Assembly: GCA_964508025.1 (NCBI GenBank) | Contig: CAZDSF010000009.1 | Coordinates: 7,310 to 71,309, forward strand | DNA: 64,000 nt | Reading direction: 5' to 3' | From: an uncultured Anaerolineales bacterium | GTDB lineage: Bacteria; Chloroflexota; Anaerolineae; B4-G1; SLSP01 | Made by a program: the position numbers and the translations under genes | Part shown: piece by piece, positions 1 through 64,000 of the stretch | Layout: every line of letters starts with the position of its first letter | Position numbering within the stretch: position 1 is the stretch's first letter | Notes under the pieces: generated by a model | Seen by the model: only the letters and a program-made list of their open reading frames with translations | The model's database searches: none | What the model was told of the DNA's origin: nothing

Positions 1-81
1 GAGCTAACCGCCCAACTGTTCTGATTATAACACGCTTCCCAATTTCGGCAAGACCCATCCAGGAATTTTTCCAGCTATTTT

Positions 82-167
82 TTGACTTTTCTACCGACTA
101 TGATAAGATGGAATACAGAGCCGCGAGCAATGCACTTATTGACTGCTTTATTCAGTTACGATAAGAT
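82..167 (+). promoter_or_regulatory. Two tandem sigma70-like promoter copies (TTGACT-N16-TAAGAT at 82-109; TTGACT-N17-TAAGAT at 139-167) upstream of the PIN/TRAM gene
   Basis: Read directly from the sequence. Both copies share the motif CGATAAGAT. Confidence 0.3.
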
Positions 168-233
168 AAAGTAGACGCCACATTTCACAGGCGGCCGCGT
201 GCGGTCGCCTGCGCTATTATTCATCATGTTTTT

Positions 234-1310
234 ATGGAGGTATTATCGGTGAAAAGTGATCTCGTTACTCGGATTCTGGGAGCATTATTGTTTCTTCTCG
301 GAGGATTGACCCTCGCCGATCAACTTCTGCTCTGGTTTCCGGTATTGGATGCGCGCGTCACCCTCACGCGTGTGATTGGCAGCGTCGTTGGCGCCATCAT
401 TGGCTTCATCATTGCCCCCACCATCAGCATTCGGCCTTTGCGTCGGTTGAAGCAAATCATTCAACAGGTACCTGTCCAAACGCTGATCGCCTGCATCATC
501 GGGCTGTTCCTGGGGCTGGCGCTGGGCGCGTTGATCGCCTATCCGCTTTCTCTGTTGCCCCGTCCCTTGGGGGAATTTTTGCCCATCATCGGCGCTGTCA
601 TCTCCGGCTATCTGGGCGTGATGATTGCCATCATGCGCGCCGATATTGCCCACACCCTGCGCGAGCGTTTTGGCCCCAAGGGCGTCGCAGAATGCCCAGA
701 GGAACCGGGCGCCGCGCGCGCCATCCTGCTGGACACAAGTGTCATCATTGATGGGCGCATCGCCGACATCTGCGCCACCGGTTTCATCCAGGGCGAACTC
801 ATCGTGCCGCTGTTTGTGCTCAACGAGCTGCAACATATCGCCGATTCCGCCGACACGCTGCGCCGCAATCGGGGGCGGCGCGGCCTGGAGATTCTACGCC
901 AGCTACAAGAAGAAGCGCCCGTACCGGTGCGCATCACCGACGAGGATGATGAGACGGTCAAAGAAGTAGATGATAAACTCATCGCGTTGGCGCGCAGGTT
1001 CTCCGGCAAAATTCTCACCAACGACTACAATCTGAACCGGGTAGCCGAACTGCAAGGTGTGGTGGTGCTCAATGTCAATGAGCTGGCAAATGCCGTAAAG
1101 ACAGTGCTATTGCCAGGCGAAACTTTCGCGATTCACGTCATCCAGGCCGGAAAAGAGATTGATCAGGGCGTGGGCTATCTTGATGATGGCACCATGGTCG
1201 TTGTTGAGGATGGTCGCGCCTATATTGGACAGACGGTAGATGTGACGGTAAGCAAGGTGCTGCAAACCGCAGCTGGACGGATGATCTTCGCCCGCCGGGA
1301 CTATGCCTGA
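234..1310 (+). CDS. Membrane-anchored PIN + TRAM domain protein (YacL-like)
   Basis: N-terminal TM helices, a PIN-like core (ILLDTSVIIDGRI...) and a C-terminal TRAM-like beta domain (GQTVDVTVSKVLQ). Sits upstream of cysS-rlmB, as yacL does near cysS-yacO in Firmicutes. Confidence 0.6.
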   Translation: MEVLSVKSDLVTRILGALLFLLGGLTLADQLLLWFPVLDARVTLTRVIGSVVGAIIGFIIAPTISIRPLRRLKQIIQQVPVQTLIACIIGLFLGLALGALIAYPLSLLPRPLGEFLPIIGAVISGYLGVMIAIMRADIAHTLRERFGPKGVAECPEEPGAARAILLDTSVIIDGRIADICATGFIQGELIVPLFVLNELQHIADSADTLRRNRGRRGLEILRQLQEEAPVPVRITDEDDETVKEVDDKLIALARRFSGKILTNDYNLNRVAELQGVVVLNVNELANAVKTVLLPGETFAIHVIQAGKEIDQGVGYLDDGTMVVVEDGRAYIGQTVDVTVSKVLQTAAGRMIFARRDYA

Positions 1311-1429
1311 AAAGAAGCAGCATTGCATTCTGCTAACGTGACCACGCAAGTCGCAAATGGTGTTGTCCAAGCGGAAGGTTTTCAGCCTTCTGCCTTTAGG
1401 CTTTAGCTTTCGTACTTCCGTAGGAGGTG

Positions 1430-2884
1430 ATGATGGCGCTCCGCGTCTTCAATTATCTGAGCAACACCTTGGAACGTTTCGAGCCGCTCACACCGGGCAA
1501 GGTGGGACTGTATGTCTGCGGGCCAACCGTCTACGACCACTCTCATCTGGGACATGCCAAAACTTACATTGCCATGGATGTGATTGCGCGCTATCTCAAA
1601 CACCTGGGCTACCAGGTGCGCCATGTGCGCAACATCACCGATGTGGGCCATCTGCTCGATTCTGGCGAAGATCGCATTCTCAAAGGCGCACGCACGCATC
1701 GTCTGGAACCTATGGAAGTCGTTGAGACCTACATGATGAGTTTCTTCGATGACATGCAAACTCTGGGTGTACAGCGCCCCAATATCTCCCCCCGCGCCAG
1801 CGGCCATATTCCCGAAATCATTCAATGGATCCAGGCGCTTTTGGAGAACGGCAACGCCTATGAAGTGAACGGCAATGTGTATTTCTCGGTGGAGTCTTTC
1901 CCCGACTACGGGAAGCTCTCCAACCGCAGAATTGACGAATTAGAGGCTGGGGCGCGTGTCGAAGTGCGCGAAGAGAAACGGCATCCGGCGGATTTTGCCC
2001 TATGGAAACGCGCCGAACCGGAACATCTGATGCGTTGGCCCAGCCCTTGGGGTGAGGGGTATCCCGGCTGGCATATCGAATGTAGTGTGATGGCGACCAA
2101 GTATCTGGGGCAGCCTTTCGACATTCACGGCGGCGGGCTGGAGAACATTTTCCCCCATAATGAGTGCGAGATCGCCCAGGCCGAATCGCTGCACGGGACC
2201 GACTTCGCCAAATACTGGTTGCTGGTAGGCTCGCTCACGGTCAACAGCGTGAAGATGAGCAAGAGCCTCGGCAACTTCCTCACGATCAAGGATGCTGTGG
2301 CGCTCTACAAACCAGAAGCCATCCGCTATTTCATGCTGAGTAGCCATTATCGCGGCCCGGTGGATTTCAGCCGCGACGCGCTACAAGCGGCGCAACGCGG
2401 CATTGACCGGCTGCACAATACGGTGCTCAAGGTGCGCCGGCGCATGAAATCGGCGATTCCGGCGGGCACGGCTGTGCTGGCCGATGTTTCCTCGCTGGTG
2501 GATTACCGCGAAGCCTTCGAGGAAGCCATGAACGACGACTTCAACACCCCCAAGGCGCTATCCGTTATCTTTGAAATGGTCAAAGAAGCCAACCGGCAGA
2601 TGGACGAGAAAGCCAATTTGAGCATGGGGTCGCTGGCGGCGATGGATAAGCAATTCCGCGATCTGGCGGGCAATGTGATGGGCCTGCTGCCGCCGACGCT
2701 CAGCGAACCAACAATGAGCGATGAATTACTGGATGGAATCATGCAGATTTTGCTCGACCTGCGGCAGGAATACCGAGAAGCCCGGGATTGGAGCCGCGCG
2801 GATATGCTCCGCAACCGGCTGGCGCTGTTGGGCATCACCGTGAACGATGGGCCAGAAGGCAGCACCTGGATGATCGAGAGCTGA
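1430..2884 (+). CDS. cysS: Cysteinyl-tRNA synthetase
   Basis: HIGH-type motif [14 protein letters not shown] and KMSKS motif; full-length class I aaRS. RBS AGGAGG lies 5 nt upstream of the ATG. The start could also be 1427 or 1433. Confidence 0.9.
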
Positions 2885-2929
2885 GGGGAGCGAGAGGCCG
2901 CCGCCCGCATTCTTTCTGAGGAGGAAACC

Positions 2930-3676
2930 ATGCGCGAAACCCTGTATGGCCGACAAGCCGTCCGTGAATGCCTGCGCGCGCGACGCCGGGACATTTTCCG
3001 GCTGCTGCTCGCAGAGGGCGCCGTAAACGCCCCTATCATTGATGAGATCGTAGAACTGGCGCAGCAACGCCGGGTGCCCGTGGCGCGCCTCTCACGCCAC
3101 GAGATGGAATCGTTTGCCGGGACGCCAGAGCATCAAGGCGTGGCGCTGGAAACCTCCGGCTATCCCTATGCCTCGGTAGATGACATGCTCAATCTGGCGG
3201 AGGCGCGAAAAGAGGCGCCGCTGCTCCTGCTCCTTGATCTGATCCAGGATGTGCATAACCTGGGCAGCCTGCTCCGCACCGCTGAAGCTGCCGGCGCACA
3301 TGGCATCATCATCCAGGGACGGCGGGCTGCCGGCATCACGCCCACCGCGGTCAACACCTCCTCTGGCGCGGTAGAACACCTGCTGGTAGCGCAAGTCACC
3401 AACCTGTCGCAAGAAATGGAGCACCTCAAAAATGCGCAGGTATGGATCGTGGGCCTGGAGGATGTTTACGGCGCACAGCTTTACACCAACATGGACCTCA
3501 CCGTCCCCTTGGGCTTGGTCATCGGCAGCGAAGGGGAAGGGTTACGCCGCCTGGTTCGAGAACGCTGCGATATGCTGGCGGCCCTGCCAATGCGCGGTGC
3601 CATCAACTCCTTGAACGCGGCAGTGGCTGGCTCCATCGCCCTCTACGAAGTGCTGCGGCAACGTAATCTCGCCTGA
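2930..3676 (+). CDS. rlmB: SpoU/TrmH-family 23S rRNA 2'-O-methyltransferase (RlmB-like)
   Basis: SPOUT motifs (LLLLDLIQDVHNLGSLLRTAEAAG..., VIGSEGEGL); conserved cysS-rlmB synteny. Confidence 0.8.
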   Translation: MRETLYGRQAVRECLRARRRDIFRLLLAEGAVNAPIIDEIVELAQQRRVPVARLSRHEMESFAGTPEHQGVALETSGYPYASVDDMLNLAEARKEAPLLLLLDLIQDVHNLGSLLRTAEAAGAHGIIIQGRRAAGITPTAVNTSSGAVEHLLVAQVTNLSQEMEHLKNAQVWIVGLEDVYGAQLYTNMDLTVPLGLVIGSEGEGLRRLVRERCDMLAALPMRGAINSLNAAVAGSIALYEVLRQRNLA

Positions 3677-3778
3677 GAGCAACCGGGCAACTTTCTGATG
3701 AAGGCAGCGGCGCCACACCGCCTGGCGCCAACAGGAATGAAAACAGCGCGACTTGATCAGTCACGCTGTTTTGATGTC

Positions 3779-3854
3779 TGGCTCCTCGGGTAGGACTCGA
3801 ACCTACAACCAACCGGTTAACAGCCGGCCGCTCTGCCTATTGAGCTACCGAGGA
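3779..3854 (-). tRNA. tRNA-Asn (anticodon GTT)
   Basis: Reverse complement gives TCCTCGGTAGCTCAATAGGCAGAGCGGCCGGCTGTTAACCGGTTGGTTGTAGGTTCGAGTCCTACCCGAGGAGCCA. 7-bp acceptor stem, anticodon loop CTGTTAA, T-loop TTCGAGT, encoded CCA. Confidence 0.9.
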
Positions 3855-3983
3855 TCGGGATGTTGCCCCCATCAAGGCTATATTATACGCCAAACCGAAA
3901 TCCCGTCAAGCGAAAAATTCCGCTCGAAATCTTTAGCTTTAGCCGCTTTTTGTCGCGCCAAACGGGATAATGCTGAACAGTTA

Positions 3984-4487
3984 TCAAGTCGGGTTCGAGT
4001 TCTGTGATCGCAGACGCGGCCACACACGTTGCTGTTTCCAGACCAACCCTGCCTCATCCAACCACGTCCAGATGGTGGAATCAGAAAGATAGACGTTGTG
4101 ACGCTCGACAAAAGCATGTTGTAAGCCTTTCAGATGCCACGAATCGTAGGGATACCCCAAATCTCGCGGCCTTTGCAGCGCCAGTTTGATCAACGCTTGT
4201 TTCACTTCCGGCCCATGGATGGGCGACCGACCGGGGCGCTCACGATCCTCCAGGCCCGCTAACCCCTCAGCATTGAAACGCCGCACCCATATCGGACCAA
4301 CTTGAGGGCTTTGAAAACCTGCCCGCAATCCCGCTTCGGACGCTGTCAGCGTGGGGTCTTCAATCATTGCCGCGATGATTTTTGCTCTTTGTACCAAACG
4401 TGGGGGTTTCAATTCTGATGCCGCTGTCGCCTTAATCGCAATAATCTCTTCATTTTTCATTTTTCTTAAACGCAAATGCTGAGGCAT
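3984..4487 (-). pseudogene. Truncated IS630/Tc1-family transposase (N-terminal HTH region only, no DDE domain)
   Basis: 167-aa ORF with paired HTH motifs typical of IS630 OrfA (ALIKLALQRPRDLGYPYDSWHLKGL..., LSDSTIWTWLDEAGLVWK). The ORF ends before any catalytic domain. Confidence 0.6.
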
Positions 4488-4538
4488 GAATAGAGGACAC
4501 CATGATTATATCTCAGTTATTTAGCGAGAAAATAATTA

Positions 4539-4567
4539 TTGACAAATGGATACCAATGCATTACTAT
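4539..4567 (+). promoter_or_regulatory. Sigma70-like promoter TTGACA-N17-TACTAT inside an AT-rich patch (4490-4640)
   Basis: Near-consensus hexamers with 17-nt spacing; the local AT-rich patch is atypical for this genome. Confidence 0.4.
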
Positions 4568-4813
4568 TGTATTACGAAAGCGTTAATTTTACGTTACGGA
4601 AATTTTAATACACATCTGAGAGCCGAGGCGCCAATAACACTCAAAGCCTCGGAGTTGCGCCGCAAGGCTTCCCCAAATCTGCACACTGGGGAAAGATAAG
4701 GCCACCACAAAAGGACGCCATAAATCGCCTTGAACCATTGCGTATTCTACCCATCTTCCATCTCGAAAGATATCGAAAGGGCACCGAAAGGACACCGAAA
4801 GGACAAAGGAAAA

Positions 4814-5128
4814 ATGACGATCAAAGAGATTCAAATTGCGATTGCGGTGAGCTTGTTCGCAATGGGCCTGTGTTCTTGCATCGCGGGTCTTTGGGCGATG
4901 CTGTCGCGCCGCTACCGACAGATGCTCCACCAAATTTCGGCGCAATCCACGGTGGCGACCAGCAAGGCGCTCACCAATGTGGCGCTGGCGCCATTGGTGG
5001 ATTCGTTCACCGGTTTGGTCAATGCGATCAACGAACTGATCCGCACTTCGATTGGCGTAGGCGTTTTTCTCTGGCTAATTGGCGTAGGACTCTGCATGGC
5101 TGCCTTTTGGATGCTCTCGCTGGTGTGA
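4814..5128 (+). CDS. Small membrane protein (104 aa, 2-3 TM helices)
   Basis: Hydrophobic segments IAIAVSLFAMGLCSCIAGLWAML and IGVGVFLWLIGVGLCMAAFWMLSL; A-rich RBS. Its stop lies 6 nt before the next start. The overlapping 4738-frame reading is low-complexity (rejected). Confidence 0.55.
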   Translation: MTIKEIQIAIAVSLFAMGLCSCIAGLWAMLSRRYRQMLHQISAQSTVATSKALTNVALAPLVDSFTGLVNAINELIRTSIGVGVFLWLIGVGLCMAAFWMLSLV

Positions 5129-5133
5129 GGCGG

Positions 5134-8100
5134 ATGATGACCACACAAGCTACACAAACCGACAGTTGCGACACGGCGCGACGCGCGCTGCCGCTTGAAC
5201 GCCGATTTCTGCTGCAATACCTTCGGGCGGTGCGCGACGCTCCGCGCCTGGCTGCGACGGCGCAACGCTACATCCCGCTGGAACTGCAGCTCGAATCTGG
5301 AGGGGGCGCACAAGATGCCATAGAAGCCACGCGCAATCGAAATGCCATGTTTGTGATCGGGGGGCTGGGCAGCGGCAAAACAACTTTCCTGCATACTCTG
5401 TTTTGGAATCTCGCAGCAGAAGGGCTGGCCGCACCCCACAGTGCAACAAGCCCTATTCCCTTTTTCCTCGATCTGACTGAATTCGATGCCCACACCGCCA
5501 TAGAAACGCTGCTCCTGCATGCGACGCAGCAATACCTACCGGCAGCGACCCCGGAAATAATGGCGGCATTCCTGCGGCAAAGGCAGGCAGTGTACTTGTT
5601 CGATAACGTGGATGCCCTCGAGTCATCCAGCAGGGAGCGACTTTACGCCTGGATTGCTGGCGAGCAACAGGCGCGCCGTGATATTCGCTACATCCTCGCC
5701 TGCCGCCCCGACATGCCAACCTCTGCTGCGTGCACCGTTGCGCTGCCGTTGGAGCAGCTACACCTCCTGCCGTTGCGGGATCGCAGCGTGGATGCCTTCA
5801 TCGAACGGCAGGCTGCGCCAGAAATCGCCGTCACCATCCAGAAACAGTTGCGCCAGGATGCCGCCGTGTGGGAGTTGGCGCATACCCCACTCTTTCTACA
5901 AGCCGCGCTGCGCCTCGCAGAGCGCACGGATGCCCGAACGCCCTGGTGGAGCCGATGTGCAATCATCCAGGAGGCCCTCTCCCTGACGCAGAAGCCTTCC
6001 ACCGCCGGCATAACCGTGTGGCTCAACACGGTGGGGCGCACACTTGCCGAGATCGCCTTCATCCTCCAGCAAGCCCAAACATCGCAGATAGAGGTTTCCA
6101 GGCTCACGGAACTCATCAGCAAGACCGGGTTGCCCGCATCCAGAATCTACGAGAGCGGTTTACTGGTTTCAAAAACCGGCGATGATGAAGTCGCCTTCAT
6201 CCATGGCTTAATTCAGGAATTTTTCGCCGCCCTGGCTTTGAAATTCAGGCTGGGAACAACCTTCTCATGCAGCCATCTCGTGCGCGAGCCACAAAGCCTG
6301 ACCGTGTGGCGCGGCGTCCTAATACAATTGTACGGGCTTGTCGAAGATCGCAAAACCTTAGTTGGGAATTGGGTGGCGGAGGGGGCAACCGCTGGACTGG
6401 CAGAGCTGCTTGCAAACTGCACTGTAAACAATGACCTGCCACACCAACTACCCGAGAAAATCCGAGAGATCGCGCGGCTGACGGAATCCAAAGCCACGCT
6501 CTTCAGGCTCGGCGCGGCGTTGAAACGTCAGGGAGCGACCGAAGCAGCTACGACCGCCTTGCTCGAGACGCTCAATCGCGAAACGGCGACCACAAGTGAA
6601 CGCAGCGCGCACAGCATCGCCCCTACGTCTGACACGGGTGGCACCTCCATGGATCAGATTCGGCAGCGGCTCCAACTGGGACGGATTCAGCGAGAACTGG
6701 ATCGCCCAGCGCAAGCCCTCACGGAGTTGCGCGCCGCCAGCGCCGAGATCGAGCGCCTCCACGCCGAGATCCGTTACGAGATGGGGCTGACCTTCCAGGC
6801 GCAAGGGCAGGCAGAGGCAGCGCTAACGGAATTTCTCCAGGCGCAGGCGCGCGATGCGCACTCGGCGGTGTACGCCTACGAGGTTGGGGCCGCCCTCAAT
6901 CGTTTAGGGCGCTACCGCGATGCGTTGACGCCGCTCAACGCTGCGCTCGAACAGGCGCCAAACATGACGGCTGCCCATCGAGAGCTGGCACATGCCTATG
7001 CGCAGCAACATTGGGCGGAGGAGGCGGAACGCATTCTGGCAAAAGCGCTGGAATTGCAGCCAGAGGATGGCGAGCTGTGCTATGACATGAGCGTCCTGCT
7101 GGCGCAGAGAGGCGCGGCGGCGCAGGCAAAGGTCTACTTGCAGCGCGCGCTCAGCCTGCACCCCGACCGCGCAGCGTGGCACGATGCCCTGGGTAGACTG
7201 CATCAACAAGAGGCAACGGATTTCCATGCCGCCCGGCAGGAGTTTGAACAAGCCATACTGCTCGATCCAACATGCGCCGCGACCTGGGGGCATCTGGGAA
7301 CGCTCTACCAGCGGCAAGGGGAACCGAACAGGGCTGCGGCGTATTTGCACCGTGCAGTAGCGCTCGAACCCGAATGCGCCGCCTGGCATGGCGCGCTGGC
7401 CGACTGTCTGCGTGCGCAGAACAACTTCAGCGAAGCCGCCGCAGCCTACCAACGCGCGTTACAGCTGGGCGCGGAATGCGCAGAACACTATCACGGGCTG
7501 GCAACGTGCCTCTATCACCAGGGATGCCACGAGGAGGCGCTGCTGGCGCTCAGAGAAGCAACGCAACTGGCGCCCGAATTTGCGCCAGCATACGCACTGA
7601 TGGGGCAAATCCATGCGGAGCAGCAACGCCCTGAGGCGGCGCGCCAGGCCCTGCTGCTGGCTTGCGCTACCGAACCGGCGCAGGCGCGCCATTACCAGGC
7701 ATTGAGCCGCTTCTACATCCAGGCAGCCGAGCCGCATCTCGCGCTCGAAGCGGTACAACGCGCGCTGGAAATCCAACCCGATCTTCACAGCGCCTATGAC
7801 CAGCAAGGCCACATCTATGAGCTGCTGGGCGCGGATACTGAAGCCCTTTCCGCCTACACCAAGGCGCTGGCGCTACAACCAACCGAGGGGACTTACGCCC
7901 TTCATGCCGGCATCATCGCGCAACGGCTGGGGCAACACGATGCGGCGCTGGCGTTTTTGAAGCAGGCGGAACCGCTGCTGCCAGACAATCCCGCGCTGTA
8001 CTATCACTTGGGCGAGCTCTACCAGGAGCGCCGCGACTACGAAAACGCCCGTGCTGGCTTCCATAAGAGCGTGACCTTACAGCCGGATGAGCCGGCCTAT

Positions 8101-11100
8101 CACGCGCGGCTCGCCGCGACAGCCTACCGCCTGGGACGTCTGGATGAGGCGCAACGCGAAGCTCTCAACGCGCTCAAACTTAAGCCCGGCGCAGCAGAAC
8201 TCTATAGCCTGTTGGGTCAAATTGCAGAAACGGAAGCGCGTCACGAAGAAGCGCGCGCCTATTATCAAGAGGCGCTCACGGCAGAACCAGAAGCGATAAC
8301 CCACCGTTGCCGGCTGGCAGCCCTGTATCGCCGACTGGAACGCCACACAGAAGCCGAAGCCGTGCTCATGGAGGCGCTGGAAATCGCGCCGACGAACGCA
8401 ACGCTGTACCACGAACTGGCGCAACTCCACGAGGCTCGCGGTGCAACAGCGCTGGCGCTGGAAGCCTATGCGCAAGCCATCGCGCTCGATCCGCAGCAAC
8501 CGGAATTTCTACTCAGCAAAGGCCGCTTCCTACGGCAACTACAGCGTCTCAACGATGCGCTGACAATGTTGGAGCGGGCGCTGAGGCTCGATCCCACATT
8601 GGCTGAGGCGCATTACCAGCTCGGGCAGATCTACGAGCTGCAGGGGCAAGCACAAAATGCCATGAGCGCCTATCGTCAAGCCATCGCTGCCGCGCCGGAG
8701 AGGGCCGAGCCGGCCTACGCTTATGCACGCCTGTGCCTGCAAGCGCATAACATCGAAGCGGCTATCAGCAGCTTACAGACAGTCGTGCAACTGCGCCCCG
8801 ATTGGGCGGAAGCGCATTACCAGCTCGGCAGCGCGTATCACCAACAACACGCCTGGGATGCTGCGCATGTGCATCTCGAACGCGCCAGCGCGCTAGCGCC
8901 GGAAAACGCCGCCTATCGCGCCGCTATTGGAGCCAACTACCAGCAATCAGGCAACTTCACAGAGGCGTTAACCGCTTACCAGATAGCCGGACATCTGGCG
9001 CCGGAGAACATCCACTACCGCCGGATCATCGCGGGGCTTTACAGACAGCTGGGTCAGGTAGATGATGCACTGGCTACGCTGAGAGACGCGCTCAATCTGG
9101 ATCCGGAGAATCCAGGGCTGTATGCCGAGTTGGGACAGACGTTAATCGCCAAGGGCCAGTTGAGCGAGGCGCTCAGTCAATACTTAAACGCGGCAGACCT
9201 GGCGCCGCACAGAGCAGAGTATTACCGGCAGATGGGCGTGATTTTGCGCCAGTTAGGAGACCAGAATCAGGCGCTCAAGATGTTGAAAACAGCCGCCGAA
9301 CTGGCGCCTGAAGATGCCGAAGTGCACGATGCCTTGGGACAACTCTATCACGAACGCGCGCAATACATCGCAGCCGTGACAGAGTTCGAGGAAGCCGTGA
9401 CATTGGCGCCTGAAATGGCCGTTTACTGGCAGCGCTTTTCTCGCAGCTTGTGCGCCTTGGAGCGCTACGAACGCGCGTTGGAGGCGGCGCAGCGCGCCAT
9501 TGCGCTCGCGCCACATGCCGCGGAAATGCACGCCCAGCTTGCCGCCATCTATGCGCAACAGCAACACTTCGAAGAAGCGCTCAGCGAATATCGCTATGCC
9601 AGCGCGCAAGAACCGCAAAATCCGATCTACCACTGCGCTGTGGGCGCCACCCTCTACGCACTGGAACAGTTTGAGCCGGCGATCCAGGCGCTTAGTGAGG
9701 CGATACAACACAATCCCGGAAGCGCCGAAGCCTACCGCTGGTTGGGCGCAATCTATGCGCGGCAGGGAGAAACAGAGAACGCTCTGAATGCTTATCAGAA
9801 CGCGATCAAGTTGGAGCCTGAAAACCCCATCCATCAACACAACATCGGGCTGTTTCTCTGGCATCTTCAACGCTATGAGGAGGCGCACGCAGCGCTACAG
9901 CGGGCGCTTGCTCTCAATCCCGATGACGCCGAAGCGCACTACATTCTAGGGCAGTTATACGAAACGCGAGGAGAAAATGCAAATGCCCTCGATCAATATC
10001 ACCAGGCAAGCCTGTTACAACCCAAGCAGCGCGACTATCGGCAAGCTTATGGGATTGCCCTGCGGCAAGCGCAACGTTACGAAGAAGCGCGCCAGGTCTT
10101 GACTGAGATTCTGGCAGAAGATACCGCAAACGCGGAGGTGTATTGGCAGATGGGCGCACTATTCGAAGCCACAGGCGACTTGCAAGCCGCGTGGCAGGCT
10201 TACACCAAAGCGGCAACCCTCCAACCAGCGGCGCTGCGCTATCAGCTGCATGCCGCAATGGCTCTCGGCGCGCTGGGAAGGCAAGCCCTGTTATTGCAGC
10301 AGGCAGGTATGGCAACCGACATGCCCGCTGGAACGGAGATCGCCAGCGTCATCCACAACCTGCGCCAGGCGCTTACGCACAGCCAGGACGATACGGCAAC
10401 ACGCGCAGCGCTGGGCGAGATTCTGATGCTGAACGGCGAAACGGAAGAAGCCATTCTGCACCTGCAACGCGCGGTGGAAGCCGCTCCGCACAGTGCTGCA
10501 TATCATCGCAATCTGGGTACCGCATTCCGGCTCAAAGGCGACTTCCAGCAAAGCCTGCGCGAACTGCGCGTGGCTGATGTTCTCGCCCCTGAGGATCCCG
10601 AAATTCAATACGAGCTGGCATTGAGCTACCGCGCCCTGGGAGAAACCGCAGAAGCGGCCAGGAAACTGGCAAAAGCCGCAGAAGCCAAACCCGCTGAAGC
10701 ACTGTATCAATACGCGCTAGGACAGACCTTGCGGCAAGTGGGACACCTTCAAGAAGCCAGCGCCGCGTTATCCAAAGCCATCAACCTGAATGCCGGCGTC
10801 GCGGCGTGGTATCACGAATTGGGGAATATCTTCTACGCACAGCGCCGCAATCACGTCGCCCTCGAACAACATCTGCGGGCTGCCGAGCTCGAACCGGAGA
10901 ATGCGGCATATCTGCACGCCGCTGCCCGCGCCTACAGCGACATCGGGAACGACAAACAAGCCATCCTGCTCCTGGAACAAGCGTTGCAACGCGAGCCATC
11001 CAAAACGGATTGGTGGCTGGAGCTTGGAGACGCCTATCAACGCCAGACACACACCCTCCAGGCGCGCGAAGCCTATCAGCAAGCGGCGACACTGGCGCCA

Positions 11101-11898
11101 GACAATCCAGAATGCCTGCTCAAACTGGGCGCAGCGGCAATGGCGTTAGGCGAGTTGGATGAGGCGCAGGCACGCTACAACCGCGCCGTTGCCCTCAAAC
11201 CCGATTACGCCCCCGCCTACAAGCATCTGGGAGAACTCCATGCCCAAAAGATGGCCTGGGACGATGCGCTGCGCGCCTACCAGCGCGCGCTCCAATTGGA
11301 GCCAGAAGATGCCGAGACGCACTACCACCTCGGCAGAATTTACCAGATGCTGGCCCGTTATCCAGACGCGGTGGAACATCTGGAGCAAGCCATCGCCTTG
11401 AATCCGAAGGCGCTTGAGCCTTATGCCCCCCTGGGGATAACGTATGAAGCGCTAGAGCAGAACGATGAGGCGCTACAGGTTTATGAGCAAGCGCTCAGCA
11501 TAGCGCCGCACCGCATCGAAAACCATCTGCAAGTGGGACGGCTATGTCGCCGGCTGGGGCATCTCGATAAAGCCATCGCGCACTTCTTGCGCGGGGTAGA
11601 GCTCCAGCCCGACGCTGCCGGAGCCTATCACGAATTGGGCCAGACGTATGAGCTGCAGGAGCGCTACAGCGAGGCGCTCACCGCTTACCTCGAAGCTTTG
11701 CGGTTGGAGCCTTCGGTCGCCGATTACTACTACAGCGCAGGGCTTATCTACAAGCTCATGAAGCAATACACACAATCGGCAGCGATGCTCCGCGAGGCCA
11801 TCAAATTGCGCCCGGACGATGCCAATGTCTACAAGCAATGGGCGGCGGTCAGCGCCGTGTCCATTCTCTGGCAGCGGCAACGCGGCGCGGAAGCGTGA
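5134..11898 (+). CDS. Giant NACHT/STAND P-loop NTPase fused to ~45-50 tetratricopeptide repeats (about 2254 aa)
   Basis: Walker A GGLGSGKTTFLHTL, Walker B AVYLFDNVDALE, and the N-terminal signature typical of NACHT (RFLLQYL...YIPLELQ). The last ~1650 aa are continuous TPR units (AxxxYxxLG/AxxxxxxAL periodicity). Start taken at the ATG after the upstream stop. Confidence 0.75.
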   Translation: MMTTQATQTDSCDTARRALPLERRFLLQYLRAVRDAPRLAATAQRYIPLELQLESGGGAQDAIEATRNRNAMFVIGGLGSGKTTFLHTLFWNLAAEGLAAPHSATSPIPFFLDLTEFDAHTAIETLLLHATQQYLPAATPEIMAAFLRQRQAVYLFDNVDALESSSRERLYAWIAGEQQARRDIRYILACRPDMPTSAACTVALPLEQLHLLPLRDRSVDAFIERQAAPEIAVTIQKQLRQDAAVWELAHTPLFLQAALRLAERTDARTPWWSRCAIIQEALSLTQKPSTAGITVWLNTVGRTLAEIAFILQQAQTSQIEVSRLTELISKTGLPASRIYESGLLVSKTGDDEVAFIHGLIQEFFAALALKFRLGTTFSCSHLVREPQSLTVWRGVLIQLYGLVEDRKTLVGNWVAEGATAGLAELLANCTVNNDLPHQLPEKIREIARLTESKATLFRLGAALKRQGATEAATTALLETLNRETATTSERSAHSIAPTSDTGGTSMDQIRQRLQLGRIQRELDRPAQALTELRAASAEIERLHAEIRYEMGLTFQAQGQAEAALTEFLQAQARDAHSAVYAYEVGAALNRLGRYRDALTPLNAALEQAPNMTAAHRELAHAYAQQHWAEEAERILAKALELQPEDGELCYDMSVLLAQRGAAAQAKVYLQRALSLHPDRAAWHDALGRLHQQEATDFHAARQEFEQAILLDPTCAATWGHLGTLYQRQGEPNRAAAYLHRAVALEPECAAWHGALADCLRAQNNFSEAAAAYQRALQLGAECAEHYHGLATCLYHQGCHEEALLALREATQLAPEFAPAYALMGQIHAEQQRPEAARQALLLACATEPAQARHYQALSRFYIQAAEPHLALEAVQRALEIQPDLHSAYDQQGHIYELLGADTEALSAYTKALALQPTEGTYALHAGIIAQRLGQHDAALAFLKQAEPLLPDNPALYYHLGELYQERRDYENARAGFHKSVTLQPDEPAYHARLAATAYRLGRLDEAQREALNALKLKPGAAELYSLLGQIAETEARHEEARAYYQEALTAEPEAITHRCRLAALYRRLERHTEAEAVLMEALEIAPTNATLYHELAQLHEARGATALALEAYAQAIALDPQQPEFLLSKGRFLRQLQRLNDALTMLERALRLDPTLAEAHYQLGQIYELQGQAQNAMSAYRQAIAAAPERAEPAYAYARLCLQAHNIEAAISSLQTVVQLRPDWAEAHYQLGSAYHQQHAWDAAHVHLERASALAPENAAYRAAIGANYQQSGNFTEALTAYQIAGHLAPENIHYRRIIAGLYRQLGQVDDALATLRDALNLDPENPGLYAELGQTLIAKGQLSEALSQYLNAADLAPHRAEYYRQMGVILRQLGDQNQALKMLKTAAELAPEDAEVHDALGQLYHERAQYIAAVTEFEEAVTLAPEMAVYWQRFSRSLCALERYERALEAAQRAIALAPHAAEMHAQLAAIYAQQQHFEEALSEYRYASAQEPQNPIYHCAVGATLYALEQFEPAIQALSEAIQHNPGSAEAYRWLGAIYARQGETENALNAYQNAIKLEPENPIHQHNIGLFLWHLQRYEEAHAALQRALALNPDDAEAHYILGQLYETRGENANALDQYHQASLLQPKQRDYRQAYGIALRQAQRYEEARQVLTEILAEDTANAEVYWQMGALFEATGDLQAAWQAYTKAATLQPAALRYQLHAAMALGALGRQALLLQQAGMATDMPAGTEIASVIHNLRQALTHSQDDTATRAALGEILMLNGETEEAILHLQRAVEAAPHSAAYHRNLGTAFRLKGDFQQSLRELRVADVLAPEDPEIQYELALSYRALGETAEAARKLAKAAEAKPAEALYQYALGQTLRQVGHLQEASAALSKAINLNAGVAAWYHELGNIFYAQRRNHVALEQHLRAAELEPENAAYLHAAARAYSDIGNDKQAILLLEQALQREPSKTDWWLELGDAYQRQTHTLQAREAYQQAATLAPDNPECLLKLGAAAMALGELDEAQARYNRAVALKPDYAPAYKHLGELHAQKMAWDDALRAYQRALQLEPEDAETHYHLGRIYQMLARYPDAVEHLEQAIALNPKALEPYAPLGITYEALEQNDEALQVYEQALSIAPHRIENHLQVGRLCRRLGHLDKAIAHFLRGVELQPDAAGAYHELGQTYELQERYSEALTAYLEALRLEPSVADYYYSAGLIYKLMKQYTQSAAMLREAIKLRPDDANVYKQWAAVSAVSILWQRQRGAEA

Positions 11899-11907
11899 GA
11901 GACGCAC

Positions 11908-13605
11908 ATGAAACACGTACCCTTTCCCGCAGCCCCAAGCGCACCGGCATCCGCCCAAGTCGCCGCCAAAGCACTAGAGGAAGCGCAATTCGAGATGGAA
12001 AACTGGATCACCACATTGTTGGCAGAGGAGACACCGCCGCCGCCAACCCAGCCAGAGCGCACAGATACCGTCTATCTGATCGTTTCCAGCCGGCGCGCGC
12101 TGACCAGAAAATACGGCGCAGAAGGCTTCCGCCGTGTAGATGAGGCGCTCAACGCCTTACAGCAAGCCGTTGCCGCACATGTAAAACTCAACGCCCTTCT
12201 GGTTTATGTGGATGACGTCGCCTCGCTGACACCCTATAACCTGCAACCGGTAGACCCTGCTAATCCATGGCAGATTAAGGTGCTGATCGAACAAACAGCA
12301 ACTTATCTCAAGGGTCGGGAGCAGGATGTGCGCTATCTGCTCATCATTGGCGGCGATAGCATCATCCCATTTCACCGGCTTCCCAATCCTGTCAACGATC
12401 AGGATGCCGATGTACCTTCCGACAATCCCTACGCCTCGCAAGACACCAACTACTTCATCCCAGAAAGGGCGGTGGGGCGGCTGCCCGATGGCGAGGGCGA
12501 ACCCGTTTCGGTATTGTTAGACCTCATCCAGGAAGTCATTAACACCCACCGCAGGAGAACCACAGCCGCCAAAGGGCTTATCCACACGCTCTTACAAACG
12601 CTGCGTGCAAACGGGCGCAGAGAAGTCCTCAAAGTGGGCTGGGGCTATTCCGCCAGCATTTGGCGTAAGGCATCGCGGCATGTGCTGCAACACCTCGGCG
12701 ATGCCCAACCGTTGCGCATCTCTCCGCCGCTCACCTATCAGGAATTCAAGCGCCACACATATACGCCTTTCAACTATTTCAACCTCCACGGCATCGAAGA
12801 TGGCCCCAACTGGTACGGGCAACGCGACGCCCTCTTCCCGGCGGGATATGAGCTCTTTCCTGTGGCGCTCCGCCCCGAAGACCTCCAGATCGCCGATTAT
12901 GCCGGCTCGGTCATCTTCACCGAAGCTTGTTATGGCGCCAATATCCTGGGCAAGAACACCGGCGCATCCCTAGCGCTGAAGTTTCTGGCTTCGCGGGCAA
13001 GAGCCGTGGTTGGCTCCACCAAGGTAGCCTATGGCTCTATCGCGCCGCCGCTGATTGGCGCCGATTTGTTAGGCAAGCATTTCTGGAAAGGCATCCTTGC
13101 GCATCTGACAGTGGGTGAGGCGCTGAAATACGCCAAAGTCAATCTGGCGCGCGAAATGCAAGAACGGCAGGGATACCTCGATAGCGAAGATCAGAAAACG
13201 CTGATCAGTTTTGTGCTCTATGGCGATCCCGCGTCGCCGGGCACTCCTGATGGCAACATCGAGCTGCTGAGCAAAGCCCTGTGTCCGCCGCTGATTTACC
13301 AACGGCAGACCAAGGATCAGAAAAGCCTGATCTCTGAACAACTGGTCGCCACGGTAAAAAGCCGCATCGAGGCGAGCCTACCGCACCTGGCGCAAGCGCG
13401 CGTCCACGCCGCGCCGCTCGTCCTGAGCCATGGCGAGCTGACAACAGCCCACGCCAAATCACACACCGCGCGAAGGTCAGGCGCCAAGTGGGCTTTCACG
13501 CTCGAAAAGGACATTTCCGTCAATGGCGACAGCGCCCATCATCAAGTGGTTAAAGTGACCGTTGACGAGAATGGTGCGATTCTCAAAGCAGCGATGTCCA
13601 GATAA
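11908..13605 (+). CDS. Caspase-fold (clan CD, peptidase C25/gingipain-like) cysteine peptidase with a C-terminal ~80-aa extra domain
   Basis: YLLIIGGDSIIPF beta-strand, DVPSDNPYAS, His-Gly dyad FNLHGIEDG, then catalytic-type Cys in FTEACYGANI. Start lies 10 nt after the stop of the NACHT-TPR gene. The C-terminus is homologous to ORF 15230-15475. Confidence 0.55.
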   Translation: MKHVPFPAAPSAPASAQVAAKALEEAQFEMENWITTLLAEETPPPPTQPERTDTVYLIVSSRRALTRKYGAEGFRRVDEALNALQQAVAAHVKLNALLVYVDDVASLTPYNLQPVDPANPWQIKVLIEQTATYLKGREQDVRYLLIIGGDSIIPFHRLPNPVNDQDADVPSDNPYASQDTNYFIPERAVGRLPDGEGEPVSVLLDLIQEVINTHRRRTTAAKGLIHTLLQTLRANGRREVLKVGWGYSASIWRKASRHVLQHLGDAQPLRISPPLTYQEFKRHTYTPFNYFNLHGIEDGPNWYGQRDALFPAGYELFPVALRPEDLQIADYAGSVIFTEACYGANILGKNTGASLALKFLASRARAVVGSTKVAYGSIAPPLIGADLLGKHFWKGILAHLTVGEALKYAKVNLAREMQERQGYLDSEDQKTLISFVLYGDPASPGTPDGNIELLSKALCPPLIYQRQTKDQKSLISEQLVATVKSRIEASLPHLAQARVHAAPLVLSHGELTTAHAKSHTARRSGAKWAFTLEKDISVNGDSAHHQVVKVTVDENGAILKAAMSR

Positions 13606-13622
13606 CAATGGGGTGATGCCGC

Positions 13623-14051
13623 ATGTTACTCGGCGAATTTCACTGCACCACCAACGCAAACGGCAGCCTCATGTTGCCGCCGGTGCTTCGCAGCGCATTA
13701 AGCGCGGGACTTACCATCACCCGCGGCATAGATCGTTGTCTGATCCTCTACCCTGCCGGCAGTTGGCAAGCGCTCACAACGGCGGTACAGGAACGTCTGC
13801 GCCTTACCCGAGCGGCAGACCGCGCCTTTGCCCGCTTGCTCTTTTCGGGCGCGGCAGTCTGCGTCCCCGATGAGAATGGCTGCATCCCCTTGCCCGAAAA
13901 TCTGCGCCGCTATGCCGATATTCGCGCTGACGCCGTCATCGTAGGGGTGTACAGCCATCTCGAATTGTGGGATGCGCAGCGCTGGGCAACGCTCACGGCG
14001 CAGATGGAAGCGGATGCCGCACTCATGCGCGAGGACTATCTACTGGTATAG
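13623..14051 (+). CDS. mraZ: Transcriptional regulator MraZ
   Basis: MLLGEF... start and duplicated MraZ/SpoVT-AbrB-like halves (GSLMLPPVLR / GCIPLPENLRRYADI). Confidence 0.75.
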   Translation: MLLGEFHCTTNANGSLMLPPVLRSALSAGLTITRGIDRCLILYPAGSWQALTTAVQERLRLTRAADRAFARLLFSGAAVCVPDENGCIPLPENLRRYADIRADAVIVGVYSHLELWDAQRWATLTAQMEADAALMREDYLLV

Positions 14052-14148
14052 TGTCCAGAAAACAACCGCCCTGGTCTCGAAAGCCAGCAAAACAGATGAT
14101 TTTTCGTTCAGACCCGCACAATCGCGTTTCAGAAGGGAGTTATCCAAG

Positions 14149-15237
14149 ATGAAAACCGAAATGCTCGACAAAGCGCGTATCAAAGTGATTGGCGTTGGCG
14201 GCGCCGGCTGTAATGCCGTTGACCGCATGATCCAAATCGGAATTCCCGGCGTCACCTTCGTCGCAGCCAATACCGATACACAAGCACTCGTGCAATCAGA
14301 AGCGCCGTGCAAAATCTGTTTGGGACCGAATCTGACCCACGGACTTGGCGCCGGGGGCAACGCCGAGATCGGGCGCAGGGCGGCGCAAGAGAGCCAACGC
14401 CTGCTCGGTGAAGTGATGCAAGATACAGACATGGTCTTCATCACCGCGGGGATGGGCGGGGGAACGGGAACCGGCGCCGCACCGGTTATCGCGCGGCTGG
14501 CGCGTGAAGCCAATGCCCTGAGCATCGCCATCGTCACCCGACCCTTCGCCTTCGAAGGCCCCCGCCGCCAGGAGGCCGCGAAAGAAGGCATCGAACGGCT
14601 GCAAGAAGCGGTTGACGCCCTTATCATCGTCTCCAATGACCGGTTGCTGGAAGTGGTCAGCAAGCGCATTCCCCTGGGCATCGCCTTTCGCGTCGCCGAT
14701 GAGGTGTTAAGGCAGGGCGTGCAAGGCGTCACCGAGCTGGTCACCCATCCAGGGCTGATCAATCTCGACTTTGCTGATGTGAAGTCAGTGGTCAGCAACG
14801 CCGGCAGGACCTTGATGTCCATTGGGCACGCTGAAGGCAAAGATAAGGCGCTCGAAGCGGCGCGCATCGCAGTAGAGAATCCGCTGATGGACATCGAGAC
14901 GCTTCAGAACGCCGAGAACTTGCTGGTGAACTTCAGCGGCGGCGAAGATCTCACCCTGGCCGAGGTCAGCGAGGCCATGGATTACCTGGCCCAGACAGCC
15001 AAACCAGAAGCGCAGATCTTTTTCGGCGCAGTCATTGATCCCCATATCAAAGGCAATGTGCAGATTACGCTCATTGCGACCGGCCTGGATGCGCAATCCA
15101 ATCACCCGCCGGCCCGCACGGCAACGCGGGGCGCGCGCCGGCACACGCTGGCAGAGTTGCTGGGGGATACTTATGTCATACCGGAATCGGCCTGTCCGCG
15201 CGTGACCACACGCCAGGAGGCGCTGCACCTTGGCTGA
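14149..15237 (+). CDS. ftsZ: Cell division GTPase FtsZ
   Basis: IKVIGVGGAGCNAV, tubulin signature GMGGGTGTGAAPVIA, T7 loop NLDFADV; RBS AGAAGGGAG. The long 13972 ORF start was rejected. Confidence 0.9.
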   Translation: MKTEMLDKARIKVIGVGGAGCNAVDRMIQIGIPGVTFVAANTDTQALVQSEAPCKICLGPNLTHGLGAGGNAEIGRRAAQESQRLLGEVMQDTDMVFITAGMGGGTGTGAAPVIARLAREANALSIAIVTRPFAFEGPRRQEAAKEGIERLQEAVDALIIVSNDRLLEVVSKRIPLGIAFRVADEVLRQGVQGVTELVTHPGLINLDFADVKSVVSNAGRTLMSIGHAEGKDKALEAARIAVENPLMDIETLQNAENLLVNFSGGEDLTLAEVSEAMDYLAQTAKPEAQIFFGAVIDPHIKGNVQITLIATGLDAQSNHPPARTATRGARRHTLAELLGDTYVIPESACPRVTTRQEALHLG

Positions 15238-15475
15238 GCTGGAACCTCGTCACATTGCCCAGGCCACACGGGCGGTAATTGCGCAATTTCCGGAGATGCG
15301 CGGCGTCGAGCCAACGCTTAGCGCGCAGAGCATACCGGGTTCGCCACCCCGGCAGCACTATATCCTCACCTTTGCGCAGCAGGTGAAAGTATCGGCCCAC
15401 GAGACGCTGCAACGACGGGTGCGCGTCACCATGAACCAGGATGGCGAGATCATCAAAATCACAGCATCCAGATAA
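15230..15475 (+). CDS. Small protein (81 aa) homologous to the C-terminal domain of the C25-like peptidase
   Basis: C-terminal ...VRVTMNQDGEIIKITASR versus peptidase ...VKVTVDENGAILKAAMSR (10/18 identical), plus N-terminal similarity. Probable TTG start 10 nt after GGAGG, overlapping the ftsZ stop. Confidence 0.45.
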   Translation: MAELEPRHIAQATRAVIAQFPEMRGVEPTLSAQSIPGSPPRQHYILTFAQQVKVSAHETLQRRVRVTMNQDGEIIKITASR

Positions 15476-15531
15476 TGCGGAGATTTTCATCCTTCCGCCT
15501 TCATCATTCATCCTTTCAGAGGAGCACCCCC

Positions 15532-18500
15532 ATGACTTATCTTTCGACTCAAAATCCAGTAACCAGACCGGCGGCGACCCCTCCGTCTTTGGCCTCGAAA
15601 TCCAAAACCTTCGTGATGCCAAACAAGTTGGGCATCCACGTATTGCGCGCCACGCCAGACCTCCTGGCATTCATCGCCGCCAAACCGGCGGTGATCAAAT
15701 TCGCAGGCGATTGGGAACACGCGCAGAGCGCGCTGCCGGGTACACTGGTGATCGGGCAATTACCATCAACCGCGCAAGATGAGACGTGGCGACCCGGAGC
15801 ACAGAATCCAGAGCAGGCTGCCAGAGACTTCGTCGCCGCACACCGGGAATTCTACCAAGCCCATGCCTACATCCCCTACTGGGAAGGCCCCCATCAAATC
15901 ATACCGCGCGACCACGGCGACTTGCATTGGTATGCCCGCTTCGAAATAGAGCGGATGAACTTACTACAAACATTGGGTTTCAAATGCGTCATTGGCAACT
16001 TCGCTGTGGGCGCGCCGGAACTGGCGCTGTGGCCGGCCTTCTTGCCCGCCATCGAAGCCGGCATCCGGCGCGAAGCCCTGCTCGGCTTGCACGAATACAG
16101 CTGGCCCTGGATGTGGTGGCTAACGGGCAAATATCAGATGTTGCCCGGAGACGATCAGGAAGACGAGGGCTGGAGCACCCTGCGCTATCGCCAAGTCTAC
16201 CGGCAATACCTCCTGCCTCGAGGCCTGCAAATTCCCCTGGTCATCAGCGAATGCGGCATTGATCCAGAAGTCAAACCGCTGCTGCTCACTACCGCCGCCG
16301 GCGACTGGAACGAACCGGGAGCATATTGGGCGGGGCCGGAGCATGAAGCAGACAACGCCGCCCCCTATTTCCGACAACTGGCATGGTACGAGGCTGAATT
16401 GGGGAAAGACCCCTACGTCATAGGCATGGCAATCTCCACGTGGGGCCACTTCAACGGACAGAACAAAGATTCCAATATTGCCGACTCTCCCATCGCCGAA
16501 AAACTGCGCCAACGGGCCAAAGCCCATCCGGCGCGGCCCTTCGATTATCACAAACTCACCGGCGTACAGCCCCAGGCTGGTTATGTTCCGCCGCGCACGG
16601 CTTACCGCCGCACCTACATTCTGTTACCGCAGATCCAAGACACCTTCGAGCGCCTGGAGTGGCGCATGGCAGCCGCCATCGGCTCCTCGGTGCAACTGCG
16701 CACCCTGGGCCATTCAGCAGACGACGCCGGCGTGGGGCCAGAGGCGCGTGAAATCATCGCCGTCAATCCCCAAGCCTGGGATGCCGAGCTTCAAGCCTGG
16801 TACGAACAGCACTATCCCGGCGCCGAGTATCAGGCCCTCCAGGCATCCACCCCTTGGGAAATGGCGCTCAAACTCATACCGCCGCTGGAGGATGATATTG
16901 CACTGGCGCAGATTGATCCACGCTGGGCGGATTACAATTTCGGCGAAATCCCCTACGACACAGAGACCATCGGACGCGCCGGCTGCTTCATCACCGGCCT
17001 GGCGATGATATTACGCAAGCACTATCAACGCGACGTAACGCCGCCGGTGCTCGACAAAATCCTGGTTGCCGCGCGCGGCGCCTACGTTCAAGACAACATC
17101 CTGGTCTGGCCGGACACGATCCCACTGTTTCCCATTTTCGATCAGAGCATCAAAGATAACGTCCAACGCACCGCCGCGCAGCTCGAGGAGCTGCTGCGCA
17201 ACGGCTGGGAAATCATCCTGCGCCGGGCGGATGGCGGGCACTTCGTCTATCTGGAGAAAGTACTAGGCGACACATTACAGATCATTGATACGTGGGATGG
17301 CAAACGCAAGCGCCACACCGCCGACGCCTATCGCGGCATCCGCGCGGCGCGGTTGCGGAGAACGCCCCTGCCGGAACCCGAGCTCTCTGGGATGACGAAC
17401 ATCAGCAGCCTGACGCCGCGCGAACCTTACCGCCGCACCTATGTACTTCTGCCGCAGCTCCAGGACACCGTCGAGCAGCTGACCTGGCGCACCGCTGCCG
17501 CCATCGGCTCCGCCGAGCAGCTGTGTACCCTGGGCCACTCCGCCGATGACGCCGGCGTAGGCCCGCTGGAACGTGAAATCATCGCCGTCAATCCGCGCGC
17601 GTGGGGCAGCGACCTCAAAGCCTGGTATGATCGGCACTATCCCGCCGCGGAGTACCGGGCTATCGAGACCGAAAGCCCCTGGGAGATGGCCGTCCAGATC
17701 ATGCCGCCATTGGAAGATGACATTGCGCTCGCGCAGAAAGACCCGCGTTGGGGCCGCTACGACTTCGGCGCCGAGCCGGACCCTCACGGCGGCGCGGAGA
17801 CCATCGGGCGCTACGGGTGCTTCCTCACCGGCTTCGCCATCATCCTGCGCAAAATTTACGGGCGGGATGTCACCCCACCCTTGTTGGATAAAATCCTGGT
17901 GGCATCAGGCGTGGGCTATGTGAACGATCACTTCATGGCGTGGGAAACCGCGATCCCCATTTTCCCGGCTTTCGATGGGCATCTCAAGGACAACCTCAGT
18001 CGCTCCGCCCGTGAACTAGAACGGTTGCTGGAAGACGGCTGGGAGATCATCCTGCGCCGGGCCGATGGCGCGCACTTCGTCTACCTGGAGCGCGTGGAAG
18101 GCGACACGCTGCACATCATTGATACCTGGGACGGCCAACGCAAGCGCCACGCGGCCAGCGCCTATCGCGGCGTGCGCGCAGCGCACATCAAAGCGCGACC
18201 CAAGCGCCCTGCGCCGGCGAAAATCCTGGTGGGGCTGCACGATCTGCGCGGCGCGGAATGGATGGTCAGCCAAAAGCTACGGGGTTGCTGCCTGGTACAT
18301 TCGGTGGTGCAGCGGAAGGCAGCGCCGCTGGATTTGCGGCATCTCCAGAATGCCGGCATCACCGTGATTGCGCGACTCAACTGGGGCTACGCCGATGGCA
18401 CAGGCACGTTGCCGCGCGCCGAGCACCGGGACGCCTTTATCAACGCCGTCGCCGAGACAATCCTGAACACGCAAGGTGTGGATTACTTCCATGTGGGCAA

Positions 18501-19095
18501 CGAGCCGAACAATCGCTCCGAGTGGCCCGGCTACCGCACCGGCAATGAGTTCCCACTCACGCCGCAGTATGTAACGCAAATCTATAATGCTATATGGGAA
18601 AAAGTGGGAGGACGGGCCAAACTCGGCCCGCCGCCCATTGATCCCTACTTTGGCCCCGGCTCCAACAACCGCGATTGGTGGACGTATATACTGGATAACA
18701 TCACCGACGCGGATGCACTCTTCCTCCATGCCAAGACGCAGACGAACAACCCGGCAGAAGTTTGGTCGCGGGTGCGCTTCACGGATCACCCGCTCACGTG
18801 GCAATACCTGCACCTGCGGACAGTGGAAACCTCGTTAGCGCTGACGCCGGAGCGTTTCCGCGATTTGCCGGTCTTTGTGACGGAACTCAACCCGCAATGT
18901 GTGGACACCATCGGGGGCAACATCGGTTGGCTGGCAGATAACGCCAGGTGGGTTCACGAAGCCCTGCGCTATTTTCGGCAAGAGCAACCGGTCAACGGGG
19001 TGGTGTTCTACCGCTACGAACGCGCAGGGGATCAAACGCCTTTCGGGTTGGAAGCCATGCCCACAGTGCTGGCAGCGATCAAGAAAGAAGCGTGA
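15532..19095 (+). CDS. Multidomain putative cell-wall hydrolase: GH-A-clan TIM barrel + 2x peptidase C39-like domains + second GH-A-clan TIM barrel
   Basis: N- and C-terminal domains are mutually homologous and carry GH-A signatures (GNFAVGAPE/LHEYSW/VISECGID versus VGNEPNN/LFLHAKT/VFVTELNPQ). The middle holds two ~275-aa repeats with the Cys motif ETIGRAGCFITGLAMIL and the His motif DGGHFVYL, typical of C39-like papain-fold peptidases. Confidence 0.6.
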   Translation: MTYLSTQNPVTRPAATPPSLASKSKTFVMPNKLGIHVLRATPDLLAFIAAKPAVIKFAGDWEHAQSALPGTLVIGQLPSTAQDETWRPGAQNPEQAARDFVAAHREFYQAHAYIPYWEGPHQIIPRDHGDLHWYARFEIERMNLLQTLGFKCVIGNFAVGAPELALWPAFLPAIEAGIRREALLGLHEYSWPWMWWLTGKYQMLPGDDQEDEGWSTLRYRQVYRQYLLPRGLQIPLVISECGIDPEVKPLLLTTAAGDWNEPGAYWAGPEHEADNAAPYFRQLAWYEAELGKDPYVIGMAISTWGHFNGQNKDSNIADSPIAEKLRQRAKAHPARPFDYHKLTGVQPQAGYVPPRTAYRRTYILLPQIQDTFERLEWRMAAAIGSSVQLRTLGHSADDAGVGPEAREIIAVNPQAWDAELQAWYEQHYPGAEYQALQASTPWEMALKLIPPLEDDIALAQIDPRWADYNFGEIPYDTETIGRAGCFITGLAMILRKHYQRDVTPPVLDKILVAARGAYVQDNILVWPDTIPLFPIFDQSIKDNVQRTAAQLEELLRNGWEIILRRADGGHFVYLEKVLGDTLQIIDTWDGKRKRHTADAYRGIRAARLRRTPLPEPELSGMTNISSLTPREPYRRTYVLLPQLQDTVEQLTWRTAAAIGSAEQLCTLGHSADDAGVGPLEREIIAVNPRAWGSDLKAWYDRHYPAAEYRAIETESPWEMAVQIMPPLEDDIALAQKDPRWGRYDFGAEPDPHGGAETIGRYGCFLTGFAIILRKIYGRDVTPPLLDKILVASGVGYVNDHFMAWETAIPIFPAFDGHLKDNLSRSARELERLLEDGWEIILRRADGAHFVYLERVEGDTLHIIDTWDGQRKRHAASAYRGVRAAHIKARPKRPAPAKILVGLHDLRGAEWMVSQKLRGCCLVHSVVQRKAAPLDLRHLQNAGITVIARLNWGYADGTGTLPRAEHRDAFINAVAETILNTQGVDYFHVGNEPNNRSEWPGYRTGNEFPLTPQYVTQIYNAIWEKVGGRAKLGPPPIDPYFGPGSNNRDWWTYILDNITDADALFLHAKTQTNNPAEVWSRVRFTDHPLTWQYLHLRTVETSLALTPERFRDLPVFVTELNPQCVDTIGGNIGWLADNARWVHEALRYFRQEQPVNGVVFYRYERAGDQTPFGLEAMPTVLAAIKKEA
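16603..18252 (+). repeat. Intragenic tandem duplication (2 x 825 bp, ~65% aa identity) encoding two C39-like peptidase modules
   Basis: Identical 17-mers CTTACCGCCGCACCTAC at 16601 and 17426. The amino-acid repeats start YRRTYILLPQIQDT and YRRTYVLLPQLQDT and end ...DTWDGKRKRH and ...DTWDGQRKRH. Confidence 0.8.
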
Positions 19096-19111
19096 GGGCC
19101 AGGAGAAAAAA

Positions 19112-19137
19112 CGCCGCGGAGGGCGCCCTCCGCGGCG
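19112..19137. terminator. GC-rich hairpin between the convergent hydrolase gene and sufD
   Basis: CGCCGCGGAGGGCGCCCTCCGCGGCG, a perfect palindrome preceded by AAAAAA. Confidence 0.5.
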
Positions 19138-19148
19138 TCAATAACCGG

Positions 19149-20534
19149 TCATGCGCGAAAACGCGCGGCGATCTCCTCATCCAGACCCTCGCGCATACAC
19201 GCCAGCGGCACGCGCTCGATGATGGGGCGGAAGAAACCCTGCACCAGCAGTTGCTCGGCGTCATAACGCGCAATGCCCCGCGCCTGGAGATAGAAGAGCT
19301 GCTCCTCATCCAAGCGGGAGACGGTGGCCCCGTGACTGCACCGCACATCATTCGCGGCGATCTCCAATCCCGGAATGGCATGGGCGCGCGCTTTGCCCAG
19401 GAGCAGATTGTGGTTCGCCTGATAACCTTGCGTTCCCTGCGCGCCCGGATCCACGCGGATCATGCCGTAGAAGACGGTTTTCGCCTGATCCCGCAGCACG
19501 TTGCGGAACAGCAAATCGCTGTATGTGTCGGGCGCTTGATGCGCCTGATACGTACTCTGGTCAATGAGCTGCTCACCCGTGGCAAACGTAAGCCCCTGCA
19601 TCAGGCCGCGCGCCCCAGGCGCCAGCAGGTCAGTACGGAGGAAGTCCTTGGTCATCTGCCCGCCCAACGCGGCATTGACCCACAGCAGATTGGCGTTCCG
19701 CGCCACGCGCGCGTTCTGCACGCTCACGCTGTAGCGCTGCTCGCCCCAGTGCTGGAGGCTCACATAGCGCACCCACGCGCCTTCCTCGGCGTAGATCTCC
19801 ACTACCTCGGCGTTGAGCTCCGGCAAGAATTCCCGCGAGCGGCGATCCTGAATCAGCGTGAGCCGCGCCCCCTTCTCCACCACAATCAGCGTGTGATGCA
19901 GACCTGTGCTGCCCTGGTCATCGTAGCCCACCATCGCCTGGAGTGGACGCAACGCCCGCGCGCCCGCCGGCACATAGACGAATGTGCCGCCGTGCCAGAG
20001 CGCTGCATTGAGCGCTGTGAATTTGTTGAAATCAGGACGCGCCGTTGCGCCCTGCATCCAATAGCGGCGGATGAGATCGCCGTGCGTGCGCAGCGCCGCG
20101 TGGAGGTCACTCAGCACGATGCCCTGTTTCGCCGCGTGCGCTTCGAGGTCCTGATACGCTGCCGCGCCGTTCTGATGCACCACAATGCCCGAAACCTGCG
20201 TCTGCGGCGCCAGAGGCGAAAGCCAGCACGCCGGCAAGGCGCGCAACGCCTGCACCGGATTGGGCGCAATCGCCAGGCGCCGTTCCGCCAGGGGATAGCG
20301 CGCCAGCGGCAAGCGCCGCCACGCTTCCTCTTTGGCGTGGGGCCAATCGAGCCGTTCGTACAGCGCCCACGCTTCGCGCCGCGCCTGGCGCATCCACGCC
20401 GGCTCATCGTAGTAGTCGCTCAATGCCGCCACTGCCGCCGCGTTGACGTCGAGCGTCAGCATGTCGCCCTTCGCCGCGCCGCCGTTGCCCATACTCGCGT
20501 TGACCTGTTGATTCGCTGAACCACTCATGCTCAC
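19149..20534 (-). CDS. sufD: Fe-S cluster assembly protein SufD
   Basis: SufB/SufD-family beta-helix core (FTALNAALWHGGTFVYVPAGAR..., ...HGATVSRLDEEQLFYLQARGI); overlaps the sufB stop by 4 nt. Confidence 0.8.
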   Translation of the reverse strand: MSMSGSANQQVNASMGNGGAAKGDMLTLDVNAAAVAALSDYYDEPAWMRQARREAWALYERLDWPHAKEEAWRRLPLARYPLAERRLAIAPNPVQALRALPACWLSPLAPQTQVSGIVVHQNGAAAYQDLEAHAAKQGIVLSDLHAALRTHGDLIRRYWMQGATARPDFNKFTALNAALWHGGTFVYVPAGARALRPLQAMVGYDDQGSTGLHHTLIVVEKGARLTLIQDRRSREFLPELNAEVVEIYAEEGAWVRYVSLQHWGEQRYSVSVQNARVARNANLLWVNAALGGQMTKDFLRTDLLAPGARGLMQGLTFATGEQLIDQSTYQAHQAPDTYSDLLFRNVLRDQAKTVFYGMIRVDPGAQGTQGYQANHNLLLGKARAHAIPGLEIAANDVRCSHGATVSRLDEEQLFYLQARGIARYDAEQLLVQGFFRPIIERVPLACMREGLDEEIAARFRA

Positions 20535-22954
20535 CCCACCGATCCTTCCATTTGCAGCGCAATGAGCCGGTTCAACTCCACGGCATACTCCATCGGCAGC
20601 TCCTTCACAAACGGCTCCAGGAAGCCGTTGACGATCATCGCCGAAGCCTCTTTCTCGCTCAGACCGCGACTCATCAGGTAAAAGAGCTGGTCCTCGCTGA
20701 TCTTGCTCACCGTGGCTTCATGCTCGATCTGCGCCTCATCCTCGCCCACGTCAATGTAGGGATAGGTATCGGAGCGCGATTCGGGATCAAGCAGCAGCGC
20801 ATCACAGGCCACCTTCGATTGCGCGCCCACCGCGCCAGGAATCACACGCACCAGCCCCCGGAAACCGGAACGTCCCAACCCTTTGCTGATGGATTTAGAC
20901 GTGATAAGCGAGGTGGTGTGCGGCGCTAGGTGGATGGCCTTGGCGCCGGCATCGTAGTGCTGTCCATCGCCGGCGAAGGCGATAGAAAGCACCTCACCCC
21001 GCGCCCGCGGCCCGCGCAGCACCACTGCTGGGTACTTCATGGTGATGCCGCTGTTATGTACGATCAGTCCATTAGCCACAAAGTTGTGTACACCAGCGAT
21101 TTCCAAATCCCATGTATCTTCGACGCCGCACGCTTCAATCGCTGTCACCCGTCGAAAATAAACAGGGTGCTCAGATTGATGTTCGCCAAAGTAGAGAAAA
21201 TAATGCGTGTATTCTTTCTCTTCCACACCTAAAGGCTTTTTCTCACGCCTTGTCCAACGGCTGATTTTGCGGGCATCAAGGCCACAAGACAATGCTAGTT
21301 TCTTTACTTCTTCAAGCAACTCTCGGTTGGCACTGGTGATAGAGACATTTTTGTGATTCTTCCGCCGATGACCATCAGCGTCTATGTAACCTTCGATGAA
21401 TGCAAGACGCTGTAACTTGGGCAAGGTAAAAATCCAATTGGGGACGTGCTTTTCGGTTGCGGCGCCTTTCAAACCCAGATACAAAAGCCAGTCACACAAT
21501 TGCACCGAATTGATGCGGATTACACTCCCACGAATTGTGTAATCAACGCCAAATAGATCGGTCAACACCTTCAATAACTTCGAATGCACCTTATCTGTTG
21601 GAGGCACAGCAAAATATACACGACCGGCATCCATGTAGCCGTCACCAATATAGACGCCAAGCAACCAGAGTAAGTCATCGGAACTGACAGCAGGCAATTT
21701 TACCTTTTTGCCGCCCCGCTCGGGAACGAACTCAAAATGTTTTTCTAAACCATCATCGGGAACAGCACCAGAAACCGCTATCCAATCGTTGACTTGCAAC
21801 TGATCCAAACGTTTCCAGGTCATAGCAGAAGTATTGCGTTGCGGAGACAACGTCAGGAAGGGGTGATTAGCCGTGGCGCGAATCTCACGCTGGTTCTCCG
21901 TCCGCAAGCAGAAAATCGGCTGCGGGCCGTTGTACTTCTTCGCCGTGACAGGGTAACGTCCCCATTGCAATTCAGCATCGAGAGCATAGACCAATTCGCC
22001 GGGTTCAACTTCGGAAATCGGCTTAACGCCGCCCGCCAGCATCACTGCTGTATCTCCGGTCAAACAACCCAGATTTCCGTCAACCCAGGCCATGGAGCCA
22101 TCTTCCTCCACCACGGCGCGCTGGGTGACGAGGTTGTAGACGTTGCGCGACCAGTTCTGGATGGTGGTGTAGCGCGCATGCGCGCCCTTCTTCACGAGGA
22201 TTTCGATGACGCCGGTATGCAGCGCCCACGTGCTATATTGCGGCGCAGTGCAACCCTCGATGTAATGCACATTGCTGCCTTCATCGGCAATAATAATGGT
22301 GCGTTCGAACTGCCCCAGGCTTTGCGCGTTGATGCGGAAGTACGCCTGCAAGGGGATTTCCACATCCACGCCCTTGGGCACGTAGACGAAGCTGCCGCCC
22401 GACCAGAAAGCGCTGTTGAGTGCGGCGAATTTGTTATCACCGACGGGCACCACCGTGCTGATGTGCTTCCGCACCAGGTCGCCATACTCCCGCACCGCCG
22501 TATCCATGTCCACGAAGATGATGCCGTGCCGTTCCCACTCCTCTTTGAGCGAACTGTACACGGATTCCGAATCCATCTGCGTTTCCACGCCCGCCAGGAA
22601 GCGGCGCTCGGCTTCGGGAATGCCCAAGCGCTCGAAGGTGTCTTTGATGGCGTCGGGGACTTCCTCCCAACTGCGCGCCTTGCGCTCTGTGGAACGCATG
22701 AAATAGTAGAACTCTTCAAAATCCAGCAAGCCCAAATCCACGCCCCAGGTAGGCATGGGCATTTTCATGAAGGTATCCAGCGCCTTGAGGCGGAAATCCA
22801 ACATCCACTGCGGCTCGCCCTTGACCGCCGAGATCTCCCGCACGATGTCCTCGCCCAAGCCGCGCCGGGTCTGATAGGCGTAATCAATCTCAGTGGCGAA
22901 ATCCTCCTGAGCCTGATCTTTGAACTGCCGCAGATCTTCGTACTCGTTCGCCAT
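20531..22954 (-). CDS. sufB: Fe-S cluster assembly protein SufB precursor containing a 338-aa intein
   Basis: N- and C-exteins are canonical SufB (FAALNSAFWSGGSFVYVPKGV... and ...SGITMKYPAVVLRG...HEATVSKISEDQLFYLMSRGL). Extein total 469 aa. Confidence 0.9.
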   Translation of the reverse strand: MANEYEDLRQFKDQAQEDFATEIDYAYQTRRGLGEDIVREISAVKGEPQWMLDFRLKALDTFMKMPMPTWGVDLGLLDFEEFYYFMRSTERKARSWEEVPDAIKDTFERLGIPEAERRFLAGVETQMDSESVYSSLKEEWERHGIIFVDMDTAVREYGDLVRKHISTVVPVGDNKFAALNSAFWSGGSFVYVPKGVDVEIPLQAYFRINAQSLGQFERTIIIADEGSNVHYIEGCTAPQYSTWALHTGVIEILVKKGAHARYTTIQNWSRNVYNLVTQRAVVEEDGSMAWVDGNLGCLTGDTAVMLAGGVKPISEVEPGELVYALDAELQWGRYPVTAKKYNGPQPIFCLRTENQREIRATANHPFLTLSPQRNTSAMTWKRLDQLQVNDWIAVSGAVPDDGLEKHFEFVPERGGKKVKLPAVSSDDLLWLLGVYIGDGYMDAGRVYFAVPPTDKVHSKLLKVLTDLFGVDYTIRGSVIRINSVQLCDWLLYLGLKGAATEKHVPNWIFTLPKLQRLAFIEGYIDADGHRRKNHKNVSITSANRELLEEVKKLALSCGLDARKISRWTRREKKPLGVEEKEYTHYFLYFGEHQSEHPVYFRRVTAIEACGVEDTWDLEIAGVHNFVANGLIVHNSGITMKYPAVVLRGPRARGEVLSIAFAGDGQHYDAGAKAIHLAPHTTSLITSKSISKGLGRSGFRGLVRVIPGAVGAQSKVACDALLLDPESRSDTYPYIDVGEDEAQIEHEATVSKISEDQLFYLMSRGLSEKEASAMIVNGFLEPFVKELPMEYAVELNRLIALQMEGSVG
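21053..22066 (-). mobile_element. Intein with a LAGLIDADG homing-endonuclease domain, inserted in SufB after ...WVDGNLG
   Basis: Starts CLTGDTAV (block A) and ends ...VHNFVANGLIVHN followed by Ser (block G; HN + Ser). Two LAGLIDADG-like motifs (LLGVYIGDGYMD, LAFIEGYIDADGH). Local GC is lower than in the flanks. Confidence 0.85.
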
Positions 22955-22957
22955 CGC

Positions 22958-23755
22958 TCAGACTCCCAATTCCGCCTGCACCCAGTCGTAACCCTGCGCT
23001 TCCAGCTTCTCCACCAGCTCTGGCCCGGCGGAATGCACCACCCGCCCGTCATAGAAGATATGGACGTGCTCCGGGTGAATGTAGTTGAGCAGGCGTTGAT
23101 AGTGCGTGATGACCAGCAGCCCCATCCCCAGCTCCGCCTGCAAGCGATTGACGCCCTCGGAAACGATGCGCAGCGCGTCAATATCCAGACCGGAATCCGT
23201 CTCATCGAGGACCGCGATGCGAGGCTTGAGCAGCGCCATCTGCAAAATCTCGGCGCGCTTCTTCTCACCGCCAGAGAAGCCTTCGTTGAGGTAACGGTTG
23301 AGGAACCCCGGATCCATTTTGAGCTTGGCAAGCTCCGCGTTGACTTCCTGGCGGAACTCGCGGGCGGGAATCAAATGCGCGTGGAGGCGCTGATCGCCGC
23401 TGCGCCGGGCGGCGTCGCCGTAGCCGCGCACCGCGCTCGCCGCCGCGCGGAGGAAAGTGTACAGCGTCACGCCAGGCACCGCCACGGGATACTGCATCGC
23501 CAGGAACAGGCCACGCCGGGCGCGCTCATCAGAGGCGAGCGGCAGCAGACTTTCGCCGTTGAGCAGAATATCTCCGCCGACGACCTCGTACTTGGGATGG
23601 CCCATCAGCGTATACGAAAGCGTGCTCTTCCCGGAGCCGTTCGGTCCCATCAGCGCGTGCGTCTCGCCGGGGCGCACCGTCAGCGTCACCCCCTTGAGGA
23701 TCTCTTTCCCCTCAACGCGCACACGCAAATCTCGAATCTCCAATGTCTGCTCCAT
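22958..23755 (-). CDS. sufC: Fe-S cluster assembly ATPase SufC
   Basis: Walker [13 protein letters not shown] signature FSGGEKKR, Walker [13 protein letters not shown]; RBS GGAGGTG before the MEQTLEI start. Confidence 0.9.
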
Positions 23756-23945
23756 CCGCACCTCCACCATCATAGCTGCCTGCCGGCGCAAATCCAGTAT
23801 AGCCCAATGCCCCTTTTTGTCAAGATTCTTCTTTTTAATTCAACAAAAAACTGCTGGCGGAGAGGTCCCACCAGCAGCAAACGCATCAACAGCGCGCCTC
23901 AGACCGGGTAAGTTGAGGGGGACAGCTATCGCGCCGAAGCGCTGC

Positions 23946-24521
23946 TCACTCTAACAATTCAGGCAGGGTCGGTTCGGGAACTTTGTCTGGAAAGAGCTTG
24001 TGCAGAACAACGAGGACCTTGTAAGTCAGATTTGAGTCGAAGGTGAAGAAGCCTTCATACATGCGCGGCTCTTCCTTAAGGCGTTCTAAAGGCGTAATCT
24101 CTTCAGCCAGCAGGGTCATGTGGATGCCGGGCCCATAGCCAATCACGAACCAGTAATGTTCGAGCGGCGTGCTGCTCGTATCTACGGCGGTGGTGCGGAC
24201 AAAGTTGGGCAAAGGGGCGTCGGCAACGCCGTACAACCACAAGCCGACGGAAGCTTGAGCAACTCGAAAGTAGCGATTCTGTTGATCCGCTACGCGAGAG
24301 AAATACTGGAACGAAACGTGGGTTTCCGAAACGCCAGGGCTGGAAATAATCAAGTCCTCGATCATGTGGCTGATTTCGACCATGCCATGCACGGTGAAGA
24401 TGTAGCGAAAGTTGACCCGGTGGAGATCTTCGCGGGTGACGGCTTTCAGAAACGCTTCCGTGCGCGGCGGAAAGAGCGGCATGAGTTTGCTGAAGAAATT
24501 GCCCAGGATGTCTGTTGACAT
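23946..24521 (-). CDS. Hypothetical cytoplasmic protein (~190 aa)
   Basis: ORF with genome-typical codon usage. No motif I can assign confidently. Confidence 0.4.
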   Translation of the reverse strand: MSTDILGNFFSKLMPLFPPRTEAFLKAVTREDLHRVNFRYIFTVHGMVEISHMIEDLIISSPGVSETHVSFQYFSRVADQQNRYFRVAQASVGLWLYGVADAPLPNFVRTTAVDTSSTPLEHYWFVIGYGPGIHMTLLAEEITPLERLKEEPRMYEGFFTFDSNLTYKVLVVLHKLFPDKVPEPTLPELLE

Positions 24522-24772
24522 AGTAGCGTCCCCCAGTCTTGTGATTTTTCGGTTCTCCAGCCTTCGAGCGAAACAGCCTGCATTGGGCAGCCTGATCCGG
24601 CGCAGCGCACATATCATAGCACGGCAAAAATAGGCTGTCAAGTGTATCTCAGGCCGGGCCGGGGGCGGTATCGCCGCTGACTGCGCAGTGTGCGGCGGAG
24701 TTCGCTTGCCCAGAGCCGAAACGCGGGTAAACTAGAAGTTACCACTCACTGGAAAAACCGGCGGAGCCAGAC

Positions 24773-27700
24773 ATGCCTGATTTCGTCCACTTACATACAC
24801 ACACGGAATATTCTCTGCTCGATGGGCTGAGCAGTCCCAAAGCGCTGGCGGCGCGCGCCGCCGAGCTCGGCATGAGCGCCCTCGCCATCACCGATCATGG
24901 CGTGATGTATGGCGTGGTAGATTTCTACAAAGCGTGCAAAGCTGCCGGCATCAAGCCCATCATCGGCATGGAAGCCTACATTGCGCCGGACTCCCGCTTC
25001 AGCCGCGACCGCAACGATGGCAAAGCCTACCACCTCATCCTGCTGGCGCAGAATCAACAGGGCTATCGCAATCTGCTCTCCCTGGCGAGCCTCGCGCAGC
25101 TAGAAGGCTTCTACTACAAGCCGCGTATTGACAAAGAGGCGCTGCTGCAATACGGCGAAGGACTGATCGTGCTGAGCGCCTGCCTGCAAGGCGAGATTCC
25201 GCAGCTGCTGCTCACCGGACAAGCGGCGCAAGCCCGCGAAGTTGCGCGCTGGTACCAGGAACACTTCCCCGGGCGCTTCTACCTGGAACTCCAGAGCCAC
25301 GCCATCCCCGAACAGGAGCGCGCCAACGCCCAGCTCATCGCCCTGGCGCGCGAGCTGGCGCTGCCGCTCGTTGCCACCAACGACATCCACTACGCCCGCG
25401 AGGATCAATTCGAGGCGCACGACGTGCTGCTCTGCATCGGCACGGGCAAACTCGTTGCCGAGGCGAACCGGATGCGCATGAGCGATAATTCCTATTTCAT
25501 GCGTTCCCCGCAGGAGATGGCGCAGCTCTACGCCCACGTCCCGGAGGCGCTGGAGAACACCGTCCGCATCGCGGAACAATGTGATGTGGAAATCGCCTTC
25601 GCCCCGCCCTACCACCTGCCCCAGTTCCCTGTACCCGCAGGCTTCGCCGATTCGCAAGCCTACCTGCGCCACCTGTGCGCTCAGGGCATGGTGCGCCGCT
25701 ACGGCAAAGACGCTACGCGCCCGGAATACGTCGAGCGGCTGGAGTATGAGCTAGACATCATCCATCGCATGGGCTTCGACGACTATTTCCTTATCGTCTG
25801 GGATCTGTGCCGGGCGGCAGAACAGCGCGATATCTGGTGGAACGTGCGCGGCTCAGGCGCCGGCTCGGTAGTCGCCTACACCCTGGAGATCACCAACGTC
25901 GAGCCGTTCAAGAACCGCCTCTTCTTCGAGCGCTTCCTCAATCCCGACCGCATCTCCATGCCGGATATTGATCTCGACTACCCCGACGACCGCCGCGACG
26001 AGCTCATCGCCTATACCGCCGAACGCTACGGCAAGGATAAAGTCTGCGGCATCATCACCTTTGGGACGCTGGGCGCCCGCGCCGCCATCCGCGATGTGGG
26101 CCGCGCGCAGGGCATTCCGCTCGGCGAGGTGGATCAAGTCGCCCGGCTGGTGCCCAACGTGCCCGGCAAACCCGTCTCCATCGCCGAGGCGTTGGAAACG
26201 ATCCCAGAGTTGAAGGCGCTCTACACCTCCACACCCTACCTGCGCAAACTGCTCGATACGGCGCAGCAGCTGGAAGGCGTCTCCCGACATGCCAGCACCC
26301 ACGCGGCAGGCGTCCTCGTCTCGGATCGCCCGCTCACCGACTACCTGCCGCTCAACCGCCCCACCAAGAGCGACACCGAGGCTTACGCGCTCGACCGGGT
26401 CTCCCAATGGGCTATGGACATCGTGGACGCGATGGGGATGCTCAAAGTGGACTTCCTCGGCTTGCGGACACTCACGCACATGCGCAAGACCTGCGAGCTC
26501 ATCTACCAGGAACACGGGCGCAAACTCGACCTGAACACCATCCCCTACGAGCGCGCGCCCGATGACCCGGTCAAAGACGCCGATGTGAAGGCGCTCTACG
26601 ACCTGCTCACCAGCGGCGAGACCACGGGCGTCTTCCAGGTAGAAGGCGCGGGGATGCGCCGCACGTTGCAGGAAATGCGCCCCTTCGAGTTCCAGCACAT
26701 CATCGCCGCCATCGCACTCTACCGCCCCGGCCCGATGGAAAACATCCCCACCTACATCAAACGCCTGCACGGCGAGGAAGCCATCACCTACCGTCATCCC
26801 ATCCTGGAAAAAATCCTCGATGACACGTTCTCTGTGCTCATCTACCAGGAACAGATCATGCAAATCGCGGTGGAGATGGCGGGCTACAAACCGGGGCAAG
26901 CCGATGAAATCCGCAAAGCCGTTGCCAAGAAGAAGAAAGACCTGATGGAAAAGCACCAGCGGATGTTCCGCGCGGGCGCGCAAGCCAAGGGCATTCCCGC
27001 CGAAATCGCCGACGCCGTCTGGGGCGACATCGAATTCTTCGCGCGCTACGGCTTCAACCGCGCGCACGCCACCGACTACGCCGTCATCACCGGGCAAACG
27101 GCTTACCTCAAAGCGCATTATCCGCTGGAGTTTATGACCGCCCTGATGACGACCGAGCGCAACAATGTGGAAAAGCTCGGCTTCCTCATCGCCGACGCCC
27201 GGCGCACGGGACTCACCGTGCTGGGACCCAATCTCAACACCTCGGATGTCGAATTCATCATCGAGCATTTACCGGATGGGCAGCGCGCCATTCGCTGCGG
27301 CTTGAGCGCCATCAAGAACGTCGGCGAAGAAGCCGTGCGCTTGATCGTCGAGACGCGCAAGGCAGGCGGCGCGTTCAAGTCACTGGATGACCTGGCGGCG
27401 CGCGTGGATTTGCGCAAGCTCAACCGCCGCGCCCTCGAATGCCTCATCCAGGCGGGCGCGTTGGATGACTTCGGCCCGCGCGCCGCGCTGCTCACGCTCC
27501 TCGATACCGTGATGAGCGCCAGCATCCGCACCCACGAAGCCAAAGAGGTGGGCCAATTCTCCCTCTTCGGCGATCTGCCCGGCATGAGCAGCGGCATCCA
27601 ACTGCCCGCGCACTACCCGCCCATCTCCACACGCCAGATGTTGGAATGGGAAAAGGAGCTACTCGGCGTGTACCTCTCTGAGCATCCGCTGGAGCAACAA

Positions 27701-28552
27701 GAGCGCGAGTTCCTGGCGCAGAGCCTCACCAACACCACCCTCGATCGCCTGCCCGCCGAATCGCCGGGGCCACAGCTCACCTTGCTCGGCATGGTGCAGC
27801 GAATTCGGCGCATCACCACCAAGAAGGGCGACATGATGGCCTTCGTCACGCTGGAAGGGCCGGGCGGCGTCGCCGAAGTCACCGTCTTCCCGCGCACCTA
27901 CGAGCGCTGCCGCGAGCTGCTCACCGAAGGGCGCGTGCTCGTGGTCAGCGGCAAACTCGATGCGCGCCTAGACCGCGAGGATCATCCGCTGATGGCGGAC
28001 TGGTTCAAATTGCCGCAGGATCTCCTGCGACCGGATGAAAGCGCCCTTCCGCCGCTGCCGGAGGATTATAACCCCTTCGCGCGTGAAGTTCCGCCGCCGT
28101 ACACCACGCCCGCGCCACCGCAGACAGCGCGACCACCGGCGCCAGGGCCGCGGCCCCAACCCTCGGCAACTGTCGAAACAGCCGTCGCGGCCCCCAGCGT
28201 TGCATCACCGACCGCTCCAATCCACGCGCCCCGCGAGGCCCCCGTCTCGCTGCCGGCGCCGCCGGAGGAGCCGCCCGCGCCGCCCTCGACCCTGTGCATC
28301 ACCTTGCATCGCACCAATAATCACCACGAAGACTACCGCGTCCTGCAACGGGTCTACCAGGTGGTACAGGCGCAAGAGGGCGCAGATCGCTTTATCATCT
28401 ACCTGCAAAATGGCGAAACGACCAGGCCCAAACGCATCCAGCTCTCCTTCCCCAACGAGCATACCTGCATCACGCCCGCGCTATGTCGCCAGATAGAAGA
28501 GCTGGTTGGCCGCGCCAACGTGCGCATCCTGCTCGAAAACGCATTCGATTGA
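24773..28552 (+). CDS. dnaE: DNA polymerase III alpha subunit DnaE with an unusual Pro-rich linker and extra C-terminal domain
   Basis: PHP motif HLHTHTEYSLLDG, polymerase core and OB-fold. Beyond ~1050 aa there is a PAPP-rich linker, then ~95 aa (...CITLHRTNNHHEDYRVLQRVYQVVQ...ILLENAFD). Confidence 0.9.
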   Translation: MPDFVHLHTHTEYSLLDGLSSPKALAARAAELGMSALAITDHGVMYGVVDFYKACKAAGIKPIIGMEAYIAPDSRFSRDRNDGKAYHLILLAQNQQGYRNLLSLASLAQLEGFYYKPRIDKEALLQYGEGLIVLSACLQGEIPQLLLTGQAAQAREVARWYQEHFPGRFYLELQSHAIPEQERANAQLIALARELALPLVATNDIHYAREDQFEAHDVLLCIGTGKLVAEANRMRMSDNSYFMRSPQEMAQLYAHVPEALENTVRIAEQCDVEIAFAPPYHLPQFPVPAGFADSQAYLRHLCAQGMVRRYGKDATRPEYVERLEYELDIIHRMGFDDYFLIVWDLCRAAEQRDIWWNVRGSGAGSVVAYTLEITNVEPFKNRLFFERFLNPDRISMPDIDLDYPDDRRDELIAYTAERYGKDKVCGIITFGTLGARAAIRDVGRAQGIPLGEVDQVARLVPNVPGKPVSIAEALETIPELKALYTSTPYLRKLLDTAQQLEGVSRHASTHAAGVLVSDRPLTDYLPLNRPTKSDTEAYALDRVSQWAMDIVDAMGMLKVDFLGLRTLTHMRKTCELIYQEHGRKLDLNTIPYERAPDDPVKDADVKALYDLLTSGETTGVFQVEGAGMRRTLQEMRPFEFQHIIAAIALYRPGPMENIPTYIKRLHGEEAITYRHPILEKILDDTFSVLIYQEQIMQIAVEMAGYKPGQADEIRKAVAKKKKDLMEKHQRMFRAGAQAKGIPAEIADAVWGDIEFFARYGFNRAHATDYAVITGQTAYLKAHYPLEFMTALMTTERNNVEKLGFLIADARRTGLTVLGPNLNTSDVEFIIEHLPDGQRAIRCGLSAIKNVGEEAVRLIVETRKAGGAFKSLDDLAARVDLRKLNRRALECLIQAGALDDFGPRAALLTLLDTVMSASIRTHEAKEVGQFSLFGDLPGMSSGIQLPAHYPPISTRQMLEWEKELLGVYLSEHPLEQQEREFLAQSLTNTTLDRLPAESPGPQLTLLGMVQRIRRITTKKGDMMAFVTLEGPGGVAEVTVFPRTYERCRELLTEGRVLVVSGKLDARLDREDHPLMADWFKLPQDLLRPDESALPPLPEDYNPFAREVPPPYTTPAPPQTARPPAPGPRPQPSATVETAVAAPSVASPTAPIHAPREAPVSLPAPPEEPPAPPSTLCITLHRTNNHHEDYRVLQRVYQVVQAQEGADRFIIYLQNGETTRPKRIQLSFPNEHTCITPALCRQIEELVGRANVRILLENAFD

Positions 28553-28583
28553 CCCCGAACGCTTGAAGCAGCCCCAAAAAATC

Positions 28584-28612
28584 GTGCGCCGCGCTGGGTC
28601 AGCGCGGCGCAC
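28584..28612. terminator. Bidirectional hairpin terminator between dnaE and the LysM gene
   Basis: GTGCGCCGCGCTGGGTCAGCGCGGCGCAC, preceded by AAAAAA. Confidence 0.5.
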
Positions 28613-28632
28613 GGTTCTGAATTAAAGCCAGT

Positions 28633-30126
28633 TCAGCGGCGGCGTGAGATGAAGAAGAGCACGCCAATCCCAATCGCCAGCAGCAGCACGATGATCCCGC
28701 TCACCCGAATAATGGTATTCAGGGCGCCGCTCAATCCACTGGCGGCTTCGCGCGTGGGAGTGGAAGGCGGCGGCGTAGGTTGCGCCTCACTGCCCGCATC
28801 AGCCACACGGACGTAGCCCAGCTGCATCGCCGAGATCTGCCCACCGCCAAGCGGAATGCCCCACTCGCCAGGCCCTACAGGCTGATAGCCCGCCGGCGGC
28901 GTCTGCCGCAGCACGTAGTTGCCCGGTTGAAGATTCTGGAAGCAGTAAGGTTCGCTAATGCCATCGGTGGTATAGGAGCCGGCAGGCCCGGCAGTCCCTA
29001 CCAACGTGATGACGGCATTGGGCAGCAGCCCTTCGGATTCTGGCTGCTGGATGCCATCGGCGTTCCGGTCGTAGAAAGCGCTCACACACAAGCTCGCCAG
29101 ATCCCCGGCGGGCGGCGCCTGGGTAGGCGCGACCGGCGTTTCGCCCGGCGCAGGGGTGGGGACCTCCGCCGTGGGCATCGGGGTGGGCGTGGGCAGCGTG
29201 ATCGGCGCGCCAGAGATGATGATCTCCTGCCCAATGCTGAGCAGGTCATTGGGACCGAGCGACCCGGCGTTGAGCCGGCGCAGTTCATCCAGAGACACAT
29301 TGTAGCGCAGGGCGATGCCAAACAGCGTATCGCCGGCCTGCACGATATGCACCACGGCCCCATCAGGGCGCGGGGTAGAAGTAGCGCGCGGGGTCGGCGG
29401 CACTGCGGAGGTCGGCGGGGGCGGCGGCGGCGTGGCGGTGGGGGGTGTGGCGGGCTGGACGATTTCCAGAACCGCGTTATCCCACCAGGAATCCATGTGC
29501 GCAATGGGCAGCACCAACCGGAACTGGCTGGAGGTGAACACCGTCACCTGACCGCTCTGCCCCGCGGTCGCTTCGATGGAAAGCGTCTGCCAGCTATCGC
29601 GGACGTTGTTCTCGCCGCTCCAAATGACGCCAACATTCCACTGCCCACGCCCTTCAGGATCAATGCCGACCTGCATTCGCGGCGCCCAATCGGTGTACGA
29701 AGGGGCCGGCGGTTGTTCGTTCGCCGCGCGGGAGTAGCCCATCACAGTAAAGCGCACGCGCGAGCCGGGCGGCACGCTCACCGTTTGATAGACGCCTGCG
29801 TGCCAGGTGATGTACTGCGCCCCTACCTGCTGCGAAGGCGGACCCTGGGTCAACCCCAGGTTGTTGTAATCCATCTCCTGGCCCCAGTTGGGGCGGCAGA
29901 CAAAATCCCAGTCGGGCGGGCGCGTATCGCATTTCTCGCCGCTGTCTTCGTACCAGGGATTCCAGCCATTAGCCACGCCGTTGTTGTACGGCGCATCGAA
30001 ACCCGGATTGACCAGCAGGTTCTGCGCCTGCGCCGCTGCCGGGCGGCGCGCCGAACCGACATAGAGACCGCCCATGACCAGCGTCAGGACGGCAATAATT
30101 AAAACATAGCGTTTGATTTGCATCAC
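28633..30126 (-). CDS. Secreted/anchored LysM-domain protein with Pro/Thr-rich linkers
   Basis: N-terminal signal/TM, a beta-rich domain, a Pro-rich linker, LysM (VHIVQAGDTLFGIALRYNVSLDELRRLN), a second Pro-rich linker, a second domain, and a C-terminal TM + RRR. Confidence 0.7.
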   Translation of the reverse strand: MMQIKRYVLIIAVLTLVMGGLYVGSARRPAAAQAQNLLVNPGFDAPYNNGVANGWNPWYEDSGEKCDTRPPDWDFVCRPNWGQEMDYNNLGLTQGPPSQQVGAQYITWHAGVYQTVSVPPGSRVRFTVMGYSRAANEQPPAPSYTDWAPRMQVGIDPEGRGQWNVGVIWSGENNVRDSWQTLSIEATAGQSGQVTVFTSSQFRLVLPIAHMDSWWDNAVLEIVQPATPPTATPPPPPPTSAVPPTPRATSTPRPDGAVVHIVQAGDTLFGIALRYNVSLDELRRLNAGSLGPNDLLSIGQEIIISGAPITLPTPTPMPTAEVPTPAPGETPVAPTQAPPAGDLASLCVSAFYDRNADGIQQPESEGLLPNAVITLVGTAGPAGSYTTDGISEPYCFQNLQPGNYVLRQTPPAGYQPVGPGEWGIPLGGGQISAMQLGYVRVADAGSEAQPTPPPSTPTREAASGLSGALNTIIRVSGIIVLLLAIGIGVLFFISRRR

Positions 30127-30277
30127 ACTTCACATCCTTCATAAATTTACTAAGTGAACGCCTAGGCGTCATGATTCATACCACAGCGCCTGCACCGCCG
30201 TCGGATTGGAGCCCCCCAAGCCGATACTGATTAAGGATTGTAACATAACGCAAAAAGGCGTCAACTTGCACTCACAG

Positions 30278-30286
30278 TGGTATAAT
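30278..30286 (+). promoter_or_regulatory. Extended -10 promoter element TGgTATAAT upstream of the UbiA-family gene
   Basis: GTGGTATAAT lies 29 nt upstream of the ATG at 30315. Confidence 0.35.
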
Positions 30287-30314
30287 GAAGCCGACAATCA
30301 TGAGGCGGTCATCC

Positions 30315-31196
30315 ATGGCGCACAAAGCAAAAGATTTTCTGGAACTCATCAAGTTCGAACATACCCTTTTCGCGCTGCCTTTCGCCTATCTGGGGATGTT
30401 TCTGGCCGCGCGCGCTATCCCCAGAAGTTGGCCCACATGGAACGAATTTCTCTGGATCACCATCGCGATGGCTGCAGCGCGGACGTTGGCAATGGGCTTC
30501 AACCGACTGGTGGATCGCGTCCTCGATGCGCGCAATCCACGCACGGCCGCCCGCCCGCTGGCGACGGGGCGGGTGACGCGCGCGACGGCGGTGTGGGGAA
30601 CGGTGATCTCCGGCGCGGTCTTGATGATTGCCGCGTGGCGCCTGGGACCGCTGCCATTGCGGTTGTTGCCAGGCGCGCTGATATGCCTCCTGGGTTATTC
30701 CTACACCAAACGCTTCACCTGGATGTCGCATTTCATTCTGGGCTTCACGGATGGTCTGGCGCCGATGGGGGCGTGGGTCGCAGTGCGCGGCTCGTTGCTG
30801 GCATGGAACGATTGGCCCGCGTGGGCGCTGCTCGCAGCGGTAACGCTATGGATCGGCGGTTTCGATCTCATCTATGCCTGCCAGGATGTGGATTTCGACC
30901 GGGAAGCCGGGTTGCACGCCATTCCGGCGCGCTTCGGCATTGCGGCGGCGTTGCGATTGGCGCGCATCTGTCACGCAACCGTCGCCGCACTCTTGGGCGG
31001 CTTGGGCCTGGGCGTGGGATTGGGCTGGCCTTACTGGCTCGCCTGGAGCATCGTAACGGGATTGTTGATCTACGAGCACCGGCTGGTACAGCCCGATGAT
31101 CTCTCGCGTGTGGATGTGGCCTTCTTCAATGTGAACGGCTATATCAGCGTGACGTTGCTCGCGGGCGTGCTGGCGGCACTGCTAATCAAAGGATGA
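30315..31196 (+). CDS. UbiA-family aromatic prenyltransferase (4-hydroxybenzoate/DHNA polyprenyltransferase-like)
   Basis: FLELIKFEHTLFALPFAYLG start and Asp-rich-equivalent motifs within multiple TM helices. Confidence 0.75.
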   Translation: MAHKAKDFLELIKFEHTLFALPFAYLGMFLAARAIPRSWPTWNEFLWITIAMAAARTLAMGFNRLVDRVLDARNPRTAARPLATGRVTRATAVWGTVISGAVLMIAAWRLGPLPLRLLPGALICLLGYSYTKRFTWMSHFILGFTDGLAPMGAWVAVRGSLLAWNDWPAWALLAAVTLWIGGFDLIYACQDVDFDREAGLHAIPARFGIAAALRLARICHATVAALLGGLGLGVGLGWPYWLAWSIVTGLLIYEHRLVQPDDLSRVDVAFFNVNGYISVTLLAGVLAALLIKG

Positions 31197-31206
31197 AGAC
31201 GGAAGG

Positions 31207-32175
31207 ATGAAGGCATTGCGAGACCTGCGTCAGGCGTTGGGATATGGCATACTTGCAGTCATACTGATGACGATTCTTCTCTCATGCGCGCAACGCCAAG
31301 CAGCGCCGGCGCCGTTGCGCATCGGCGTGCTGCCGATCCTGGATGCCCTGCCGCTGTATGCAGCGGAGCGCGAGGGGTATTTTGCCGCAGCGGGCGTAGA
31401 GGTGACGCTGGTACCAGTGGCTTCAGCCGCAGAGCGCGATCAATTGCTGCAAGCCGGGCAATTGGATGGGGTCATCAACGATCTGGCGGCGCTGGCGTTG
31501 TACAACCGCGATGAACCCCGACTGGTGGGCGTGCGGTACGCGATGCAGGCGACTTCAACCGCGCCGCAGTTTCGCATCCTCGCGGCGGGTAATACCAGAA
31601 TCACGGCACCAGAGCAATTACGCGGGGTGCAAATCGGCGTTTCTCAGGGGACGGTGATCGAATACGTGACCGAGCGGCTGTTGGAGGCAGAAGGGCTGGC
31701 GCCGACGGAGATCGCGATACTGGCAGTGCCCAGGATTCCAGAGCGGCTGGCGCTGCTGGGCGCGGGCCAGCTCCAGGCGGCGACGCTGCCAGAGCCGCTG
31801 GCGACGCTTGCGATGCAACAAGGGGCGCGCACCATCCTCGATGATACACGCCATCCGCAATACAGTTGCAGCGTCTTTGCGTTCCGCCAGGAGATTATAA
31901 GCGCACAGCCAGAAGCCATCCGGGGATTTCTGATAGCGGTAGAACAGGCAGCGGCGCACATCAATGCGGATAAAATGCAGTGGGATGACGTACTGGTCGC
32001 GCAAAACCTCATCCCGCCCTCTTTGTTGGGGACCTATACGCTGCCGGATTATCCCGGCGCGGCGGTTCCCACACGCGAGCAATTCGAGGACGTCGTGCGC
32101 TGGCTGCGGGACAAGGAACTCCTCAACGTAGCCATCGAATATGTCAAGGTGATAGATGCCGGCTTCTTGCCTTGA
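31207..32175 (+). CDS. ABC-transporter substrate-binding lipoprotein, NMT1/SsuA/TauA-like family
   Basis: Lipobox LLSCAQ; LRIGVLPILDALPLYAAEREGYF...GQLDGVIND is typical of the NMT1/THI5-like SBP fold. Confidence 0.65.
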   Translation: MKALRDLRQALGYGILAVILMTILLSCAQRQAAPAPLRIGVLPILDALPLYAAEREGYFAAAGVEVTLVPVASAAERDQLLQAGQLDGVINDLAALALYNRDEPRLVGVRYAMQATSTAPQFRILAAGNTRITAPEQLRGVQIGVSQGTVIEYVTERLLEAEGLAPTEIAILAVPRIPERLALLGAGQLQAATLPEPLATLAMQQGARTILDDTRHPQYSCSVFAFRQEIISAQPEAIRGFLIAVEQAAAHINADKMQWDDVLVAQNLIPPSLLGTYTLPDYPGAAVPTREQFEDVVRWLRDKELLNVAIEYVKVIDAGFLP

Positions 32176-32189
32176 CCGAAAGAATGACA

Positions 32190-32286
32190 ATAGTTCGTAG
32201 AGCATCGTGAGCCGTGAGCCGTTCACCACGCGCAGACTGGGCTCTACTCACGGCTGACCCACTACTATTTCAGGGAGGTTACACAA
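32190..32286 (+). promoter_or_regulatory. Copy A of a recurrent structured 5' leader element (see findings)
   Basis: TAGTTCGTAGAGCATCGTGAGCCG...CTCTACTCACGGCTGACCCACTACTATTTCAGGGAGG, immediately before the ATG at 32287. Confidence 0.5.
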
Positions 32287-33885
32287 ATGAAACGCTATTC
32301 CATACTGCTATGGGCGTTGGCGCTGGCAAGCCTGATGTTAGCCGCCATCTATGCTGTGAGCCTGGCTTCGACATTGACGCCGCCGTATGTCGTTGCCATC
32401 CAGGACACGGGCGCCAACACGCATCCGTATCGGGTGGGCGTGGATTCCGCGCGCGGGTTGGCTTATGTGCTGGATCAGCAGGGCCAGATCTGGGTCTTTG
32501 CCGGCACGGAGATCACGGCCACACTCCCAGGCGGCAGCCCCAATTACGTCGCGGTGGCGCCGGGCGGCTACACCTATGTGACCCAACGCGACGGCGGTGC
32601 GGTGCGCGTGCTGGAGGGCAAAGCGCTGCGGGGTACGGTTTCGCTGGGCGGCAAAGTCTCCGGGGCGGCGGCGGTGCTCACCAGCACCCAGAACGTCTAC
32701 GTGGCGCTGCCCCAGGCGAACCAGGTGGCCGTGTTTCAGGGCTATGGCGCTGTGCCGGTCACATACATTGATGTGGGCGTCGAACCTTTCGCCCTGGCTA
32801 CTAACCCGACCACCGGGCGCGTCTACGTCGCCAACCTCCGGTCGCACAACGTCTCGGTGATCGAGGGGACATCCGTCATCGCCACGATTCCAGTCGGACA
32901 ATTCCCCGCTGCGGCGGCGGTGAACCCCATCAACGGTTACGTCTACGTCGCCAACAGCGGCAGCAACACTGTCAGTGTCATCCAGGGGCTTACGGTGATC
33001 CAGACCGTGAACGTTGGATATAATCCCGGCGACATCGCCGTGAACCCCGCCAACGGGCGCGTGTACGTAGTCAATAACGGCGACCCCGTCAACCCTGGCT
33101 CTTTGAGCGTGCTACAAGATGCGCAGGCTGCGCCCGTCGCTACGACGCAGGTGGGAAATGATCCACGCGCCGTGGACGTGAATCCGCGCAGCGGGTATAT
33201 CTATGTCGTCGGCGGGCGCGGGAATGTGGGGACCGTAGCCGTGCTGAGCGACACCCTGGTCATCGAGACATTCCTGCCGGTAGGGCACTCGCCAGAAGAT
33301 GTGGCGGTAGATCCGGTGAGCGATCTCGGCTACGCTTCGCTCTACAAATCAGCGGGGGGAGCCATGGGGCAGGTGGTCATCTTGGGCCGCTCCGAGGCTT
33401 CGGTGGCGCCGGTAGACCCCGTGACCGGCGCCACGCTCGCTTGTGAGGGGGTAGACGGGCGCCCTATCCAAATCGAAATCCCTGCCAACGCAGTCACGGA
33501 TACAGTAACGCTCCTCTGCGCCGGCTGGATGCCCGACACGCTCCCCACCCACCAATTCGCCGGCCAGGGATTCTTGCTCAAGGTGTACAAATTCGGCGTC
33601 CACCGTCCCGGTTATCAATTCCAGACGCCCATCACGGTGCGCGCCGCTTATCCCATCCCCCTGCCCGGCGACGTCGATGTTGCGGAACTGGAGCTGCGGG
33701 TCGGCGCTTCTGGCGGGGGCGTTTGGGGAACGACGGGCATCGTCTCGCAGCAAGTGCAATCCGCGCAACAACGCCTGATAGCGACCCTTTTGAGACTTCC
33801 AGAACGGTCACAGGATGGCTATGCGTTGGTGACGCCGGCAGGCAAGTTCATCTATCTGCCATTGGTGCTGAAGACCGCCAACTGA
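32287..33885 (+). CDS. Secreted YVTN-family beta-propeller repeat protein
   Basis: Signal/TM followed by repeated YVAN/YVVN blades (GRVYVANLRSHNVSVIEG, GYVYVANSGSNTVSVIQG, GRVYVVNNGD). Confidence 0.7.
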   Translation: MKRYSILLWALALASLMLAAIYAVSLASTLTPPYVVAIQDTGANTHPYRVGVDSARGLAYVLDQQGQIWVFAGTEITATLPGGSPNYVAVAPGGYTYVTQRDGGAVRVLEGKALRGTVSLGGKVSGAAAVLTSTQNVYVALPQANQVAVFQGYGAVPVTYIDVGVEPFALATNPTTGRVYVANLRSHNVSVIEGTSVIATIPVGQFPAAAAVNPINGYVYVANSGSNTVSVIQGLTVIQTVNVGYNPGDIAVNPANGRVYVVNNGDPVNPGSLSVLQDAQAAPVATTQVGNDPRAVDVNPRSGYIYVVGGRGNVGTVAVLSDTLVIETFLPVGHSPEDVAVDPVSDLGYASLYKSAGGAMGQVVILGRSEASVAPVDPVTGATLACEGVDGRPIQIEIPANAVTDTVTLLCAGWMPDTLPTHQFAGQGFLLKVYKFGVHRPGYQFQTPITVRAAYPIPLPGDVDVAELELRVGASGGGVWGTTGIVSQQVQSAQQRLIATLLRLPERSQDGYALVTPAGKFIYLPLVLKTAN

Positions 33886-33898
33886 GCCACAACAAAAA

Positions 33899-33934
33899 CC
33901 CTCTCTGCGGCGATGTGCTTTGCCGCAGAGAGGG
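33899..33934. terminator. Bidirectional hairpin terminator between the YVTN gene and asnS
   Basis: CCCTCTCTGCGGCGATGTGCTTTGCCGCAGAGAGGG followed by TCGTTTCTT. Confidence 0.55.
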
Positions 33935-33984
33935 TCGTTTCTTACGAGTGCGAGTCCCCAGCACCGCCTCCACGGGCTGGCGCG

Positions 33985-35325
33985 CTACGGGTAGACGCGC
34001 TTGAGCGTGCGCGGGAAGGGAATCGTCTCCCGAATGTGCTCGATGCCGCAAATCCAGGTGACGGTGCGTTCGACGCCCAAGCCAAAACCGCTGTGCGGCA
34101 CGCTTCCAAATTTGCGCAGCTCCATATACCACGTGAACGCCTCTTCGGGCAGCTTATCGCGGTGGATGTGCTCCAGCAACTTCTGCGGATCGGAGATACG
34201 CTCACTGCCGCCGATGATCTCCCCATACCCCTCCGGCGCGAGCAAATCCACGCTCTTGCAGACCTCTGGGCGTCCGGGCCACGGCTCCATGTAGAAGGCT
34301 TTGACGGCAGTGGGATAGCCGTAGACGAACACCGGTTTGTCGAAGCGCTTGGTGAGCTCGGTCTCGTGCGGAGAGCCGAAGTCGCCGCCCCATTCAATTG
34401 CCAGCTGCGCTTTGAGTTCGGGATTATCGGTCTCCGCGCGAATTTCAGCCAGCATCTCCAACGCCTGATCGTAAGAGATACGCGGGAAGGGCGGCGTAAT
34501 TCGCTCCAGGAAGGTCGTATCGCGGCCCAGGAAAGCCAGCTCCGCCGCGCGCTCGCGCAACGTCCGCTGAACGATGTGTGAGACGAATTGCTCCTCGATC
34601 TCCATCAGCTCGTCCAGATCACAAAAAGCGATTTCCGGCTCCACCATCCAGAACTCGGTGAGATGGCGGCGCGTCTTGGATTTCTCCGCGCGGAAGGTTG
34701 GCCCAAAACAGTAAACGCGGTTGAAGGCGAAGATATTGGCTTCGTTGTAGAGCTGCCCGGTCTGCGCCAGATACGTCGGCTCGCCGAAGTAATCCACCTC
34801 GAACAGCGTCGTCGTGCCCTCGCCGGCGGCAGGCGTGAGGATAGGCGTATCCATGTGGATGAAGCCGTTGTTGTTCAGCCACTCGTGGATGGCGTTGATG
34901 ACCGTGGCGCGCACGCGCAAAATGGCCCACTGGCTCTGTGTGCGGATCCAGAGGTGACGGTTGTCGAGCAGGAAATCCACGCCGTGCTCCTTGAGCGCGA
35001 TGGGATACTCGTCCGCCACGGCCTGCACCACCTCCAAGCCGGTCACGCCGACCTCGAAGCCGCCGGGAATGCCCGGCGCGCGCGGATCGGCGCGCACCAC
35101 ACCCGTGATGATGACGGAAGATTCCTGGGGAATATGCGCTGCCGTCTCGAAAACCTCGGCCGGCACATCCTTGCTGAAGACCACGCACTGGACAAAGCCA
35201 TACCCATCGCGCAGCAAGAGAAACACCAGCTTGCCCTTGTGGGTACGGTTGTACACCCAACCGCGAAGGGTCACTTCCTGTCCGACGTAATCTGCAATCT
35301 GTTCCACGCGAATGATGGGCGCCAT
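33985..35325 (-). CDS. asnS: Asparaginyl-tRNA synthetase
   Basis: Class IIb aaRS with [24 protein letters not shown] (AsnS-type motif 2) and an N-terminal OB anticodon-binding domain; RBS GGAGG before MAPIIRV. Confidence 0.85.
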
Positions 35326-35420
35326 AGCCTTTCCCTCCTCTGAAAATCCTCTGAAAATAGTAATGGGTGAGCAGAGAGCCGTAAGTAGTGAGCAGGTTTT
35401 GCCAACCTCGACTGCTCTCT
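35326..35420 (-). promoter_or_regulatory. Copy B of the recurrent 5' leader element
   Basis: The reverse complement reads ...GTAGAGAGCAGAGAGCAG...CTCACTACTTACGGCTCTCTGCTCACCCATTACTATTTTCAGAGG..., directly upstream of the asnS start. Confidence 0.5.
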
Positions 35421-35460
35421 GCTCTCTACGCACTCTTTTCGGCTGTATCGCCGGGCACAC

Positions 35461-36114
35461 TCAGGCCGTTTCTACGACGCGGCGGCGCTGGAACAGCCGG
35501 CGCGCGAAGAAAGCCAGCACGCCCACGACGCCCACCACCAGCACAACCTTTTCGTAACGCCCAACCCATTCCAGCACCAGGGGCCAGTTCTGTCCCAAGA
35601 CAAAGCCCGCCAACGCCAACACGAAGCTCCACAGCGCGGTACCGATGGCAGTGTAGAGGGTGAAGCGTCCCATGTTCATCACGGCGATCCCGGCAGGCAC
35701 GGAAATCAGACTGCGCACGATGGGCACCATGCGCCCAAAGAAAATCACCAGCTCGCCGTAACGATTGAACCAGGCGAGCGCCGTGTCGAAATCGGCTTCT
35801 GAAAGCAAGAACCACTTGCCGAAGCGGCGCAACAACTCCCGCACCCGCTCTTCGCCGAACCAGTAACCGATTCCGTAGAAGACCATCGCGCCCGCCACCG
35901 AACCGATAGCGCCCACGAGGGTGATCCCCAGAAGCGTGAAGCCGCCGCGCTTTTCGGCTGCGAGCCAGCCCGCCATGGGCAAGACCGCTTCAGAGGGAAT
36001 GGGAGGGAAAACGTTCTCGATGAACATCACCAGGCCCAGCCCAACATAACCCAATGCCTCGATGATTCCCTGCACCCAGATCGCAATCTTGTCCAACAAA
36101 CCACTCAATCCCAT
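35461..36114 (-). CDS. DedA/SNARE-associated family membrane protein
   Basis: VMFIENVFPPIPSEAVLPMAGWLAAE signature with 4-5 TM helices. Confidence 0.8.
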   Translation of the reverse strand: MGLSGLLDKIAIWVQGIIEALGYVGLGLVMFIENVFPPIPSEAVLPMAGWLAAEKRGGFTLLGITLVGAIGSVAGAMVFYGIGYWFGEERVRELLRRFGKWFLLSEADFDTALAWFNRYGELVIFFGRMVPIVRSLISVPAGIAVMNMGRFTLYTAIGTALWSFVLALAGFVLGQNWPLVLEWVGRYEKVVLVVGVVGVLAFFARRLFQRRRVVETA

Positions 36115-36240
36115 AACTAAACTCCTTTGCGTATGACCGCTGAAAGCTTGGCGTATCGTAAAGCAATGACCGGATTATACCACGGATACAAGTGCGCTGG
36201 GCATTTCATGGCAAAACATTGTCACGACTTTACAAGATTG

Positions 36241-36250
36241 TGGTATACTT
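36241..36250 (+). promoter_or_regulatory. Extended -10 promoter TGgTATACT; a GTGGGTCT...AGACCCAC hairpin follows in the leader
   Basis: TTGTCA-N19-(TG)GTATACT. The hairpin GTGGGTCTCACCCAACCGCGAAAGACCCAC lies at 36279-36308. Confidence 0.35.
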
Positions 36251-36332
36251 ATTTCGTACTTATGCGGTGTTTTTCGCCGGTGGGTCTCACCCAACCGCGA
36301 AAGACCCACAAACTATGGTGAGGAAAGCACCC

Positions 36333-37124
36333 ATGTATGTCTTTGTGGTATCCGATGGCACAGGCATGACTGCCGAGCAGGTCGTTAACGCCGCGCTAAT
36401 GCAATTTGAAGGCGTCGAAGTGCAAACCATCCGGTACGCGGATGTTACCACTCCGGCGCAAGTACAGCAAGTGGTGCAAGATGCAGCAGCGCGCCACGCC
36501 TTGATCGTCCACACGCTGGTCTCCGATGAGCTGCGCGTGCTGATGCTCAATCAGGCGCGGGAGTATCATGTGGATGCCATGGATTTGATGGGGCCGATGC
36601 TGGATCGGCTCACGCTGGGATTGGGCAAGCCGCCCAAACAACAGCCGGGACTCTACGCCAAGCTCTCTGAAGAACGCAACCGGCGCATCGAGGCTGTGGA
36701 ATTCGCCCTGCGGCATGATGATGGACAACGCGCGGACGAGCTGCACAATGCGGAGATCGTGTTGGTGGGCGTATCGCGCACAATGAAAACCCCCATTTCC
36801 ATTTATCTGGCCTATCACGGGTGGTTCGTAGCCAATGTCCCGCTGATTGTCGGCATTGCGCCGCCGGCGTCTCTGCTGGCATTGCCGCGCGAAAAGGTAT
36901 TCGGGCTGACCATGGCCCCGGAGCGGCTGTTGGATTTGCGACGCACGCGGGCGCGGGCCACCGGATTGCCCGTGGGATCAACGTATGAATCCATTGCTGA
37001 TTTGACTGAGGAACTGCGCATGGCGCGAATGCTCTGCGCGGAACAGGGGTGGCGCACCATCAGCGTCACGGCGAAATCGGTTGAGGAAATCGCCAGTGAG
37101 ATCACGACACTGGTACGGAGGTAG
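36333..37124 (+). CDS. ppsR: PEP synthase / pyruvate phosphate dikinase regulatory protein (PpsR/PDRP, kinase-pyrophosphorylase)
   Basis: P-loop-like VLVGVSRTMKTPISIYLA together with YVFVVSDGTG (DUF299 family). Confidence 0.75.
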   Translation: MYVFVVSDGTGMTAEQVVNAALMQFEGVEVQTIRYADVTTPAQVQQVVQDAAARHALIVHTLVSDELRVLMLNQAREYHVDAMDLMGPMLDRLTLGLGKPPKQQPGLYAKLSEERNRRIEAVEFALRHDDGQRADELHNAEIVLVGVSRTMKTPISIYLAYHGWFVANVPLIVGIAPPASLLALPREKVFGLTMAPERLLDLRRTRARATGLPVGSTYESIADLTEELRMARMLCAEQGWRTISVTAKSVEEIASEITTLVRR

Positions 37125-37127
37125 CAC

Positions 37128-38357
37128 ATGAGTTGGAACGTCGAGGAAATTCGCCGCGAGTTCCCAATCCTACAACAACCGGTACATGGCAAGCGCCTGG
37201 TCTTCCTGGATAGCGCTGCTAGCGCCCAGAAGCCCCGCGCGGTGATCGAGGCGATCACTTCGGTGTACACCACGGCGTATGCCAACGTTCACCGGGGCTT
37301 GTACAGCCTGGCAGAGGCCGCGACCGAGCGTTACGAGGCGGCGCGGGAAAAGATCGCGCACTTTATCGGGACCCCTGATCCCGGCGAGATCATCTATGTC
37401 CGCAACGCCACCGAGGCGCTGAACCTGGTCGCCTACGCCTGGGGCCGGCATCACATTGGGGCCGGCGACCGTATCATCATTACCGAAATGGAGCATCACA
37501 GCAACCTGGTGCCTTGGATGCAGTTGGCGCAGGAACGAGATGCTGAACTGGCATATCTGCCGGTGACGGATGCGGGCGAGCTAGATCTCGCGGCGTTGCC
37601 GCCGCTGCTGGCGGATGGACGCGCGCGCCTGGTCGCCTTCACGCTGATGTCGAACGTGCTGGGGACGATTCCGCCCGCGCGCGAGCTCATCGCCCAGGCG
37701 CGACAAGCGGGAGCGATGGTGGTAGTGGATGGCGCACAGGCGGTACCGCACATACCGGTGAATGTGCAGGCATTGGGCGCGGATTTCCTGGCGATTTCGG
37801 CGCACAAACTTGGCGGGCCGGGCATCGGCGCGCTATGGGGTCGCCGGAAGCTGCTGGAAGCGATGTCGCCATTCCTCTTCGGCGGGGATATGATCCTCAG
37901 CGTGAAGAAGCACAGCGTCAGCTGGAATGATCTGCCCTACAAATTCGAGGCGGGGACGCCGGCCATCGCTGAAGCAGTGGGCTTTGGAGCGGCGGTGGAT
38001 TTTCTCTCCGCGCTGGGAATGGAAGCCGTGCAACAGCATGAACAAGCGTTGGTCGCCTACGCGCTGGAACAGCTGCCGGAGATACCGGGGCTGCACATTC
38101 TCGGGCCAACCCAATCACAACGTCGCGGCGGCGCGGTCTCGTTCTGGCTGGAAGGCATTCACCCGCACGATATCGCCTCAGTGCTAGATGCAGAAGGCGT
38201 CTGCATCCGCGCCGGGTTGCACTGCGCCGAGCCGTTACACGCCCGTTTTGGCCTGCCCGCCAGCGCGCGGGCAAGTTTCTACATTTACAACGACACAGAT
38301 GATGTAGACGCGCTGATCGCGGGGCTACATCGCGTGATCAAACTACTGCGGCGCTAA
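37128..38357 (+). CDS. sufS: Cysteine desulfurase SufS (class V aminotransferase)
   Basis: PLP-lysine context SAHKLGGPGIG and active-site loop RAGLHCAEPLHARFG. Confidence 0.85.
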   Translation: MSWNVEEIRREFPILQQPVHGKRLVFLDSAASAQKPRAVIEAITSVYTTAYANVHRGLYSLAEAATERYEAAREKIAHFIGTPDPGEIIYVRNATEALNLVAYAWGRHHIGAGDRIIITEMEHHSNLVPWMQLAQERDAELAYLPVTDAGELDLAALPPLLADGRARLVAFTLMSNVLGTIPPARELIAQARQAGAMVVVDGAQAVPHIPVNVQALGADFLAISAHKLGGPGIGALWGRRKLLEAMSPFLFGGDMILSVKKHSVSWNDLPYKFEAGTPAIAEAVGFGAAVDFLSALGMEAVQQHEQALVAYALEQLPEIPGLHILGPTQSQRRGGAVSFWLEGIHPHDIASVLDAEGVCIRAGLHCAEPLHARFGLPASARASFYIYNDTDDVDALIAGLHRVIKLLRR

Positions 38358-38383
38358 ACCGGCGCAGAAGAGACGAGGACATA

Positions 38384-38764
38384 ATGAGCGATCTATACCG
38401 TGAACAGATGTTGGAGCATTACCACGAGCCGCAGAATTTTGGCGTGTTGCCGGACGCAGAAGTGGATGTCCATCTCGACAATCCCACCTGCGGCGATACC
38501 ATCCACCTTACCGCGCAGCTCGACGCCGAAGGCCGCATCGCCAAAGTGATGTTCGAGGGGCACGGCTGCGTCATCAGTATGGCGGCGGCTTCGATGCTCA
38601 CCAAGGAGGTCATCGGCAAGACGCCGCAAGAAGTCGCAGCGCTGGAGCTGCACGACATCGAAACGATGATGGGCGGGCTACGCCTGAGCATGGGGCGGGT
38701 GAAGTGCGCGCTGCTTTCCGTCAATGCGCTCAAGAAGGGCTTGAAGGAACGCGGCAAGCTATAA
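38384..38764 (+). CDS. sufU: SufU/IscU-like Fe-S scaffold / sulfurtransferase
   Basis: NPTCGDTIHL...GHGCVISMAAASMLT...KCALLS (three Cys ligands). Confidence 0.85.
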   Translation: MSDLYREQMLEHYHEPQNFGVLPDAEVDVHLDNPTCGDTIHLTAQLDAEGRIAKVMFEGHGCVISMAAASMLTKEVIGKTPQEVAALELHDIETMMGGLRLSMGRVKCALLSVNALKKGLKERGKL

Positions 38765-38801
38765 CGCGACACTGATGAGCGTCGCAGCTGAGGAGGATGC
38801 T

Positions 38802-39557
38802 ATGCAGCGCGACGAGGTTCCGCCCCCCGCCAGCCATGCGGCTCGCGGGGGGTTTCGCTCCCCACAACGCTGGCGGCGAGCGGCGCTGCGGGTGGCTCTG
38901 CTTGCGGCGTTCGCGGGAGGGCTGCTCTGGTGGAGACCGGCGCTGGCGCCTTGGATCGCGCGGTTTCAGGATCGCGCCTGGGTGGAGGCGCTGATTCGGC
39001 GTTGGGGCGTATGGGCGCCGCTGGCTTCGATTGCGCTGAATGTGTTGCAGGTATTGCTGGCGCCGATTCCGGGGCAGATCTTCGCCCCGTTGAACGGTTA
39101 TCTGTTTGGGCCGTTATGGGGCGTCGTGATCAGCATCGTGGGTGTGCAACTCGGTTCGATGCTGGCGATGGGGCTAAGCCGACTCTTCGGGCGTCCGCTG
39201 GCGGAACGGCTCGTCGGCGCCGCGACACTGGCGCGATGGGATCGGCTCACCCGTCGCTGGGGCGCGCCGTTGATCGTGCTGGTATTCGCGCTCCCGCTGC
39301 TCCCCGATGATGTAATGTGCTTTGCCGCCGGCCTGACGGAAATCCCGCTGCGACGGTTGTTCGTGCTCACGCTGCTCGCGCGCTTTCCGGGCGTGGCGGT
39401 TGCAGTGCTGCTCGGTGATCGCGCTTTACGCTTGTCGCCGGCGGCGCTGGCAGGGCTGGGAGCGTGCCTGCTGGCAGCAGCCTGGCTCGTTGCGCGCTAT
39501 CATCGTCGCATCCAGGCGTGGTTCCTCTGGCGCTTTCGCCGTTATCTGCGCCAGTGA
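38802..39557 (+). CDS. TVP38/TMEM64 (DedA-related VTT domain) membrane protein
   Basis: LQVLLAPIPGQIFAPLNGYLFG and VFALPLLPDDVMCFAAGLT motifs. Confidence 0.65.
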   Translation: MQRDEVPPPASHAARGGFRSPQRWRRAALRVALLAAFAGGLLWWRPALAPWIARFQDRAWVEALIRRWGVWAPLASIALNVLQVLLAPIPGQIFAPLNGYLFGPLWGVVISIVGVQLGSMLAMGLSRLFGRPLAERLVGAATLARWDRLTRRWGAPLIVLVFALPLLPDDVMCFAAGLTEIPLRRLFVLTLLARFPGVAVAVLLGDRALRLSPAALAGLGACLLAAAWLVARYHRRIQAWFLWRFRRYLRQ

Positions 39558-39632
39558 CGCCAAAGCGGGCGCGGGGGTTGCCTGGCGCAAAGCGCGACGC
39601 CCGCCCACACCGGAGATACGCAACGCAGACGA

Positions 39633-40859
39633 TCAGGGTTCGAGCTCGCGGCGGATCATCGCCGAAAGCGTGGGTTGAGGCAAGATGCTATCAATGCGGA
39701 TCAGCGGATCGGGCAGCGTGATGGTCGGCGTGATCGTGTGCCGCCCCAGCGACAAGCCCGTCAAATCCACAAACGCGCCGACGCTAACCGGATCCAACTG
39801 GCTGATAATGTCGAAGGGGCCGCTGAGCACCAACCGCAATCGGGTAGGTTGCAATTCTACCGTGTAACCCCGTGGCAAGCCCAAAACCTCAGGCTCTACT
39901 GGTATCGTGACCCGGCTTTCTTGCATTTCAATCACGACTTCCACTAACACTTCTGGCGTCAACAACACCGAAAGCCCCTCCGGCATCTGAAAGCCCACAG
40001 TTGTGGTAAAACTTGCCTGTAAGCCGTTGATGGAAATCGGATCGGTTTCCAGGTAGCCAGCGGCATTCTGCACCACATCTTGTCTACCAATGACCGTCAC
40101 GATAGGAGGATCTACAGTAACGCCGCTCACCCGATATCCATCCGCAGGCTCACCCAACAGGATCACCCGCACAGCCATATCACGGATATTGCCGAGCTGC
40201 TCAACAGGCACACTGACCGAGATGCTTTTCGGAATCACTTCGACATAACTGATGGGGTTGCCGGTTTGGTCAACCGGCAACGCTTGCAGATCCCCGGTGA
40301 CCGTCTGCCGCTGCTCTTTGACCGAGATCTTGAGCTGCGCTCTGGCAACCTCAGCAACCAGCGACTCTGGGCCGCGCACCGTTACGGTCTGGGGAACGTG
40401 GGTCGCCGGGCGCGCCACAAAGCCCAGGGCCGGCGTTCCATCTATCACCACCAGGACAGGGACATCTTTTTCCGCCAGCGGCTCCAGGCTCAGCACGATT
40501 TCCTGGGGCGAGTATTCAGCAATTTGTACGGGGCCGCGCAAGACCTCAATGGTAACGGGCACAACGATATTCTTGCCTGGCTGCGTATTGCTGAGATTGA
40601 CGTAAGCGCGAATATCCTCCGGCTGAAGAATATCCCACAGCGATTGGGGCGCGCGAAGCACCACCCGCGCTTTAGCATTTTCGGCCCCATACGCGGCCAT
40701 GCGATCCTGGGGCACACCCCGCACTTCTATCGGGATGGCAGAAGGGTAGGGCCGCTCCACCGTGGGATCGCCGGTTTCTGTAGCGACAGCCCAGAAGAAA
40801 AAAGCCAGGGCCAGTGAGACCAGCATAAGTGTCAGGTTTTGTCCAAGTCGTTTGCTCAT
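39633..40859 (-). CDS. cdaR: YbbR-domain protein CdaR (regulator of diadenylate cyclase)
   Basis: N-terminal TM and repeated YbbR-like beta domains; immediately downstream of cdaA. Confidence 0.7.
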   Translation of the reverse strand: MSKRLGQNLTLMLVSLALAFFFWAVATETGDPTVERPYPSAIPIEVRGVPQDRMAAYGAENAKARVVLRAPQSLWDILQPEDIRAYVNLSNTQPGKNIVVPVTIEVLRGPVQIAEYSPQEIVLSLEPLAEKDVPVLVVIDGTPALGFVARPATHVPQTVTVRGPESLVAEVARAQLKISVKEQRQTVTGDLQALPVDQTGNPISYVEVIPKSISVSVPVEQLGNIRDMAVRVILLGEPADGYRVSGVTVDPPIVTVIGRQDVVQNAAGYLETDPISINGLQASFTTTVGFQMPEGLSVLLTPEVLVEVVIEMQESRVTIPVEPEVLGLPRGYTVELQPTRLRLVLSGPFDIISQLDPVSVGAFVDLTGLSLGRHTITPTITLPDPLIRIDSILPQPTLSAMIRRELEP

Positions 40860-40860
40860 C

Positions 40861-41712
40861 TCAGCGGCTCCGGGACGTGGTAGAAGCAGCGCTGGCAGGA
40901 TCGCGTTTGAGCCACCGCTGCAACATAGAAGATGACGCGGACTTCTGCGCGAAGAAGGTGCTGAGAATGGCCGTCAAACGGTCGGGGTCGAGATCACGGA
41001 TGATACGTCCGTTATGCGCCAACGAGATAGCGCCGCGCTCTTCAGATACCACCAGGGCGATAGCATCGCTATCTTCGGTGATGCCGATCGCCGCGCGATG
41101 CCGCAAGCCCAGCTGGCGATCCGAGAGAAAAGCGGAGGTCAGCGGCATCACACACGCCGCTGCCGCGATACGATGATCCTGGATGATGACGGCGCCATCA
41201 TGGAGCACCGTATGATGGTCGAAGATGGTCGTGAGCAGCTCCGTCGTCACCAGTGCGTCTATAAGCACACCGGTTTCGATGTATTCCTGCAAGCCGGTGC
41301 CGCGCTCGAAAACAATCAAGGCGCCGGTTTTGCGATTCGCCATATAGCGCACCGCAGTAGCGGTAGCGGCGAGCATTTTCTCACCCGCGTCATTGTTGGA
41401 AGCCGCGAGCGACAGAAAACGTCCGCGTCCCAGCCGCTCCAACGCCCGGCGCAATTCGGGCTGGAAGATAACCGGCAGGGCAAACAGGATCACCGGCAAT
41501 ACCTGCGTTACCAGCCAGCTGAGGGCTTGCAGGCGCACGATACGCCCCAGCAAAGCCAATGTCACCAGCAGGGCGGTAATCCCACGCAACAACGTCACGG
41601 CGCGCGTGCCGCGCAGCGCGTAGAAGATCGCAAAGAAAAGCATTGCGACCAGAGCAATATCCACCATATCCGGCCAGGATAGGCGCTCGATCAACCAACG
41701 AAGTTCCCACAT
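40861..41712 (-). CDS. cdaA: Diadenylate cyclase CdaA (DisA_N/DAC domain, membrane-anchored)
   Basis: Three N-terminal TM helices and the DAC motifs ALIVFERG, HDGAVII and LGLRHRAAIGITEDSDAIALVVSEERGAIS. Confidence 0.85.
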   Translation of the reverse strand: MWELRWLIERLSWPDMVDIALVAMLFFAIFYALRGTRAVTLLRGITALLVTLALLGRIVRLQALSWLVTQVLPVILFALPVIFQPELRRALERLGRGRFLSLAASNNDAGEKMLAATATAVRYMANRKTGALIVFERGTGLQEYIETGVLIDALVTTELLTTIFDHHTVLHDGAVIIQDHRIAAAACVMPLTSAFLSDRQLGLRHRAAIGITEDSDAIALVVSEERGAISLAHNGRIIRDLDPDRLTAILSTFFAQKSASSSMLQRWLKRDPASAASTTSRSR

Positions 41713-41730
41713 AGTTATGTTACACGGCTC

Positions 41731-43992
41731 TCAAGGCGACGTTTGACCGGTGAGTTGATCGTGCAAGCTCACATAAGCCTCGATATTCGCCGGTTTCAGC
41801 GCAATGATCGCCTCCAGGGTTTTGATAGCGTCAGCCTGCTGTCCGGCTTCCAATTGCAGGTCGCCCAGCACATCCAGGTGCTCTAGCGCTTTTTGCCGCT
41901 TGCCCGTGTTGAGATAGAGCTGCGCGGCGCGAAAACGCAACGGGATGGACTCAGGCTGCTCATGGATCAGATCTTCCAGAATGACGGCGGCTTTCTCACT
42001 GCGTTGCGTCTCCAGATAATGCTTGAGCAACTGATCCAGGGCTGCAACCGCAAGATGTGCGCGACCGACGCGCGGATAGAGGCGCATAAGCCCCAGATGC
42101 GCGCGCTCGTCATCGGGGGCAATGCGGGTGATTTCCTGATAATGCTTGATGGCGCTTTTCCAATCCAAACGTTGCATGTCGAGATCGGCCATGCGGTGCA
42201 GGATACGCACATTCCACTGTTTTTCAGGCGTCCCGCGCGGCGCCAGGCGCAACGCTTCCGCATAGGTATCCTGCGCGCGCTCCAGTTGCGCCAGTTGATA
42301 GTAGGCGTCGGCAAGCTCCAGATATCGGGCCAGGGCGTCATCAATCTGTCCCCGTTGAATCAGCATCTCAATCATGCGCGCGTGAATGGTGAAGTCCAGA
42401 GGCGAGAGTTCGAGAATCTGATGGTAGGCGGCCAATGCCAGCGGAATCTGTCCGCGAATCTCATAAGCCTGGGCAATGATGCGCATTTTCTCGATGGCAC
42501 TCTCCAGATTGCCGCTTTCGATGTAGAGCTGCGCCAACATACTGTGCAACGGCAGGTAGTACGGCGCCTTGCCAATAGAATAGGATAGCTCCTCCAGGGC
42601 GGCGTAGGTCTTCTTACGCCGGAGGTATTCCTGCGCCAGCGCCGCAGAACGCAACACATCTTCCGAACCAGAGAGGCTCAGGATTTCCGCCAGGCTCAGC
42701 ACGGTGCCGCTGCGCGCCATGCTGTCAAGTCGCCGCCGCGCCTTGAGGACTTCTTCCTCCCAGCCGCGCTGCCCCAGAAAGCCCACCAACGAGTTGACGA
42801 GATGCTGAATGCGTTCCGGCTCGCCGGTATTCACCAGGTTTTGCGCCAGCCCTTCATACACGCGGATGAGATCATCCACCTGTGTGCGTTCGACCGTGGT
42901 CAGGTCAATCACTTTGACGGCTTCGATAAAATGCTCTAGCGCTGCATCGAAGCGCCCCTGCGCTTGATAGCACTCGCCTAACGCGAAGTGGCTGCCCAGG
43001 AGATACTCAGGATCGGGCAAGGAACGCTCTAACTGGCTGATGGCCTCATCAAAGCGCATCTGCTCTTTATAGAGCAACCCCAGGTTGAAGTGGATTGAGG
43101 GCAAAGAGGTGCCCGCCGCCGCCAGACGCTCGTAAGCGCCCAGCGCGGTTTCCAAATCGCCGCGCGTCTGTGCATCCACGGCTTGCCCGATGAGCAAGCT
43201 CACCTCTTCGCTGGAAAGCCCCGGCGTCGCCGGACGTTCGTCATCGAAGAGGGATTCGGCTAACGATTCCAGCGCGCGCTGCCGCGCAATATCGGTAACG
43301 CTGCCCGCCTCGGCAACCAGATCTTCGATTGTTTCCTCTTCCAGCGCCGCCTCAGGCAGGCCCGCATCCCCCAACATGCCCGTAGCAACTGGGACAGGCA
43401 CCGGTCGCCCGCTCTGGAGCAGCAACATCACCTGCCCCAGTTGCCGATCGTTGGGCGTGAAACGCTGCATCTGCCGGCAAACTTCGATAGCCCACCGGTT
43501 GTGCTCGTGCTGATACAAATGCGCCAGCCAGAGGGTGGCGCGCAACGCCTTGTCCAGCATTCCCTGCTCCTGATAATACTTGAGCAGATCGGCCCAGGCG
43601 CGGTCATTGCGGGGGTTGTGCCGCACAGCGCTTTCCAGATTCGCCACGCGCTTATCCGTCAAACCCTGCGCCGCATACAGCGCTGCCGCTTCGATGTAGC
43701 GCGTTGCCGCCGCTTCGTTATCGCCGCGATGGGCCAAAATCTCGGCTAACCGCTCCCGGGGGCCGGGATCCTTGGGCGTGAGCGTTGTCAAGCGCTCATA
43801 GATCTCAGCTGCCTTTTCCAGGTCCCCAACATTGAACAAAGCCCAGGCGTAGCCCATGAGCGCAGAGCTGTCCTCCGGGAATTCCTGCAAGGCCCGGCTA
43901 TAAGCTTCAACTGCATCCGGCCATTTGTTCTGCCAGATCAGTTCGTTGGCCCGTTGCAACGCTTGTTCAAATCGCTGACGATTCCCGGCCAT
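41731..43992 (-). CDS. TPR-repeat protein (753 aa)
   Basis: Continuous TPR periodicity (W/LG/Y/A/F/A/P pattern). Confidence 0.7.
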   Translation of the reverse strand: MAGNRQRFEQALQRANELIWQNKWPDAVEAYSRALQEFPEDSSALMGYAWALFNVGDLEKAAEIYERLTTLTPKDPGPRERLAEILAHRGDNEAAATRYIEAAALYAAQGLTDKRVANLESAVRHNPRNDRAWADLLKYYQEQGMLDKALRATLWLAHLYQHEHNRWAIEVCRQMQRFTPNDRQLGQVMLLLQSGRPVPVPVATGMLGDAGLPEAALEEETIEDLVAEAGSVTDIARQRALESLAESLFDDERPATPGLSSEEVSLLIGQAVDAQTRGDLETALGAYERLAAAGTSLPSIHFNLGLLYKEQMRFDEAISQLERSLPDPEYLLGSHFALGECYQAQGRFDAALEHFIEAVKVIDLTTVERTQVDDLIRVYEGLAQNLVNTGEPERIQHLVNSLVGFLGQRGWEEEVLKARRRLDSMARSGTVLSLAEILSLSGSEDVLRSAALAQEYLRRKKTYAALEELSYSIGKAPYYLPLHSMLAQLYIESGNLESAIEKMRIIAQAYEIRGQIPLALAAYHQILELSPLDFTIHARMIEMLIQRGQIDDALARYLELADAYYQLAQLERAQDTYAEALRLAPRGTPEKQWNVRILHRMADLDMQRLDWKSAIKHYQEITRIAPDDERAHLGLMRLYPRVGRAHLAVAALDQLLKHYLETQRSEKAAVILEDLIHEQPESIPLRFRAAQLYLNTGKRQKALEHLDVLGDLQLEAGQQADAIKTLEAIIALKPANIEAYVSLHDQLTGQTSP

Positions 43993-44095
43993 GGCTCCTC
44001 CTGGAAGATCTCAAAGCGGAAATACCGCGCCACAAGGATACAAAACTCAAGGATTTGTGGCTTGAATATGAAAGGCTGTACAGGCGTCGGGAAGA

Positions 44096-45016
44096 TTATG
44101 CTTCCAAAACCCAGACGAGGATGGCTTTCTGGCCGTGCATCCGGTTCTCGGCTTGATCAAAGATCACGGATTGCGGGCCGTCGGCAACCTCATTGGTGAT
44201 CTCTTCGCCGCGATGCGCGGGCAAGCAGTGCATCACGATAGCATCTTTCTTGGCAAAAGCCAGCAGCTCTGTGTTGACCTGATAGGGCGGGAAGATCTTG
44301 CGGCGCTCTTCGGCCTCCGCTTCCTGTCCCATGGAAGTCCAGGTGTCGGTGTAGACCACATCGGCATCCGCAATCGCCTCACGGGGATCGTTGGTGACGT
44401 GGATTTTGGAGCCGCTTTCCGCCGCGAATTGCTGCGCCAGTTCCATCACATCCGCGCGCAGGCTGTAGCCCTCCGGCGCGCCGAGCGTGAAATCCATGCC
44501 CAGTTTGGTCGCACCAAAGATGAGCGAATGGGTGACGTTGTTACTATCGCCCAAATAAGTCAACTTGCGCCCTTTGAGCTCGCCCTTATGTTCGAACATC
44601 GTGAGAAAATCGGCCACACCCTGGCAGGGATGGGAATAATCAGAAAGCCCGTTGATGACGGGGACGGATGACCATTGCGCCAGCTCTACCACATCGGCAT
44701 GAGCAAAAACGCGCGCCATCACCACCTGCACATAGCGCGCCAGCACACGGGAGACATCCGCGACGCTCTCGCGCTTCCCGAGCTGAATTTCGTTGGGGGA
44801 GAGATACAGTGCGTGCCCGCCCAAGTGCAACATCGCCATATCAAACGACACGCGTGTGCGCAGGCTCGGCTTTTGGAAGACCATCCCCAACACCTTGCCT
44901 TTGAGCAACGGCGCATTGCCGCCTGCTTTCCATTCTGTTTTCAGCTGTACCGCCAGATCCAAAATGGACTGTAACTCGGCGGCGGTCAAATCGGCCAATG
45001 TCAGAAAGTGCTTCAT
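44096..45016 (-). CDS. argF: Ornithine carbamoyltransferase
   Basis: SLRTRVSFD (STRTR carbamoyl-phosphate motif) and HCLPAHRGEEI. Confidence 0.9.
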   Translation of the reverse strand: MKHFLTLADLTAAELQSILDLAVQLKTEWKAGGNAPLLKGKVLGMVFQKPSLRTRVSFDMAMLHLGGHALYLSPNEIQLGKRESVADVSRVLARYVQVVMARVFAHADVVELAQWSSVPVINGLSDYSHPCQGVADFLTMFEHKGELKGRKLTYLGDSNNVTHSLIFGATKLGMDFTLGAPEGYSLRADVMELAQQFAAESGSKIHVTNDPREAIADADVVYTDTWTSMGQEAEAEERRKIFPPYQVNTELLAFAKKDAIVMHCLPAHRGEEITNEVADGPQSVIFDQAENRMHGQKAILVWVLEA

Positions 45017-45288
45017 ATTTACCTCCAGGGCTGTATACTTGTTGTAGAACCCAAATCAAGTATACCACGAAGCCCAAACGAAAAAAGCGCGTATGCAAGA
45101 GGGCCACAATTTTGGGGACACTCCGCGTGAACGGTGGTAACAGATGTCATCCTGCTTTGCCTATACTTGCCGGTTGAAGTGCTGGCATGAGCGTGCTATA
45201 CTGAATGCTGGAAACGGGTCGCTCGTCACCATGACTCCTGACCGCATGACTTTTGATTTGCAATTTGTGATTCGAAAGGAGACCACCT

Positions 45289-46341
45289 ATGTCCATAATG
45301 CAAGCGGTTGCTAAGGCGCAGCCCGCGCCCGGATTGGAAGCGATTCAGGCGCCAATTCCGGTTCCCGGCCCCCGTGATGTCCTGATCAAGGTCAAAGCCA
45401 CCTCCATCTGCGGTACCGATGTCCACATTTACAAGTGGGATCGCTGGTCGCAGGGGCGCATCAAACCGCCGCTGATTGTGGGGCACGAGTTCACCGGCGA
45501 GATTGTGGCGGTGGGCGAGCAGGTGCGCCCCGATGAGCCGGGCGTGGGCGATTATGTCTCAGCGGAGAGCCACATCGTCTGCGGTGTGTGCCAGCAGTGC
45601 CGGTTGGGGCTAGGGCACATCTGCCCGAACACCCGCATCATTGGCGTGGATATTGACGGCTGTTATGCTGAGTATATCGCCATCCCGGTGGAGAACGCCT
45701 GGAAAAACCCTGAAGATATGCCCGTGCCGGTCGCCAGCTTGCAGGAGAATTTCGGCAACGCCGTGCATACCGTCGCGGCGACCGATGTGCGCGGCAAGAC
45801 GGTGCTTGTCACCGGCTGCGGGCCGGCGGGGCTGATGTCTATCCCCGTAGCGCGGGCTTTCGGTGCGGAGACCATCGTGGCGACGGATCTCAGCCCCTAT
45901 CGGCTGGAGCTGGCGCGCAAAGTGGGCGCGGATCTGGCCGTGAATCCGGCGGAAGATGACCTGTTCCAGCGGGCGCAGGATGCCGTGCGCGGTAAGGGCT
46001 TTGATGTGTTGATCGAAATGTCCGGCGCTCCGCAAGCCTTGGTGCAGGGATTGCGCCTGCTCAAACCTGGCGGGGCTGCCTCACTGCTGGGACTGGCGCC
46101 GGGCGTGCTCAATGAATTCGACCTGAACAATCTGGTCATCATGAAGGGTGTAACAGTGTATGGCATCGCCGGGCGGCGGATGTGGGAGACCTGGTACCAG
46201 ATGCGCGCGCTCATCGCTTCCGGCGCGGTGGATTTGCGCCCCATCATCACGCACGAGTTCCCCCTGAGCCGCTGGCACGAGGCGATGGAGACAATGGCTT
46301 CGGGCAATAGCGGGAAGATTGTGCTGTATCCGGGTTCGTAG
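45289..46341 (+). CDS. tdh: L-threonine 3-dehydrogenase (Zn-dependent MDR family)
   Basis: ICGTDVHIYKWDRWSQ...GHEFTGEIVAVG and structural-Zn Cys cluster CGVCQQC; kbl is nearby. Confidence 0.8.
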   Translation: MSIMQAVAKAQPAPGLEAIQAPIPVPGPRDVLIKVKATSICGTDVHIYKWDRWSQGRIKPPLIVGHEFTGEIVAVGEQVRPDEPGVGDYVSAESHIVCGVCQQCRLGLGHICPNTRIIGVDIDGCYAEYIAIPVENAWKNPEDMPVPVASLQENFGNAVHTVAATDVRGKTVLVTGCGPAGLMSIPVARAFGAETIVATDLSPYRLELARKVGADLAVNPAEDDLFQRAQDAVRGKGFDVLIEMSGAPQALVQGLRLLKPGGAASLLGLAPGVLNEFDLNNLVIMKGVTVYGIAGRRMWETWYQMRALIASGAVDLRPIITHEFPLSRWHEAMETMASGNSGKIVLYPGS

Positions 46342-46436
46342 AAAGTAGTGAGTAGCGAGCGGTTCGCATTGCCTAAACTGCTCACTACTCACGGCTCACC
46401 CATTACTACCATATTTAAGAGGAAATAGGAAACATC
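46342..46436 (+). promoter_or_regulatory. Copy C of the recurrent 5' leader element
   Basis: AGTAGTGAGTAGCGAGCGG...CTGCTCACTACTCACGGCTCACCCATTACTACCATATTTAAGAGG, before the ATG at 46437. Confidence 0.5.
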
Positions 46437-47891
46437 ATGACCCTTATCACAACCAACTATCAACCCAGAATGACCCCCAATGCGCCGGATAAGTTAAACA
46501 TCAAACGCACAATCTTCTTGTCCCTGGCTTTCATGTCCGTGCTTGCCGGATTAGGCTATTACAATCTGGCCGTCCCACTGCTCTTAGGCGATGCGCAATA
46601 TGGCTTAGTCCCCAAAGATTTGCTCTTGTTCGGCATTTTCGGCCAGCAAACCGTGATCGGCGCGATTTTAGTCCTCGACAATATCCTGGCCCTCTTGCTA
46701 CAGCCGTATTTTGCCGCGTTGAGCGATCGCGCCCAGAGCAAATGGGGCCGGCGGATGCCATTTATTCTCATCGGGGGCATCTCCGCTGCGTTTTTCTTCA
46801 TCGTCACACCCTTGTTCAAAGTGCTGCTAGGTCTCATTGCGATCCTCTTCTTCTTCAATGTGGCGATGGCCTTTTATCGTAGCGCGGCGCTCACGTTGTT
46901 GGCGGATTACACACCCGATGCAGTCAGATCCAAAGGCAGCGGCTTACAACAATTGGTCGCCAACGGCGGAGCCATTTTTGCCTTCCTACTCCCTACACTC
47001 ATTAACATCGTTCGTCCCGGCATCTCCACTTTCGATGCGCGGTATCTGGGCTTTCCAATCATCGCCGTTGTGATGCTCATCATCCTGGCCGTGCTATTCA
47101 AGACGATCAAAGAAACCCCCACCGGAGATAGTTTCCTGAAAATTGGCGATACGCCCATCGCCATTGACCCGGTCAATTTTGAGGTGCAGACCTCCAGTGC
47201 TGCTGTAGAGAAATCCAGGCGCAATTGGGCTTACTTCAAGAATGCGCTCTTCGGCAAAAATCGCAGTATGCTGTTCCTGATGATCTACACCTACTTCTCC
47301 TACACCGCGTTTGCTTCCATCGAGGCATTCTTCACGATCTTCGCCAATAACTACCTCGGCATCGGGGATGGACAAGCCGGACAACTGTTGTTGATCTATA
47401 CCGCCACCATGATCATTTCAGCGTTTGTATCGGGCATGATCGGCCAAAAGATCGGGCGACAAAAGGCGCTGCGGCTGGGCACCACGGGGCTGATTGTGGT
47501 GATGGCCCTGTTATCCTTTGTCGTGACCTTGAAACAGCCGATTTGGATCGCGGTGTTGTTTGTGCCGGTGGGCTTCTTCTGGATGACAGTGATTGTCAAC
47601 ATTTTCCCAGTGCTGTGGAGTCTCGCGCCGGGCGGGGACGAAGGCGCGTACACCGGCATTTACTATTCTTTCAACCAGGCCGCCTACGTTTTCGGGCCAA
47701 TCCTCATGGGTCTGGTGTTTGATTTCATCGGTGGGGGAATGGGCAACGACAAATATGTGCTCATGTTCCCCTTTATCGTTTTCTGTGAGATTTGCGCCTT
47801 TGTTTTGTTGTACGGGGTCAAGGGCGGCGAAGCGCGCTTGAGTGAAGCCGAAATCGAGGCCCTACGCGAGCAACTGGTTGAAGCGAACTGA
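46437..47891 (+). CDS. MFS transporter
   Basis: 12-TM architecture and an MFS loop motif (LSDRAQSKWGRRMPF). Confidence 0.75.
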   Translation: MTLITTNYQPRMTPNAPDKLNIKRTIFLSLAFMSVLAGLGYYNLAVPLLLGDAQYGLVPKDLLLFGIFGQQTVIGAILVLDNILALLLQPYFAALSDRAQSKWGRRMPFILIGGISAAFFFIVTPLFKVLLGLIAILFFFNVAMAFYRSAALTLLADYTPDAVRSKGSGLQQLVANGGAIFAFLLPTLINIVRPGISTFDARYLGFPIIAVVMLIILAVLFKTIKETPTGDSFLKIGDTPIAIDPVNFEVQTSSAAVEKSRRNWAYFKNALFGKNRSMLFLMIYTYFSYTAFASIEAFFTIFANNYLGIGDGQAGQLLLIYTATMIISAFVSGMIGQKIGRQKALRLGTTGLIVVMALLSFVVTLKQPIWIAVLFVPVGFFWMTVIVNIFPVLWSLAPGGDEGAYTGIYYSFNQAAYVFGPILMGLVFDFIGGGMGNDKYVLMFPFIVFCEICAFVLLYGVKGGEARLSEAEIEALREQLVEAN

Positions 47892-47917
47892 ATTCCGACT
47901 GCTTGCAAATAACGAAC

Positions 47918-48002
47918 ATAGTTCGTAGAGAGCAGTGAGCCGTTGCGGCGCCGGAACTACTCACTGCTCACCGCTCACCCATTACTACTTTGAGGAGGAA
48001 CC
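47918..48002 (+). promoter_or_regulatory. Copy D of the recurrent 5' leader element
   Basis: TAGTTCGTAGAGAGCAGTGAGCCGTTGCGGCGCCGGAACTACTCACTGCTCACCGCTCACCCATTACTACTTTGAGGAGG, before the ATG at 48003. Confidence 0.5.
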
Positions 48003-49190
48003 ATGACCGAAACTAAACTACGCTGGATCGAAGACGAACTGACCGCGCTCAAAGAGCAAAGCCTGTTCATCAACTTGCGCACCATCGAATCCCCCGCCGG
48101 GGCGTGGATGGTGGTGGACGGCAAGCGCGTGCTCAATCTATGTACCAACAACTACCTGGGATTGGCGAACGACCCCCGGCTGATCGCGGCGGCCAAAGAT
48201 GCGCTGGATCGCTTCGGCGCAGGGCCGACGGCGGTGCGCTCCATCGCCGGGACGCTCAGCTTGCACCGCGAGCTGGAGCAAGCCATGGCGGACTTCAAGA
48301 ACGTGGAGGACGCGCTCTACGTCCAGGCGGGCTTCCTCGCCAATCAGGCCGCCCTTCCGCCGCTGGTGGGCGCGGAGGATGTGATCTTCTCCGACCGCCT
48401 CAACCACGCCAGCATCATTGATGGCGCGCGCCTCAGCCGCGCCAAGATCATCGTCTACGAGCATTGCGATCCCGCCGACCTGGAAGCCAAGATCCAGGAG
48501 CACCTGCCGCAGTACCGGCGCGGCCTCATGGTGACGGATGGCGTTTTCTCGATGGATGGCGACCTCGCGCCGCTGGACGCGCTTTACGAGGTGTGCGCGC
48601 GCTACGACGTGCTGACGATGGTGGATGACGCGCACGGCGAGGGCGTTGTGGGGCGCGGCGGGCGCGGCATCGTGGATCACTTCGGGCTGCACGGCAAGTT
48701 CGATGTGGAAATCGGCACGTTCTCCAAAGCCTTCGGCGTGGTGGGCGGCGTCATCGCGGGGAAGAAACTCATCGTGGATTACATCCGCCAGAAGGCGCGG
48801 CCCTTCCTCTTCTCCAGCGCCGTCACCCCGGCGGATACCGCCGCGTGTCTGGCGGCGGTCCGCGCCCTCAGCGAATCCACCGAGCTGGTGGATCGCCTGT
48901 GGGAGAACACGCGCTACTTCAAGGGCGAGATGCAACGCCTGGGCTTCGACACGGGCCAGAGCGTCACCCCCATCACGCCGGTCATGCTCGGCGATGTGAA
49001 GCTCGCCAAAGAGTTCAGCCGCCACCTCTTCGAGCGGGGCGTCTTTGCAATGGCGTTAGGCTTCCCCACCGTCCCCAAGGGCCTGGCGCGTATCCGCGTG
49101 ATGGTCTCGGCAGCGCTCTCGCGGGAAGACCTGGACTTCGGCCTGGAACAGTTCGCGGCAGTGGGTCGGGAACTCAGCATCATCAGCTGA
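48003..49190 (+). CDS. kbl: 2-amino-3-ketobutyrate CoA ligase (glycine C-acetyltransferase)
   Basis: Alpha-oxoamine synthase family with the PLP-lysine motif [10 protein letters not shown]; partners tdh. Confidence 0.85.
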
Positions 49191-49223
49191 CCCCAGACAA
49201 CAAATCGTGAACAACGCTGGCAA

Positions 49224-49628
49224 TTGAAGTTCAGTCTGCCTTCGGATATACTGAAGGTGGAGGCGCATATCATGGAAACACAAGCACCGCTGAAAACTGT
49301 AGCGCCCCCTGCCTTGATCCGTGAAATGGCAGATGTAGTGTCGCAAGAAGTGCAGCCTGAAGCCATTGTCCTTTTTGGCTCACACGCCACCGGACAAGCA
49401 CGGCCAGATTCAGATGTGGATTTGCTGGTGATCGAAACGGAACCTTTTGGGGAACACCGCGACCGTCGCCAGGAAATGGCCCGGCTGTAGCGGGTATTGG
49501 CGCGATTTATGGTTGCCAAAGACATTCTGATCTACAGCCGGGACGAGGTAGAACGATGGCGCAATACGCGCAATCACATTATCGCGCGGGCTTTGCGTGA
49601 GGGGAAAGTGCTGTATGGACAAGTATGA
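49224..49628 (+). pseudogene. MNT-type minimal nucleotidyltransferase (TA antitoxin-like) interrupted by an in-frame TAG at 49488-49490
   Basis: N-part LFGSHATGQARPDSDVDLLV (GS...D.D NTase motif). The reading frame continues after the TAG (RVLARFMVAKDILIYSRDEVERWRNTRNH...) to TGA at 49626. Confidence 0.6.
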
Positions 49629-49663
49629 TGATGGTCGGGATGAAGCACAACTAAGCCGCTGAA

Positions 49664-49702
49664 ACAACAAACGACCATGCAACAGGCATGGTCGTTTGTT
49701 GT
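49664..49702. terminator. Perfect 17-bp-stem hairpin between the convergent MNT gene and vapC
   Basis: ACAACAAACGACCATGC-aacag-GCATGGTCGTTTGTTGT. Confidence 0.55.
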
Positions 49703-49717
49703 GGAAGTTTCCCGATA

Positions 49718-50176
49718 CTACTGGTTTAGTATCCAATCCTCCAATAGCACAACCGTAAGTTCCGATGCCAGCCGCACAAGGCCCCGATCGTTGGTGATAA
49801 AAGCCGTTGCGCCCCAGCTCAGCGCCGTTGCGGCTTGCAACGCATCTGCCGGGCGTAATCGGTATAGGGCGCGCAGCCGGGGCGCCTGTTGCGCCACCCC
49901 GCGATGCACGTCTACCAGGGCGAGGTTAGGAAAGCGTGTTAGCACGGCCTCGTAATGTCGCGCGATGTGTGGTTGGTGTAGCTGCCACGGCCGCACGGTC
50001 AGCTCCACCAAAGTCACGGTTGAGGTGCAGGCTATCCAGCGACCTTGCTCGATGCCCTTGAACAATGCTTGCGTCAGTGCTGCATAGCGCGGGTGCTGCT
50101 CCAGGTGATAGATGAACGCGGTAGTATCGAGACCTACCCGCGTGTGGGCGCTCAAGGCGTCGGTAAGGCTTCCCAT
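49718..50176 (-). CDS. vapC: PIN-domain toxin (VapC-like)
   Basis: GLDTTAFIYHLE (Asp1), DALQAATAL, AFITND (PIN acidic residues); overlaps the upstream antitoxin gene. Confidence 0.75.
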   Translation of the reverse strand: MGSLTDALSAHTRVGLDTTAFIYHLEQHPRYAALTQALFKGIEQGRWIACTSTVTLVELTVRPWQLHQPHIARHYEAVLTRFPNLALVDVHRGVAQQAPRLRALYRLRPADALQAATALSWGATAFITNDRGLVRLASELTVVLLEDWILNQ

Positions 50177-50451
50177 GCGTCGCGTTCCTCTTGGATGTAG
50201 GCATCCGTATCCACCCCGGCCCAAATCTCCCGGTGCAGGCCCGCCAGATATTCGGTATATCCTCCGGTAGGAATCTCAACCGCTGCTTGCGCCGATTGTT
50301 GCACCAATGCCTCGTAATGCGCGTAGTCCACCAATACAGCGATGGGCCGCCCGTGTTGGGTGATGTATACCGCCGCTTCTTCCTGCGCCGTTTGGATGAC
50401 CTCAGAAGTCTTGCGGCGCAGCTCGCTGACCGGCATGATTTTCACGCTCAT
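50152..50451 (-). CDS. Phd/YefM-family antitoxin
   Basis: MSVKIMPVSELRRKTSEVIQTAQEEAAVYITQHGRPIAVLVDYAHYEAL (YefM fold). Confidence 0.7.
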   Translation of the reverse strand: MSVKIMPVSELRRKTSEVIQTAQEEAAVYITQHGRPIAVLVDYAHYEALVQQSAQAAVEIPTGGYTEYLAGLHREIWAGVDTDAYIQEERDAWEALPTP

Positions 50452-50477
50452 AGTGTGCTCCTTTTGACGCCGAATTC

Positions 50478-50497
50478 GACATCATATTTGACATCAT
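50478..50497 (-). promoter_or_regulatory. Direct repeat GACATCAT x2 (ATGATGTC on the coding strand) in the phd-vapC promoter region; probable antitoxin operator
   Basis: Coding-strand sequence CAATGATGTCAAATATGATGTCGAAT lies ~30 nt upstream of the RBS. Confidence 0.35.
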
Positions 50498-50537
50498 TGT
50501 ACTGCCAAAACTGGTAGGATGCAACCATCACAGATAA

Positions 50538-50577
50538 CAAAAATCCCCTCAGCCGTGATATCTCAAGGGCTGAGGGG
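50538..50577 (-). terminator. Rho-independent terminator of the RAMP operon (hairpin CCCCTCAGCC...GGCTGAGGGG + TTTTT on the minus strand)
   Basis: The stem-loop is followed by a T-run when read on the minus strand. Confidence 0.6.
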
Positions 50578-50623
50578 ATACTTGAAAATTCGTAGTCAGT
50601 GGTCGGTTGTTCGTCGTCTTTCT

Positions 50624-51655
50624 TCACCGCAGCCGGAACGTCCCGCACCCATAGTGCGTGAAATGCCCCACATGCAAGATCGAAGCGAGCTCCAGGTACG
50701 GGATGAGGTTCTGCGGGATGGGCGCAGCAAAGGTCTGCTCCCCGATCCACGCGCCATACGCGCCGACGGGCGGCTGCTCGAACTTGTGCTTCTTGTGCTG
50801 CTGCGATTGCTCGCGGAGCTGATTGAGCGTCTCCCATAGCGCGGTCTGCTCCGCGGCGGGCAGCAATGCCCACGCTTCATCTTCGCTGATGGGCTTGCCC
50901 GATTGCAGCTGCGCCACCCGCGCCATCAGTGCGCGCAGCAGCCCTTCGAGCGTGGGGACATCGTGCTTGGCGATGGTGCACTTGCGCTGCGGCTCGCGCT
51001 CCAACGGGCGCTCCGGCTTGATGCGCATATCGAACGGCGTGAGCCAGGTGAGCGTTTGCAAGCGAGCATGGCCCTCCGGCGCAAACGCCCACCCTTCAGC
51101 CCACTGCGCGGGGGTGGGGCGGCGGCGGCGCAGATCGAGCTTGCCATCCACCACGAAGGGCCGCCAGCGCGGGCCATGCGCCGCATAAATCGCCTCGATG
51201 CGGAACTGCCCCCAGAAGCCTTTGCTCTCGCCCGCCTGCGGCTGCGTCGCCGCGAGCTCCAGCGCGGGCAACAGCTGCTCCAGGAACAGCCCGTGATCCG
51301 CCGCATCGCCGAGCAGCTTCAGCTCCCACACCACCGGCTCGTTCAGGCCAAAGGTATCCTTCACCGTGTACGGCAACAGCACCGCCTCGATAGGCCAGGG
51401 CGACGTGGGGATGTTGGTGAGCAGGAAATCCTCTTGCGGCGCAGCTTTCGCTTGCGGCCCGAACTCGCGCTCCCACAGTTCCCGCGTCTTGCGCCATTTG
51501 CCGGCCTCGCGCGTGGGCAACATTCCTGCGACGAGTTCGCCCCACACCGCCGAGAGCTCCCGCGTAAAGTTCGGCGCGAGCGTTACCAGGCTGTGCTGTG
51601 TGCGCGCCACAATCAGATAGCGAATCAGGTTGATGGGTTCAGTAAAATTTAACAT
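50624..51655 (-). CDS. RAMP-like protein (Cas6/Cas5-like), 343 aa
   Basis: The C-terminus ends in a glycine-rich loop VGHFTHYGCGTFRLR, the position and form seen in Cas6/Cas5 RAMPs. Translationally coupled (17-nt overlap) to the upstream gene. Confidence 0.4.
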   Translation of the reverse strand: MLNFTEPINLIRYLIVARTQHSLVTLAPNFTRELSAVWGELVAGMLPTREAGKWRKTRELWEREFGPQAKAAPQEDFLLTNIPTSPWPIEAVLLPYTVKDTFGLNEPVVWELKLLGDAADHGLFLEQLLPALELAATQPQAGESKGFWGQFRIEAIYAAHGPRWRPFVVDGKLDLRRRRPTPAQWAEGWAFAPEGHARLQTLTWLTPFDMRIKPERPLEREPQRKCTIAKHDVPTLEGLLRALMARVAQLQSGKPISEDEAWALLPAAEQTALWETLNQLREQSQQHKKHKFEQPPVGAYGAWIGEQTFAAPIPQNLIPYLELASILHVGHFTHYGCGTFRLR

Positions 51656-52505
51656 AATCGCTCAACCGGTAGAGCAGTTCCACTTGCGCCTTCGACCAAC
51701 GGCGGATGCGCCAGGCGTTCAGCATATCCCGCACTTCGGGCTTGATCTGCCCCAGGAAGCGTCCCCAGTAGAACTGCGCCTCGGCGTCGTCGCGCAGCTT
51801 GAGCAGCTCGCGTAGTGCGGCTTGCTCATCGGGCAAGAGCAGCGTGCGGAAAATCGCAGCCATTTCCAGCGTGCTGAGGAAATCCGCCAGCTCGAAGGTT
51901 AACACACCCTCGCGGTCGAACTCTTGCAAGTGGTAGATATAGTGCGGGGCGGCCAGGAAGCGCACGCGCAGGCGATCCGGCGGGAAGCGCGCCTCGTGAT
52001 GGGTCACGCGGATCAGCAACTCATTCATGGGCGTGTGTTTGCCGCTGCTGCCGGGGAAGATTTGGAGCAGCCCCTTGAGCTCTGCGCCGTTGTAGAGCGC
52101 GAGCTCCTGGAGCCAGGGTTGCAGCTGCTTTTGCGGCAATACGGCGAGGAAATGCTGCGCATCGTGAACGTAGATGCGCAGCGTGGTCCCGGCGGGGAAC
52201 GGCGAGCCGCCGCGCAGCTGGCGCGGCAGTTGCGTCACATAGCCCCAGACCAGCGTGACCTGCCGCGCGTGCAGGTAGAGCTGATGCCCCCAGTTCAGGA
52301 TGGTCTTGCAGACTTCGCAGAAGCGTTGTTTTTCCAGGCGCGGATACAGGCCGCAGCGCGCACACGGTTGGTGCAACGCCGAGCGCGGCGGCGCGAGCTC
52401 CCCGCCGCTGGCGGGGAGCTCGGGATGGGCCTCGATGTAGTGTAGCGTCGCCAGCAGCTCCGCGCCGCTACGCGACAAGCGAATCCAATCAAAGGGTTCC
52501 AACAT
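51639..52505 (-). CDS. Hypothetical protein with a CxxC...CxxC zinc ribbon (CARCGLYPRLEKQRFCEVC), ~289 aa
   Basis: ORF lying between the two RAMP genes; 17-nt overlaps at both ends. Confidence 0.45.
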   Translation of the reverse strand: MLEPFDWIRLSRSGAELLATLHYIEAHPELPASGGELAPPRSALHQPCARCGLYPRLEKQRFCEVCKTILNWGHQLYLHARQVTLVWGYVTQLPRQLRGGSPFPAGTTLRIYVHDAQHFLAVLPQKQLQPWLQELALYNGAELKGLLQIFPGSSGKHTPMNELLIRVTHHEARFPPDRLRVRFLAAPHYIYHLQEFDREGVLTFELADFLSTLEMAAIFRTLLLPDEQAALRELLKLRDDAEAQFYWGRFLGQIKPEVRDMLNAWRIRRWSKAQVELLYRLSDYVKFY

Positions 52506-55500
52506 CCAAGGCCTTCTGTAGCTCGACGTAGTGGGCAATGGCGCGCGGCTTGATCCAATCGCCGGTGGTGAGCGGCTGCTGCCAGGTGGCCGGCTCGCCG
52601 CCTGCGTACCGCTTCGACCAATCAATCAAGTAACTCTCCGGCAGGATGTTCAGGCGCAGGCTGCCGAAGCCCAGATAGCGATGGTGGCCCAGCTTGTGCG
52701 CCAGTCCCGGCTCCAGGGCGATGCTCCAGATCAGCCGTTGCAGTTCCACATCCTCCAGATTCCAGAAGCGCACGGTAAAGCGCGCCTTCGCGCCGGGCAG
52801 AATGGCGCGGAAATAGCTGGCTTGCGCCGTATCCGGCGCGAAGCTCTCCAGGGTTTTGGCGATGGGGGCCAGCGGGGCGTGTTGGAACACCCGCCACGTC
52901 TTGGCAATCTGATGGCGCGGGATGGACTTGCCGGTCTCTTGCAGCCACTTTCCCTGTCCCGGCGCGTACAGCCAGCCGGTGTAGGGGTACGGGACCTTGT
53001 ACCACGCCAGCTCCGGCGCAGCATCGAACAACCCAAAGCCGATGACCACGCGCCCCATGAGCGATTGGTTCGTGCCTTTACCTACCCAGCCGAAGAGCGC
53101 ATCCGCCGGGTTGAGCTGGGTGATGTGCGCGCTCTCCTGCGCCGAATCGCTGGCGATGGCGTAGAGGTGGCGGATCATGCCGCGCAGGCTCTTGGCGGGC
53201 AGCGCGTAGGCACGCTCCGCATCGCGGTGGGCGGCCTCCGGCGGGGACATCGAGAAGAAGTCCCAGCCGTTCACCGGGCCATCGGGCAGGCTGGCGCGCT
53301 GCGATGGTTCGCCGCTCTCGCGGATATGCAGCGGCGTGAGCACTTCCGCCTCCACCACGAGCGTCCCGCAGTGACCGCCGAAGGCGCGGTGCGAGACGTA
53401 GCCCTCTTTAGCGGTGGGTGGGACTTGCGCCGAACGGCGCAGCGCGAGCGGCTCGCGGGCGGTCAGCACGGCGGCGGCGGCTGCCCCTTCCAGCTGCAAA
53501 CCCTGCCACGCGCCCTCCGCGTGTACCGCGCGCTCGCCGAACAACGCCTGGGTCATCCCCGCCGGGTTTCCGGTCAACCAGCTGAGCGCCGCAATCTCGG
53601 CCTCAACCCACCCGAAGCCGCTGGTCTTCTCGCCGCCGATGACGATCTCGCCGTTCTGGAAATCCTGTAACAGGTGAAAGAACACCGTGAGCGCGGGCAT
53701 ATCGTCGGGGCGCAAATCCTGCAAATCCAGTTGCATGCGGAACTTGAGCGCCTCGCCGTAAGCGAAGAGGTAATCCGACTTGGCCGCCTCGATGGGCTGG
53801 CCCGTTGCGGGATTCATGCGCACGCCGTCCATCGAGCACCAGGCTTTGGCCGGATCAATCGGGTCGGCCAGGTACGCATCGGAGAAGTAGATCAACCCCG
53901 TTTGCCCCTGCCGCCCAAACAGCAAATCCAGCACGCCCTCGATCTTCTTGGGGTCGCTTTCCAGCGTTTTGAGGATTTGGGACGCGCGGCGGCGGAAGGC
54001 CCCCTTGATGGTGCTGCCCGGCACATAGACTTCCCACGCGCCCTCGCTGCGGTTGGAGGGCGACCAGGTCAGCATCCGCATGAAGACGGTATCGTAGGGT
54101 TTGCCGTACTTGCGCGAGACTTCGCGGTTGAACGGGCCGCCGCTGCGGAAATCCACATGATACGGCTGCGAGAGCTCCTGGCGGGCCTTATCGCGGTAAT
54201 CCTGCAAGAACGCGATGAAGTTGCGGTCGTTGGTGATGCTCTTGCGCAGATTGCGCGCATCGGTCATGTGGCGGTAGCGCACGCGGCGGTGCTCATCCTT
54301 GAAGGTCTGCCACGCCTGCGTGCCCACGCCCTGCGGCGGCGTGCGGCTTTCCCAATCGGCTTCCCTGATTTTGCCCTCCAACAGCATGATTTTGATGTTG
54401 AGATGGGCCTCGCGGTTGGCGATTTCGGCATCAATCCAGGCGTCGCTTTGCAGCAGGTTGACCTGCTGATCCACTTGCTGGTGCAGGCGGGGTAGGATGG
54501 CGGCGCACGCGGGTTTGAGCAGCGCGATGAGCGCGGCTTCGTCGCCCAGCGCCGGCGTGATTTGCGCCTCTAACGCGGGATCGAAGCCCAACGTCTCAGC
54601 TACTTGCGCCCACACATCGGCGGGCAGCGCGTGGCGCGTCTCGCGCTGTGACTCCATCGCCTTGACCAGCCGCCCGGCCATGTTGGCCTTATCGCCCAAC
54701 GCTTCGACAAACGCGGCTTCGGCGGCTTCCTGGCTGGGAAAGGACTTAGCGCACAAGGGCCGCGCCGCGCTGATGACAGCTTTGGCGAGCGCGAACTTGC
54801 CCTTGCTGAGCTTATCGAGCGCTTTTTCCGGCAACACCCACATTTCGACCTCGCCGCTGCCCTGTTCTTGCAGCCAGATAGCGAGCGTGCGCGGCAGATA
54901 CTCGCCCAGCTTGCGCTTCCAGTCATCGGCGTTGAGGATGGGGCCGCCCAGCACCATCTCCAGGCGTTGGCGGATAGCGGCGGGCAGGTCGCGCATCGCC
55001 GCGACAAGCAGCCGCCCTTCGACAGCGGCAAATGAGGGCGTGTCGGGATCAATTTTGCCCCAGTTCCAGCCCACCAGCACCGGGTTGGCCGCATCGAAGG
55101 TTAGCTCGATGTGCAAATGGTTGACATCGGGGTGGATTTTGGGCAGCGCCTTGGGTTTGGGCAGCGGCGTCTCCAGCTCCAGGCGGAGGCGGCCCAGGCC
55201 CTTGCTCTTGCCCGCGCCGAACCAGAAGCGGCCCGCTTCCAGCTCTTGCAGCAGATAGTAGAGCTGCGCCGCGTTTTGGCCCTTGGCAAGCGCATTGTCA
55301 TCCACGTGCAACTCGAAATCGAAGACCGCATTGCGGAAAACGGTCTCCATCTTGTAGTTGGCATTGGCTTCAGCCGACCAGCGATCCTCATCGAGCTTCA
55401 AGCCCATGCGCATATCGAAGAAATGCTCGCGGGTATAGGCGGTTTTGTTGAGTTCACACGTCACCCGCGTGATGAGATTGTTGGGCATGACGCTATCGTA

Positions 55501-55713
55501 CAAACGACGCCACAGCCGGTTAAGCAGGCCAATATTGCGCCCGTCCGCCGTCCCGCCGATGAACGCATCCATCAGCGATTGCGCCGTCCCGCCAATTTCA
55601 CCGGCCAGCGAGACCAAGCGCTGTGTGCCGTCGCCATCGCGGGTAAACAGCGTCTTGCGGGCATTCCCACGGTAAATGGGGGATTCTGCGATCAAACGTC
55701 CTTTGATCAGCAT
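52489..55713 (-). CDS. Triple-RAMP (Cas7-like x3) fusion protein with a ~360-aa helical insertion (1074 aa); gRAMP/Cas7-11-like architecture, no CRISPR array nearby
   Basis: Domain 1 (res 3-180): IKGRLIAESPIYRGNA and G-loop FGAGKSKGLGRLRLE. Domain 2 (res 545-710): VYVPGSTIKGAFRRR, LLFGRQGQTGLIYFSDAYL, G-loop IGGEKTSGFGWVE. Domain 3 (res 783-1025): TLVVEAEVLTPLHI, LPAKSLRGMIRHL, ALFGWVGKG...VVIGFG, G-loop GHHRYLGFGSLRLN. Confidence 0.6.
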   Translation of the reverse strand: MLIKGRLIAESPIYRGNARKTLFTRDGDGTQRLVSLAGEIGGTAQSLMDAFIGGTADGRNIGLLNRLWRRLYDSVMPNNLITRVTCELNKTAYTREHFFDMRMGLKLDEDRWSAEANANYKMETVFRNAVFDFELHVDDNALAKGQNAAQLYYLLQELEAGRFWFGAGKSKGLGRLRLELETPLPKPKALPKIHPDVNHLHIELTFDAANPVLVGWNWGKIDPDTPSFAAVEGRLLVAAMRDLPAAIRQRLEMVLGGPILNADDWKRKLGEYLPRTLAIWLQEQGSGEVEMWVLPEKALDKLSKGKFALAKAVISAARPLCAKSFPSQEAAEAAFVEALGDKANMAGRLVKAMESQRETRHALPADVWAQVAETLGFDPALEAQITPALGDEAALIALLKPACAAILPRLHQQVDQQVNLLQSDAWIDAEIANREAHLNIKIMLLEGKIREADWESRTPPQGVGTQAWQTFKDEHRRVRYRHMTDARNLRKSITNDRNFIAFLQDYRDKARQELSQPYHVDFRSGGPFNREVSRKYGKPYDTVFMRMLTWSPSNRSEGAWEVYVPGSTIKGAFRRRASQILKTLESDPKKIEGVLDLLFGRQGQTGLIYFSDAYLADPIDPAKAWCSMDGVRMNPATGQPIEAAKSDYLFAYGEALKFRMQLDLQDLRPDDMPALTVFFHLLQDFQNGEIVIGGEKTSGFGWVEAEIAALSWLTGNPAGMTQALFGERAVHAEGAWQGLQLEGAAAAAVLTAREPLALRRSAQVPPTAKEGYVSHRAFGGHCGTLVVEAEVLTPLHIRESGEPSQRASLPDGPVNGWDFFSMSPPEAAHRDAERAYALPAKSLRGMIRHLYAIASDSAQESAHITQLNPADALFGWVGKGTNQSLMGRVVIGFGLFDAAPELAWYKVPYPYTGWLYAPGQGKWLQETGKSIPRHQIAKTWRVFQHAPLAPIAKTLESFAPDTAQASYFRAILPGAKARFTVRFWNLEDVELQRLIWSIALEPGLAHKLGHHRYLGFGSLRLNILPESYLIDWSKRYAGGEPATWQQPLTTGDWIKPRAIAHYVELQKALDVGTL

Positions 55714-55756
55714 CGGGTTCCTCCTTAGATGTCAGAAAATCAATCACGATACTGCA

Positions 55757-55785
55757 ATTATATCGGAGATAAAGAAGATAGACAA
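55757..55785 (-). promoter_or_regulatory. Sigma70-like promoter TTGTCT-N17-TATAAT for the RAMP operon
   Basis: Minus-strand read ...TTGTCTATCTTCTTTATCTCCGATATAATTGCAG...; ~40 nt upstream of the RBS AAGGAGG. Confidence 0.45.
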
Positions 55786-55799
55786 CCCAAACCCAGCCG

Positions 55800-57032
55800 T
55801 TATTTGCGGCTCACGACCACCCGCTCGATGAAGTCCGCGCCGCGCAGCAGCCCCAACGCGCCCGCTTTGACGCTCTCCTCATCATAATGCTGCACCGCAT
55901 CCGGCGCGTGACGGGGATCGCGGATGGCAACGGGCACTGCGCCGTGGACGTGGTTGCCCGCAGCGACTGGCGTGGGGTGGTCGGGCAGCACGGCGACGAT
56001 GGTCTCCTCCAGCTGTGGCCCCAGGCCGGCGAGCACCCGCTGGATCAACCGGCGGTCGAGGTCTTCGATGCAGCGGAGCTTGAGGGGCAGATCGCGCGCG
56101 TGCCCCGCTTCATCGGGCGCTTCGACGTGGACGTAGACCAGATCATAGTCCTCCAATGCCGCCAGCGCGGCATCGGCTTTGCCCTCGTAGTTGGTGTCGG
56201 CAAGGCCCGTGGCCCCCTCCACCGGAATCACGTCCATCCCTGCGTAGATGCCCAACCCCTTGATGAGATCCACCGCCGTGATGACCGCCCCGCGCACGCC
56301 AAAGCGCTCCTGAAACGTCGCCATCTGCGGGCGGCGTCCCGGCGACCAGGGCCAGAGTGCGTTCCCGGGCTGCTGCCCCGCAGCGCTGCGGGCCGCGTTC
56401 AGCGGATGCGCCGCCAAAAACGCCTGCGATTCCGCAATGAGGCGGTTGAGCAGGTCGGCGGTAACGGCGGCTTCCGGCGACAGGGGCTTCACGAGCAAGT
56501 CGGCGATGGCCTCGCCTACGTGATCGTGCGGCGGTGCACATTCCAGGCGCGGATCGCCGCCCGGAACGACAAGCAGATGCCGGTAGCTCAGGCCCGGCGT
56601 CAGACGCAGCGGCCAGTCGCGGAAATGCGCCTGCAAATCGCGGATGAGCGCGTGCGCTTCCTCGTTGCTGATGTGGCCCGCCGAATGGCTGCGAATGCGC
56701 CCTGCTTCCACGCAGATGAGGTTCACGCGCATGGCGACGTCGTCGGGCGCGAGCATCACGCCGAGGCTGGCGGCTTCCAGCACGCCGCGCCCCTGGTACA
56801 CCGCGCGCGGATCATAGCCCAGCACCGTGAGGTTGGCGATCTCCGAGCCGGGCGGCAGGTCATCCTCCACGGTGAGAAACAACCCGGTGCGCCCCTCGCG
56901 GGCCAGGCGATCCATGGCGGGCGTGTGCGCCGCCATCAGGGGCGTGCGGCCATCGAGCGCGGGGATGGGGAAATCTGCCATCCCGTCGCCAAGGATGATG
57001 AGCGTTTTCAAGGGATTTGTGCTTTCAGCCAT
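55800..57032 (-). CDS. Cofactor-independent phosphoglycerate mutase family protein, archaeal apgM type (PGM-like alkaline-phosphatase superfamily)
   Basis: LIILGDGMAD...TPLMAAHTPAMD signature. Adjacent to thrC (see finding). Confidence 0.7.
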   Translation of the reverse strand: MAESTNPLKTLIILGDGMADFPIPALDGRTPLMAAHTPAMDRLAREGRTGLFLTVEDDLPPGSEIANLTVLGYDPRAVYQGRGVLEAASLGVMLAPDDVAMRVNLICVEAGRIRSHSAGHISNEEAHALIRDLQAHFRDWPLRLTPGLSYRHLLVVPGGDPRLECAPPHDHVGEAIADLLVKPLSPEAAVTADLLNRLIAESQAFLAAHPLNAARSAAGQQPGNALWPWSPGRRPQMATFQERFGVRGAVITAVDLIKGLGIYAGMDVIPVEGATGLADTNYEGKADAALAALEDYDLVYVHVEAPDEAGHARDLPLKLRCIEDLDRRLIQRVLAGLGPQLEETIVAVLPDHPTPVAAGNHVHGAVPVAIRDPRHAPDAVQHYDEESVKAGALGLLRGADFIERVVVSRK

Positions 57033-57111
57033 CGCGTTCTCCTGTTGGGAAGTCGGGCAGTCGCGTGCTCTCATAGTTCTGTAGTCGGTGAGCGGGCGCC
57101 TGGCTATTCAA

Positions 57112-58440
57112 CTACCTCACTATTAGACGATCAATCGCCGCGCTGACCGCGCCGTACTCGGCGGGGAGTTCCACGGGCGGATTGGCGTAGCGCGGGGCGA
57201 CGCCGGCAAGCGTCCGGTCGTGATAGCCCACCTTGAAATCCGTGAACTTGAGTCCGTGCGCCGTGGAGATGACGACGACGCGCTCATGCGCCTTGATGAC
57301 GCCCCGCGCGACGAGCTTCTCCAGTGCGGCGAGCGCGACGCCCGTGTGCGGGCAGGTGTACAGCCCGCTTCGATCCGCGCGGGCGGCGGCGTTGGCGAGC
57401 TCGTCCTCCGTCGCCTGCTCCACCACGCCATCGAAGGCGCGCAGCGTCTTGACCGCGCGCTCGTAGCTCACGGGATCTCCGATCTGGATGGCGCTTGCCA
57501 GCGTCTTCTGCGCCTTGACGGGACGGTATTCCGCAAAGCCGGTCTGGAAGCTGAGGTAGAGGGGATTGGCGTGGGCGGCCTGGGCGCAGGCGATGCGCGG
57601 CAGCCGCTCGATGAGGCCCAGGTCGCGCAGCAACAGCAGGCCCTTGCCGAGCGCGCTCACGTTGCCCAGGTTCCCGGCGGGAATGATGAACCAATCGGGG
57701 ACATCCCAACCGAGCTGCTGGACAACCTCGATGGCGACGGTTTTCTGCCCCTCGATGCGCAGGGAGTTCATGGAATTTGCCAGGTAGATGGTGGGATCGT
57801 GGGTGAGCTGCTGGACGATGCGCATACAACCATCGAAGTCGGCATCCAGCGCCAGCACCAGCGCGCCGTTGGCGATGGGCTGCGCCAGCTGCGCCGTGGA
57901 GATCTTCCCCTTGGGCAGGAGGATGACGGTAGGCAGGCCCGCCGCCGCGCCGTAGGCCGCCAGCGCGGCGGAAGTGTCGCCTGTGGACGCGCACGCCACC
58001 GCGCGGATGGGTTTGCCATCCGCGACCATCTGCTTCACCACGGAGATGAGCACGGTCATCCCCAAATCCTTGAACGAGCCGGTATGGCTGTTGCCGCAAA
58101 GCTTGATCCACAGCTCCGGCGCGCCGAGCTCGCGTCCCAGGCGCGGAGCGGGAAAAAGATGTGTGTGCCCTTCGGCCATGGAGACAATGTTCTCGTCGGA
58201 CACTTGCGGGCAGACCCATTCCTTCTTGCCCCAGACGCCGCTGCCGTAGGGCAACTGCGGCGCGCGCGCCCGCGCCTCGAAGAGCGCCTTCCATTCAGCC
58301 GCGCTGCGATCCTGAAGCGCCGCGACAGCGTGCGTCACATCAAGCAAGCCGCCGCAGTCCTCACAGCGGTAGATCACATCGTAGATGCTGTAGCGGCGTC
58401 CGCAGCCGCGCACACATTCGAGCCAGCTGTGATAGGGCAT
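57112..58440 (-). CDS. thrC: Threonine synthase
   Basis: PLP-lysine motif [11 protein letters not shown], an N-terminal Zn-ribbon-like CxxC...CxxC, and a PLP fold type II core. Confidence 0.8.
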
Positions 58441-58503
58441 GGGAAACCTCCTTACAATGAGAGGCTGAGGGCTGAAACATTCCTAGTGACCAAACTGAAT
58501 TCC

Positions 58504-59499
58504 TCAAGCCGGATAGGGAATCAAGCCCACGATGGAATGGGGGACGTAGGGTTCTTCCATGAACGCGATCTCTTCGGGCGTCAATTGAATTGAGAGCGCT
58601 CCAACCGCGCTTTCGAGATGCGAGAGTTTCGTTGCGCCGATAATGGGGGCCACGACTGGGTCTTTGTGCAACAACCAGGCCAGGGCGATATGAGCGCGAG
58701 GGACGCCGCGTTTTTCCGCGACTTCAGCCAGTCGCGCCACCACCTGTTGATCGGCTTGTGCGGCGGCGTCGTATTTACTCCTGGCGATGGGGTCGGTTTC
58801 CAACCGCCGGGTTGCCTCCGTCGAATCCCGCGCCAATCTACCCGATGCCAGCGGGCTGTAGGGCGTCACGGCAATTTTTTCCTCTCGACATAGCGGCAGC
58901 ATTTCCCTTTCCTCTTCGCGGTAGATGAGGTTCAAGTGATTCTGCATCGAGACAAAGCGCGTCCAGCCGTTTCTTTCCGCCACATACAGCGCCTTCTGGA
59001 ACTGCCAGGCGTACATCGCCGAAGCGCCGATATATCTGACCTTGCCCGCTTTCACCACATCGTGCAACGCAGCCATCGTCTCTTCTATCGGGGTATTGTA
59101 GTCCCACCGATGGATGAGGTAAAGGTCCACGTAATCCGTGCCCAGGCGGTTGAGGCTGTGGTCAATTTCGCTCATAATGGCTTTTCTGGAAAGGCCGGCG
59201 CCGTTGGGCCCTTCGCGCATCTTGCCGTGGACTTTGGTGGCGATCACGACTTCATCCCGGTTGGCGAAATCCTTGAGCGCGCGTCCCAGGATTTCCTCGC
59301 TTGCGCCGTAGGCATAGACGTTGGCCGTATCGAAGAAATTGATTCCCAAATCCAGCGCTGCTCTGATGATCGAACGGCTATCTTCCTCGTTGAGCGCCCA
59401 GGGGTTGTGAACCCAGCCCTCCGCCGCGCCAAAACTCATACAACCGAGACAAATTCGTGAGACATCCAATCCGGTGTTGCCGAGTTTTACGTAGTTCAT
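58504..59499 (-). CDS. Aldo/keto reductase (AKR, YhdN/Tas-like)
   Basis: MNYVKLGNTGLDVSRICLGCMSFG start and AKR motifs; RBS present. Confidence 0.8.
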   Translation of the reverse strand: MNYVKLGNTGLDVSRICLGCMSFGAAEGWVHNPWALNEEDSRSIIRAALDLGINFFDTANVYAYGASEEILGRALKDFANRDEVVIATKVHGKMREGPNGAGLSRKAIMSEIDHSLNRLGTDYVDLYLIHRWDYNTPIEETMAALHDVVKAGKVRYIGASAMYAWQFQKALYVAERNGWTRFVSMQNHLNLIYREEEREMLPLCREEKIAVTPYSPLASGRLARDSTEATRRLETDPIARSKYDAAAQADQQVVARLAEVAEKRGVPRAHIALAWLLHKDPVVAPIIGATKLSHLESAVGALSIQLTPEEIAFMEEPYVPHSIVGLIPYPA

Positions 59500-59569
59500 A
59501 TCTGATCTCCTACATGAGTTGCTGTGCATGTGAGGGTTCTTTTGGTTCGGACATCCCATATCGCCCTTG

Positions 59570-60840
<1,271 letters not shown>

Positions 60841-60870
60841 ATTCTCCTTAATCCTGGCACCGTCGTGGGT

Positions 60871-61857
<987 letters not shown>

Positions 61858-61941
61858 TCAAACCACTGAGACGCGGAGATCACGGAGAGAATCCTAAAAA
61901 AAACTCTGTGCCCTCTGTGTCTCCGTAGTGAAACCTTTTCT

Positions 61942-62133
61942 TTATGCACATTCACAGCATTGGGGCTGTAGGAGCAGTGCGCGGCGGCGTTTGCCAGGAC
62001 ACGCTTGTTTACACGCGCGAACTGTTTTTTCATCCACACCCGCATTCCGGCGTGGAATGGCGCGAAGGCGTTGCGCTTCTGCTTCGCGTTCGACCCGTAA
62101 CGTCAATTGAATCAAGGGAATGACGGGATTCAT
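61942..62133 (-). CDS. Possible small Cys-rich protein (63 aa)
   Basis: ATG 7 nt after GGAGG. C-terminal CKQACPGKRRRALLLQPQCCECA. Divergent from the AraC-type regulator. Status as a real gene is uncertain. Confidence 0.2.
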   Translation of the reverse strand: MNPVIPLIQLTLRVEREAEAQRLRAIPRRNAGVDEKTVRACKQACPGKRRRALLLQPQCCECA

Positions 62134-62340
62134 GACCTACCTCCGATGATGAATTCTTCTCTATCTCAATTACCTATCTCAAATCTTGAATGTAGTATAG
62201 CACATTCGATCGGAGTACAGTATAATAATTCTCCCAGATCATTGTACAATCCTGCAAACATGGTCGAAAACTGTACAGAAATGCACGGGGCTATGCTATA
62301 ATATGAGCCACGATTGAATGGGTGAAACGGGAGGCGCAAA

Positions 62341-63312
62341 GTGAATGGTGTTACTGCTTTGGATTGGGTAAACGCGCCGCTGGCAACGCTGGCTGCGCAG
62401 CGGGAACAGGCCAACAGAACCGAGTTGATCGAGCGTATCATGCGCGCCGTCCGCGAGGATGGCAGAATAGAGCCGCTCAAGGGGTTGCGGCTCAACCGCG
62501 CTTCTGCGCCTACCGCGCTGACCCACGGCGTCTCTGATCCGGCCTTCTGCGTGATCGCGCAGGGCAGCAAGGAGGTCTTCCTGGGCGATGAACGCTATCA
62601 GTACGATCCGATGCACTATCTGCTTGCCACCGCCGAGTTGCCAGTGGTGAGCCACGTCATCGAAGCGTCACCAAAGCGCCCCTACTTAAGTCTGATGGTA
62701 CAGCTCGATCCAGCCCTGGTCAGCGCCGTGATGGTCGAGGCCGGCCATCTCGCGCCGCGCAGCTATGCCAACGTGCGCGCCATAGATGTCAGCCCGCTGA
62801 ACGCCGATTTGCTGGATGCTGTGGTGCGGTTGGTTAGATTGTTGGATACCCCTACTGAAGCGCCTTTCCTTGCGCCCCTGATCACGCGGGAAATCGTCTA
62901 CCAGCTCCTGCGCGGGGAGCAGGGCGACCGACTTTGCTACATCGCGCTGCAGGGCGGGCATACCCACCACATTGCCAAAGCGATTGCCTATCTCCGTAAG
63001 GAATACGCCCAGCCGTTGCGGATTGAGGCGATTGCGCGTGAGTTTGGCATGAGCGCATCGAGCTTTCACCATCACTTCAAGGCCGTCACCGCGATGAGCC
63101 CCTTGCAGTTCCAGAAGCAGATACGACTTCAGGAGGCGCGCCGGTTGATGCTCAGCGAAAACCTCGATGCAGCCAGCGCCGCCTATCGCGTGGGGTACAA
63201 CGACCCGGCCTATTTCAATCGGGAGTACAAAAAGCTCTTTGACTTGCCGCCGTTGAGCGATGTGAAGCGACTGCGAGAATCCGCAATCACGAGCATGGAA
63301 AACCGTTCATAG
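62341..63312 (+). CDS. AraC-family transcriptional regulator (cupin-like N-domain + AraC HTH)
   Basis: C-terminal IEAIAREFGMSASSFHHHFKAVTAMSPLQFQKQIRLQEARRLM; GTG start. Confidence 0.75.
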   Translation: MNGVTALDWVNAPLATLAAQREQANRTELIERIMRAVREDGRIEPLKGLRLNRASAPTALTHGVSDPAFCVIAQGSKEVFLGDERYQYDPMHYLLATAELPVVSHVIEASPKRPYLSLMVQLDPALVSAVMVEAGHLAPRSYANVRAIDVSPLNADLLDAVVRLVRLLDTPTEAPFLAPLITREIVYQLLRGEQGDRLCYIALQGGHTHHIAKAIAYLRKEYAQPLRIEAIAREFGMSASSFHHHFKAVTAMSPLQFQKQIRLQEARRLMLSENLDAASAAYRVGYNDPAYFNREYKKLFDLPPLSDVKRLRESAITSMENRS

Positions 63313-63423
63313 AGAGTTGTGCGCAGGCGCCCATTTCCTCACCGTTTATGGTTTCCCACATCATCTTTAGCGGTCGTTGCATTTCTACGATTTTCATTTA
63401 TAATCAAGCATAGATATATTTGA

Positions 63424-63777
63424 ATGTATCAACCCACAAGGAACTCCATGCCCGCTATCACCGAAGAAGAAGCCGTTTTGCTGCATCGCTACATCTGCGA
63501 AGGGGTGGGCGATCCCAAGCGCCTGCGCCTGCTCTACCTGGTTGCTGAACACCCCTGCAAAGTCTCCGATCTCACGGAACTGCTGGGCGTTGCCCAGCCC
63601 ACCGTCTCCCATCACCTGCGCATCCTGCGCGACCGGGGCCTGGTAGAGGCGCGCAAGGAAGGGACGACGGTGTATTACTCCCTCAGCCATCCCCGCATCC
63701 TCGAAGCCCTGGATATGATGCGCGCTATCGTGGCGCAGTTCTTGGCGGAGGGAGCGCAAGTATTGAGTAATTCGTAA
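63424..63777 (+). CDS. ArsR/SmtB-family transcriptional regulator
   Basis: KRLRLLYLVAEHPCKVSDLTELLGVAQPTVSHHLRILRDRGLV (winged HTH). The start may be the M at 63448. Confidence 0.8.
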   Translation: MYQPTRNSMPAITEEEAVLLHRYICEGVGDPKRLRLLYLVAEHPCKVSDLTELLGVAQPTVSHHLRILRDRGLVEARKEGTTVYYSLSHPRILEALDMMRAIVAQFLAEGAQVLSNS

Positions 63778-63916
63778 TGCGTACTGCGTAATGCGTACTG
63801 CGTAATGGGCAGAATCCCGCCCTATCGCTTTCTCGCTGACTCGTTGATTCGCTGATTTGCTGATTTTTTGATTTGCTGATTTTTTGATTTGCTGATTTTT
63901 TGATTTGCTGATTTTA
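63774..63916. repeat. Tandem repeats: 14-bp unit GTAATGCGTACTGC x2.5 (63774-63808) and 16-bp unit TGATTTGCTGATTTTT x4 (63853-63916)
   Basis: Read directly from the sequence. Located between the arsR stop and the next gene's RBS. Confidence 0.85.
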
Positions 63917-63929
63917 TCGGGAGGACACA

Positions 63930-64000
63930 ATGGCTAAACTGTCTGAAGCACAAACAACCTGGTTGGAAGGCGTCTTTGGCGACCGCTTCACCACCCGCCC
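63930..64000 (+). CDS. 5' end of a gene (MAKLSEAQTTWLEGVFGDRFTTR...), truncated by the window edge
   Basis: RBS GGGAGG 7 nt upstream of the ATG. Confidence 0.4.
   Translation, partial: MAKLSEAQTTWLEGVFGDRFTTR

Follow-up and report, generated by a model that had tools for sequence, protein, structure and literature searches.

The gingipains RgpB and Kgp of Porphyromonas (MEROPS C25, clan CD) are secreted virulence factors with a His-Gly...Ala-Cys dyad and a small extra domain behind the catalytic domain. In separase, the eukaryotic protease paired with securin (C50), scaffold and protease form one polypeptide. TPR-CHAT (Csx29, of the type III-E CRISPR 'Craspase'), SAVED-CHAT and the CHAT anti-sigma factor DdvA serve defence or regulation as accessory modules linked to CRISPR or CBASS signals, and the bacterial NACHT/Avs-type STAND proteins, patchy in distribution, combine a fused N-terminal effector with a NACHT module and a sensor array. 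The architecture of NACHT, TPR and caspase fold is otherwise typical of conflict and cell-death systems, and such STAND/caspase-like systems are enriched in multicellular bacteria, including the Chloroflexi (PMC7159879). The cluster analysed here, which lies beside ftsZ throughout the filamentous Anaerolineae, is an undescribed one. Its copy in the window, the 64,000-nt stretch of an uncultured Anaerolineales genome on which this analysis is based, consists of three genes:

4814-5128, + strand: gene for a 104-aa TM protein, a membrane hairpin
5134-11898, + strand: giant scaffold gene, 2254 aa, NACHT then TPRs
5359-5385, + strand: Walker A of the giant, within the NACHT NTPase module (aa 1-~500)
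~6871-11817, + strand: TPR array of the giant, about 48 TPRs
11908-13605, + strand: peptidase gene, 565 aa, gingipain-fold, C25-like
12787-12789, + strand: catalytic His294 of the peptidase (His-Gly)
12928-12930, + strand: catalytic Cys341 of the peptidase (Ala-Cys)
13336-13602, + strand: PepSY-like C-terminal domain of the peptidase (aa ~477-565), ending Ser-Arg

An earlier, sequence-only reading of this DNA had recognised the three genes, their domains and their tight coupling, all of which hold, with intergenic gaps of 5 and 9 nt in place of the 6 and 10 nt it gave. The small protein, rightly called a TM protein, shows hydrophobic segments by hydropathy at aa 5-31 and 75-104, i.e., two TM helices around a ~45-aa, probably cytoplasmic loop whose motif is kept across 58 orthologues; it matches no Pfam, NCBIfam or PADLOC family. 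Hydrophobic segments are confined to this protein within the set, which places the giant and the peptidase in the cytoplasm. The NACHT P-loop NTPase proposed for the giant is recovered by Pfam PF05729 (37.0 bits, cutoff 26.7, aa 72-225), and its orthologue profile matches the NACHT domains of NAIP, NLRC4 and NLRP9 in the PDB, with Walker A (GGLGSGKTT), the Walker B Asp and the sensor-1 Arg kept in orthologues. As in the NACHT/Avs-type STAND proteins, a sensor-like array follows, comprising about 46-50 TPRs (~45-50 had been estimated) in a 34-aa register from ~aa 580 to 2228, with a single break at 1698-1755. In contrast to those proteins, the giant has no fused N-terminal effector, matches no PADLOC model of the NACHT or Avs families, and is conserved and syntenic. 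Moreover, the NACHT module is an optional part of it: the arm is confined to the window's clade and a few others, and beyond the window's clade and its relatives none of the 41 full-length orthologous giants has it, 32 of these being from the long-peptidase clade B. Within clade A, to which the window belongs, the scaffold carries the NTPase N-terminally, and a nested subclade has lost it again.

The third gene had been assigned to a clan-CD, C25-like peptidase with a His-Gly...Ala-Cys dyad, correctly so: the caspase fold is present, and 84/84 relatives have the same His294-Gly295 and Ala340-Cys341, together with many surrounding residues. The window peptidase directly matches no Pfam or NCBIfam model, while distant members of its family (717 clusters at 50% identity, E <= 1e-30) score on Pfam PF01364 (L075, 52.6 bits). 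Compared to the gingipains, with which it shares about 15% sequence identity, the protein is cytoplasmic, lacks a signal peptide, a gingipain-type prodomain and a T9SS C-terminal domain, and is encoded with a TPR scaffold beside ftsZ. Its extra C-terminal domain, considered unusual in the sequence-only reading, is normal in gingipains as far as its presence goes, and differs in adopting a PepSY-like fold (alpha + 4 beta) rather than an Ig-like one. The domain has no sequence-profile match to PepSY, whose known representatives (M4/M36 propeptides, YpeB, FoxB), unlike it, are extracytoplasmic and regulate metallopeptidases, and its invariant C-terminal Ser-Arg/Lys is no PepSY feature. Two loops near the active site (aa 220-283 and 298-319) are of low confidence in the structural model, and this might be taken to favour a non-catalytic pseudo-protease or a PorU- or GPI8-like transpeptidase, serving as a mere adaptor or ligase on the TPR scaffold. 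We consider this very improbable, as the invariance of the dyad and its surroundings argues against a dead enzyme, although the sequence would also be compatible with ligase chemistry. A PorU role does not apply, since the peptidase has no signal peptide and, to our knowledge, Chloroflexota have no type IX secretion system.

The trio lies, as had been stated, between tRNA-Asn/rlmB and mraZ-ftsZ, the latter followed by two further genes:

2930-3676: SpoU/RlmB-type methylase, flank
3779-3854, - strand: tRNA-Asn, flank
13623-14051, + strand: mraZ, 17 nt past the peptidase gene
14149-15237, + strand: ftsZ, 362 aa from an MKTEM start
15230-15475, + strand: p81, 81 aa, overlapping the ftsZ end and ending Ser-Arg
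15475-19095, + strand: p1206, 1206 aa, its start overlapping the p81 stop

The mraZ product scores 81.4 bits on Pfam MraZ, in two domains, and 89.2 bits on TIGR00242, slightly below the cutoff of 98.35. The gene between peptidase and ftsZ varies by clade: mraZ holds this place in the window's clade A only, and g452 in the other. FtsZ (Pfam Tubulin and FtsZ_C; equivalog TIGR00065 at 395.6 bits, cutoff 295.2) was assigned its start in part from orthologues of 362-363 aa, and its relatives end in the canonical C-terminal peptide. p81 is a stand-alone paralogue of the peptidase C-terminal domain with the same PepSY-like fold, and both almost always terminate in Ser-Arg/Lys; an R or K ends the chain of 83/84 and 119/120 peptidases and of 53/55 and 120/120 p81 proteins, compared with 22% of background ORFs. 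p1206, the last gene ahead of a strong hairpin (19110-19139), contains an internal duplication, is conserved (57-68% identity) in closer relatives only, and bears weak local similarity to the g452 family, whose genes stand ahead of ftsZ in other lineages. By eye only, p1206 also shows papain-like (Cys...His) and glycosidase-like (NEP, TELN) motifs. From 5134 to 19095 the + strand has no terminators, and genes along this stretch are separated or overlap by tiny distances; on this spacing, the trio is probably co-transcribed with ftsZ, and both the 17-nt gap ahead of mraZ and the terminator-free run through ftsZ argue for co-expression.

Within the class Anaerolineae, the cluster of which the trio is the window's copy is core and vertically inherited. 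Relatives of the peptidase are encoded by at least 555 Chloroflexota species genomes, the count being a lower bound obtained by scanning MAGs with a pattern. In 57/57 related Chloroflexota loci of sufficient length, the three genes follow one another in the same order; likewise, the 104-aa protein gene is found in all 57 loci with sufficient upstream sequence, and an orthologous giant (1650-2350 aa) in 57/57. The identities of the peptidase rise and fall with those of FtsZ (r = 0.91) and of the TM protein (r = 0.93). Since ftsZ lies within 10 kb of the trio in 43/50 loci but not in the remaining 7, the linkage is strong rather than absolute. Contigs chosen independently, by p81, present giant-peptidase-g452-ftsZ-p81 among plsX, fabF and fba in 4/4 cases, and in loci with a permuted gene order the trio remains adjacent to g452-ftsZ-p81. 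The cluster is also present in one MAG labelled Ca. Limnocylindria. The invariant core comprises the two-TM hairpin and two cytoplasmic proteins, namely a giant made of TPRs throughout and a gingipain-fold peptidase with His and Cys intact, and is physically coupled to ftsZ and p81.

This distribution bears on the proposal of the sequence-only reading that the trio is an accessory, NTP-dependent conflict or abortive-infection cassette, in which a STAND (NACHT-TPR) sensor detects an invader through its TPRs and a caspase-like effector brings about abortive infection or programmed cell death; such a module, where conserved, might serve altruistic death in multicellular filaments. Several features are consistent with it: the NACHT motifs are intact and conserved in the clade that has them, the long TPR array accompanies a protease whose caspase fold appears active, TPR-CHAT/Csx29 and SAVED-CHAT, both defence proteases, are among the structural neighbours, and the upstream region contains an IS-derived gene and an AT-rich patch. 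Nevertheless, we regard this scenario as improbable. The trio is core and syntenic, its divergence tracks that of FtsZ, its neighbours are housekeeping genes and not defence islands, and the NACHT module, on which the STAND analogy was based, is absent from the 41 giants mentioned above. The survey of such systems does not list a C25/gingipain-type one (PMC7159879), and, in contrast to TPR-CHAT and its kin, the window's protease is C25-like, not CHAT, and has no CRISPR/CBASS context. PADLOC gave TPR-driven matches only and none specific to defence, no relatives were found in phages or viral contigs, and plasmids gave just distant matches, to C25 peptidases of ~27% identity whose context is different. 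The reading had itself named universal conservation beside ftsZ as evidence for a housekeeping role, and as the trio is conserved there, an accessory defence function is unsupported.

In most lineages the trio is preceded by a sigma-54 (-24/-12) promoter and, before that, by a dedicated pair of genes for a histidine kinase and its partner, a REC-AAA+ sigma-54 activator. A strict pattern finds the element upstream of the trio in 24/57 loci, against 0.01 expected per locus, and HK and EBP genes, or rpoN, lie upstream in relatives. The best reading, in which we place moderate confidence, is a regulated, membrane-tethered proteolytic module tied to septation. The conserved cytoplasmic loop of the hairpin would tether the TPR superhelix to the membrane, and the superhelix would act as a scaffold that recruits and restrains the peptidase, as suggested by the TPR-peptidase fusions among orthologues and the 4-nt overlap of the giant and peptidase genes in some relatives' contigs. 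The role of the C-terminal Arg/Lys is a matter of conjecture: the -Ser-Arg/Lys-COOH tail of the peptidase domain and p81 might be a ligand for a TPR carboxylate clamp, or else a product-like plug, fitting an Arg/Lys-specific S1 pocket; under both options p81, produced alongside FtsZ, could act as a competitor or regulator of the peptidase. The module may thereby carry out limited, signal-gated proteolysis in connection with septation or the fragmentation of filaments, with gating through the two-component/sigma-54 input and, in the window's clade, also through nucleotide binding by NACHT. A parallel might be struck with separase-securin, which the logic of such a module would resemble more than an abortive-infection switch, both then being division-linked with a small partner protein as plausible regulator. 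This resemblance is one of logic and fold, not of orthology, and does not extend to a cohesin-like substrate.

Synteny with ftsZ is not proof of a division role. The trio could instead be a conserved housekeeping module that lies near ftsZ for historical rather than functional reasons. It would be a TPR/protease complex tethered to the membrane and engaged in protein maturation, quality control, or the biogenesis of envelope or sheath, with g452 and p1206 as its real partners. TPR giants act as scaffolds of a generic kind, 7/50 loci lack the linkage, the gene intervening before ftsZ differs between clades, and p1206 and g452 show hydrolase-like motifs by eye and no division-related domain. We deem this possibility rather unlikely, as the ftsZ-p81 adjacency outlasts gene-order permutation, p81 shares both the domain and the tail of the peptidase while overlapping the end of ftsZ, and the tight, terminator-free spacing through ftsZ suggests co-expression.

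In the window's own subclade, an AT-rich, sigma-70-like promoter beside an IS630-derived HTH gene replaces the sigma-54 element, none of which was found in the window:

3984-4487, - strand: IS630-type HTH-only gene, 167 aa, divergent from the operon (Pfam HTH_32, 61.9 bits)
4539-4567, + strand: sigma-70-like promoter TTGACA-17-TACTAT, 10/12 match, ~245 nt before the first start codon
4764-4805, + strand: CGAAAG(G/A) x4 direct repeat, 10-11 nt period, running into the ribosome-binding site

The AT-rich patch (4501-5000; GC 0.48 versus about 0.6 on both sides) and its near-consensus promoter, the sole + strand promoter site in 3600-5200, are as had been described, and so are the purine-rich repeats before the first RBS. 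Four copies of CGAAAGR, with an 11-nt tandem unit, start at 4764, 4774, 4785 and 4796; they are specific to the window genome, relatives retaining just the RBS-proximal GAAAGGA, and the trio leader contains no Rfam elements. The neighbouring gene had been taken for a decayed IS630 transposase. It does cover the HTH half only (positions 28-122 of 299 of the NCBIfam model, 64.8 bits, cutoff 100), without a DDE domain or space for one before tRNA-Asn. Decay, by contrast, is not borne out: the gene occupies the same place in five related species, with orthologues in L001, L002, L007 and L008 at 66-70% aa identity, and is under selection, with dN/dS of 0.06-0.12 (0.114 for the unsaturated pair L002/L007).

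The locus in the window is built around three co-directional genes with intergenic gaps of 5 and 9 nt, which code for a TM hairpin protein, a giant NACHT-TPR protein and a C25-like peptidase (together, the trio); these are followed by mraZ, ftsZ and the genes for two proteins that we call p81 and p1206 after their lengths. The features, with the trio genes taken from the ORF listing and translation, are as follows:

3984..4487, minus strand: IS630-like, HTH-only ORF of 167 aa, divergent, corresponding to the HTH half of IS630 transposases
4539-4567: promoter-like site TTGACA-17-TACTAT upstream of the trio
4764-4805: tandem repeat of four CGAAAGR copies with a 10-11 nt period, running into the RBS
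4814..5128, plus strand: TM protein gene, 104 aa
5134..11898, plus strand: giant protein gene, 2254 aa
11908..13605, plus strand: peptidase gene, 565 aa
13623..14051, plus strand: mraZ, starting 17 nt past the peptidase gene
14149..15237, plus strand: ftsZ, with MKTEM as the true start
15230..15475, plus strand: p81 gene, an 81-aa ORF overlapping the end of ftsZ
15475..19095, plus strand: p1206 gene, a 1206-aa ORF whose start overlaps the p81 stop

No convincing plus-strand terminator was found over 5134-19095, and a strong hairpin lies at 19110-19139, after the p1206 gene; judging by gene spacing only, we infer that the genes from the trio to ftsZ would be co-transcribed. The mraZ gene directly abuts ftsZ (13623-15237), and none of rsmH, ftsL, ftsI or the mur genes intervenes. 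A similarly reduced order, mraZ-mraW-ftsZ-ftsA, is reported for the Dehalococcoidales (PMC10608941), but the window is without mraW and ftsA.

Relatives of the peptidase number in the thousands, all in Chloroflexota metagenome bins, and a pattern scan with one genome per species placed them in at least 555 species genomes, labeled Anaerolineae, Anaerolineales, Thermoflexales, Ardenticatenales or Chloroflexota, plus one Ca. Aquidulcis bin; all these relatives are MAGs, and the universality obtained from the scan is a lower bound. ORFs were called in 85 related loci, which were then searched with every window protein. The TM, giant TPR and peptidase genes follow one another in this order in all 57 loci that reach 7.5 kb or more upstream, and ftsZ together with a p81 ORF lies inside the locus in 43 of the 50 that have both flanks. 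Peptidase identity to the window tracks that of FtsZ (r = 0.91) and of the TM protein (r = 0.93), as expected from vertical co-inheritance. Four further contigs, reached independently via p81 homologues, all display the order giant TPR, peptidase, a gene for ~425 aa, ftsZ and p81 (4/4), with plsX, fabF and aldolase genes as neighbors. These patterns show the trio cluster to be a vertically inherited core operon adjacent to ftsZ. One subgroup has the block of g452 (an unannotated gene), ftsZ and p81 just upstream of the TM gene, not downstream of the peptidase; therefore, the adjacency of the trio and ftsZ has outlasted rearrangement. The main alternative, namely that this is a housekeeping TPR/protease complex whose ftsZ neighborhood is merely historical, is in our estimate somewhat unlikely.

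The sequence-only reading had seen in the trio an accessory conflict cassette, with a STAND NTPase and a caspase-like protease, and had named universal conservation next to ftsZ as the pattern that would refute this. The comparative analysis of the ftsZ interval found just such conservation, and the accessory-defense idea is not supported; the intact trio in 57/57 loci, its presence in at least 555 species genomes, its co-divergence with FtsZ and its housekeeping neighbors all run counter to that idea. Thus, we are highly confident that the gene cluster belongs to the core genome and is not accessory defense: the reading's domain calls were correct and its function was wrong. A conserved cell-death or defense module might still be proposed, as systems of that kind typically have this architecture (PMC7159879), but we hold this to be unlikely, given that the same survey lists no C25-type system (PMC7159879) and that every distributional test points the other way. 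PADLOC, run on the trio, returned matches to the TPR region only (PDC-M71B at 41 bits, PrimPol and TPR) and none to the TM protein or the peptidase. With respect to Avs/bNACHT, the giant is a bona fide NACHT protein, yet the system is not a member, as three defining features are lacking. For the mining of defense systems this counsels caution—a NACHT-TPR protein, a caspase-fold protease and an IS-like gene together resemble an immune cassette, and here they belong to the core genome.

A neighbor-joining tree of the peptidases resolves two clades. Clade A, which includes the window, has peptidases of 565-625 aa and mraZ before ftsZ, and NACHT, which its early branches possess, has been lost in a nested subclade. 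The peptidases of clade B are longer, at 812-996 aa, owing to a TPR extension at the N-terminus; here NACHT is absent and ftsZ is preceded by g452. Long forms of the clade B type dominate the 717 clusters of the family (E <= 1e-30). Relatives of the peptidase were sought in phage records and viral contigs, with none recovered, and the plasmid matches are only remote C25 peptidases (27% identity) in a different context on Rhizobium megaplasmids. We considered these megaplasmid peptidases as mobile relatives and rejected them, since the context differs and the small protein encoded downstream has no evident similarity to p81. In both such loci, L086 (7653-9788; Rhizobium ruizarguesonis plasmid pTA1_2) and L087 (7980-9774), a C25 peptidase is followed by an all-beta protein of ~80 aa; in the former, a 101-aa two-TM protein precedes the peptidase, loosely echoing an order of TM protein, peptidase and small protein.

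The giant is recognized as a NACHT protein by Pfam (PF05729, 37.0 bits against a cutoff of 26.7, aa 72-225), as had been read from the sequence, and the profile of its orthologues matches the NACHT domains of NAIP, NLRC4 and NLRP9. It carries Walker A (GGLGSGKTT), Walker B (YLFDNVD) and sensor-1 (ILACRPD) motifs, and 15 orthologues retain the first Asp of Walker B as well as the Arg of sensor-1, with the second acidic residue being variable. The long TPR array was likewise upheld, with about 46-50 TPRs in near-perfect 34-residue register over about aa 580-2228. Walker A is confined to the giants of ~1900-2350 aa in the clade of the window and a few others, and the entire arm is absent from the remaining 41 full-length giants (1650-1980 aa), in which Pfam detects only TPRs and which start, where similarity is detectable, at the equivalent of window residue ~504. 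NACHT-less giants of this kind account for clade B as a whole and for the nested subclade within clade A, and NACHT is hence not an essential module of the system. NACHT is an addition to an older scaffold, restricted by clade and with more than one gain or loss; from the NACHT-less giants it follows that the core comprises the TM hairpin, the TPR giant and the peptidase. When homologues were sought for the NACHT arm by itself, just two proteins were recovered. Elsewhere in the window (41731-43992, minus strand) there is a second all-TPR protein, of 753 aa. The 104-aa protein has two hydrophobic segments, aa 5-31 and aa 75-104, and between them a loop of ~45 residues, the sequence of which is kept across 58 orthologues. 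No other protein of the set has a hydrophobic segment, and all but the hairpin are for that reason cytoplasmic.

Profile searches, which the sequence-only reading had proposed, bore out NACHT and TPR and left the window peptidase unmatched by the C25 model: against Pfam and NCBIfam it has no direct match, and PF01364 does not reach it even at E <= 10. The same model is found in its relatives, with the orthologue in L075 scoring 52.6 bits against a cutoff of 23 and all database relatives having a precomputed match. A sequence search against the PDB gave chance matches only, so that a fold search was required. The predicted structure has the caspase/hemoglobinase fold with the two-subdomain topology of gingipains, and its next structural neighbors are separase (15.5), PorU (14.8) and CHAT proteases (about 13), with Foldseek concordant. 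His294-Gly295 and Ala340-Cys341 are invariant in 84 of 84 relatives, and the call of a C25-like peptidase of clan CD with a His-Gly...Ala-Cys dyad thus holds for both the fold and the dyad. The sequence conservation shows an intact active site; that the protein is a pseudo-protease or a transpeptidase appears very unlikely, the dyad being invariant. The peptidase is a relative of the C25 gingipains by fold, though the window copy misses PF01364. Gingipains, however, are secreted, with a signal peptide, a prodomain and a T9SS C-terminal domain, whereas the window peptidase has no hydrophobic N-terminus and ends in a predicted PepSY-like domain homologous to p81. Some orthologues are TPR-peptidase fusions, and several relatives have a 4-nt overlap between the gene for the giant and that for the peptidase. 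The pair is not always contiguous, since L075 (complete chromosome OZ252150.1) carries an inserted 169-aa gene (7828-8337) between the two; its product looks PRC-barrel-like by eye.

The final ~95 residues of the peptidase are homologous to p81 by BLASTP (E 2e-5) and, for the C-terminal domain (13336-13602), by profile-profile comparison with hhalign (probability 98.9%, E 3.4e-17). In the p81 model (pLDDT 85.5), a helix packs on four strands, and both p81 and the peptidase C-terminal domain are predicted to be PepSY-like in fold. The p81 family has 616 members, none annotated. The two also share a Ser-Arg/Lys C-terminal end, found in 83/84 locus copies and 119/120 database relatives of the peptidase and in 53/55 and 120/120 p81 proteins; a basic C-terminal residue occurs in 22% of background ORFs. 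FtsZ of the window is genuine (TIGR00065, 395.6 bits against a cutoff of 295.2). Relatives bear the canonical C-terminal peptide (LD[IV]PAFLRRR in clade B, LAVPAFMRS in most of clade A), and in the window (15150-15237) and its five closest relatives it is degenerate (YVIPESA / FxFPEP), suggesting an altered interaction of FtsZ with its membrane anchor in this subclade. In clade B, ftsZ is always immediately preceded by a member of the g452 family (~420-470 aa; e.g., L049 11629-12987), including in loci of permuted order. p1206 has weak local similarity to g452 and an internally duplicated module with a papain-like Cys...His pattern, flanked by NEP/TELN glycosidase-like motifs (by eye only). 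Neither the TM protein, p81, g452 nor p1206 gave anything usable against Pfam, NCBIfam and PADLOC, with g452 and p1206 having no Pfam or NCBIfam match.

These components may be assembled into a model in which the TM hairpin would tether the TPR superhelix to the membrane and the TPR scaffold would dock the peptidase, while p81, produced with FtsZ, might compete with or regulate the peptidase domain. TPR proteins bind EEVD or SKL termini by a carboxylate clamp; because of this, the Ser-Arg/Lys-COOH tail could be a ligand of such a clamp, or else, resembling a cleavage product, it could plug an Arg/Lys-specific S1 pocket beside Cys341 and the invariant Asp164/166/172. The NACHT arm would add a nucleotide switch in the clade of the window, and the output would be signal-gated limited proteolysis tied to septation or filament fragmentation. 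We lean slightly toward this division-linked, regulated-proteolysis model as a whole. By logic, the systems that would come closest are separase/securin and the TPR-CHAT proteases. A more specific version is rather unlikely to hold in full: that Anaerolineae, and perhaps neighboring Chloroflexota classes, possess a hitherto unrecognized division-associated proteolytic machine in which a membrane-tethered superhelix of ~50 TPRs keeps a cytoplasmic protease of gingipain fold at the septum, the protease is regulated in securin-like fashion by a PepSY-like mini-protein, co-translated with FtsZ, via its Ser-Arg/Lys tail, and a sigma-54 two-component input (plus the NACHT switch in the clade of the window) turns the system on to control septation or filament breakage. 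If true, it would be a bacterial functional analogue of the control of division by separase. The common PepSY-like domain with its Ser-Arg/Lys end offers a testable hypothesis for the control of a cytoplasmic gingipain-fold protease.

Literature searches found no description of the trio/ftsZ gene cluster, and database annotations of the family read 'hypothetical protein', 'TPR repeat protein' or 'C25 family cysteine peptidase'; it is an undescribed scaffold-protease operon, linked to ftsZ across the class and assembled from domain families that are already known. Division in filamentous Chloroflexota is almost unstudied, and the one live-imaging study found states that none preceded it (bioRxiv 10.1101/2025.08.19.671072). 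As the cluster is class-wide, next to ftsZ and composed almost entirely of unannotated proteins, the hairpin, the TPR giant, the cytoplasmic C25-like protease, p81 and g452 are candidate lineage-specific factors for division or filament fragmentation.

The operon has a sigma-54/two-component input in most lineages. Under a strict pattern, 24 of 57 loci carry a sigma-54-type element, TGGCAC-N5-TTGCA, at 55-110 nt before the TM gene (expected 0.01 per locus), and nearly all of clade B does so once the pattern is slightly relaxed. Examples are:

L049, ~3238-3256: sigma-54 element
L063, ~3450-3468: sigma-54 element
L083, ~3407-3425: sigma-54 element
L026, ~3776-3794: sigma-54 element

Immediately before the element, the relatives have genes for a histidine kinase and an HTH-less REC-AAA+ activator; in L026, rpoN and an NtrC-like gene take their place. 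A search of window positions 1-20000 for a -24/-12 element (GG-N10-GC) gave no match, and the window has lost the sigma-54 and kinase/activator arrangement seen in its relatives. The upstream features reported from the sequence, namely an AT-rich patch (GC 0.48), a near-consensus promoter and the CGAAAGR repeats, are all present in the window. The fourfold CGAAAG repeat was considered as a conserved MraZ-type operator, given that the operon includes mraZ, and rejected: it occurs in no relative, and only an RBS-proximal GAAAGGA is common. Being unique to the window genome, it may be a strain-specific element. An Rfam scan of the 245-nt leader detected nothing but the tRNA.

Further upstream lie tRNA-Asn, a SpoU/RlmB-type methylase gene and the IS630-like ORF, taken earlier for a decayed transposase. 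The IS630-type HTH half stands, with matches to model positions 28-122 of 299 only; the decay does not, as the ORF holds its place in the five closest species and is under purifying selection, with a dN/dS of about 0.1 (0.06-0.12). No DDE transposase domain or decayed trace of one was found for it, and ~130 nt are left before tRNA-Asn. From these sequence comparisons, it is probably a retained, domesticated gene with a regulatory role. Elsewhere in the window, SufB (20531-22954, minus strand; 807 aa) contains an intein that bears a LAGLIDADG homing-endonuclease domain; its orthologue in the relative L002 is a 469-aa protein free of an intein.

Follow-up and report, generated by a model that had tools for sequence, protein, structure and literature searches.

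Repeats of the Correia/NEMIS, ERIC, RUP, and BOX type are non-coding sequences of ~100 nt found near genes, where their co-transcribed hairpins can alter how the mRNA is processed, its stability, and the expression of what lies downstream. The STRR heptanucleotide repeats of cyanobacteria form plain tandem arrays between the genes of these filamentous bacteria. Chloroflexi are among the bacteria in which GTAG-tagged REPs have been described (Di Nocera et al. 2013, PMC3733652); most REPs of this type are found where neighboring ORFs are unidirectional or convergent, near the end of the upstream ORF, their GTAG terminus is a frequent source of a TAG stop codon, and their families include sub-families with alternative complementary stem residues (PMC3733652). 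Here, we describe a repeat family with a ~75-nt core (67 to 76 nt; ~110 nt with flanks) that is present in four copies (A to D) in the window (the whole 64-kb stretch of DNA that was analyzed). The four copies are probably dispersed, lineage-restricted, REP/MITE-like palindromic intergenic repeats with a GTAG head.

Read 5′ to 3′, the head (GTTCGTAGAG) was followed by GAGnnGT heptamers that made up a purine arm, then by a variable loop, by ACnnCTC heptamers that made up a pyrimidine arm, by the tail (CTCACCCATTACTA-yTTT), and by a Shine-Dalgarno (SD) sequence; the conserved tail was G poor (CACCCAYYACTAYTTT, also written CACCCAYYACTAYTT), and both arms were tandem heptamers (TRF, period 7). 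Stems were 7 to 14 bp long, loops were 15 to 35 nt long, and 14 nt of tail was unpaired. Mean pairwise identity among copies A to D was 93% in the tail, 90% in the head, 71% in the 3′ arm, 65% in the 5′ arm, and 41% in the loop, and the head core CGTAGA(G/A) was invariant in these copies and in L001, a related locus from another genome. An earlier note on this DNA had pointed to a conserved box before the SD, and such a box exists: the 14-mer CTCACCCATTACTA was exact in three copies with two mismatches in copy A, and its match count in the window was reached by 0 of 100 shuffles. An nhmmer profile and a covariance model, both built from these same four copies, found exactly four full copies in the 64 kb (E values of ~1e-18 to 1e-22). 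Compared by eye as inverted copies, head and tail (GTTCGTAGAG versus CCCATTACTA) agreed at 9 of 15 positions at best; neither terminal inverted repeats nor a target-site duplication was evident, and no consistent flanking duplication surrounded copies A to D. Unrelated perfect heptamer or octamer arrays were also seen just 5′ of SDs in other spacers of the clade (window 63767-63916; ATTCGCC ×3 in L047; GACTAnnn ×3 in L079).

All four elements of the earlier note were recovered upstream of the genes that it had named. Copy A (core 32193-32267, + strand; head GTTCGTAGAG at 32193-32202 and tail CTGACCCACTACTA at 32254-32267) occupied the spacer 32176..32286 between the stop codon of an NMT1-like gene and the ATG of a propeller gene, with SD GGGAGG at 32273-32278 (+). 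Copy B (core 35433-35358, − strand; head GTGCGTAGAG, tail CTCACCCATTACTA at 35371-35358) occupied the spacer 35326..35460 (−) between the stop codon of a VTT-domain gene and the ATG of asnS, and it had an 11-bp stem (GAGCAGAGAGC/GCTCTCTGCTC), an 11-nt duplication (TTTTCAGAGGA ×2, 35358-35336, −), and SD GAGGAGGG at 35340-35333 (−). Copy C (core 46334-46408, + strand; element 46334..46436, tail 46395-46408) had a head, GTTCGTAG, that provided the tdh stop codon TAG (46339-46341), and an SD-like AAGAGGA at 46417-46423 (+); its identity to A, B, and D was only 66 to 79%, so its donor was some other copy. Copy D (core 47921-47987, + strand; 10-bp stem GAGCAGTGAG/CTCACTGCTC, tail 47974-47987) occupied the spacer 47892..48002 (+) between the stop codon of MFS and the ATG of kbl, with a small extra palindrome (ACGAAC-ATA-GTTCGT, 47914-47928, +) and SD GAGGAGGA at 47992-47999 (+). 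A possible head-only relic, GTTCATAGAGAG...CCTCACCG (63303..63350, +), was weak (nhmmer E = 0.02; cmsearch 12 bits, E = 2.2), and its TAG was the stop codon of an AraC-type gene (62341-63312).

Each of copies A to D filled the entire stop-to-start gap between two co-directional genes in sense orientation, its core lying 15 to 32 nt ahead of the downstream ATG; the copies were 1.5 to 11 kb apart, and one was inverted. Pfam searches agreed with the gene identities given before, the downstream genes encoding a beta-propeller, asnS, an MFS protein, and a kbl-type aminotransferase, which are functionally unrelated. Canonical TGnTATAAT promoters stood ahead of the genes that open the operons (tdh, the VTT-domain gene, and UbiA). 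Copies A to D are thus intercistronic spacers within operons and not 5′ leaders downstream of promoters. The element followed the orientation of its gene and abutted the SD at all six independent loci, including copy B on the opposite DNA strand, as the earlier note had described for the four in the window. That note would have taken randomly oriented or gene-internal copies with no stem covariation as a sign of an ordinary repetitive element; none of the six loci had the element in antisense orientation.

Further independent members were found at other junctions beyond the window. One (L105, 5163-5090, −) lay in sense orientation ahead of a rubrerythrin gene, with a head (GCGTAG) that gave a stop codon, a stem GGTAATGGGTGATG/CATCACCCATTACC, and a tail CACCCATCACTATTTCA-GAGGAGG; another (L071, 6320-6400, sense orientation) had no GTAG. 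A pattern search that was too strict, in that the L105 member would escape it, returned one related match from 185,579 species-representative genomes, an orthologous D copy in an Anaerolineae MAG, with the others being chance matches, and 65 loci from a metagenome scan, where L047, L071, and perhaps L066 were related and the rest were chance matches or human-gut sequence. The viral contigs scanned gave chance matches or none. The gene at the window edge was found elsewhere only in contigs no longer than 2.3 kb. Pfam annotation of the ~50 genes in the window and of related loci totaling ~220 kb revealed neither a transposase nor a RAYT or integrase.

Comparison with relatives bore most directly on the nature of the family. 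Copies A and B were present in a 95%-identical strain of the same species (L108), with three changes in the core of A and none in the 76-nt core of B. The nearest other species (L075, asnS 93% identical in amino acids) was without A and B at the orthologous junctions, and B was also missing from L076, L078, and L079. Copy C was missing from L104 and L109 (~95% nucleotide identity), where the gene order was tdh, a 438/444-aa gene, and MFS. By blastn, window positions 46343-46433 stood in place of 1,440 nt of L104, one breakpoint falling exactly on the stop codon of tdh and the other 3 nt ahead of the MFS ATG; the replaced segment carried a conserved 44x-aa gene, which we regard as ancestral and which in L104 and L109 had no element on either flank. 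Copy D was 100% identical in L104, L109, L110, and L111, occurred only in the window species and, in diverged form, in L001/L047, and was missing from L105, L106, and L107; the MFS gene upstream of it was inserted relative to L106 and L107. The family is probably recently spreading and is probably not a conserved riboswitch-like regulator. On the other side, no differences were seen across the 111 nt of the D spacer or the 76 nt of the B core, so that both were more conserved than the 5% strain background, and this invariance, with the gene-following orientation (6/6), hints at selection on the transcript and not at pure selfish DNA.

Under the dispersed-repeat reading, different strains and species within a single Anaerolineae genus-level group have gained the family at differing operon junctions. 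New copies may form through duplication or recombination at the DNA level, for which a RAYT-type Y1 transposase would be the obvious candidate. Each copy is a complete stop-to-start module (head, two complementary arms, free loop, tail, and SD), in which the TAG of the head CGTAGAG can terminate the upstream gene. Once inserted, it would presumably be transcribed as part of the operon mRNA, where the hairpin may act as a generic REP-like barrier in intercistronic stability or processing, and tail and SD may provide a separate ribosome entry site for the downstream cistron.

A structured leader RNA acting in cis, be it riboswitch, attenuator, or target of a protein or sRNA, whose hairpin and box would control downstream translation or readthrough, is an unlikely alternative, although sense orientation and SD adjacency at all six loci, the 93% conserved single-stranded tail, and the lack of variation in D spacer and B core would suit it. 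The earlier note had favored such a leader partly on the strength of complementary stems, and the stems that it quoted are present (GAGCAGTGAG/CTCACTGCTC in D, AGTAGTGAG/CTCACTACT in C, GAGCAGAGAG/CTCTCTGCTC in B), but its compensatory reading failed on a common alignment. Since each arm is a tandem of heptamers, the stems do not share one register with respect to the box, and in the diverged D copy of L001/L047 the 3′ arm pairs in yet another register. RNAalifold returned a covariation penalty of +2.04 and a both-sided change in 1 of 16 pairs; the covariation score was equal to the shuffled mean and was equalled by 315 of 500 shuffles, a test of low power with only five distinct sequences. 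Chimeras with swapped 5′ and 3′ arms folded nearly as well as native copies (−24.0 versus −26.6 kcal/mol), and 8 of 120 permutations were as good. The claim that covariation marks a functional RNA and not a repeat element was not upheld.

Folding gave the leader no more help. Z-scores of the core hairpins were uneven (A, −0.8; B, −2.8; C, −4.5; D, −2.6), and the antisense strand folded as well as the sense strand, which makes G·U strand asymmetry uninformative as a test of an RNA role. The SD was predicted to be unpaired with a probability of 0.35 to 0.70, and no consistent SD-sequestering or terminator structure was predicted. Rfam gave no match across the window at the gathering threshold and, at E ≤ 5, nothing or only miRNA noise at the four copy sites, in line with the earlier view that the element is neither a T-box nor a known riboswitch. 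In B, C, and L001, the 5′ arm does read NAG-N4-NAG-N4-NAG, a spacing that HutP-type proteins bind, but this period is lost in A, D, L105, and L071, and a HutP/TRAP-like NAG-repeat site was dropped since some copies are without it. Orientation and SD adjacency, then, are compatible with a role at the RNA level, but the unrelated downstream genes, the intercistronic position, and the junctions of close relatives that do without the element, for copy C even within the species, speak against a cis-acting leader. In the preferred reading, the element does not regulate in a ligand- or gene-specific way.

If that reading is right, the family has an unusual trait: a copy takes up exactly the stretch between a stop codon and the RBS of the following gene, so that a one-step change of operon architecture and expression is possible. 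We note, as speculation with a low chance of being right, that the element could be a mobile operon-junction module, made up of stop codon, hairpin, unstructured tail, and RBS, that is inserted at junctions or exchanged among them and that would mediate gene insertion or deletion in operons and then set downstream translation or mRNA fate. Copy C in exchange for the 1.44-kb gene and copy D with the inserted MFS gene would be examples, and the driver could be an unrecognized recombinase or a single-stranded DNA transposase. Such a module, if true, would be a new route of operon remodeling in Chloroflexota.

That the elements are attC-like sites, marking operon junctions where a site-specific recombinase inserts or excises genes, is quite improbable. 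The conserved ends with a palindromic variable center, the position between co-directional ORFs, the direct copies C and D on either side of the MFS gene, the placement of C exactly where sister strains have an extra gene, and that of D 3′ of an MFS gene inserted relative to L106/L107 would all fit. However, no RYYYAAC or GTTRRRY core site could be read in head or tail, the window and the related loci yielded no integrase, housekeeping genes (asnS and kbl) are among the flanking genes, the 44x-aa gene of the sister strains has no element on either side, and copy B is isolated on the opposite strand.

Independent local generation of short tandem repeats, by slippage with inversion, would make the copies unrelated to one another, and the unrelated arrays 5′ of SDs in other spacers speak for such a process; it is very improbable, since head and tail are 90 to 93% identical in the same order of parts, which would hardly be possible under independent origin, and whole-element nhmmer E values were 1e-21 or lower. 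A promoter or terminator module separating transcription units can be all but dismissed, despite a hairpin between genes and a T-run in copy B and L001, as the T-run lies 11 to 14 nt past the stem without adjoining it, a consensus scan found no promoter-like or terminator-like site inside any copy, and the real promoters are the canonical ones located elsewhere.

Several smaller ideas were also rejected. An ECF-type promoter (AAC...CGT) in the head had the wrong spacing (10 to 13 nt, by eye), and complementarity was unconvincing (by eye) both for pairing of the box with the SD and for a mimic of the 3′ end of 16S rRNA. Complementarity to the 16S GGGTGAGTAA region extended over only a 7-mer (by eye), and a small ORF common to the copies, as a leader peptide would need, was absent.

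If the dispersed-repeat reading is right, the family is an uncharacterized transcribed palindromic repeat in Anaerolineae, an abundant but genetically little-studied group, and offers a concrete model for REP-like effects on intercistronic expression outside Proteobacteria. For annotators, recurrent "leaders" of this kind should not be labelled riboswitches. The presence or absence of a copy of the C type could serve as a strain-level marker.

Among known systems, riboswitch, T-box, and attenuator leaders share with the element a structured sequence upstream of the SD, but Rfam match, covariation, expression platform, and conservation at orthologous sites are absent here. Integron attC sites are alike in being imperfect palindromes, variable at the center and conserved at the ends, that lie between co-directional ORFs and in their association with gene presence or absence; here, however, core-site consensus, integrase, and array are all absent, housekeeping genes are among those that flank the copies, the head GTTCGTA mismatches GTTRRRY, and the tail has no inverse core. 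STRR sequences share the heptamer-period tandem repeats in intergenic DNA, whereas in the element a unique head and a unique tail enclose inverted pairs. The MITEs (Correia/NEMIS, ERIC, RUP, and BOX) are likewise ~100-nt non-coding hairpin repeats beside genes, but the element has no recognizable terminal inverted repeat or target-site duplication, and its head and tail differ.

GTAG REPs (REP/BIME/SMAG) differ in size, being 20 to 40 bp with a 6- to 13-bp stem and a small loop, whereas the element is 67 to 76 nt, two to three times longer than classical REPs, with loops of 15 to 35 nt. Its arms are tandem heptamers that pair in several registers, it has a conserved 14- to 25-nt non-palindromic tail joined to the SD, the GTAG that is unpaired in classical REPs is paired in copy A and L001, and the loci examined showed no head-to-head or tail-to-tail dimers and no RAYT gene. 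In other respects the two are alike. Both are extragenic palindromes with GTAG at the end toward the upstream ORF, and a terminal GTAG (GTRG) next to the stem was present in copies A to D, L001, and L105 (GCGTAG), though not in L071. The TAG of the head serves as the upstream stop codon (copy C, L105, and the relic at 63303), and stem variants remain complementary. The distribution is strain or species specific, and the four copies in 64 kb all lie between unidirectional ORFs, where co-transcription would be expected.

Four copies of one hairpin repeat were located by site reading and alignment, each between two co-directional genes: copy A (32193-32267, plus strand) ahead of a YVTN propeller gene, copy B (35433-35358, minus strand) ahead of asnS, copy C (46334-46408, plus strand) ahead of an MFS gene, and copy D (47921-47987, plus strand) ahead of kbl. 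The 14-mer box near the 3′ end (CTCACCCATTACTA) was exact in B, C, and D and carried two mismatches in A, a match count reached by none of 100 shuffles. The family was also recovered by a repeat finder (D5/D7/D20, I2/I4/I13), and searches of the 64 kb with an nhmmer profile and with a covariance model, both trained on copies A-D themselves, returned exactly four full copies. By alignment, shuffles, and profile searches, the recurrence upstream of four genes described in an earlier note on this DNA is real and non-random. A weak match to the head only, at 63303-63350 (nhmmer E = 0.02; cmsearch E = 2.2), reads GTTCATAGAGAG...CCTCACCG and may be a degenerate fifth copy; the TAG in GTTCATAGAGAG is the stop codon of an AraC-type gene (62341-63312).

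From 5′ to 3′, the element comprises a weakly conserved flank (AAAnAAyGAnnATA in A and D), the head GTTCGTAGAG, GAGnnGT heptamers forming a purine-rich arm, a loop of 15 to 35 nt that varies between copies, ACnnCTC heptamers forming a pyrimidine-rich arm (e.g., ACTGCTC ACTACTC ACGGCTC), the tail (CT)CACCCATTACTA followed by yTTT, and an SD, with the ATG 15 to 32 nt past the box. Independently, TRF detected period-7 repeats within A, B, and D. Conservation is concentrated at the ends: mean pairwise identity among A-D was 90% for the head and 93% for the tail, against 71% for the 3′ arm, 65% for the 5′ arm, and 41% for the loop. Copy B also contains an exact 11-nt tandem duplication (TTTTCAGAGGA twice; 35336-35358, minus strand), shared with strain L108, which doubles an SD-like GAGG before the real asnS SD.

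Every copy is predicted to form a hairpin, though not in one shared register: GUAGAGC/GCUCUAC or GAGCCGUGAG/CUCACGGCU in A, GAGCAGAGAGC/GCUCUCUGCUC in B, GUGAGUAG/CUACUCAC plus GAGCGGUU/AACUGCUC in C, and GAGCAGUGAG/CUCACUGCUC in D. Measured against dinucleotide shuffles, the cores of A-D had z-scores of −0.8, −2.8, −4.5, and −2.6. The stem changes had been read as compensatory, and this as grounds for excluding a repeat element. Covariation was tested on five distinct sequences, at low power: RNAalifold on a common alignment gave a covariation penalty (+2.04) with both-sided change in only 1 of 16 pairs, and the covariation score equaled the shuffled mean (reached by 315 of 500 shuffles). The 84% of paired cells reflects a conserved palindrome, not compensation. 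Chimeric 5′/3′ arm pairs reached −24.0 kcal/mol versus −26.6 kcal/mol for native pairs, with 8 of 120 permutations equally good; any GAGnnGT array can pair with any ACnnCTC array. Antisense folded at least as well as sense, so G·U pairs carry no strand signal. Penalty, shuffles, and arm swaps all speak against covarying stems, and the argument for excluding a repeat element fails even allowing for the low power. In partition-function folds of whole spacers, unpaired probability was 0.35 to 0.70 for the SD and 0.40 to 0.88 for the tail, with no consistent SD sequestration; SD and start-codon pairing values are approximate for B, L001, and L105 (the latter two loci of related organisms), where an offset downstream window gave GGC, TGA, and GAG as “start” triplets instead of ATG.

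Pfam domain order was UbiA, NMT1-like, A, beta-propeller; VTT-domain, B, asnS; and Zn-dehydrogenase (tdh), C, MFS, D, kbl-type aminotransferase. All four copies occupy the full stop-to-start spacer (111, 135, 95, and 111 nt for A-D). Promoters here are canonical TGnTATAAT, upstream of the first gene in each operon carrying a copy, and a consensus scan found no promoter-like or terminator-like site inside any copy; the copies thus separate cistrons within polycistronic mRNAs and are not 5′ leaders that follow a promoter. Gene-ward orientation and SD adjacency, as first described, held in six of six loci, also for B on the opposite DNA strand; the 5′ leader reading did not. The Rfam comparison that had been proposed matched no known family, whether run with the gathering threshold or with a cut-off of E ≤ 5. 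The window encodes no transposase, RAYT, or integrase.

The names of the nearest asnS and kbl homologues point to an uncultured Anaerolineae bacterium as the source of the window. Strain L108 of the same species (95.6% nucleotide identity) carries both A and B. Its B core shows no change; its A has three core changes and forms a perfect 12-bp stem (GTGAGCCGTGAG/CTCACGGCTCAC), and the A spacer differs at 8 of 111 nt, a rate at or above background. In the nearest other species (L075; asnS 93% amino-acid and about 79% nucleotide identity), the element is absent, and unrelated spacers of 206 and 164 nt lie at the B and A junctions. It is also absent from L076, L078, and L079, whose VTT-asnS spacers are short (34 to 73 nt).

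The tdh-kbl junction (window 45289-49190; L104, L106, L107, L109, L047) is a gene-content hot spot in the clade. tdh and kbl are adjacent in L106 (39-nt spacer) and flank a 448-aa gene in L107; L047/L001, L104, and L109 have tdh, a 434- to 444-aa gene, MFS, D, and kbl, and the window has tdh, C, MFS, D, and kbl. The 44x-aa gene is similar to NF038122 metalloproteases, with a score short of the family cut-off. Alignment of the window with L104 (94 to 95% nucleotide identity) has two exact breakpoints, one at the tdh stop codon and the other 3 nt ahead of the MFS ATG. Between them, 91 window nt (46343-46433) occupy the place of 1,440 nt carrying the conserved metalloprotease-like gene; copy C is therefore a strain-level polymorphism. 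Since C shares only 66 to 79% identity with A, B, and D, it must have had some other copy as donor, and the family probably extends beyond the members in the window. Four same-species contigs carry copy D without a single difference in 111 nt (100% identity), conservation found in just 1.7% of equally long windows. In L001/L047 (87%-identical species), the 5′ arm of D is unchanged and its 3′ arm differs, pairing in another register (GUAGAGAGCAGU/ACUGCUCUCUAC). A different repeat lies in this sister species where the window has C: a ~60-nt tandem duplication containing the hairpin GTGCTGG...CCAGCAC (L047 3200-3330, minus strand), in a 486-nt spacer before MFS.

Two further, independent members are intercistronic and sense. 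One precedes a rubrerythrin gene (L105 5163-5090, minus strand); its head GCGTAG gives the upstream gene's stop codon, its stem is a perfect 14 bp (GGTAATGGGTGATG/CATCACCCATTACC), and its tail is CACCCATCACTATTTCATTGAGGAGG. The other (L071 6320-6400) has the hairpin, CTCACCCACTACTA, and an SD. Beyond these loci, scans of 185,579 species-representative genomes, JGI metagenome contigs, and viral contigs returned essentially no exact box pattern. At L066 8985-9040 (minus strand), a heptamer run (CTGACTA CTCACTA CTCACCC ACTACTA) resembles the 3′ arm and tail and may be related to the family; after it come a perfect 15-bp palindrome (TTCATGAACCGCTCG...CGAGCGGTTCATGAA) and no clear gene start.

Several other features were observed in the window. 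Perfect short tandem repeats (63767-63916) form the spacer from an ArsR-like ORF, whose stop TAA lies inside the first repeat, to the next gene (ATG 63931): GTAATGC/GTACTGC about six times, then TGATTTGC/TGATTTTT about nine times, with the SD GGGAGG directly after. The two arrays are not complementary to each other, and comparable arrays lie 5′ of SDs in relatives (ATTCGCC three times in L047; GACTAnnn three times in L079). An intein with a LAGLIDADG homing-endonuclease domain interrupts the SufB gene (20531-22954, minus strand). A Cas6-like gene and a 1,074-aa RAMP-domain protein (50624-55713, minus strand) occur in a window that contains no CRISPR array; in L104 (95% identical), this region is broken into smaller ORFs, and 54144-55770 has no counterpart. 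Adjoining a tRNA gene, an ORF (3782-4487, minus strand) has an HTH_32 domain of the transposase-associated, IS630-like type and is possibly left over from an insertion at the tRNA. A giant NACHT-TPR protein (2,386 aa) is encoded at 4738-11898 (plus strand).

These data are at odds with conserved regulation of the propeller, asnS, MFS, or kbl genes, and the structured regulatory leader proposed in the earlier note is not supported: copies are intercistronic, vary between strains and species, and lack covariation. The data fit a dispersed repeat gained at operon junctions, sometimes replacing them, in one narrow Anaerolineae lineage. Such a repeat would be transcribed as part of the operon mRNA, where its stable hairpin, lying between cistrons, could be a generic barrier or a site of processing and the G-poor tail with the SD might serve as an independent ribosome entry site for the downstream cistron. 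REPs stabilize upstream mRNA and, if situated within 15 nt of a stop codon, can stall terminating ribosomes (summarized in PMC12306157); copy C and the L105 member show this proximity. The uniform orientation, and the invariance of D and B between strains differing by 5%, hint that copies are tolerated or retained for an RNA-level effect; the rate of change in A argues against this.

The element matches neither a MITE (no TIR or TSD) nor an attC site (no core sites or integrase). The closest described kind is the GTAG-tagged REPs, which occur in Chloroflexi, mainly between unidirectional or convergent ORFs near the upstream ORF's end, frequently lend TAG as that ORF's stop codon, and form sub-families differing by alternative complementary stem residues (Di Nocera et al., PMC3733652). 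Host phylum, ORF context, TAG stop donation, and stem sub-families are all seen here. Unlike REPs, however, the present element is two to three times longer, with long loops, arms that are heptamer arrays, and a conserved non-palindromic tail fused to the SD, and neither dimers nor a RAYT gene were seen; for these reasons, it is not filed as a REP. Its best description is a novel form of transcribed palindromic intergenic repeat, a class already known, with an unusual stop-to-RBS modular layout that merits a genome-wide census.

Follow-up and report, generated by a model that had tools for sequence, protein, structure and literature searches.

What does a compact operon of RAMP proteins do in a stretch of DNA that holds no CRISPR array? 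The operon lies in a 64-kb window (the whole stretch analysed) of a Chloroflexota (Anaerolineales-like) chromosome. Judged by its sequence, it is the effector module of subtype III-I, composed of Cas7-11i, a stripped-down Cas10 and Cas6; this rare subtype was already described in November 2025 (Makarova et al. 2025, PMC12669027) and is covered by curated NCBIfam models. The III-I assignment held when those models were re-examined. We consider it very probable that this intact, expressed-looking cassette is a crRNA-guided RNase that would draw on arrays elsewhere and act without cyclic-nucleotide signalling. Literature searches found no experimental study of any III-I system. The operon comprises the following elements.

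55757..55785, minus strand: predicted sigma-70-like promoter, TTGTCT-17 nt-TATAAT (consensus scan, 10/12 matches)
55720..55726, minus strand: Shine-Dalgarno sequence AAGGAGG, read directly, 6 nt before the cas7-11i ATG
52489..55713, minus strand: cas7-11i, 1074 aa, type III-I gRAMP effector (NCBIfam, Pfam, Foldseek)
51639..52505, minus strand: cas10i, 288 aa, Cas10 remnant (Zn finger, palm-like domain, C-terminal helical domain)
50624..51655, minus strand: cas6i, 343 aa, predicted Cas6-family pre-crRNA endoribonuclease (NCBIfam, Pfam, PADLOC)
50536..50577, minus strand: putative intrinsic-terminator-like hairpin CCCCTCAGCC-13 nt-GGCTGAGGGG, then ATTTTTGTT, read directly

An earlier note on this DNA had given the operon its own promoter and terminator, and both can be read in the sequence, their roles being predicted; its other sequence-level statements (ORFs, motifs, absence of an array) were likewise borne out by direct reading and scans. 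The terminator-like element is a 10-bp hairpin plus T-run that our terminator scan missed solely because the loop is longer than 8 nt. At both gene junctions there is a 17-nt overlap, with overlapping stop and start codons, and this is kept in relatives. The 288 aa of cas10i are counted from an ATG (the mechanical TTG ORF begins at 52625), and a public gene call identical to this version exists (P0001).

The largest protein carries the identification. NCBIfam NF049957 matches Cas7-11i at 1804 bits (cutoff 800), with residues 1-1072 on profile positions 1-1074 of 1076. Profile searches confirmed the RAMP/Cas7 similarity that had been read from motifs, far above chance: Pfam RAMPs matches at 2e-18 (best stretch residues 562-704) and PADLOC Csm3/Cas7_IIId in three separate regions. 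The separate Csm3, Cas7_IIId and RAMPs matches, at about residues 94-181, 557-712 and 789-1038, indicate three Cas7 domains. Three G-rich loops (residues 166-176, 693-703 and 1009-1019) and three PGSxxKG-type motifs are read in the sequence; motif positions include VYVPGSTIKGAFRRR at 562-576 and LPAKSLRGMIRHL at 838-850. The protein divides as follows.

55144..55713, minus strand: Cas7 domain 1, about aa 1-190, boundaries approximate; D26/D28 in a TRDGDG loop; G-rich loop GAGKSKGLGRL
54106..55017, minus strand: helical insertion, aa 233-536, putative Cas11 domain (AF2 model)
53569..54105, minus strand: Cas7 domain 2 core, about aa 537-715; D541; VYVPGSTIKG motif; G-rich loop GGEKTSGFGWV
52594..53376, minus strand: Cas7 domain 3, about aa 780-1040; D818 (GWDFF); LPAKSLRG motif; G-rich loop GHHRYLGFGSL

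Domain 1 is matched by PADLOC Cas7_IIId/Csm3 (residues 94-181), domain 2 by PADLOC Csm3 (563-712) and, in a PDB sequence search, by III-D Cas7-2x (8s9t_D, over 557-726), and domain 3 by TIGR03986 and the III-E gRAMP model (963-1037) and by PDB Cas7-11 chains 7zol_B/7yn9_A (940-1038). The insertion sits after strand beta-1 of domain 2 (aa about 198-232) and is modelled by AF2 as almost wholly helical, with pLDDT mostly 70-85. Its assignment as Cas11 comes from PMC12669027; Cas11 models (PADLOC, E<=10) gave no sequence match within aa 233-536. Each Cas7 domain has an invariant Asp preceding its PGSxxKG-type motif, and by this position D26/D28, D541 and D818, at least 98% conserved among 139 distinct homologs, are the predicted catalytic residues. 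They were placed by motif position and not by structure because the model is moderately confident (pLDDT 66) and its segments of low confidence include the catalytic loops. With that model, Foldseek gave III-E Cas7-11/gRAMP proteins and Cas7 fusions of III-D as its top 47 matches, E reaching 3.9e-15. Profiles, AF2 and Foldseek agree with the earlier description of one polypeptide in which three Cas7 domains are fused and a helical stretch is inserted, akin to III-E and III-D forms but smaller.

The middle gene is an extremely diverged Cas10, reduced to a Zn finger, one palm-like domain and a C-terminal helical domain. It lacks the HD domain, the N-terminal cyclase domain and the GGDD motif; its four-Cys site is invariant in the Cas10i family, and its best fold match is the Cas10 of III-Dv. 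The CxxC...CxxC pattern on which it had been called a Zn-ribbon protein is present, but the protein is Cas10i and not a generic one, and because of this the earlier statement that the window has no cas10 is false. The third protein had been taken as Cas6-like, which three models uphold: NCBIfam NF049959 covers residues 3-210 at 245 bits (its cutoff is 160), Pfam CRISPR_Cas6 covers residues 228-339 at 29.3 bits (cutoff 25), and PADLOC Cas6 matches at 6.7e-12. Its C-terminus carries VGHFTHYGCGTFRL; invariant in Cas6i homologs are H121, H328, H334, R12, K99 and the C-terminal G-rich loop, which is present here.

Set against the III-I exemplar of Desulfonema magnum (Cas7-11i WP_207677910, Cas10i WP_207677911; locus L062, 58-59% identity to Cas7-11i), the cassette shows no difference of substance: the D. 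magnum genes are separated by gaps of about 400 and 230 nt where ours overlap by 17 nt, and the Phd-PIN neighbour is a feature of this copy. The III-E effector Cas7-11e/gRAMP (Craspase; PDB 7zol, 7x7a, 8d1v) is likewise one polypeptide of several Cas7 domains, and its Cas11-like insertion has a putative counterpart in the helical insertion here; it supplies the best structural matches and the sequence similarity in the last Cas7 domain, and crRNA-guided RNA cleavage by Cas7 aspartates is predicted here too. However, the full-length III-E chains found by PDB sequence search have four Cas7 domains and a large insertion in roughly 1600-1800 aa, against three domains in 1074 aa. III-E also has neither a Cas10 nor a Cas6 as a separate protein and acts together with the TPR-CHAT protease Csx29, whereas here Cas10i and Cas6i are obligatory and strictly linked, and there is no linked protease or further partner. 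Membership in III-E was rejected, NF041225 giving 49 bits against a cutoff of 700 over residues 966-1023 alone. III-I arose independently of III-E, from a different III-D variant (PMC12669027).

The likeness to III-D2 and III-Dv (Cas7-2x; PDB 8s9t) lies in the fusion of three (or two) Cas7 domains and in a Cas6 in the locus, with III-Dv chains 8s9t_D/E as sequence and fold matches of Cas7-11i. III-D2 consists of Cas7x3, Cas7-5, Cas10, CorA, a VapBC-like TA and Cas6; its full-length Cas10 makes SAM-AMP, and it has a Cas7-Cas5 fusion subunit and a CorA effector (PMC13294483). The full-length Cas10, the Cas7-Cas5 fusion and CorA are all absent here, and the VapC-type TA pair that happens to adjoin this copy, though reminiscent of III-D2, is not a III-I family trait. 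III-D (D1/Dv/D2) was rejected: Cas10i has 288 aa and no GGDD, TIGR03986 reaches 103 bits against a cutoff of 161, Csx10 and Csm/Cmr models fall far under their cutoffs, and the window has no further cas genes. Type IV (Csf) was rejected as well, its Cas7 model matching weakly (2e-8, against 5e-27 for the Csm3 type) and no Csf1, Csf3 or DinG being found in the window.

We searched the window for a CRISPR array by TRF, a repeat finder, a custom detector with positive control and Rfam, and found none; cas1/cas2 and a Cas5-like subunit were also not found, nor any other Cas family in a PADLOC scan of the 35 other ORFs. The operon is flanked by housekeeping genes, apgM and thrC on one side and kbl, MFS and tdh on the other. 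The two TA modules reported beside it become one and a half: the Phd-PIN pair adjoins the cassette, but the neighbouring MNT gene stands alone and is a pseudogene, broken by an in-frame stop. Only two other PIN genes occur among 131 short ORFs neighbouring III-I cassettes. With housekeeping neighbours and TA adjacency sporadic across the family, the proposed defence-island context is weak.

None of 160 related loci, with 1.4 Mb of flanks, has an array, including the 35 flanked by 5 kb or more on each side, so the lack of one is not peculiar to this locus. The 64-kb scans and these loci bear out a self-contained operon without array or adaptation genes, but not an orphan state special to it. 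The only genes conserved across the 160 loci are the three of the cassette; no adaptation, accessory or TA gene recurs nearby, no neighbour is conserved in 161 neighbourhoods, and no conserved non-coding element able to encode an alternative guide was found flanking the cassette. Of the genome loci, 79/80 and 76/80 keep the gene order cas7-11i, cas10i, cas6i. The nearest relative (L003/L083) has 91.5% nucleotide identity only from the Shine-Dalgarno sequence (from 55726 exactly) to the stop codon, and its cassette lies in an unrelated context. In a syntenic sister strain (L168), whose contig also has no array, a 1625-nt deletion has taken out the -10 box together with the 5′ half of cas7-11i (523 codons), and cas6i is frameshifted besides. 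We infer that the three genes travel from genome to genome with nothing else attached, and that the cassette is easily lost. That sister strains tolerate its loss counts against the proposed function.

The most likely functional reading is that of a trans-array RAMP effector, which the earlier note had listed among several possibilities. Cas6i would cut pre-crRNA from CRISPR arrays elsewhere in the genome, a crRNA step that is wholly conjectural; Cas7-11i would bind the mature crRNA, Cas10i serving as a non-catalytic large subunit; and the complex would pair with complementary RNA and use the Cas7 aspartates to cleave it at as many as three positions, spaced by about 6 nt. Since Cas10i can make neither cyclic oligoadenylate nor SAM-AMP, and a CARF, SAVED, CorA or protease partner is not linked, the output is probably confined to target-RNA cleavage. 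In the defining paper, too, crRNA-guided target-RNA cleavage by III-I is a prediction (PMC12669027). Against this scheme counts that no guide RNA source is visible in the window. The absence from the locus of a Cas5-like subunit, which would hold the crRNA 5′ tag, counts against it as well.

It is improbable that III-I never uses CRISPR arrays and instead works with non-CRISPR RNA or guide-free, in host RNA regulation or another defence. Each related locus retains its own Cas6 with no array in its sequenced flanks and no adaptation gene nearby, surroundings are housekeeping both here and in L083, and the subtype's authors borrowed a III-E crRNA to model the complex (PMC12669027). However, loci lacking an array are frequent in III-B, III-C, III-E and III-F, and these subtypes are believed to draw on trans arrays (PMC12669027, Extended Data Fig. 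2), the exemplar host D. magnum has CRISPR arrays of a III-E system (PMC12669027), and no conserved non-coding element beside the cassette could encode another guide. The scattered occurrence of the cassette among phyla, its transfer as one unit and its quick decay in sister strains also mark a defence gene set rather than a housekeeping regulator. Because Cas6 is kept at every locus while array, adaptation gene and partner are lacking from all 160, III-I may nevertheless load non-CRISPR guides; its array independence, through Cas6i-cut guides from non-CRISPR transcripts or obligatory piracy of crRNAs of unrelated types as a mobile 'satellite' RNA-targeting effector, is an outside chance, though a shade better than the one above.

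If the operon were the decaying rest of a once larger type III locus, stripped of its array and other subunits, the missing array, cas1/cas2 and Cas5 would also be accounted for, and this view gains from the damaged cassette of same-lineage sister strains and the adjacent MNT pseudogene. This copy gives such a remnant no support: its three ORFs are intact, with promoter, Shine-Dalgarno sequence and terminator, every catalytic and ligand residue that is invariant in the family is retained, and dN/dS of 0.07-0.12 indicates purifying selection. The three genes are moreover the complete conserved form in more than 130 loci of several phyla, not a fragment, and we hold this reading very unlikely. 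Least credible of all is that the window ends just short of a canonical type III locus complete with array and further cas genes. The promoter side has just 8.2 kb in the window, and the public contig with the exact proteins is 82.5 kb long, so about 18 kb lies outside; yet neither the 50 kb on one flank nor the 8 kb on the opposite one contains another cas gene or an array, the directly flanking genes are housekeeping, and neither the syntenic sister contig nor the 35 well-flanked relatives offer an array.

Preferring the trans-array effector, we regard the locus as a typical III-I member and no new kind of system, whose automatic annotation is to be expected from current NCBI models. That a rare CRISPR architecture can be recognised from raw sequence is illustrated by the earlier note. 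For programmable RNA targeting, the pairing of a Cas7-11-like protein of 1074 aa with a partner of 288 aa offers a compact candidate. For the family, the survey, with no arrays in 160 loci, no partners, bare-unit transfer and rapid sister-strain decay, sharpens the question of where III-I guide RNA originates.

The three minus-strand ORFs almost certainly make up an effector cassette of CRISPR-Cas subtype III-I. The cassette and the signals around it are as follows.

55785-55757, minus strand: promoter-like TTGTCT-17-TATAAT, a sequence match
55726-55720, minus strand: SD sequence AAGGAGG, read from the sequence
55713-52489, minus strand: cas7-11i ORF, 1074 aa
52625 or 52505-51639, minus strand: cas10i ORF, with a mechanical TTG start at 52625 and an ATG at 52505
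51655-50624, minus strand: cas6i ORF, 343 aa
50577-50536, minus strand: GC-rich hairpin of 10 bp followed by a T-run, read from the sequence

Among NCBIfam profiles, Cas7-11i matches NF049957 (type III-I gRAMP effector) over its full length at 1804 bits (cutoff 800), Cas10i matches NF049958, also over its full length, at 403 bits (cutoff 175), and Cas6i matches NF049959 (type III-I Cas6) at 245 bits (cutoff 160). Pfam places RAMPs in Cas7-11i and CRISPR_Cas6 in the C-terminal half of Cas6i; the Csm3/Cas7_IIId models of PADLOC match three separate regions of Cas7-11i, and its Cas6 model matches Cas6i. An earlier note, made from the sequence alone, had read an orphan operon of a triple Cas7-like fusion and two smaller proteins here; the RAMP/Cas7 and Cas6 similarity that it proposed is found with all three profile collections. 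The ATG at 52505 was taken as the cas10i start because the NCBIfam profile begins at residue 41 of the TTG ORF, and a 288-aa gene call identical to this Cas10i is present in public data (P0001). With that start there is a 17-nt overlap at both gene junctions, a geometry that is the same in relatives.

The predicted model of Cas7-11i is moderate (pLDDT 66), its low-confidence segments being loops expected to touch RNA. The 47 structures that Foldseek ranks best against it are all III-E Cas7-11/gRAMP or III-D fused Cas7 subunits (top E-value 3.9e-15), the structural kinship that had been anticipated, and the earlier reading of the architecture was largely right. A sequence search of the PDB with Cas10i found nothing; in the fold search that followed, its best match is the Cas10 of III-Dv. 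Catalytic aspartates of the Csm3 type, established for Csm3/Cmr4, sit ahead of a PGSxxKG-type motif. Across 139 distinct, aligned homologs of Cas7-11i, D26/D28, D541 and D818 are invariant, each lying 10-25 residues before the PGSxxKG-type motif of its domain; because this is the position of the Csm3-type aspartates, we regard them as putative catalytic residues. All defining features of III-I that were tested were found in the window apart from the Cas11 assignment, the helical insertion of Cas7-11i (residues 233-536) matching no Cas11 model at the sequence level.

The cassette is a kind of system already known. Its predicted action is like that of III-E, yet it is not a III-E member: the window protein scores 49 bits with the III-E model, whose cutoff is 700, it has three Cas7 domains where III-E has four, and the locus has Cas10i and Cas6i and lacks Csx29. 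Nor is it III-D2, because the full-length Cas10, Cas7-5 and CorA of that subtype (PMC13294483) are absent from the window locus.

No CRISPR array was found in the 64-kb window by TRF, a repeat finder, Rfam or our own k-mer/extension detector, which recovered a synthetic 4-repeat control. A III-E-type repeat 3′ end gave 0 matches at ≤2 mismatches, and PADLOC found no Cas family in 35 further window ORFs. The claim that the window holds no CRISPR repeats thus stands, as do the quoted motifs, all present in the three ORFs, and the original observation as a whole (ORFs, motifs, signals and an array-free 64 kb). Tandem repeats of 7-, 8- and 16-nt units (GTAATGC; TGATTTGC/TGATTTTT) at the window end (63760-63916) were rejected as an array; they lie inside a mechanical minus-strand ORF (63394-63930) and would encode a K/S/N/Q-rich repetitive N-terminus.

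We assembled 160 related loci, 80 each from genomes representing species and from metagenomes, including the Desulfonema magnum exemplar (L062). Their hosts are mainly Anaerolineae/Chloroflexota and Desulfobacterota, with a few Gammaproteobacteria, Gemmatimonadota and others. An array was found near none of the 160 in 1.41 Mb of flanking sequence, which extends at least 3 kb on both sides in 47 loci and at least 5 kb in 35. Since an assembly may break at an array, all two-copy repeats were listed as well, those at contig edges included; on reading, none was a credible array. The rejected candidates were a perfect 63-nt tandem repeat of about 10 identical units without unique spacers in L062 (5967-6609, 3.4 kb upstream of cas7-11i), a coding acidic repeat (L011), a 40-nt head-to-tail repeat at a contig end (L116), a two-copy palindrome (L146/L154), and an apparent two-repeat mini-array in two related loci (L017 5465-5550, L088 5330-5415) whose 28-nt repeat is followed by an imperfect inverted copy and then by a second copy of the repeat, a hairpin element situated directly after cas6i. 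L062 also carries a G-rich GGGGCGA-type repeat (14602-14700) in its cas10i-cas6i gap, where in most other loci the genes overlap. The orphan state is therefore a family property; the earlier note was right that the operon has no array in the window, and the state is not peculiar to this locus. The available text of the defining paper contains no explicit statement that III-I arrays are absent family-wide, although for its model of the III-I complex it took a crRNA from the III-E system that the same organism carries, and it describes loci without arrays as usual in several type III subtypes (PMC12669027).

Cas10i follows Cas7-11i in 79/80 genome loci and Cas6i does so in 76/80, the exceptions being contig ends. 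When all neighbouring ORFs of 161 neighbourhoods were clustered, the only conserved families were Cas7-11i, Cas10i and Cas6i, the next commonest occurring at 9 loci of a single clade; no conserved accessory gene adjoins the cassette in this set. RtcA (8 loci) and RtcB/archease (L083, a close relative described below) would be suggestive partners for an RNA-cutting system and were rejected as single clades with shared synteny. No 10- or 12-mer of the flanks is common to more than six loci. Searches of IMG/VR viral contigs, PLSDB plasmids and phage genomes gave no hit to the cassette, and neither in the window nor in L083 does an integrase or transposase adjoin it.

The surroundings in the window are as follows.

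One flank of the cassette: tdh-like dehydrogenase, MFS transporter and kbl-type aminotransferase (housekeeping)
Other flank: cofactor-independent phosphoglycerate mutase, threonine synthase and aldo-keto reductases (housekeeping)
49224-49628, plus strand: MNT-type nucleotidyltransferase gene with one in-frame stop (49488-49490) and no HEPN partner

Of the two adjoining toxin-antitoxin (TA) modules proposed earlier, the Phd-PIN pair is present, directly downstream of the cassette; the MNT gene is solitary and, because of its stop and missing partner, is probably a pseudogene. L168, a syntenic sister strain, has 161 unrelated nt in place of the whole 537-nt stretch around it (49192-49728). A TA association as in III-D2 was rejected, since 131 short neighbouring ORFs include just two other PIN genes and one HepT/MNT; TA genes beside the III-I cassette are sporadic across the family.

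Several other observations concern the window at large. An element of about 90-110 nt, made up of GTTCGTAGAG, a long hairpin and CTCACGGCTCACCCATTACTAC in that order, is dispersed at 32176-32286, 46342-46436 and 47892-48002, with a weak fourth copy at 35405-35443. Three different plus-strand genes (those for a 532-aa protein, the MFS transporter and kbl) have it immediately before their SD and ATG. Compared with shuffled sequences, two copies fold far better (z -4.0 and -2.9), Rfam gives no match, and L168 has a 1.44-kb insertion with a 438-aa gene exactly at the copy at 46343-46433. There is a very large plus-strand ORF of 2386 aa (4738-11898), and one of 1206 aa (15475-19095, plus strand) has two pairs of internal direct repeats, each repeat about 300 nt long, with a spacing of 825-834 nt (16589-18089). 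PADLOC matched other window ORFs to homing-endonuclease, PrimPol, mad3/mad8, AbiLi and PDC models (E-values 1e-6 to 1e-20), and also to SspA/DndA, most likely a SufS-type cysteine desulfurase at 37128-38357.

The nearest relative is an Anaerolineales MAG (L003/L083), whose 91.5% nucleotide identity is confined to window 55726-50622 (L003 8207-13308; L083 9988-15089), starting exactly at the SD and stopping 2 nt past the cas6i stop codon. Nothing in its flanks aligns to the window: neither promoter nor terminator nor any flanking gene is related, and the L083 cassette is set among different housekeeping genes with no integrase. What was transferred or relocated is thus the three genes as a bare unit. 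Between window and relative, dN/dS is 0.12 for cas7-11i and 0.07 for cas10i. In L168 (ENA ERZ16299677 NODE_1469), whose flanks are 94-95.5% identical, a clean 1625-nt deletion of window 55769-54145 (L168 8362) takes out the -10 box and the SD together with the first 523 codons of cas7-11i, so that 530 aa are left, and cas6i is frameshifted near codon 162 into 167 + 175 aa. The remnant is slightly more diverged than the flanks (92.7%). Cas7-11i remnants of 528-530 aa form 8/10 members of a 90%-identity protein cluster. The window allele of this accessory cassette is thus intact while close relatives are losing theirs, a pattern typical of defence genes.

We infer a trans-crRNA RNase, a mechanism that we consider somewhat favoured. 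Cas6i would process pre-crRNA from arrays elsewhere, Cas7-11i and Cas10i would bind the crRNA, and complementary RNA would be cut at up to three sites via the Cas7 aspartates, presumably with no second-messenger branch. What the analysis shows directly is which parts are present and which residues are conserved, that a cyclase or HD domain and linked signalling effectors are lacking, and that the genes are under selection. Taken as a whole, III-I membership plus this mechanism is a very probable explanation. An array-independent or exapted role would also accord with the missing arrays, and we think it unlikely. Decay in the sister strain might suggest a dead remnant, an improbable reading that is contradicted for the window copy by its intact genes and low dN/dS. 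That a canonical type III locus lies just outside the window seems highly improbable. Read as a III-I effector, the cassette represents a rare and compact system, and the point worth pursuit is that arrays are absent family-wide although Cas6 is obligatory.
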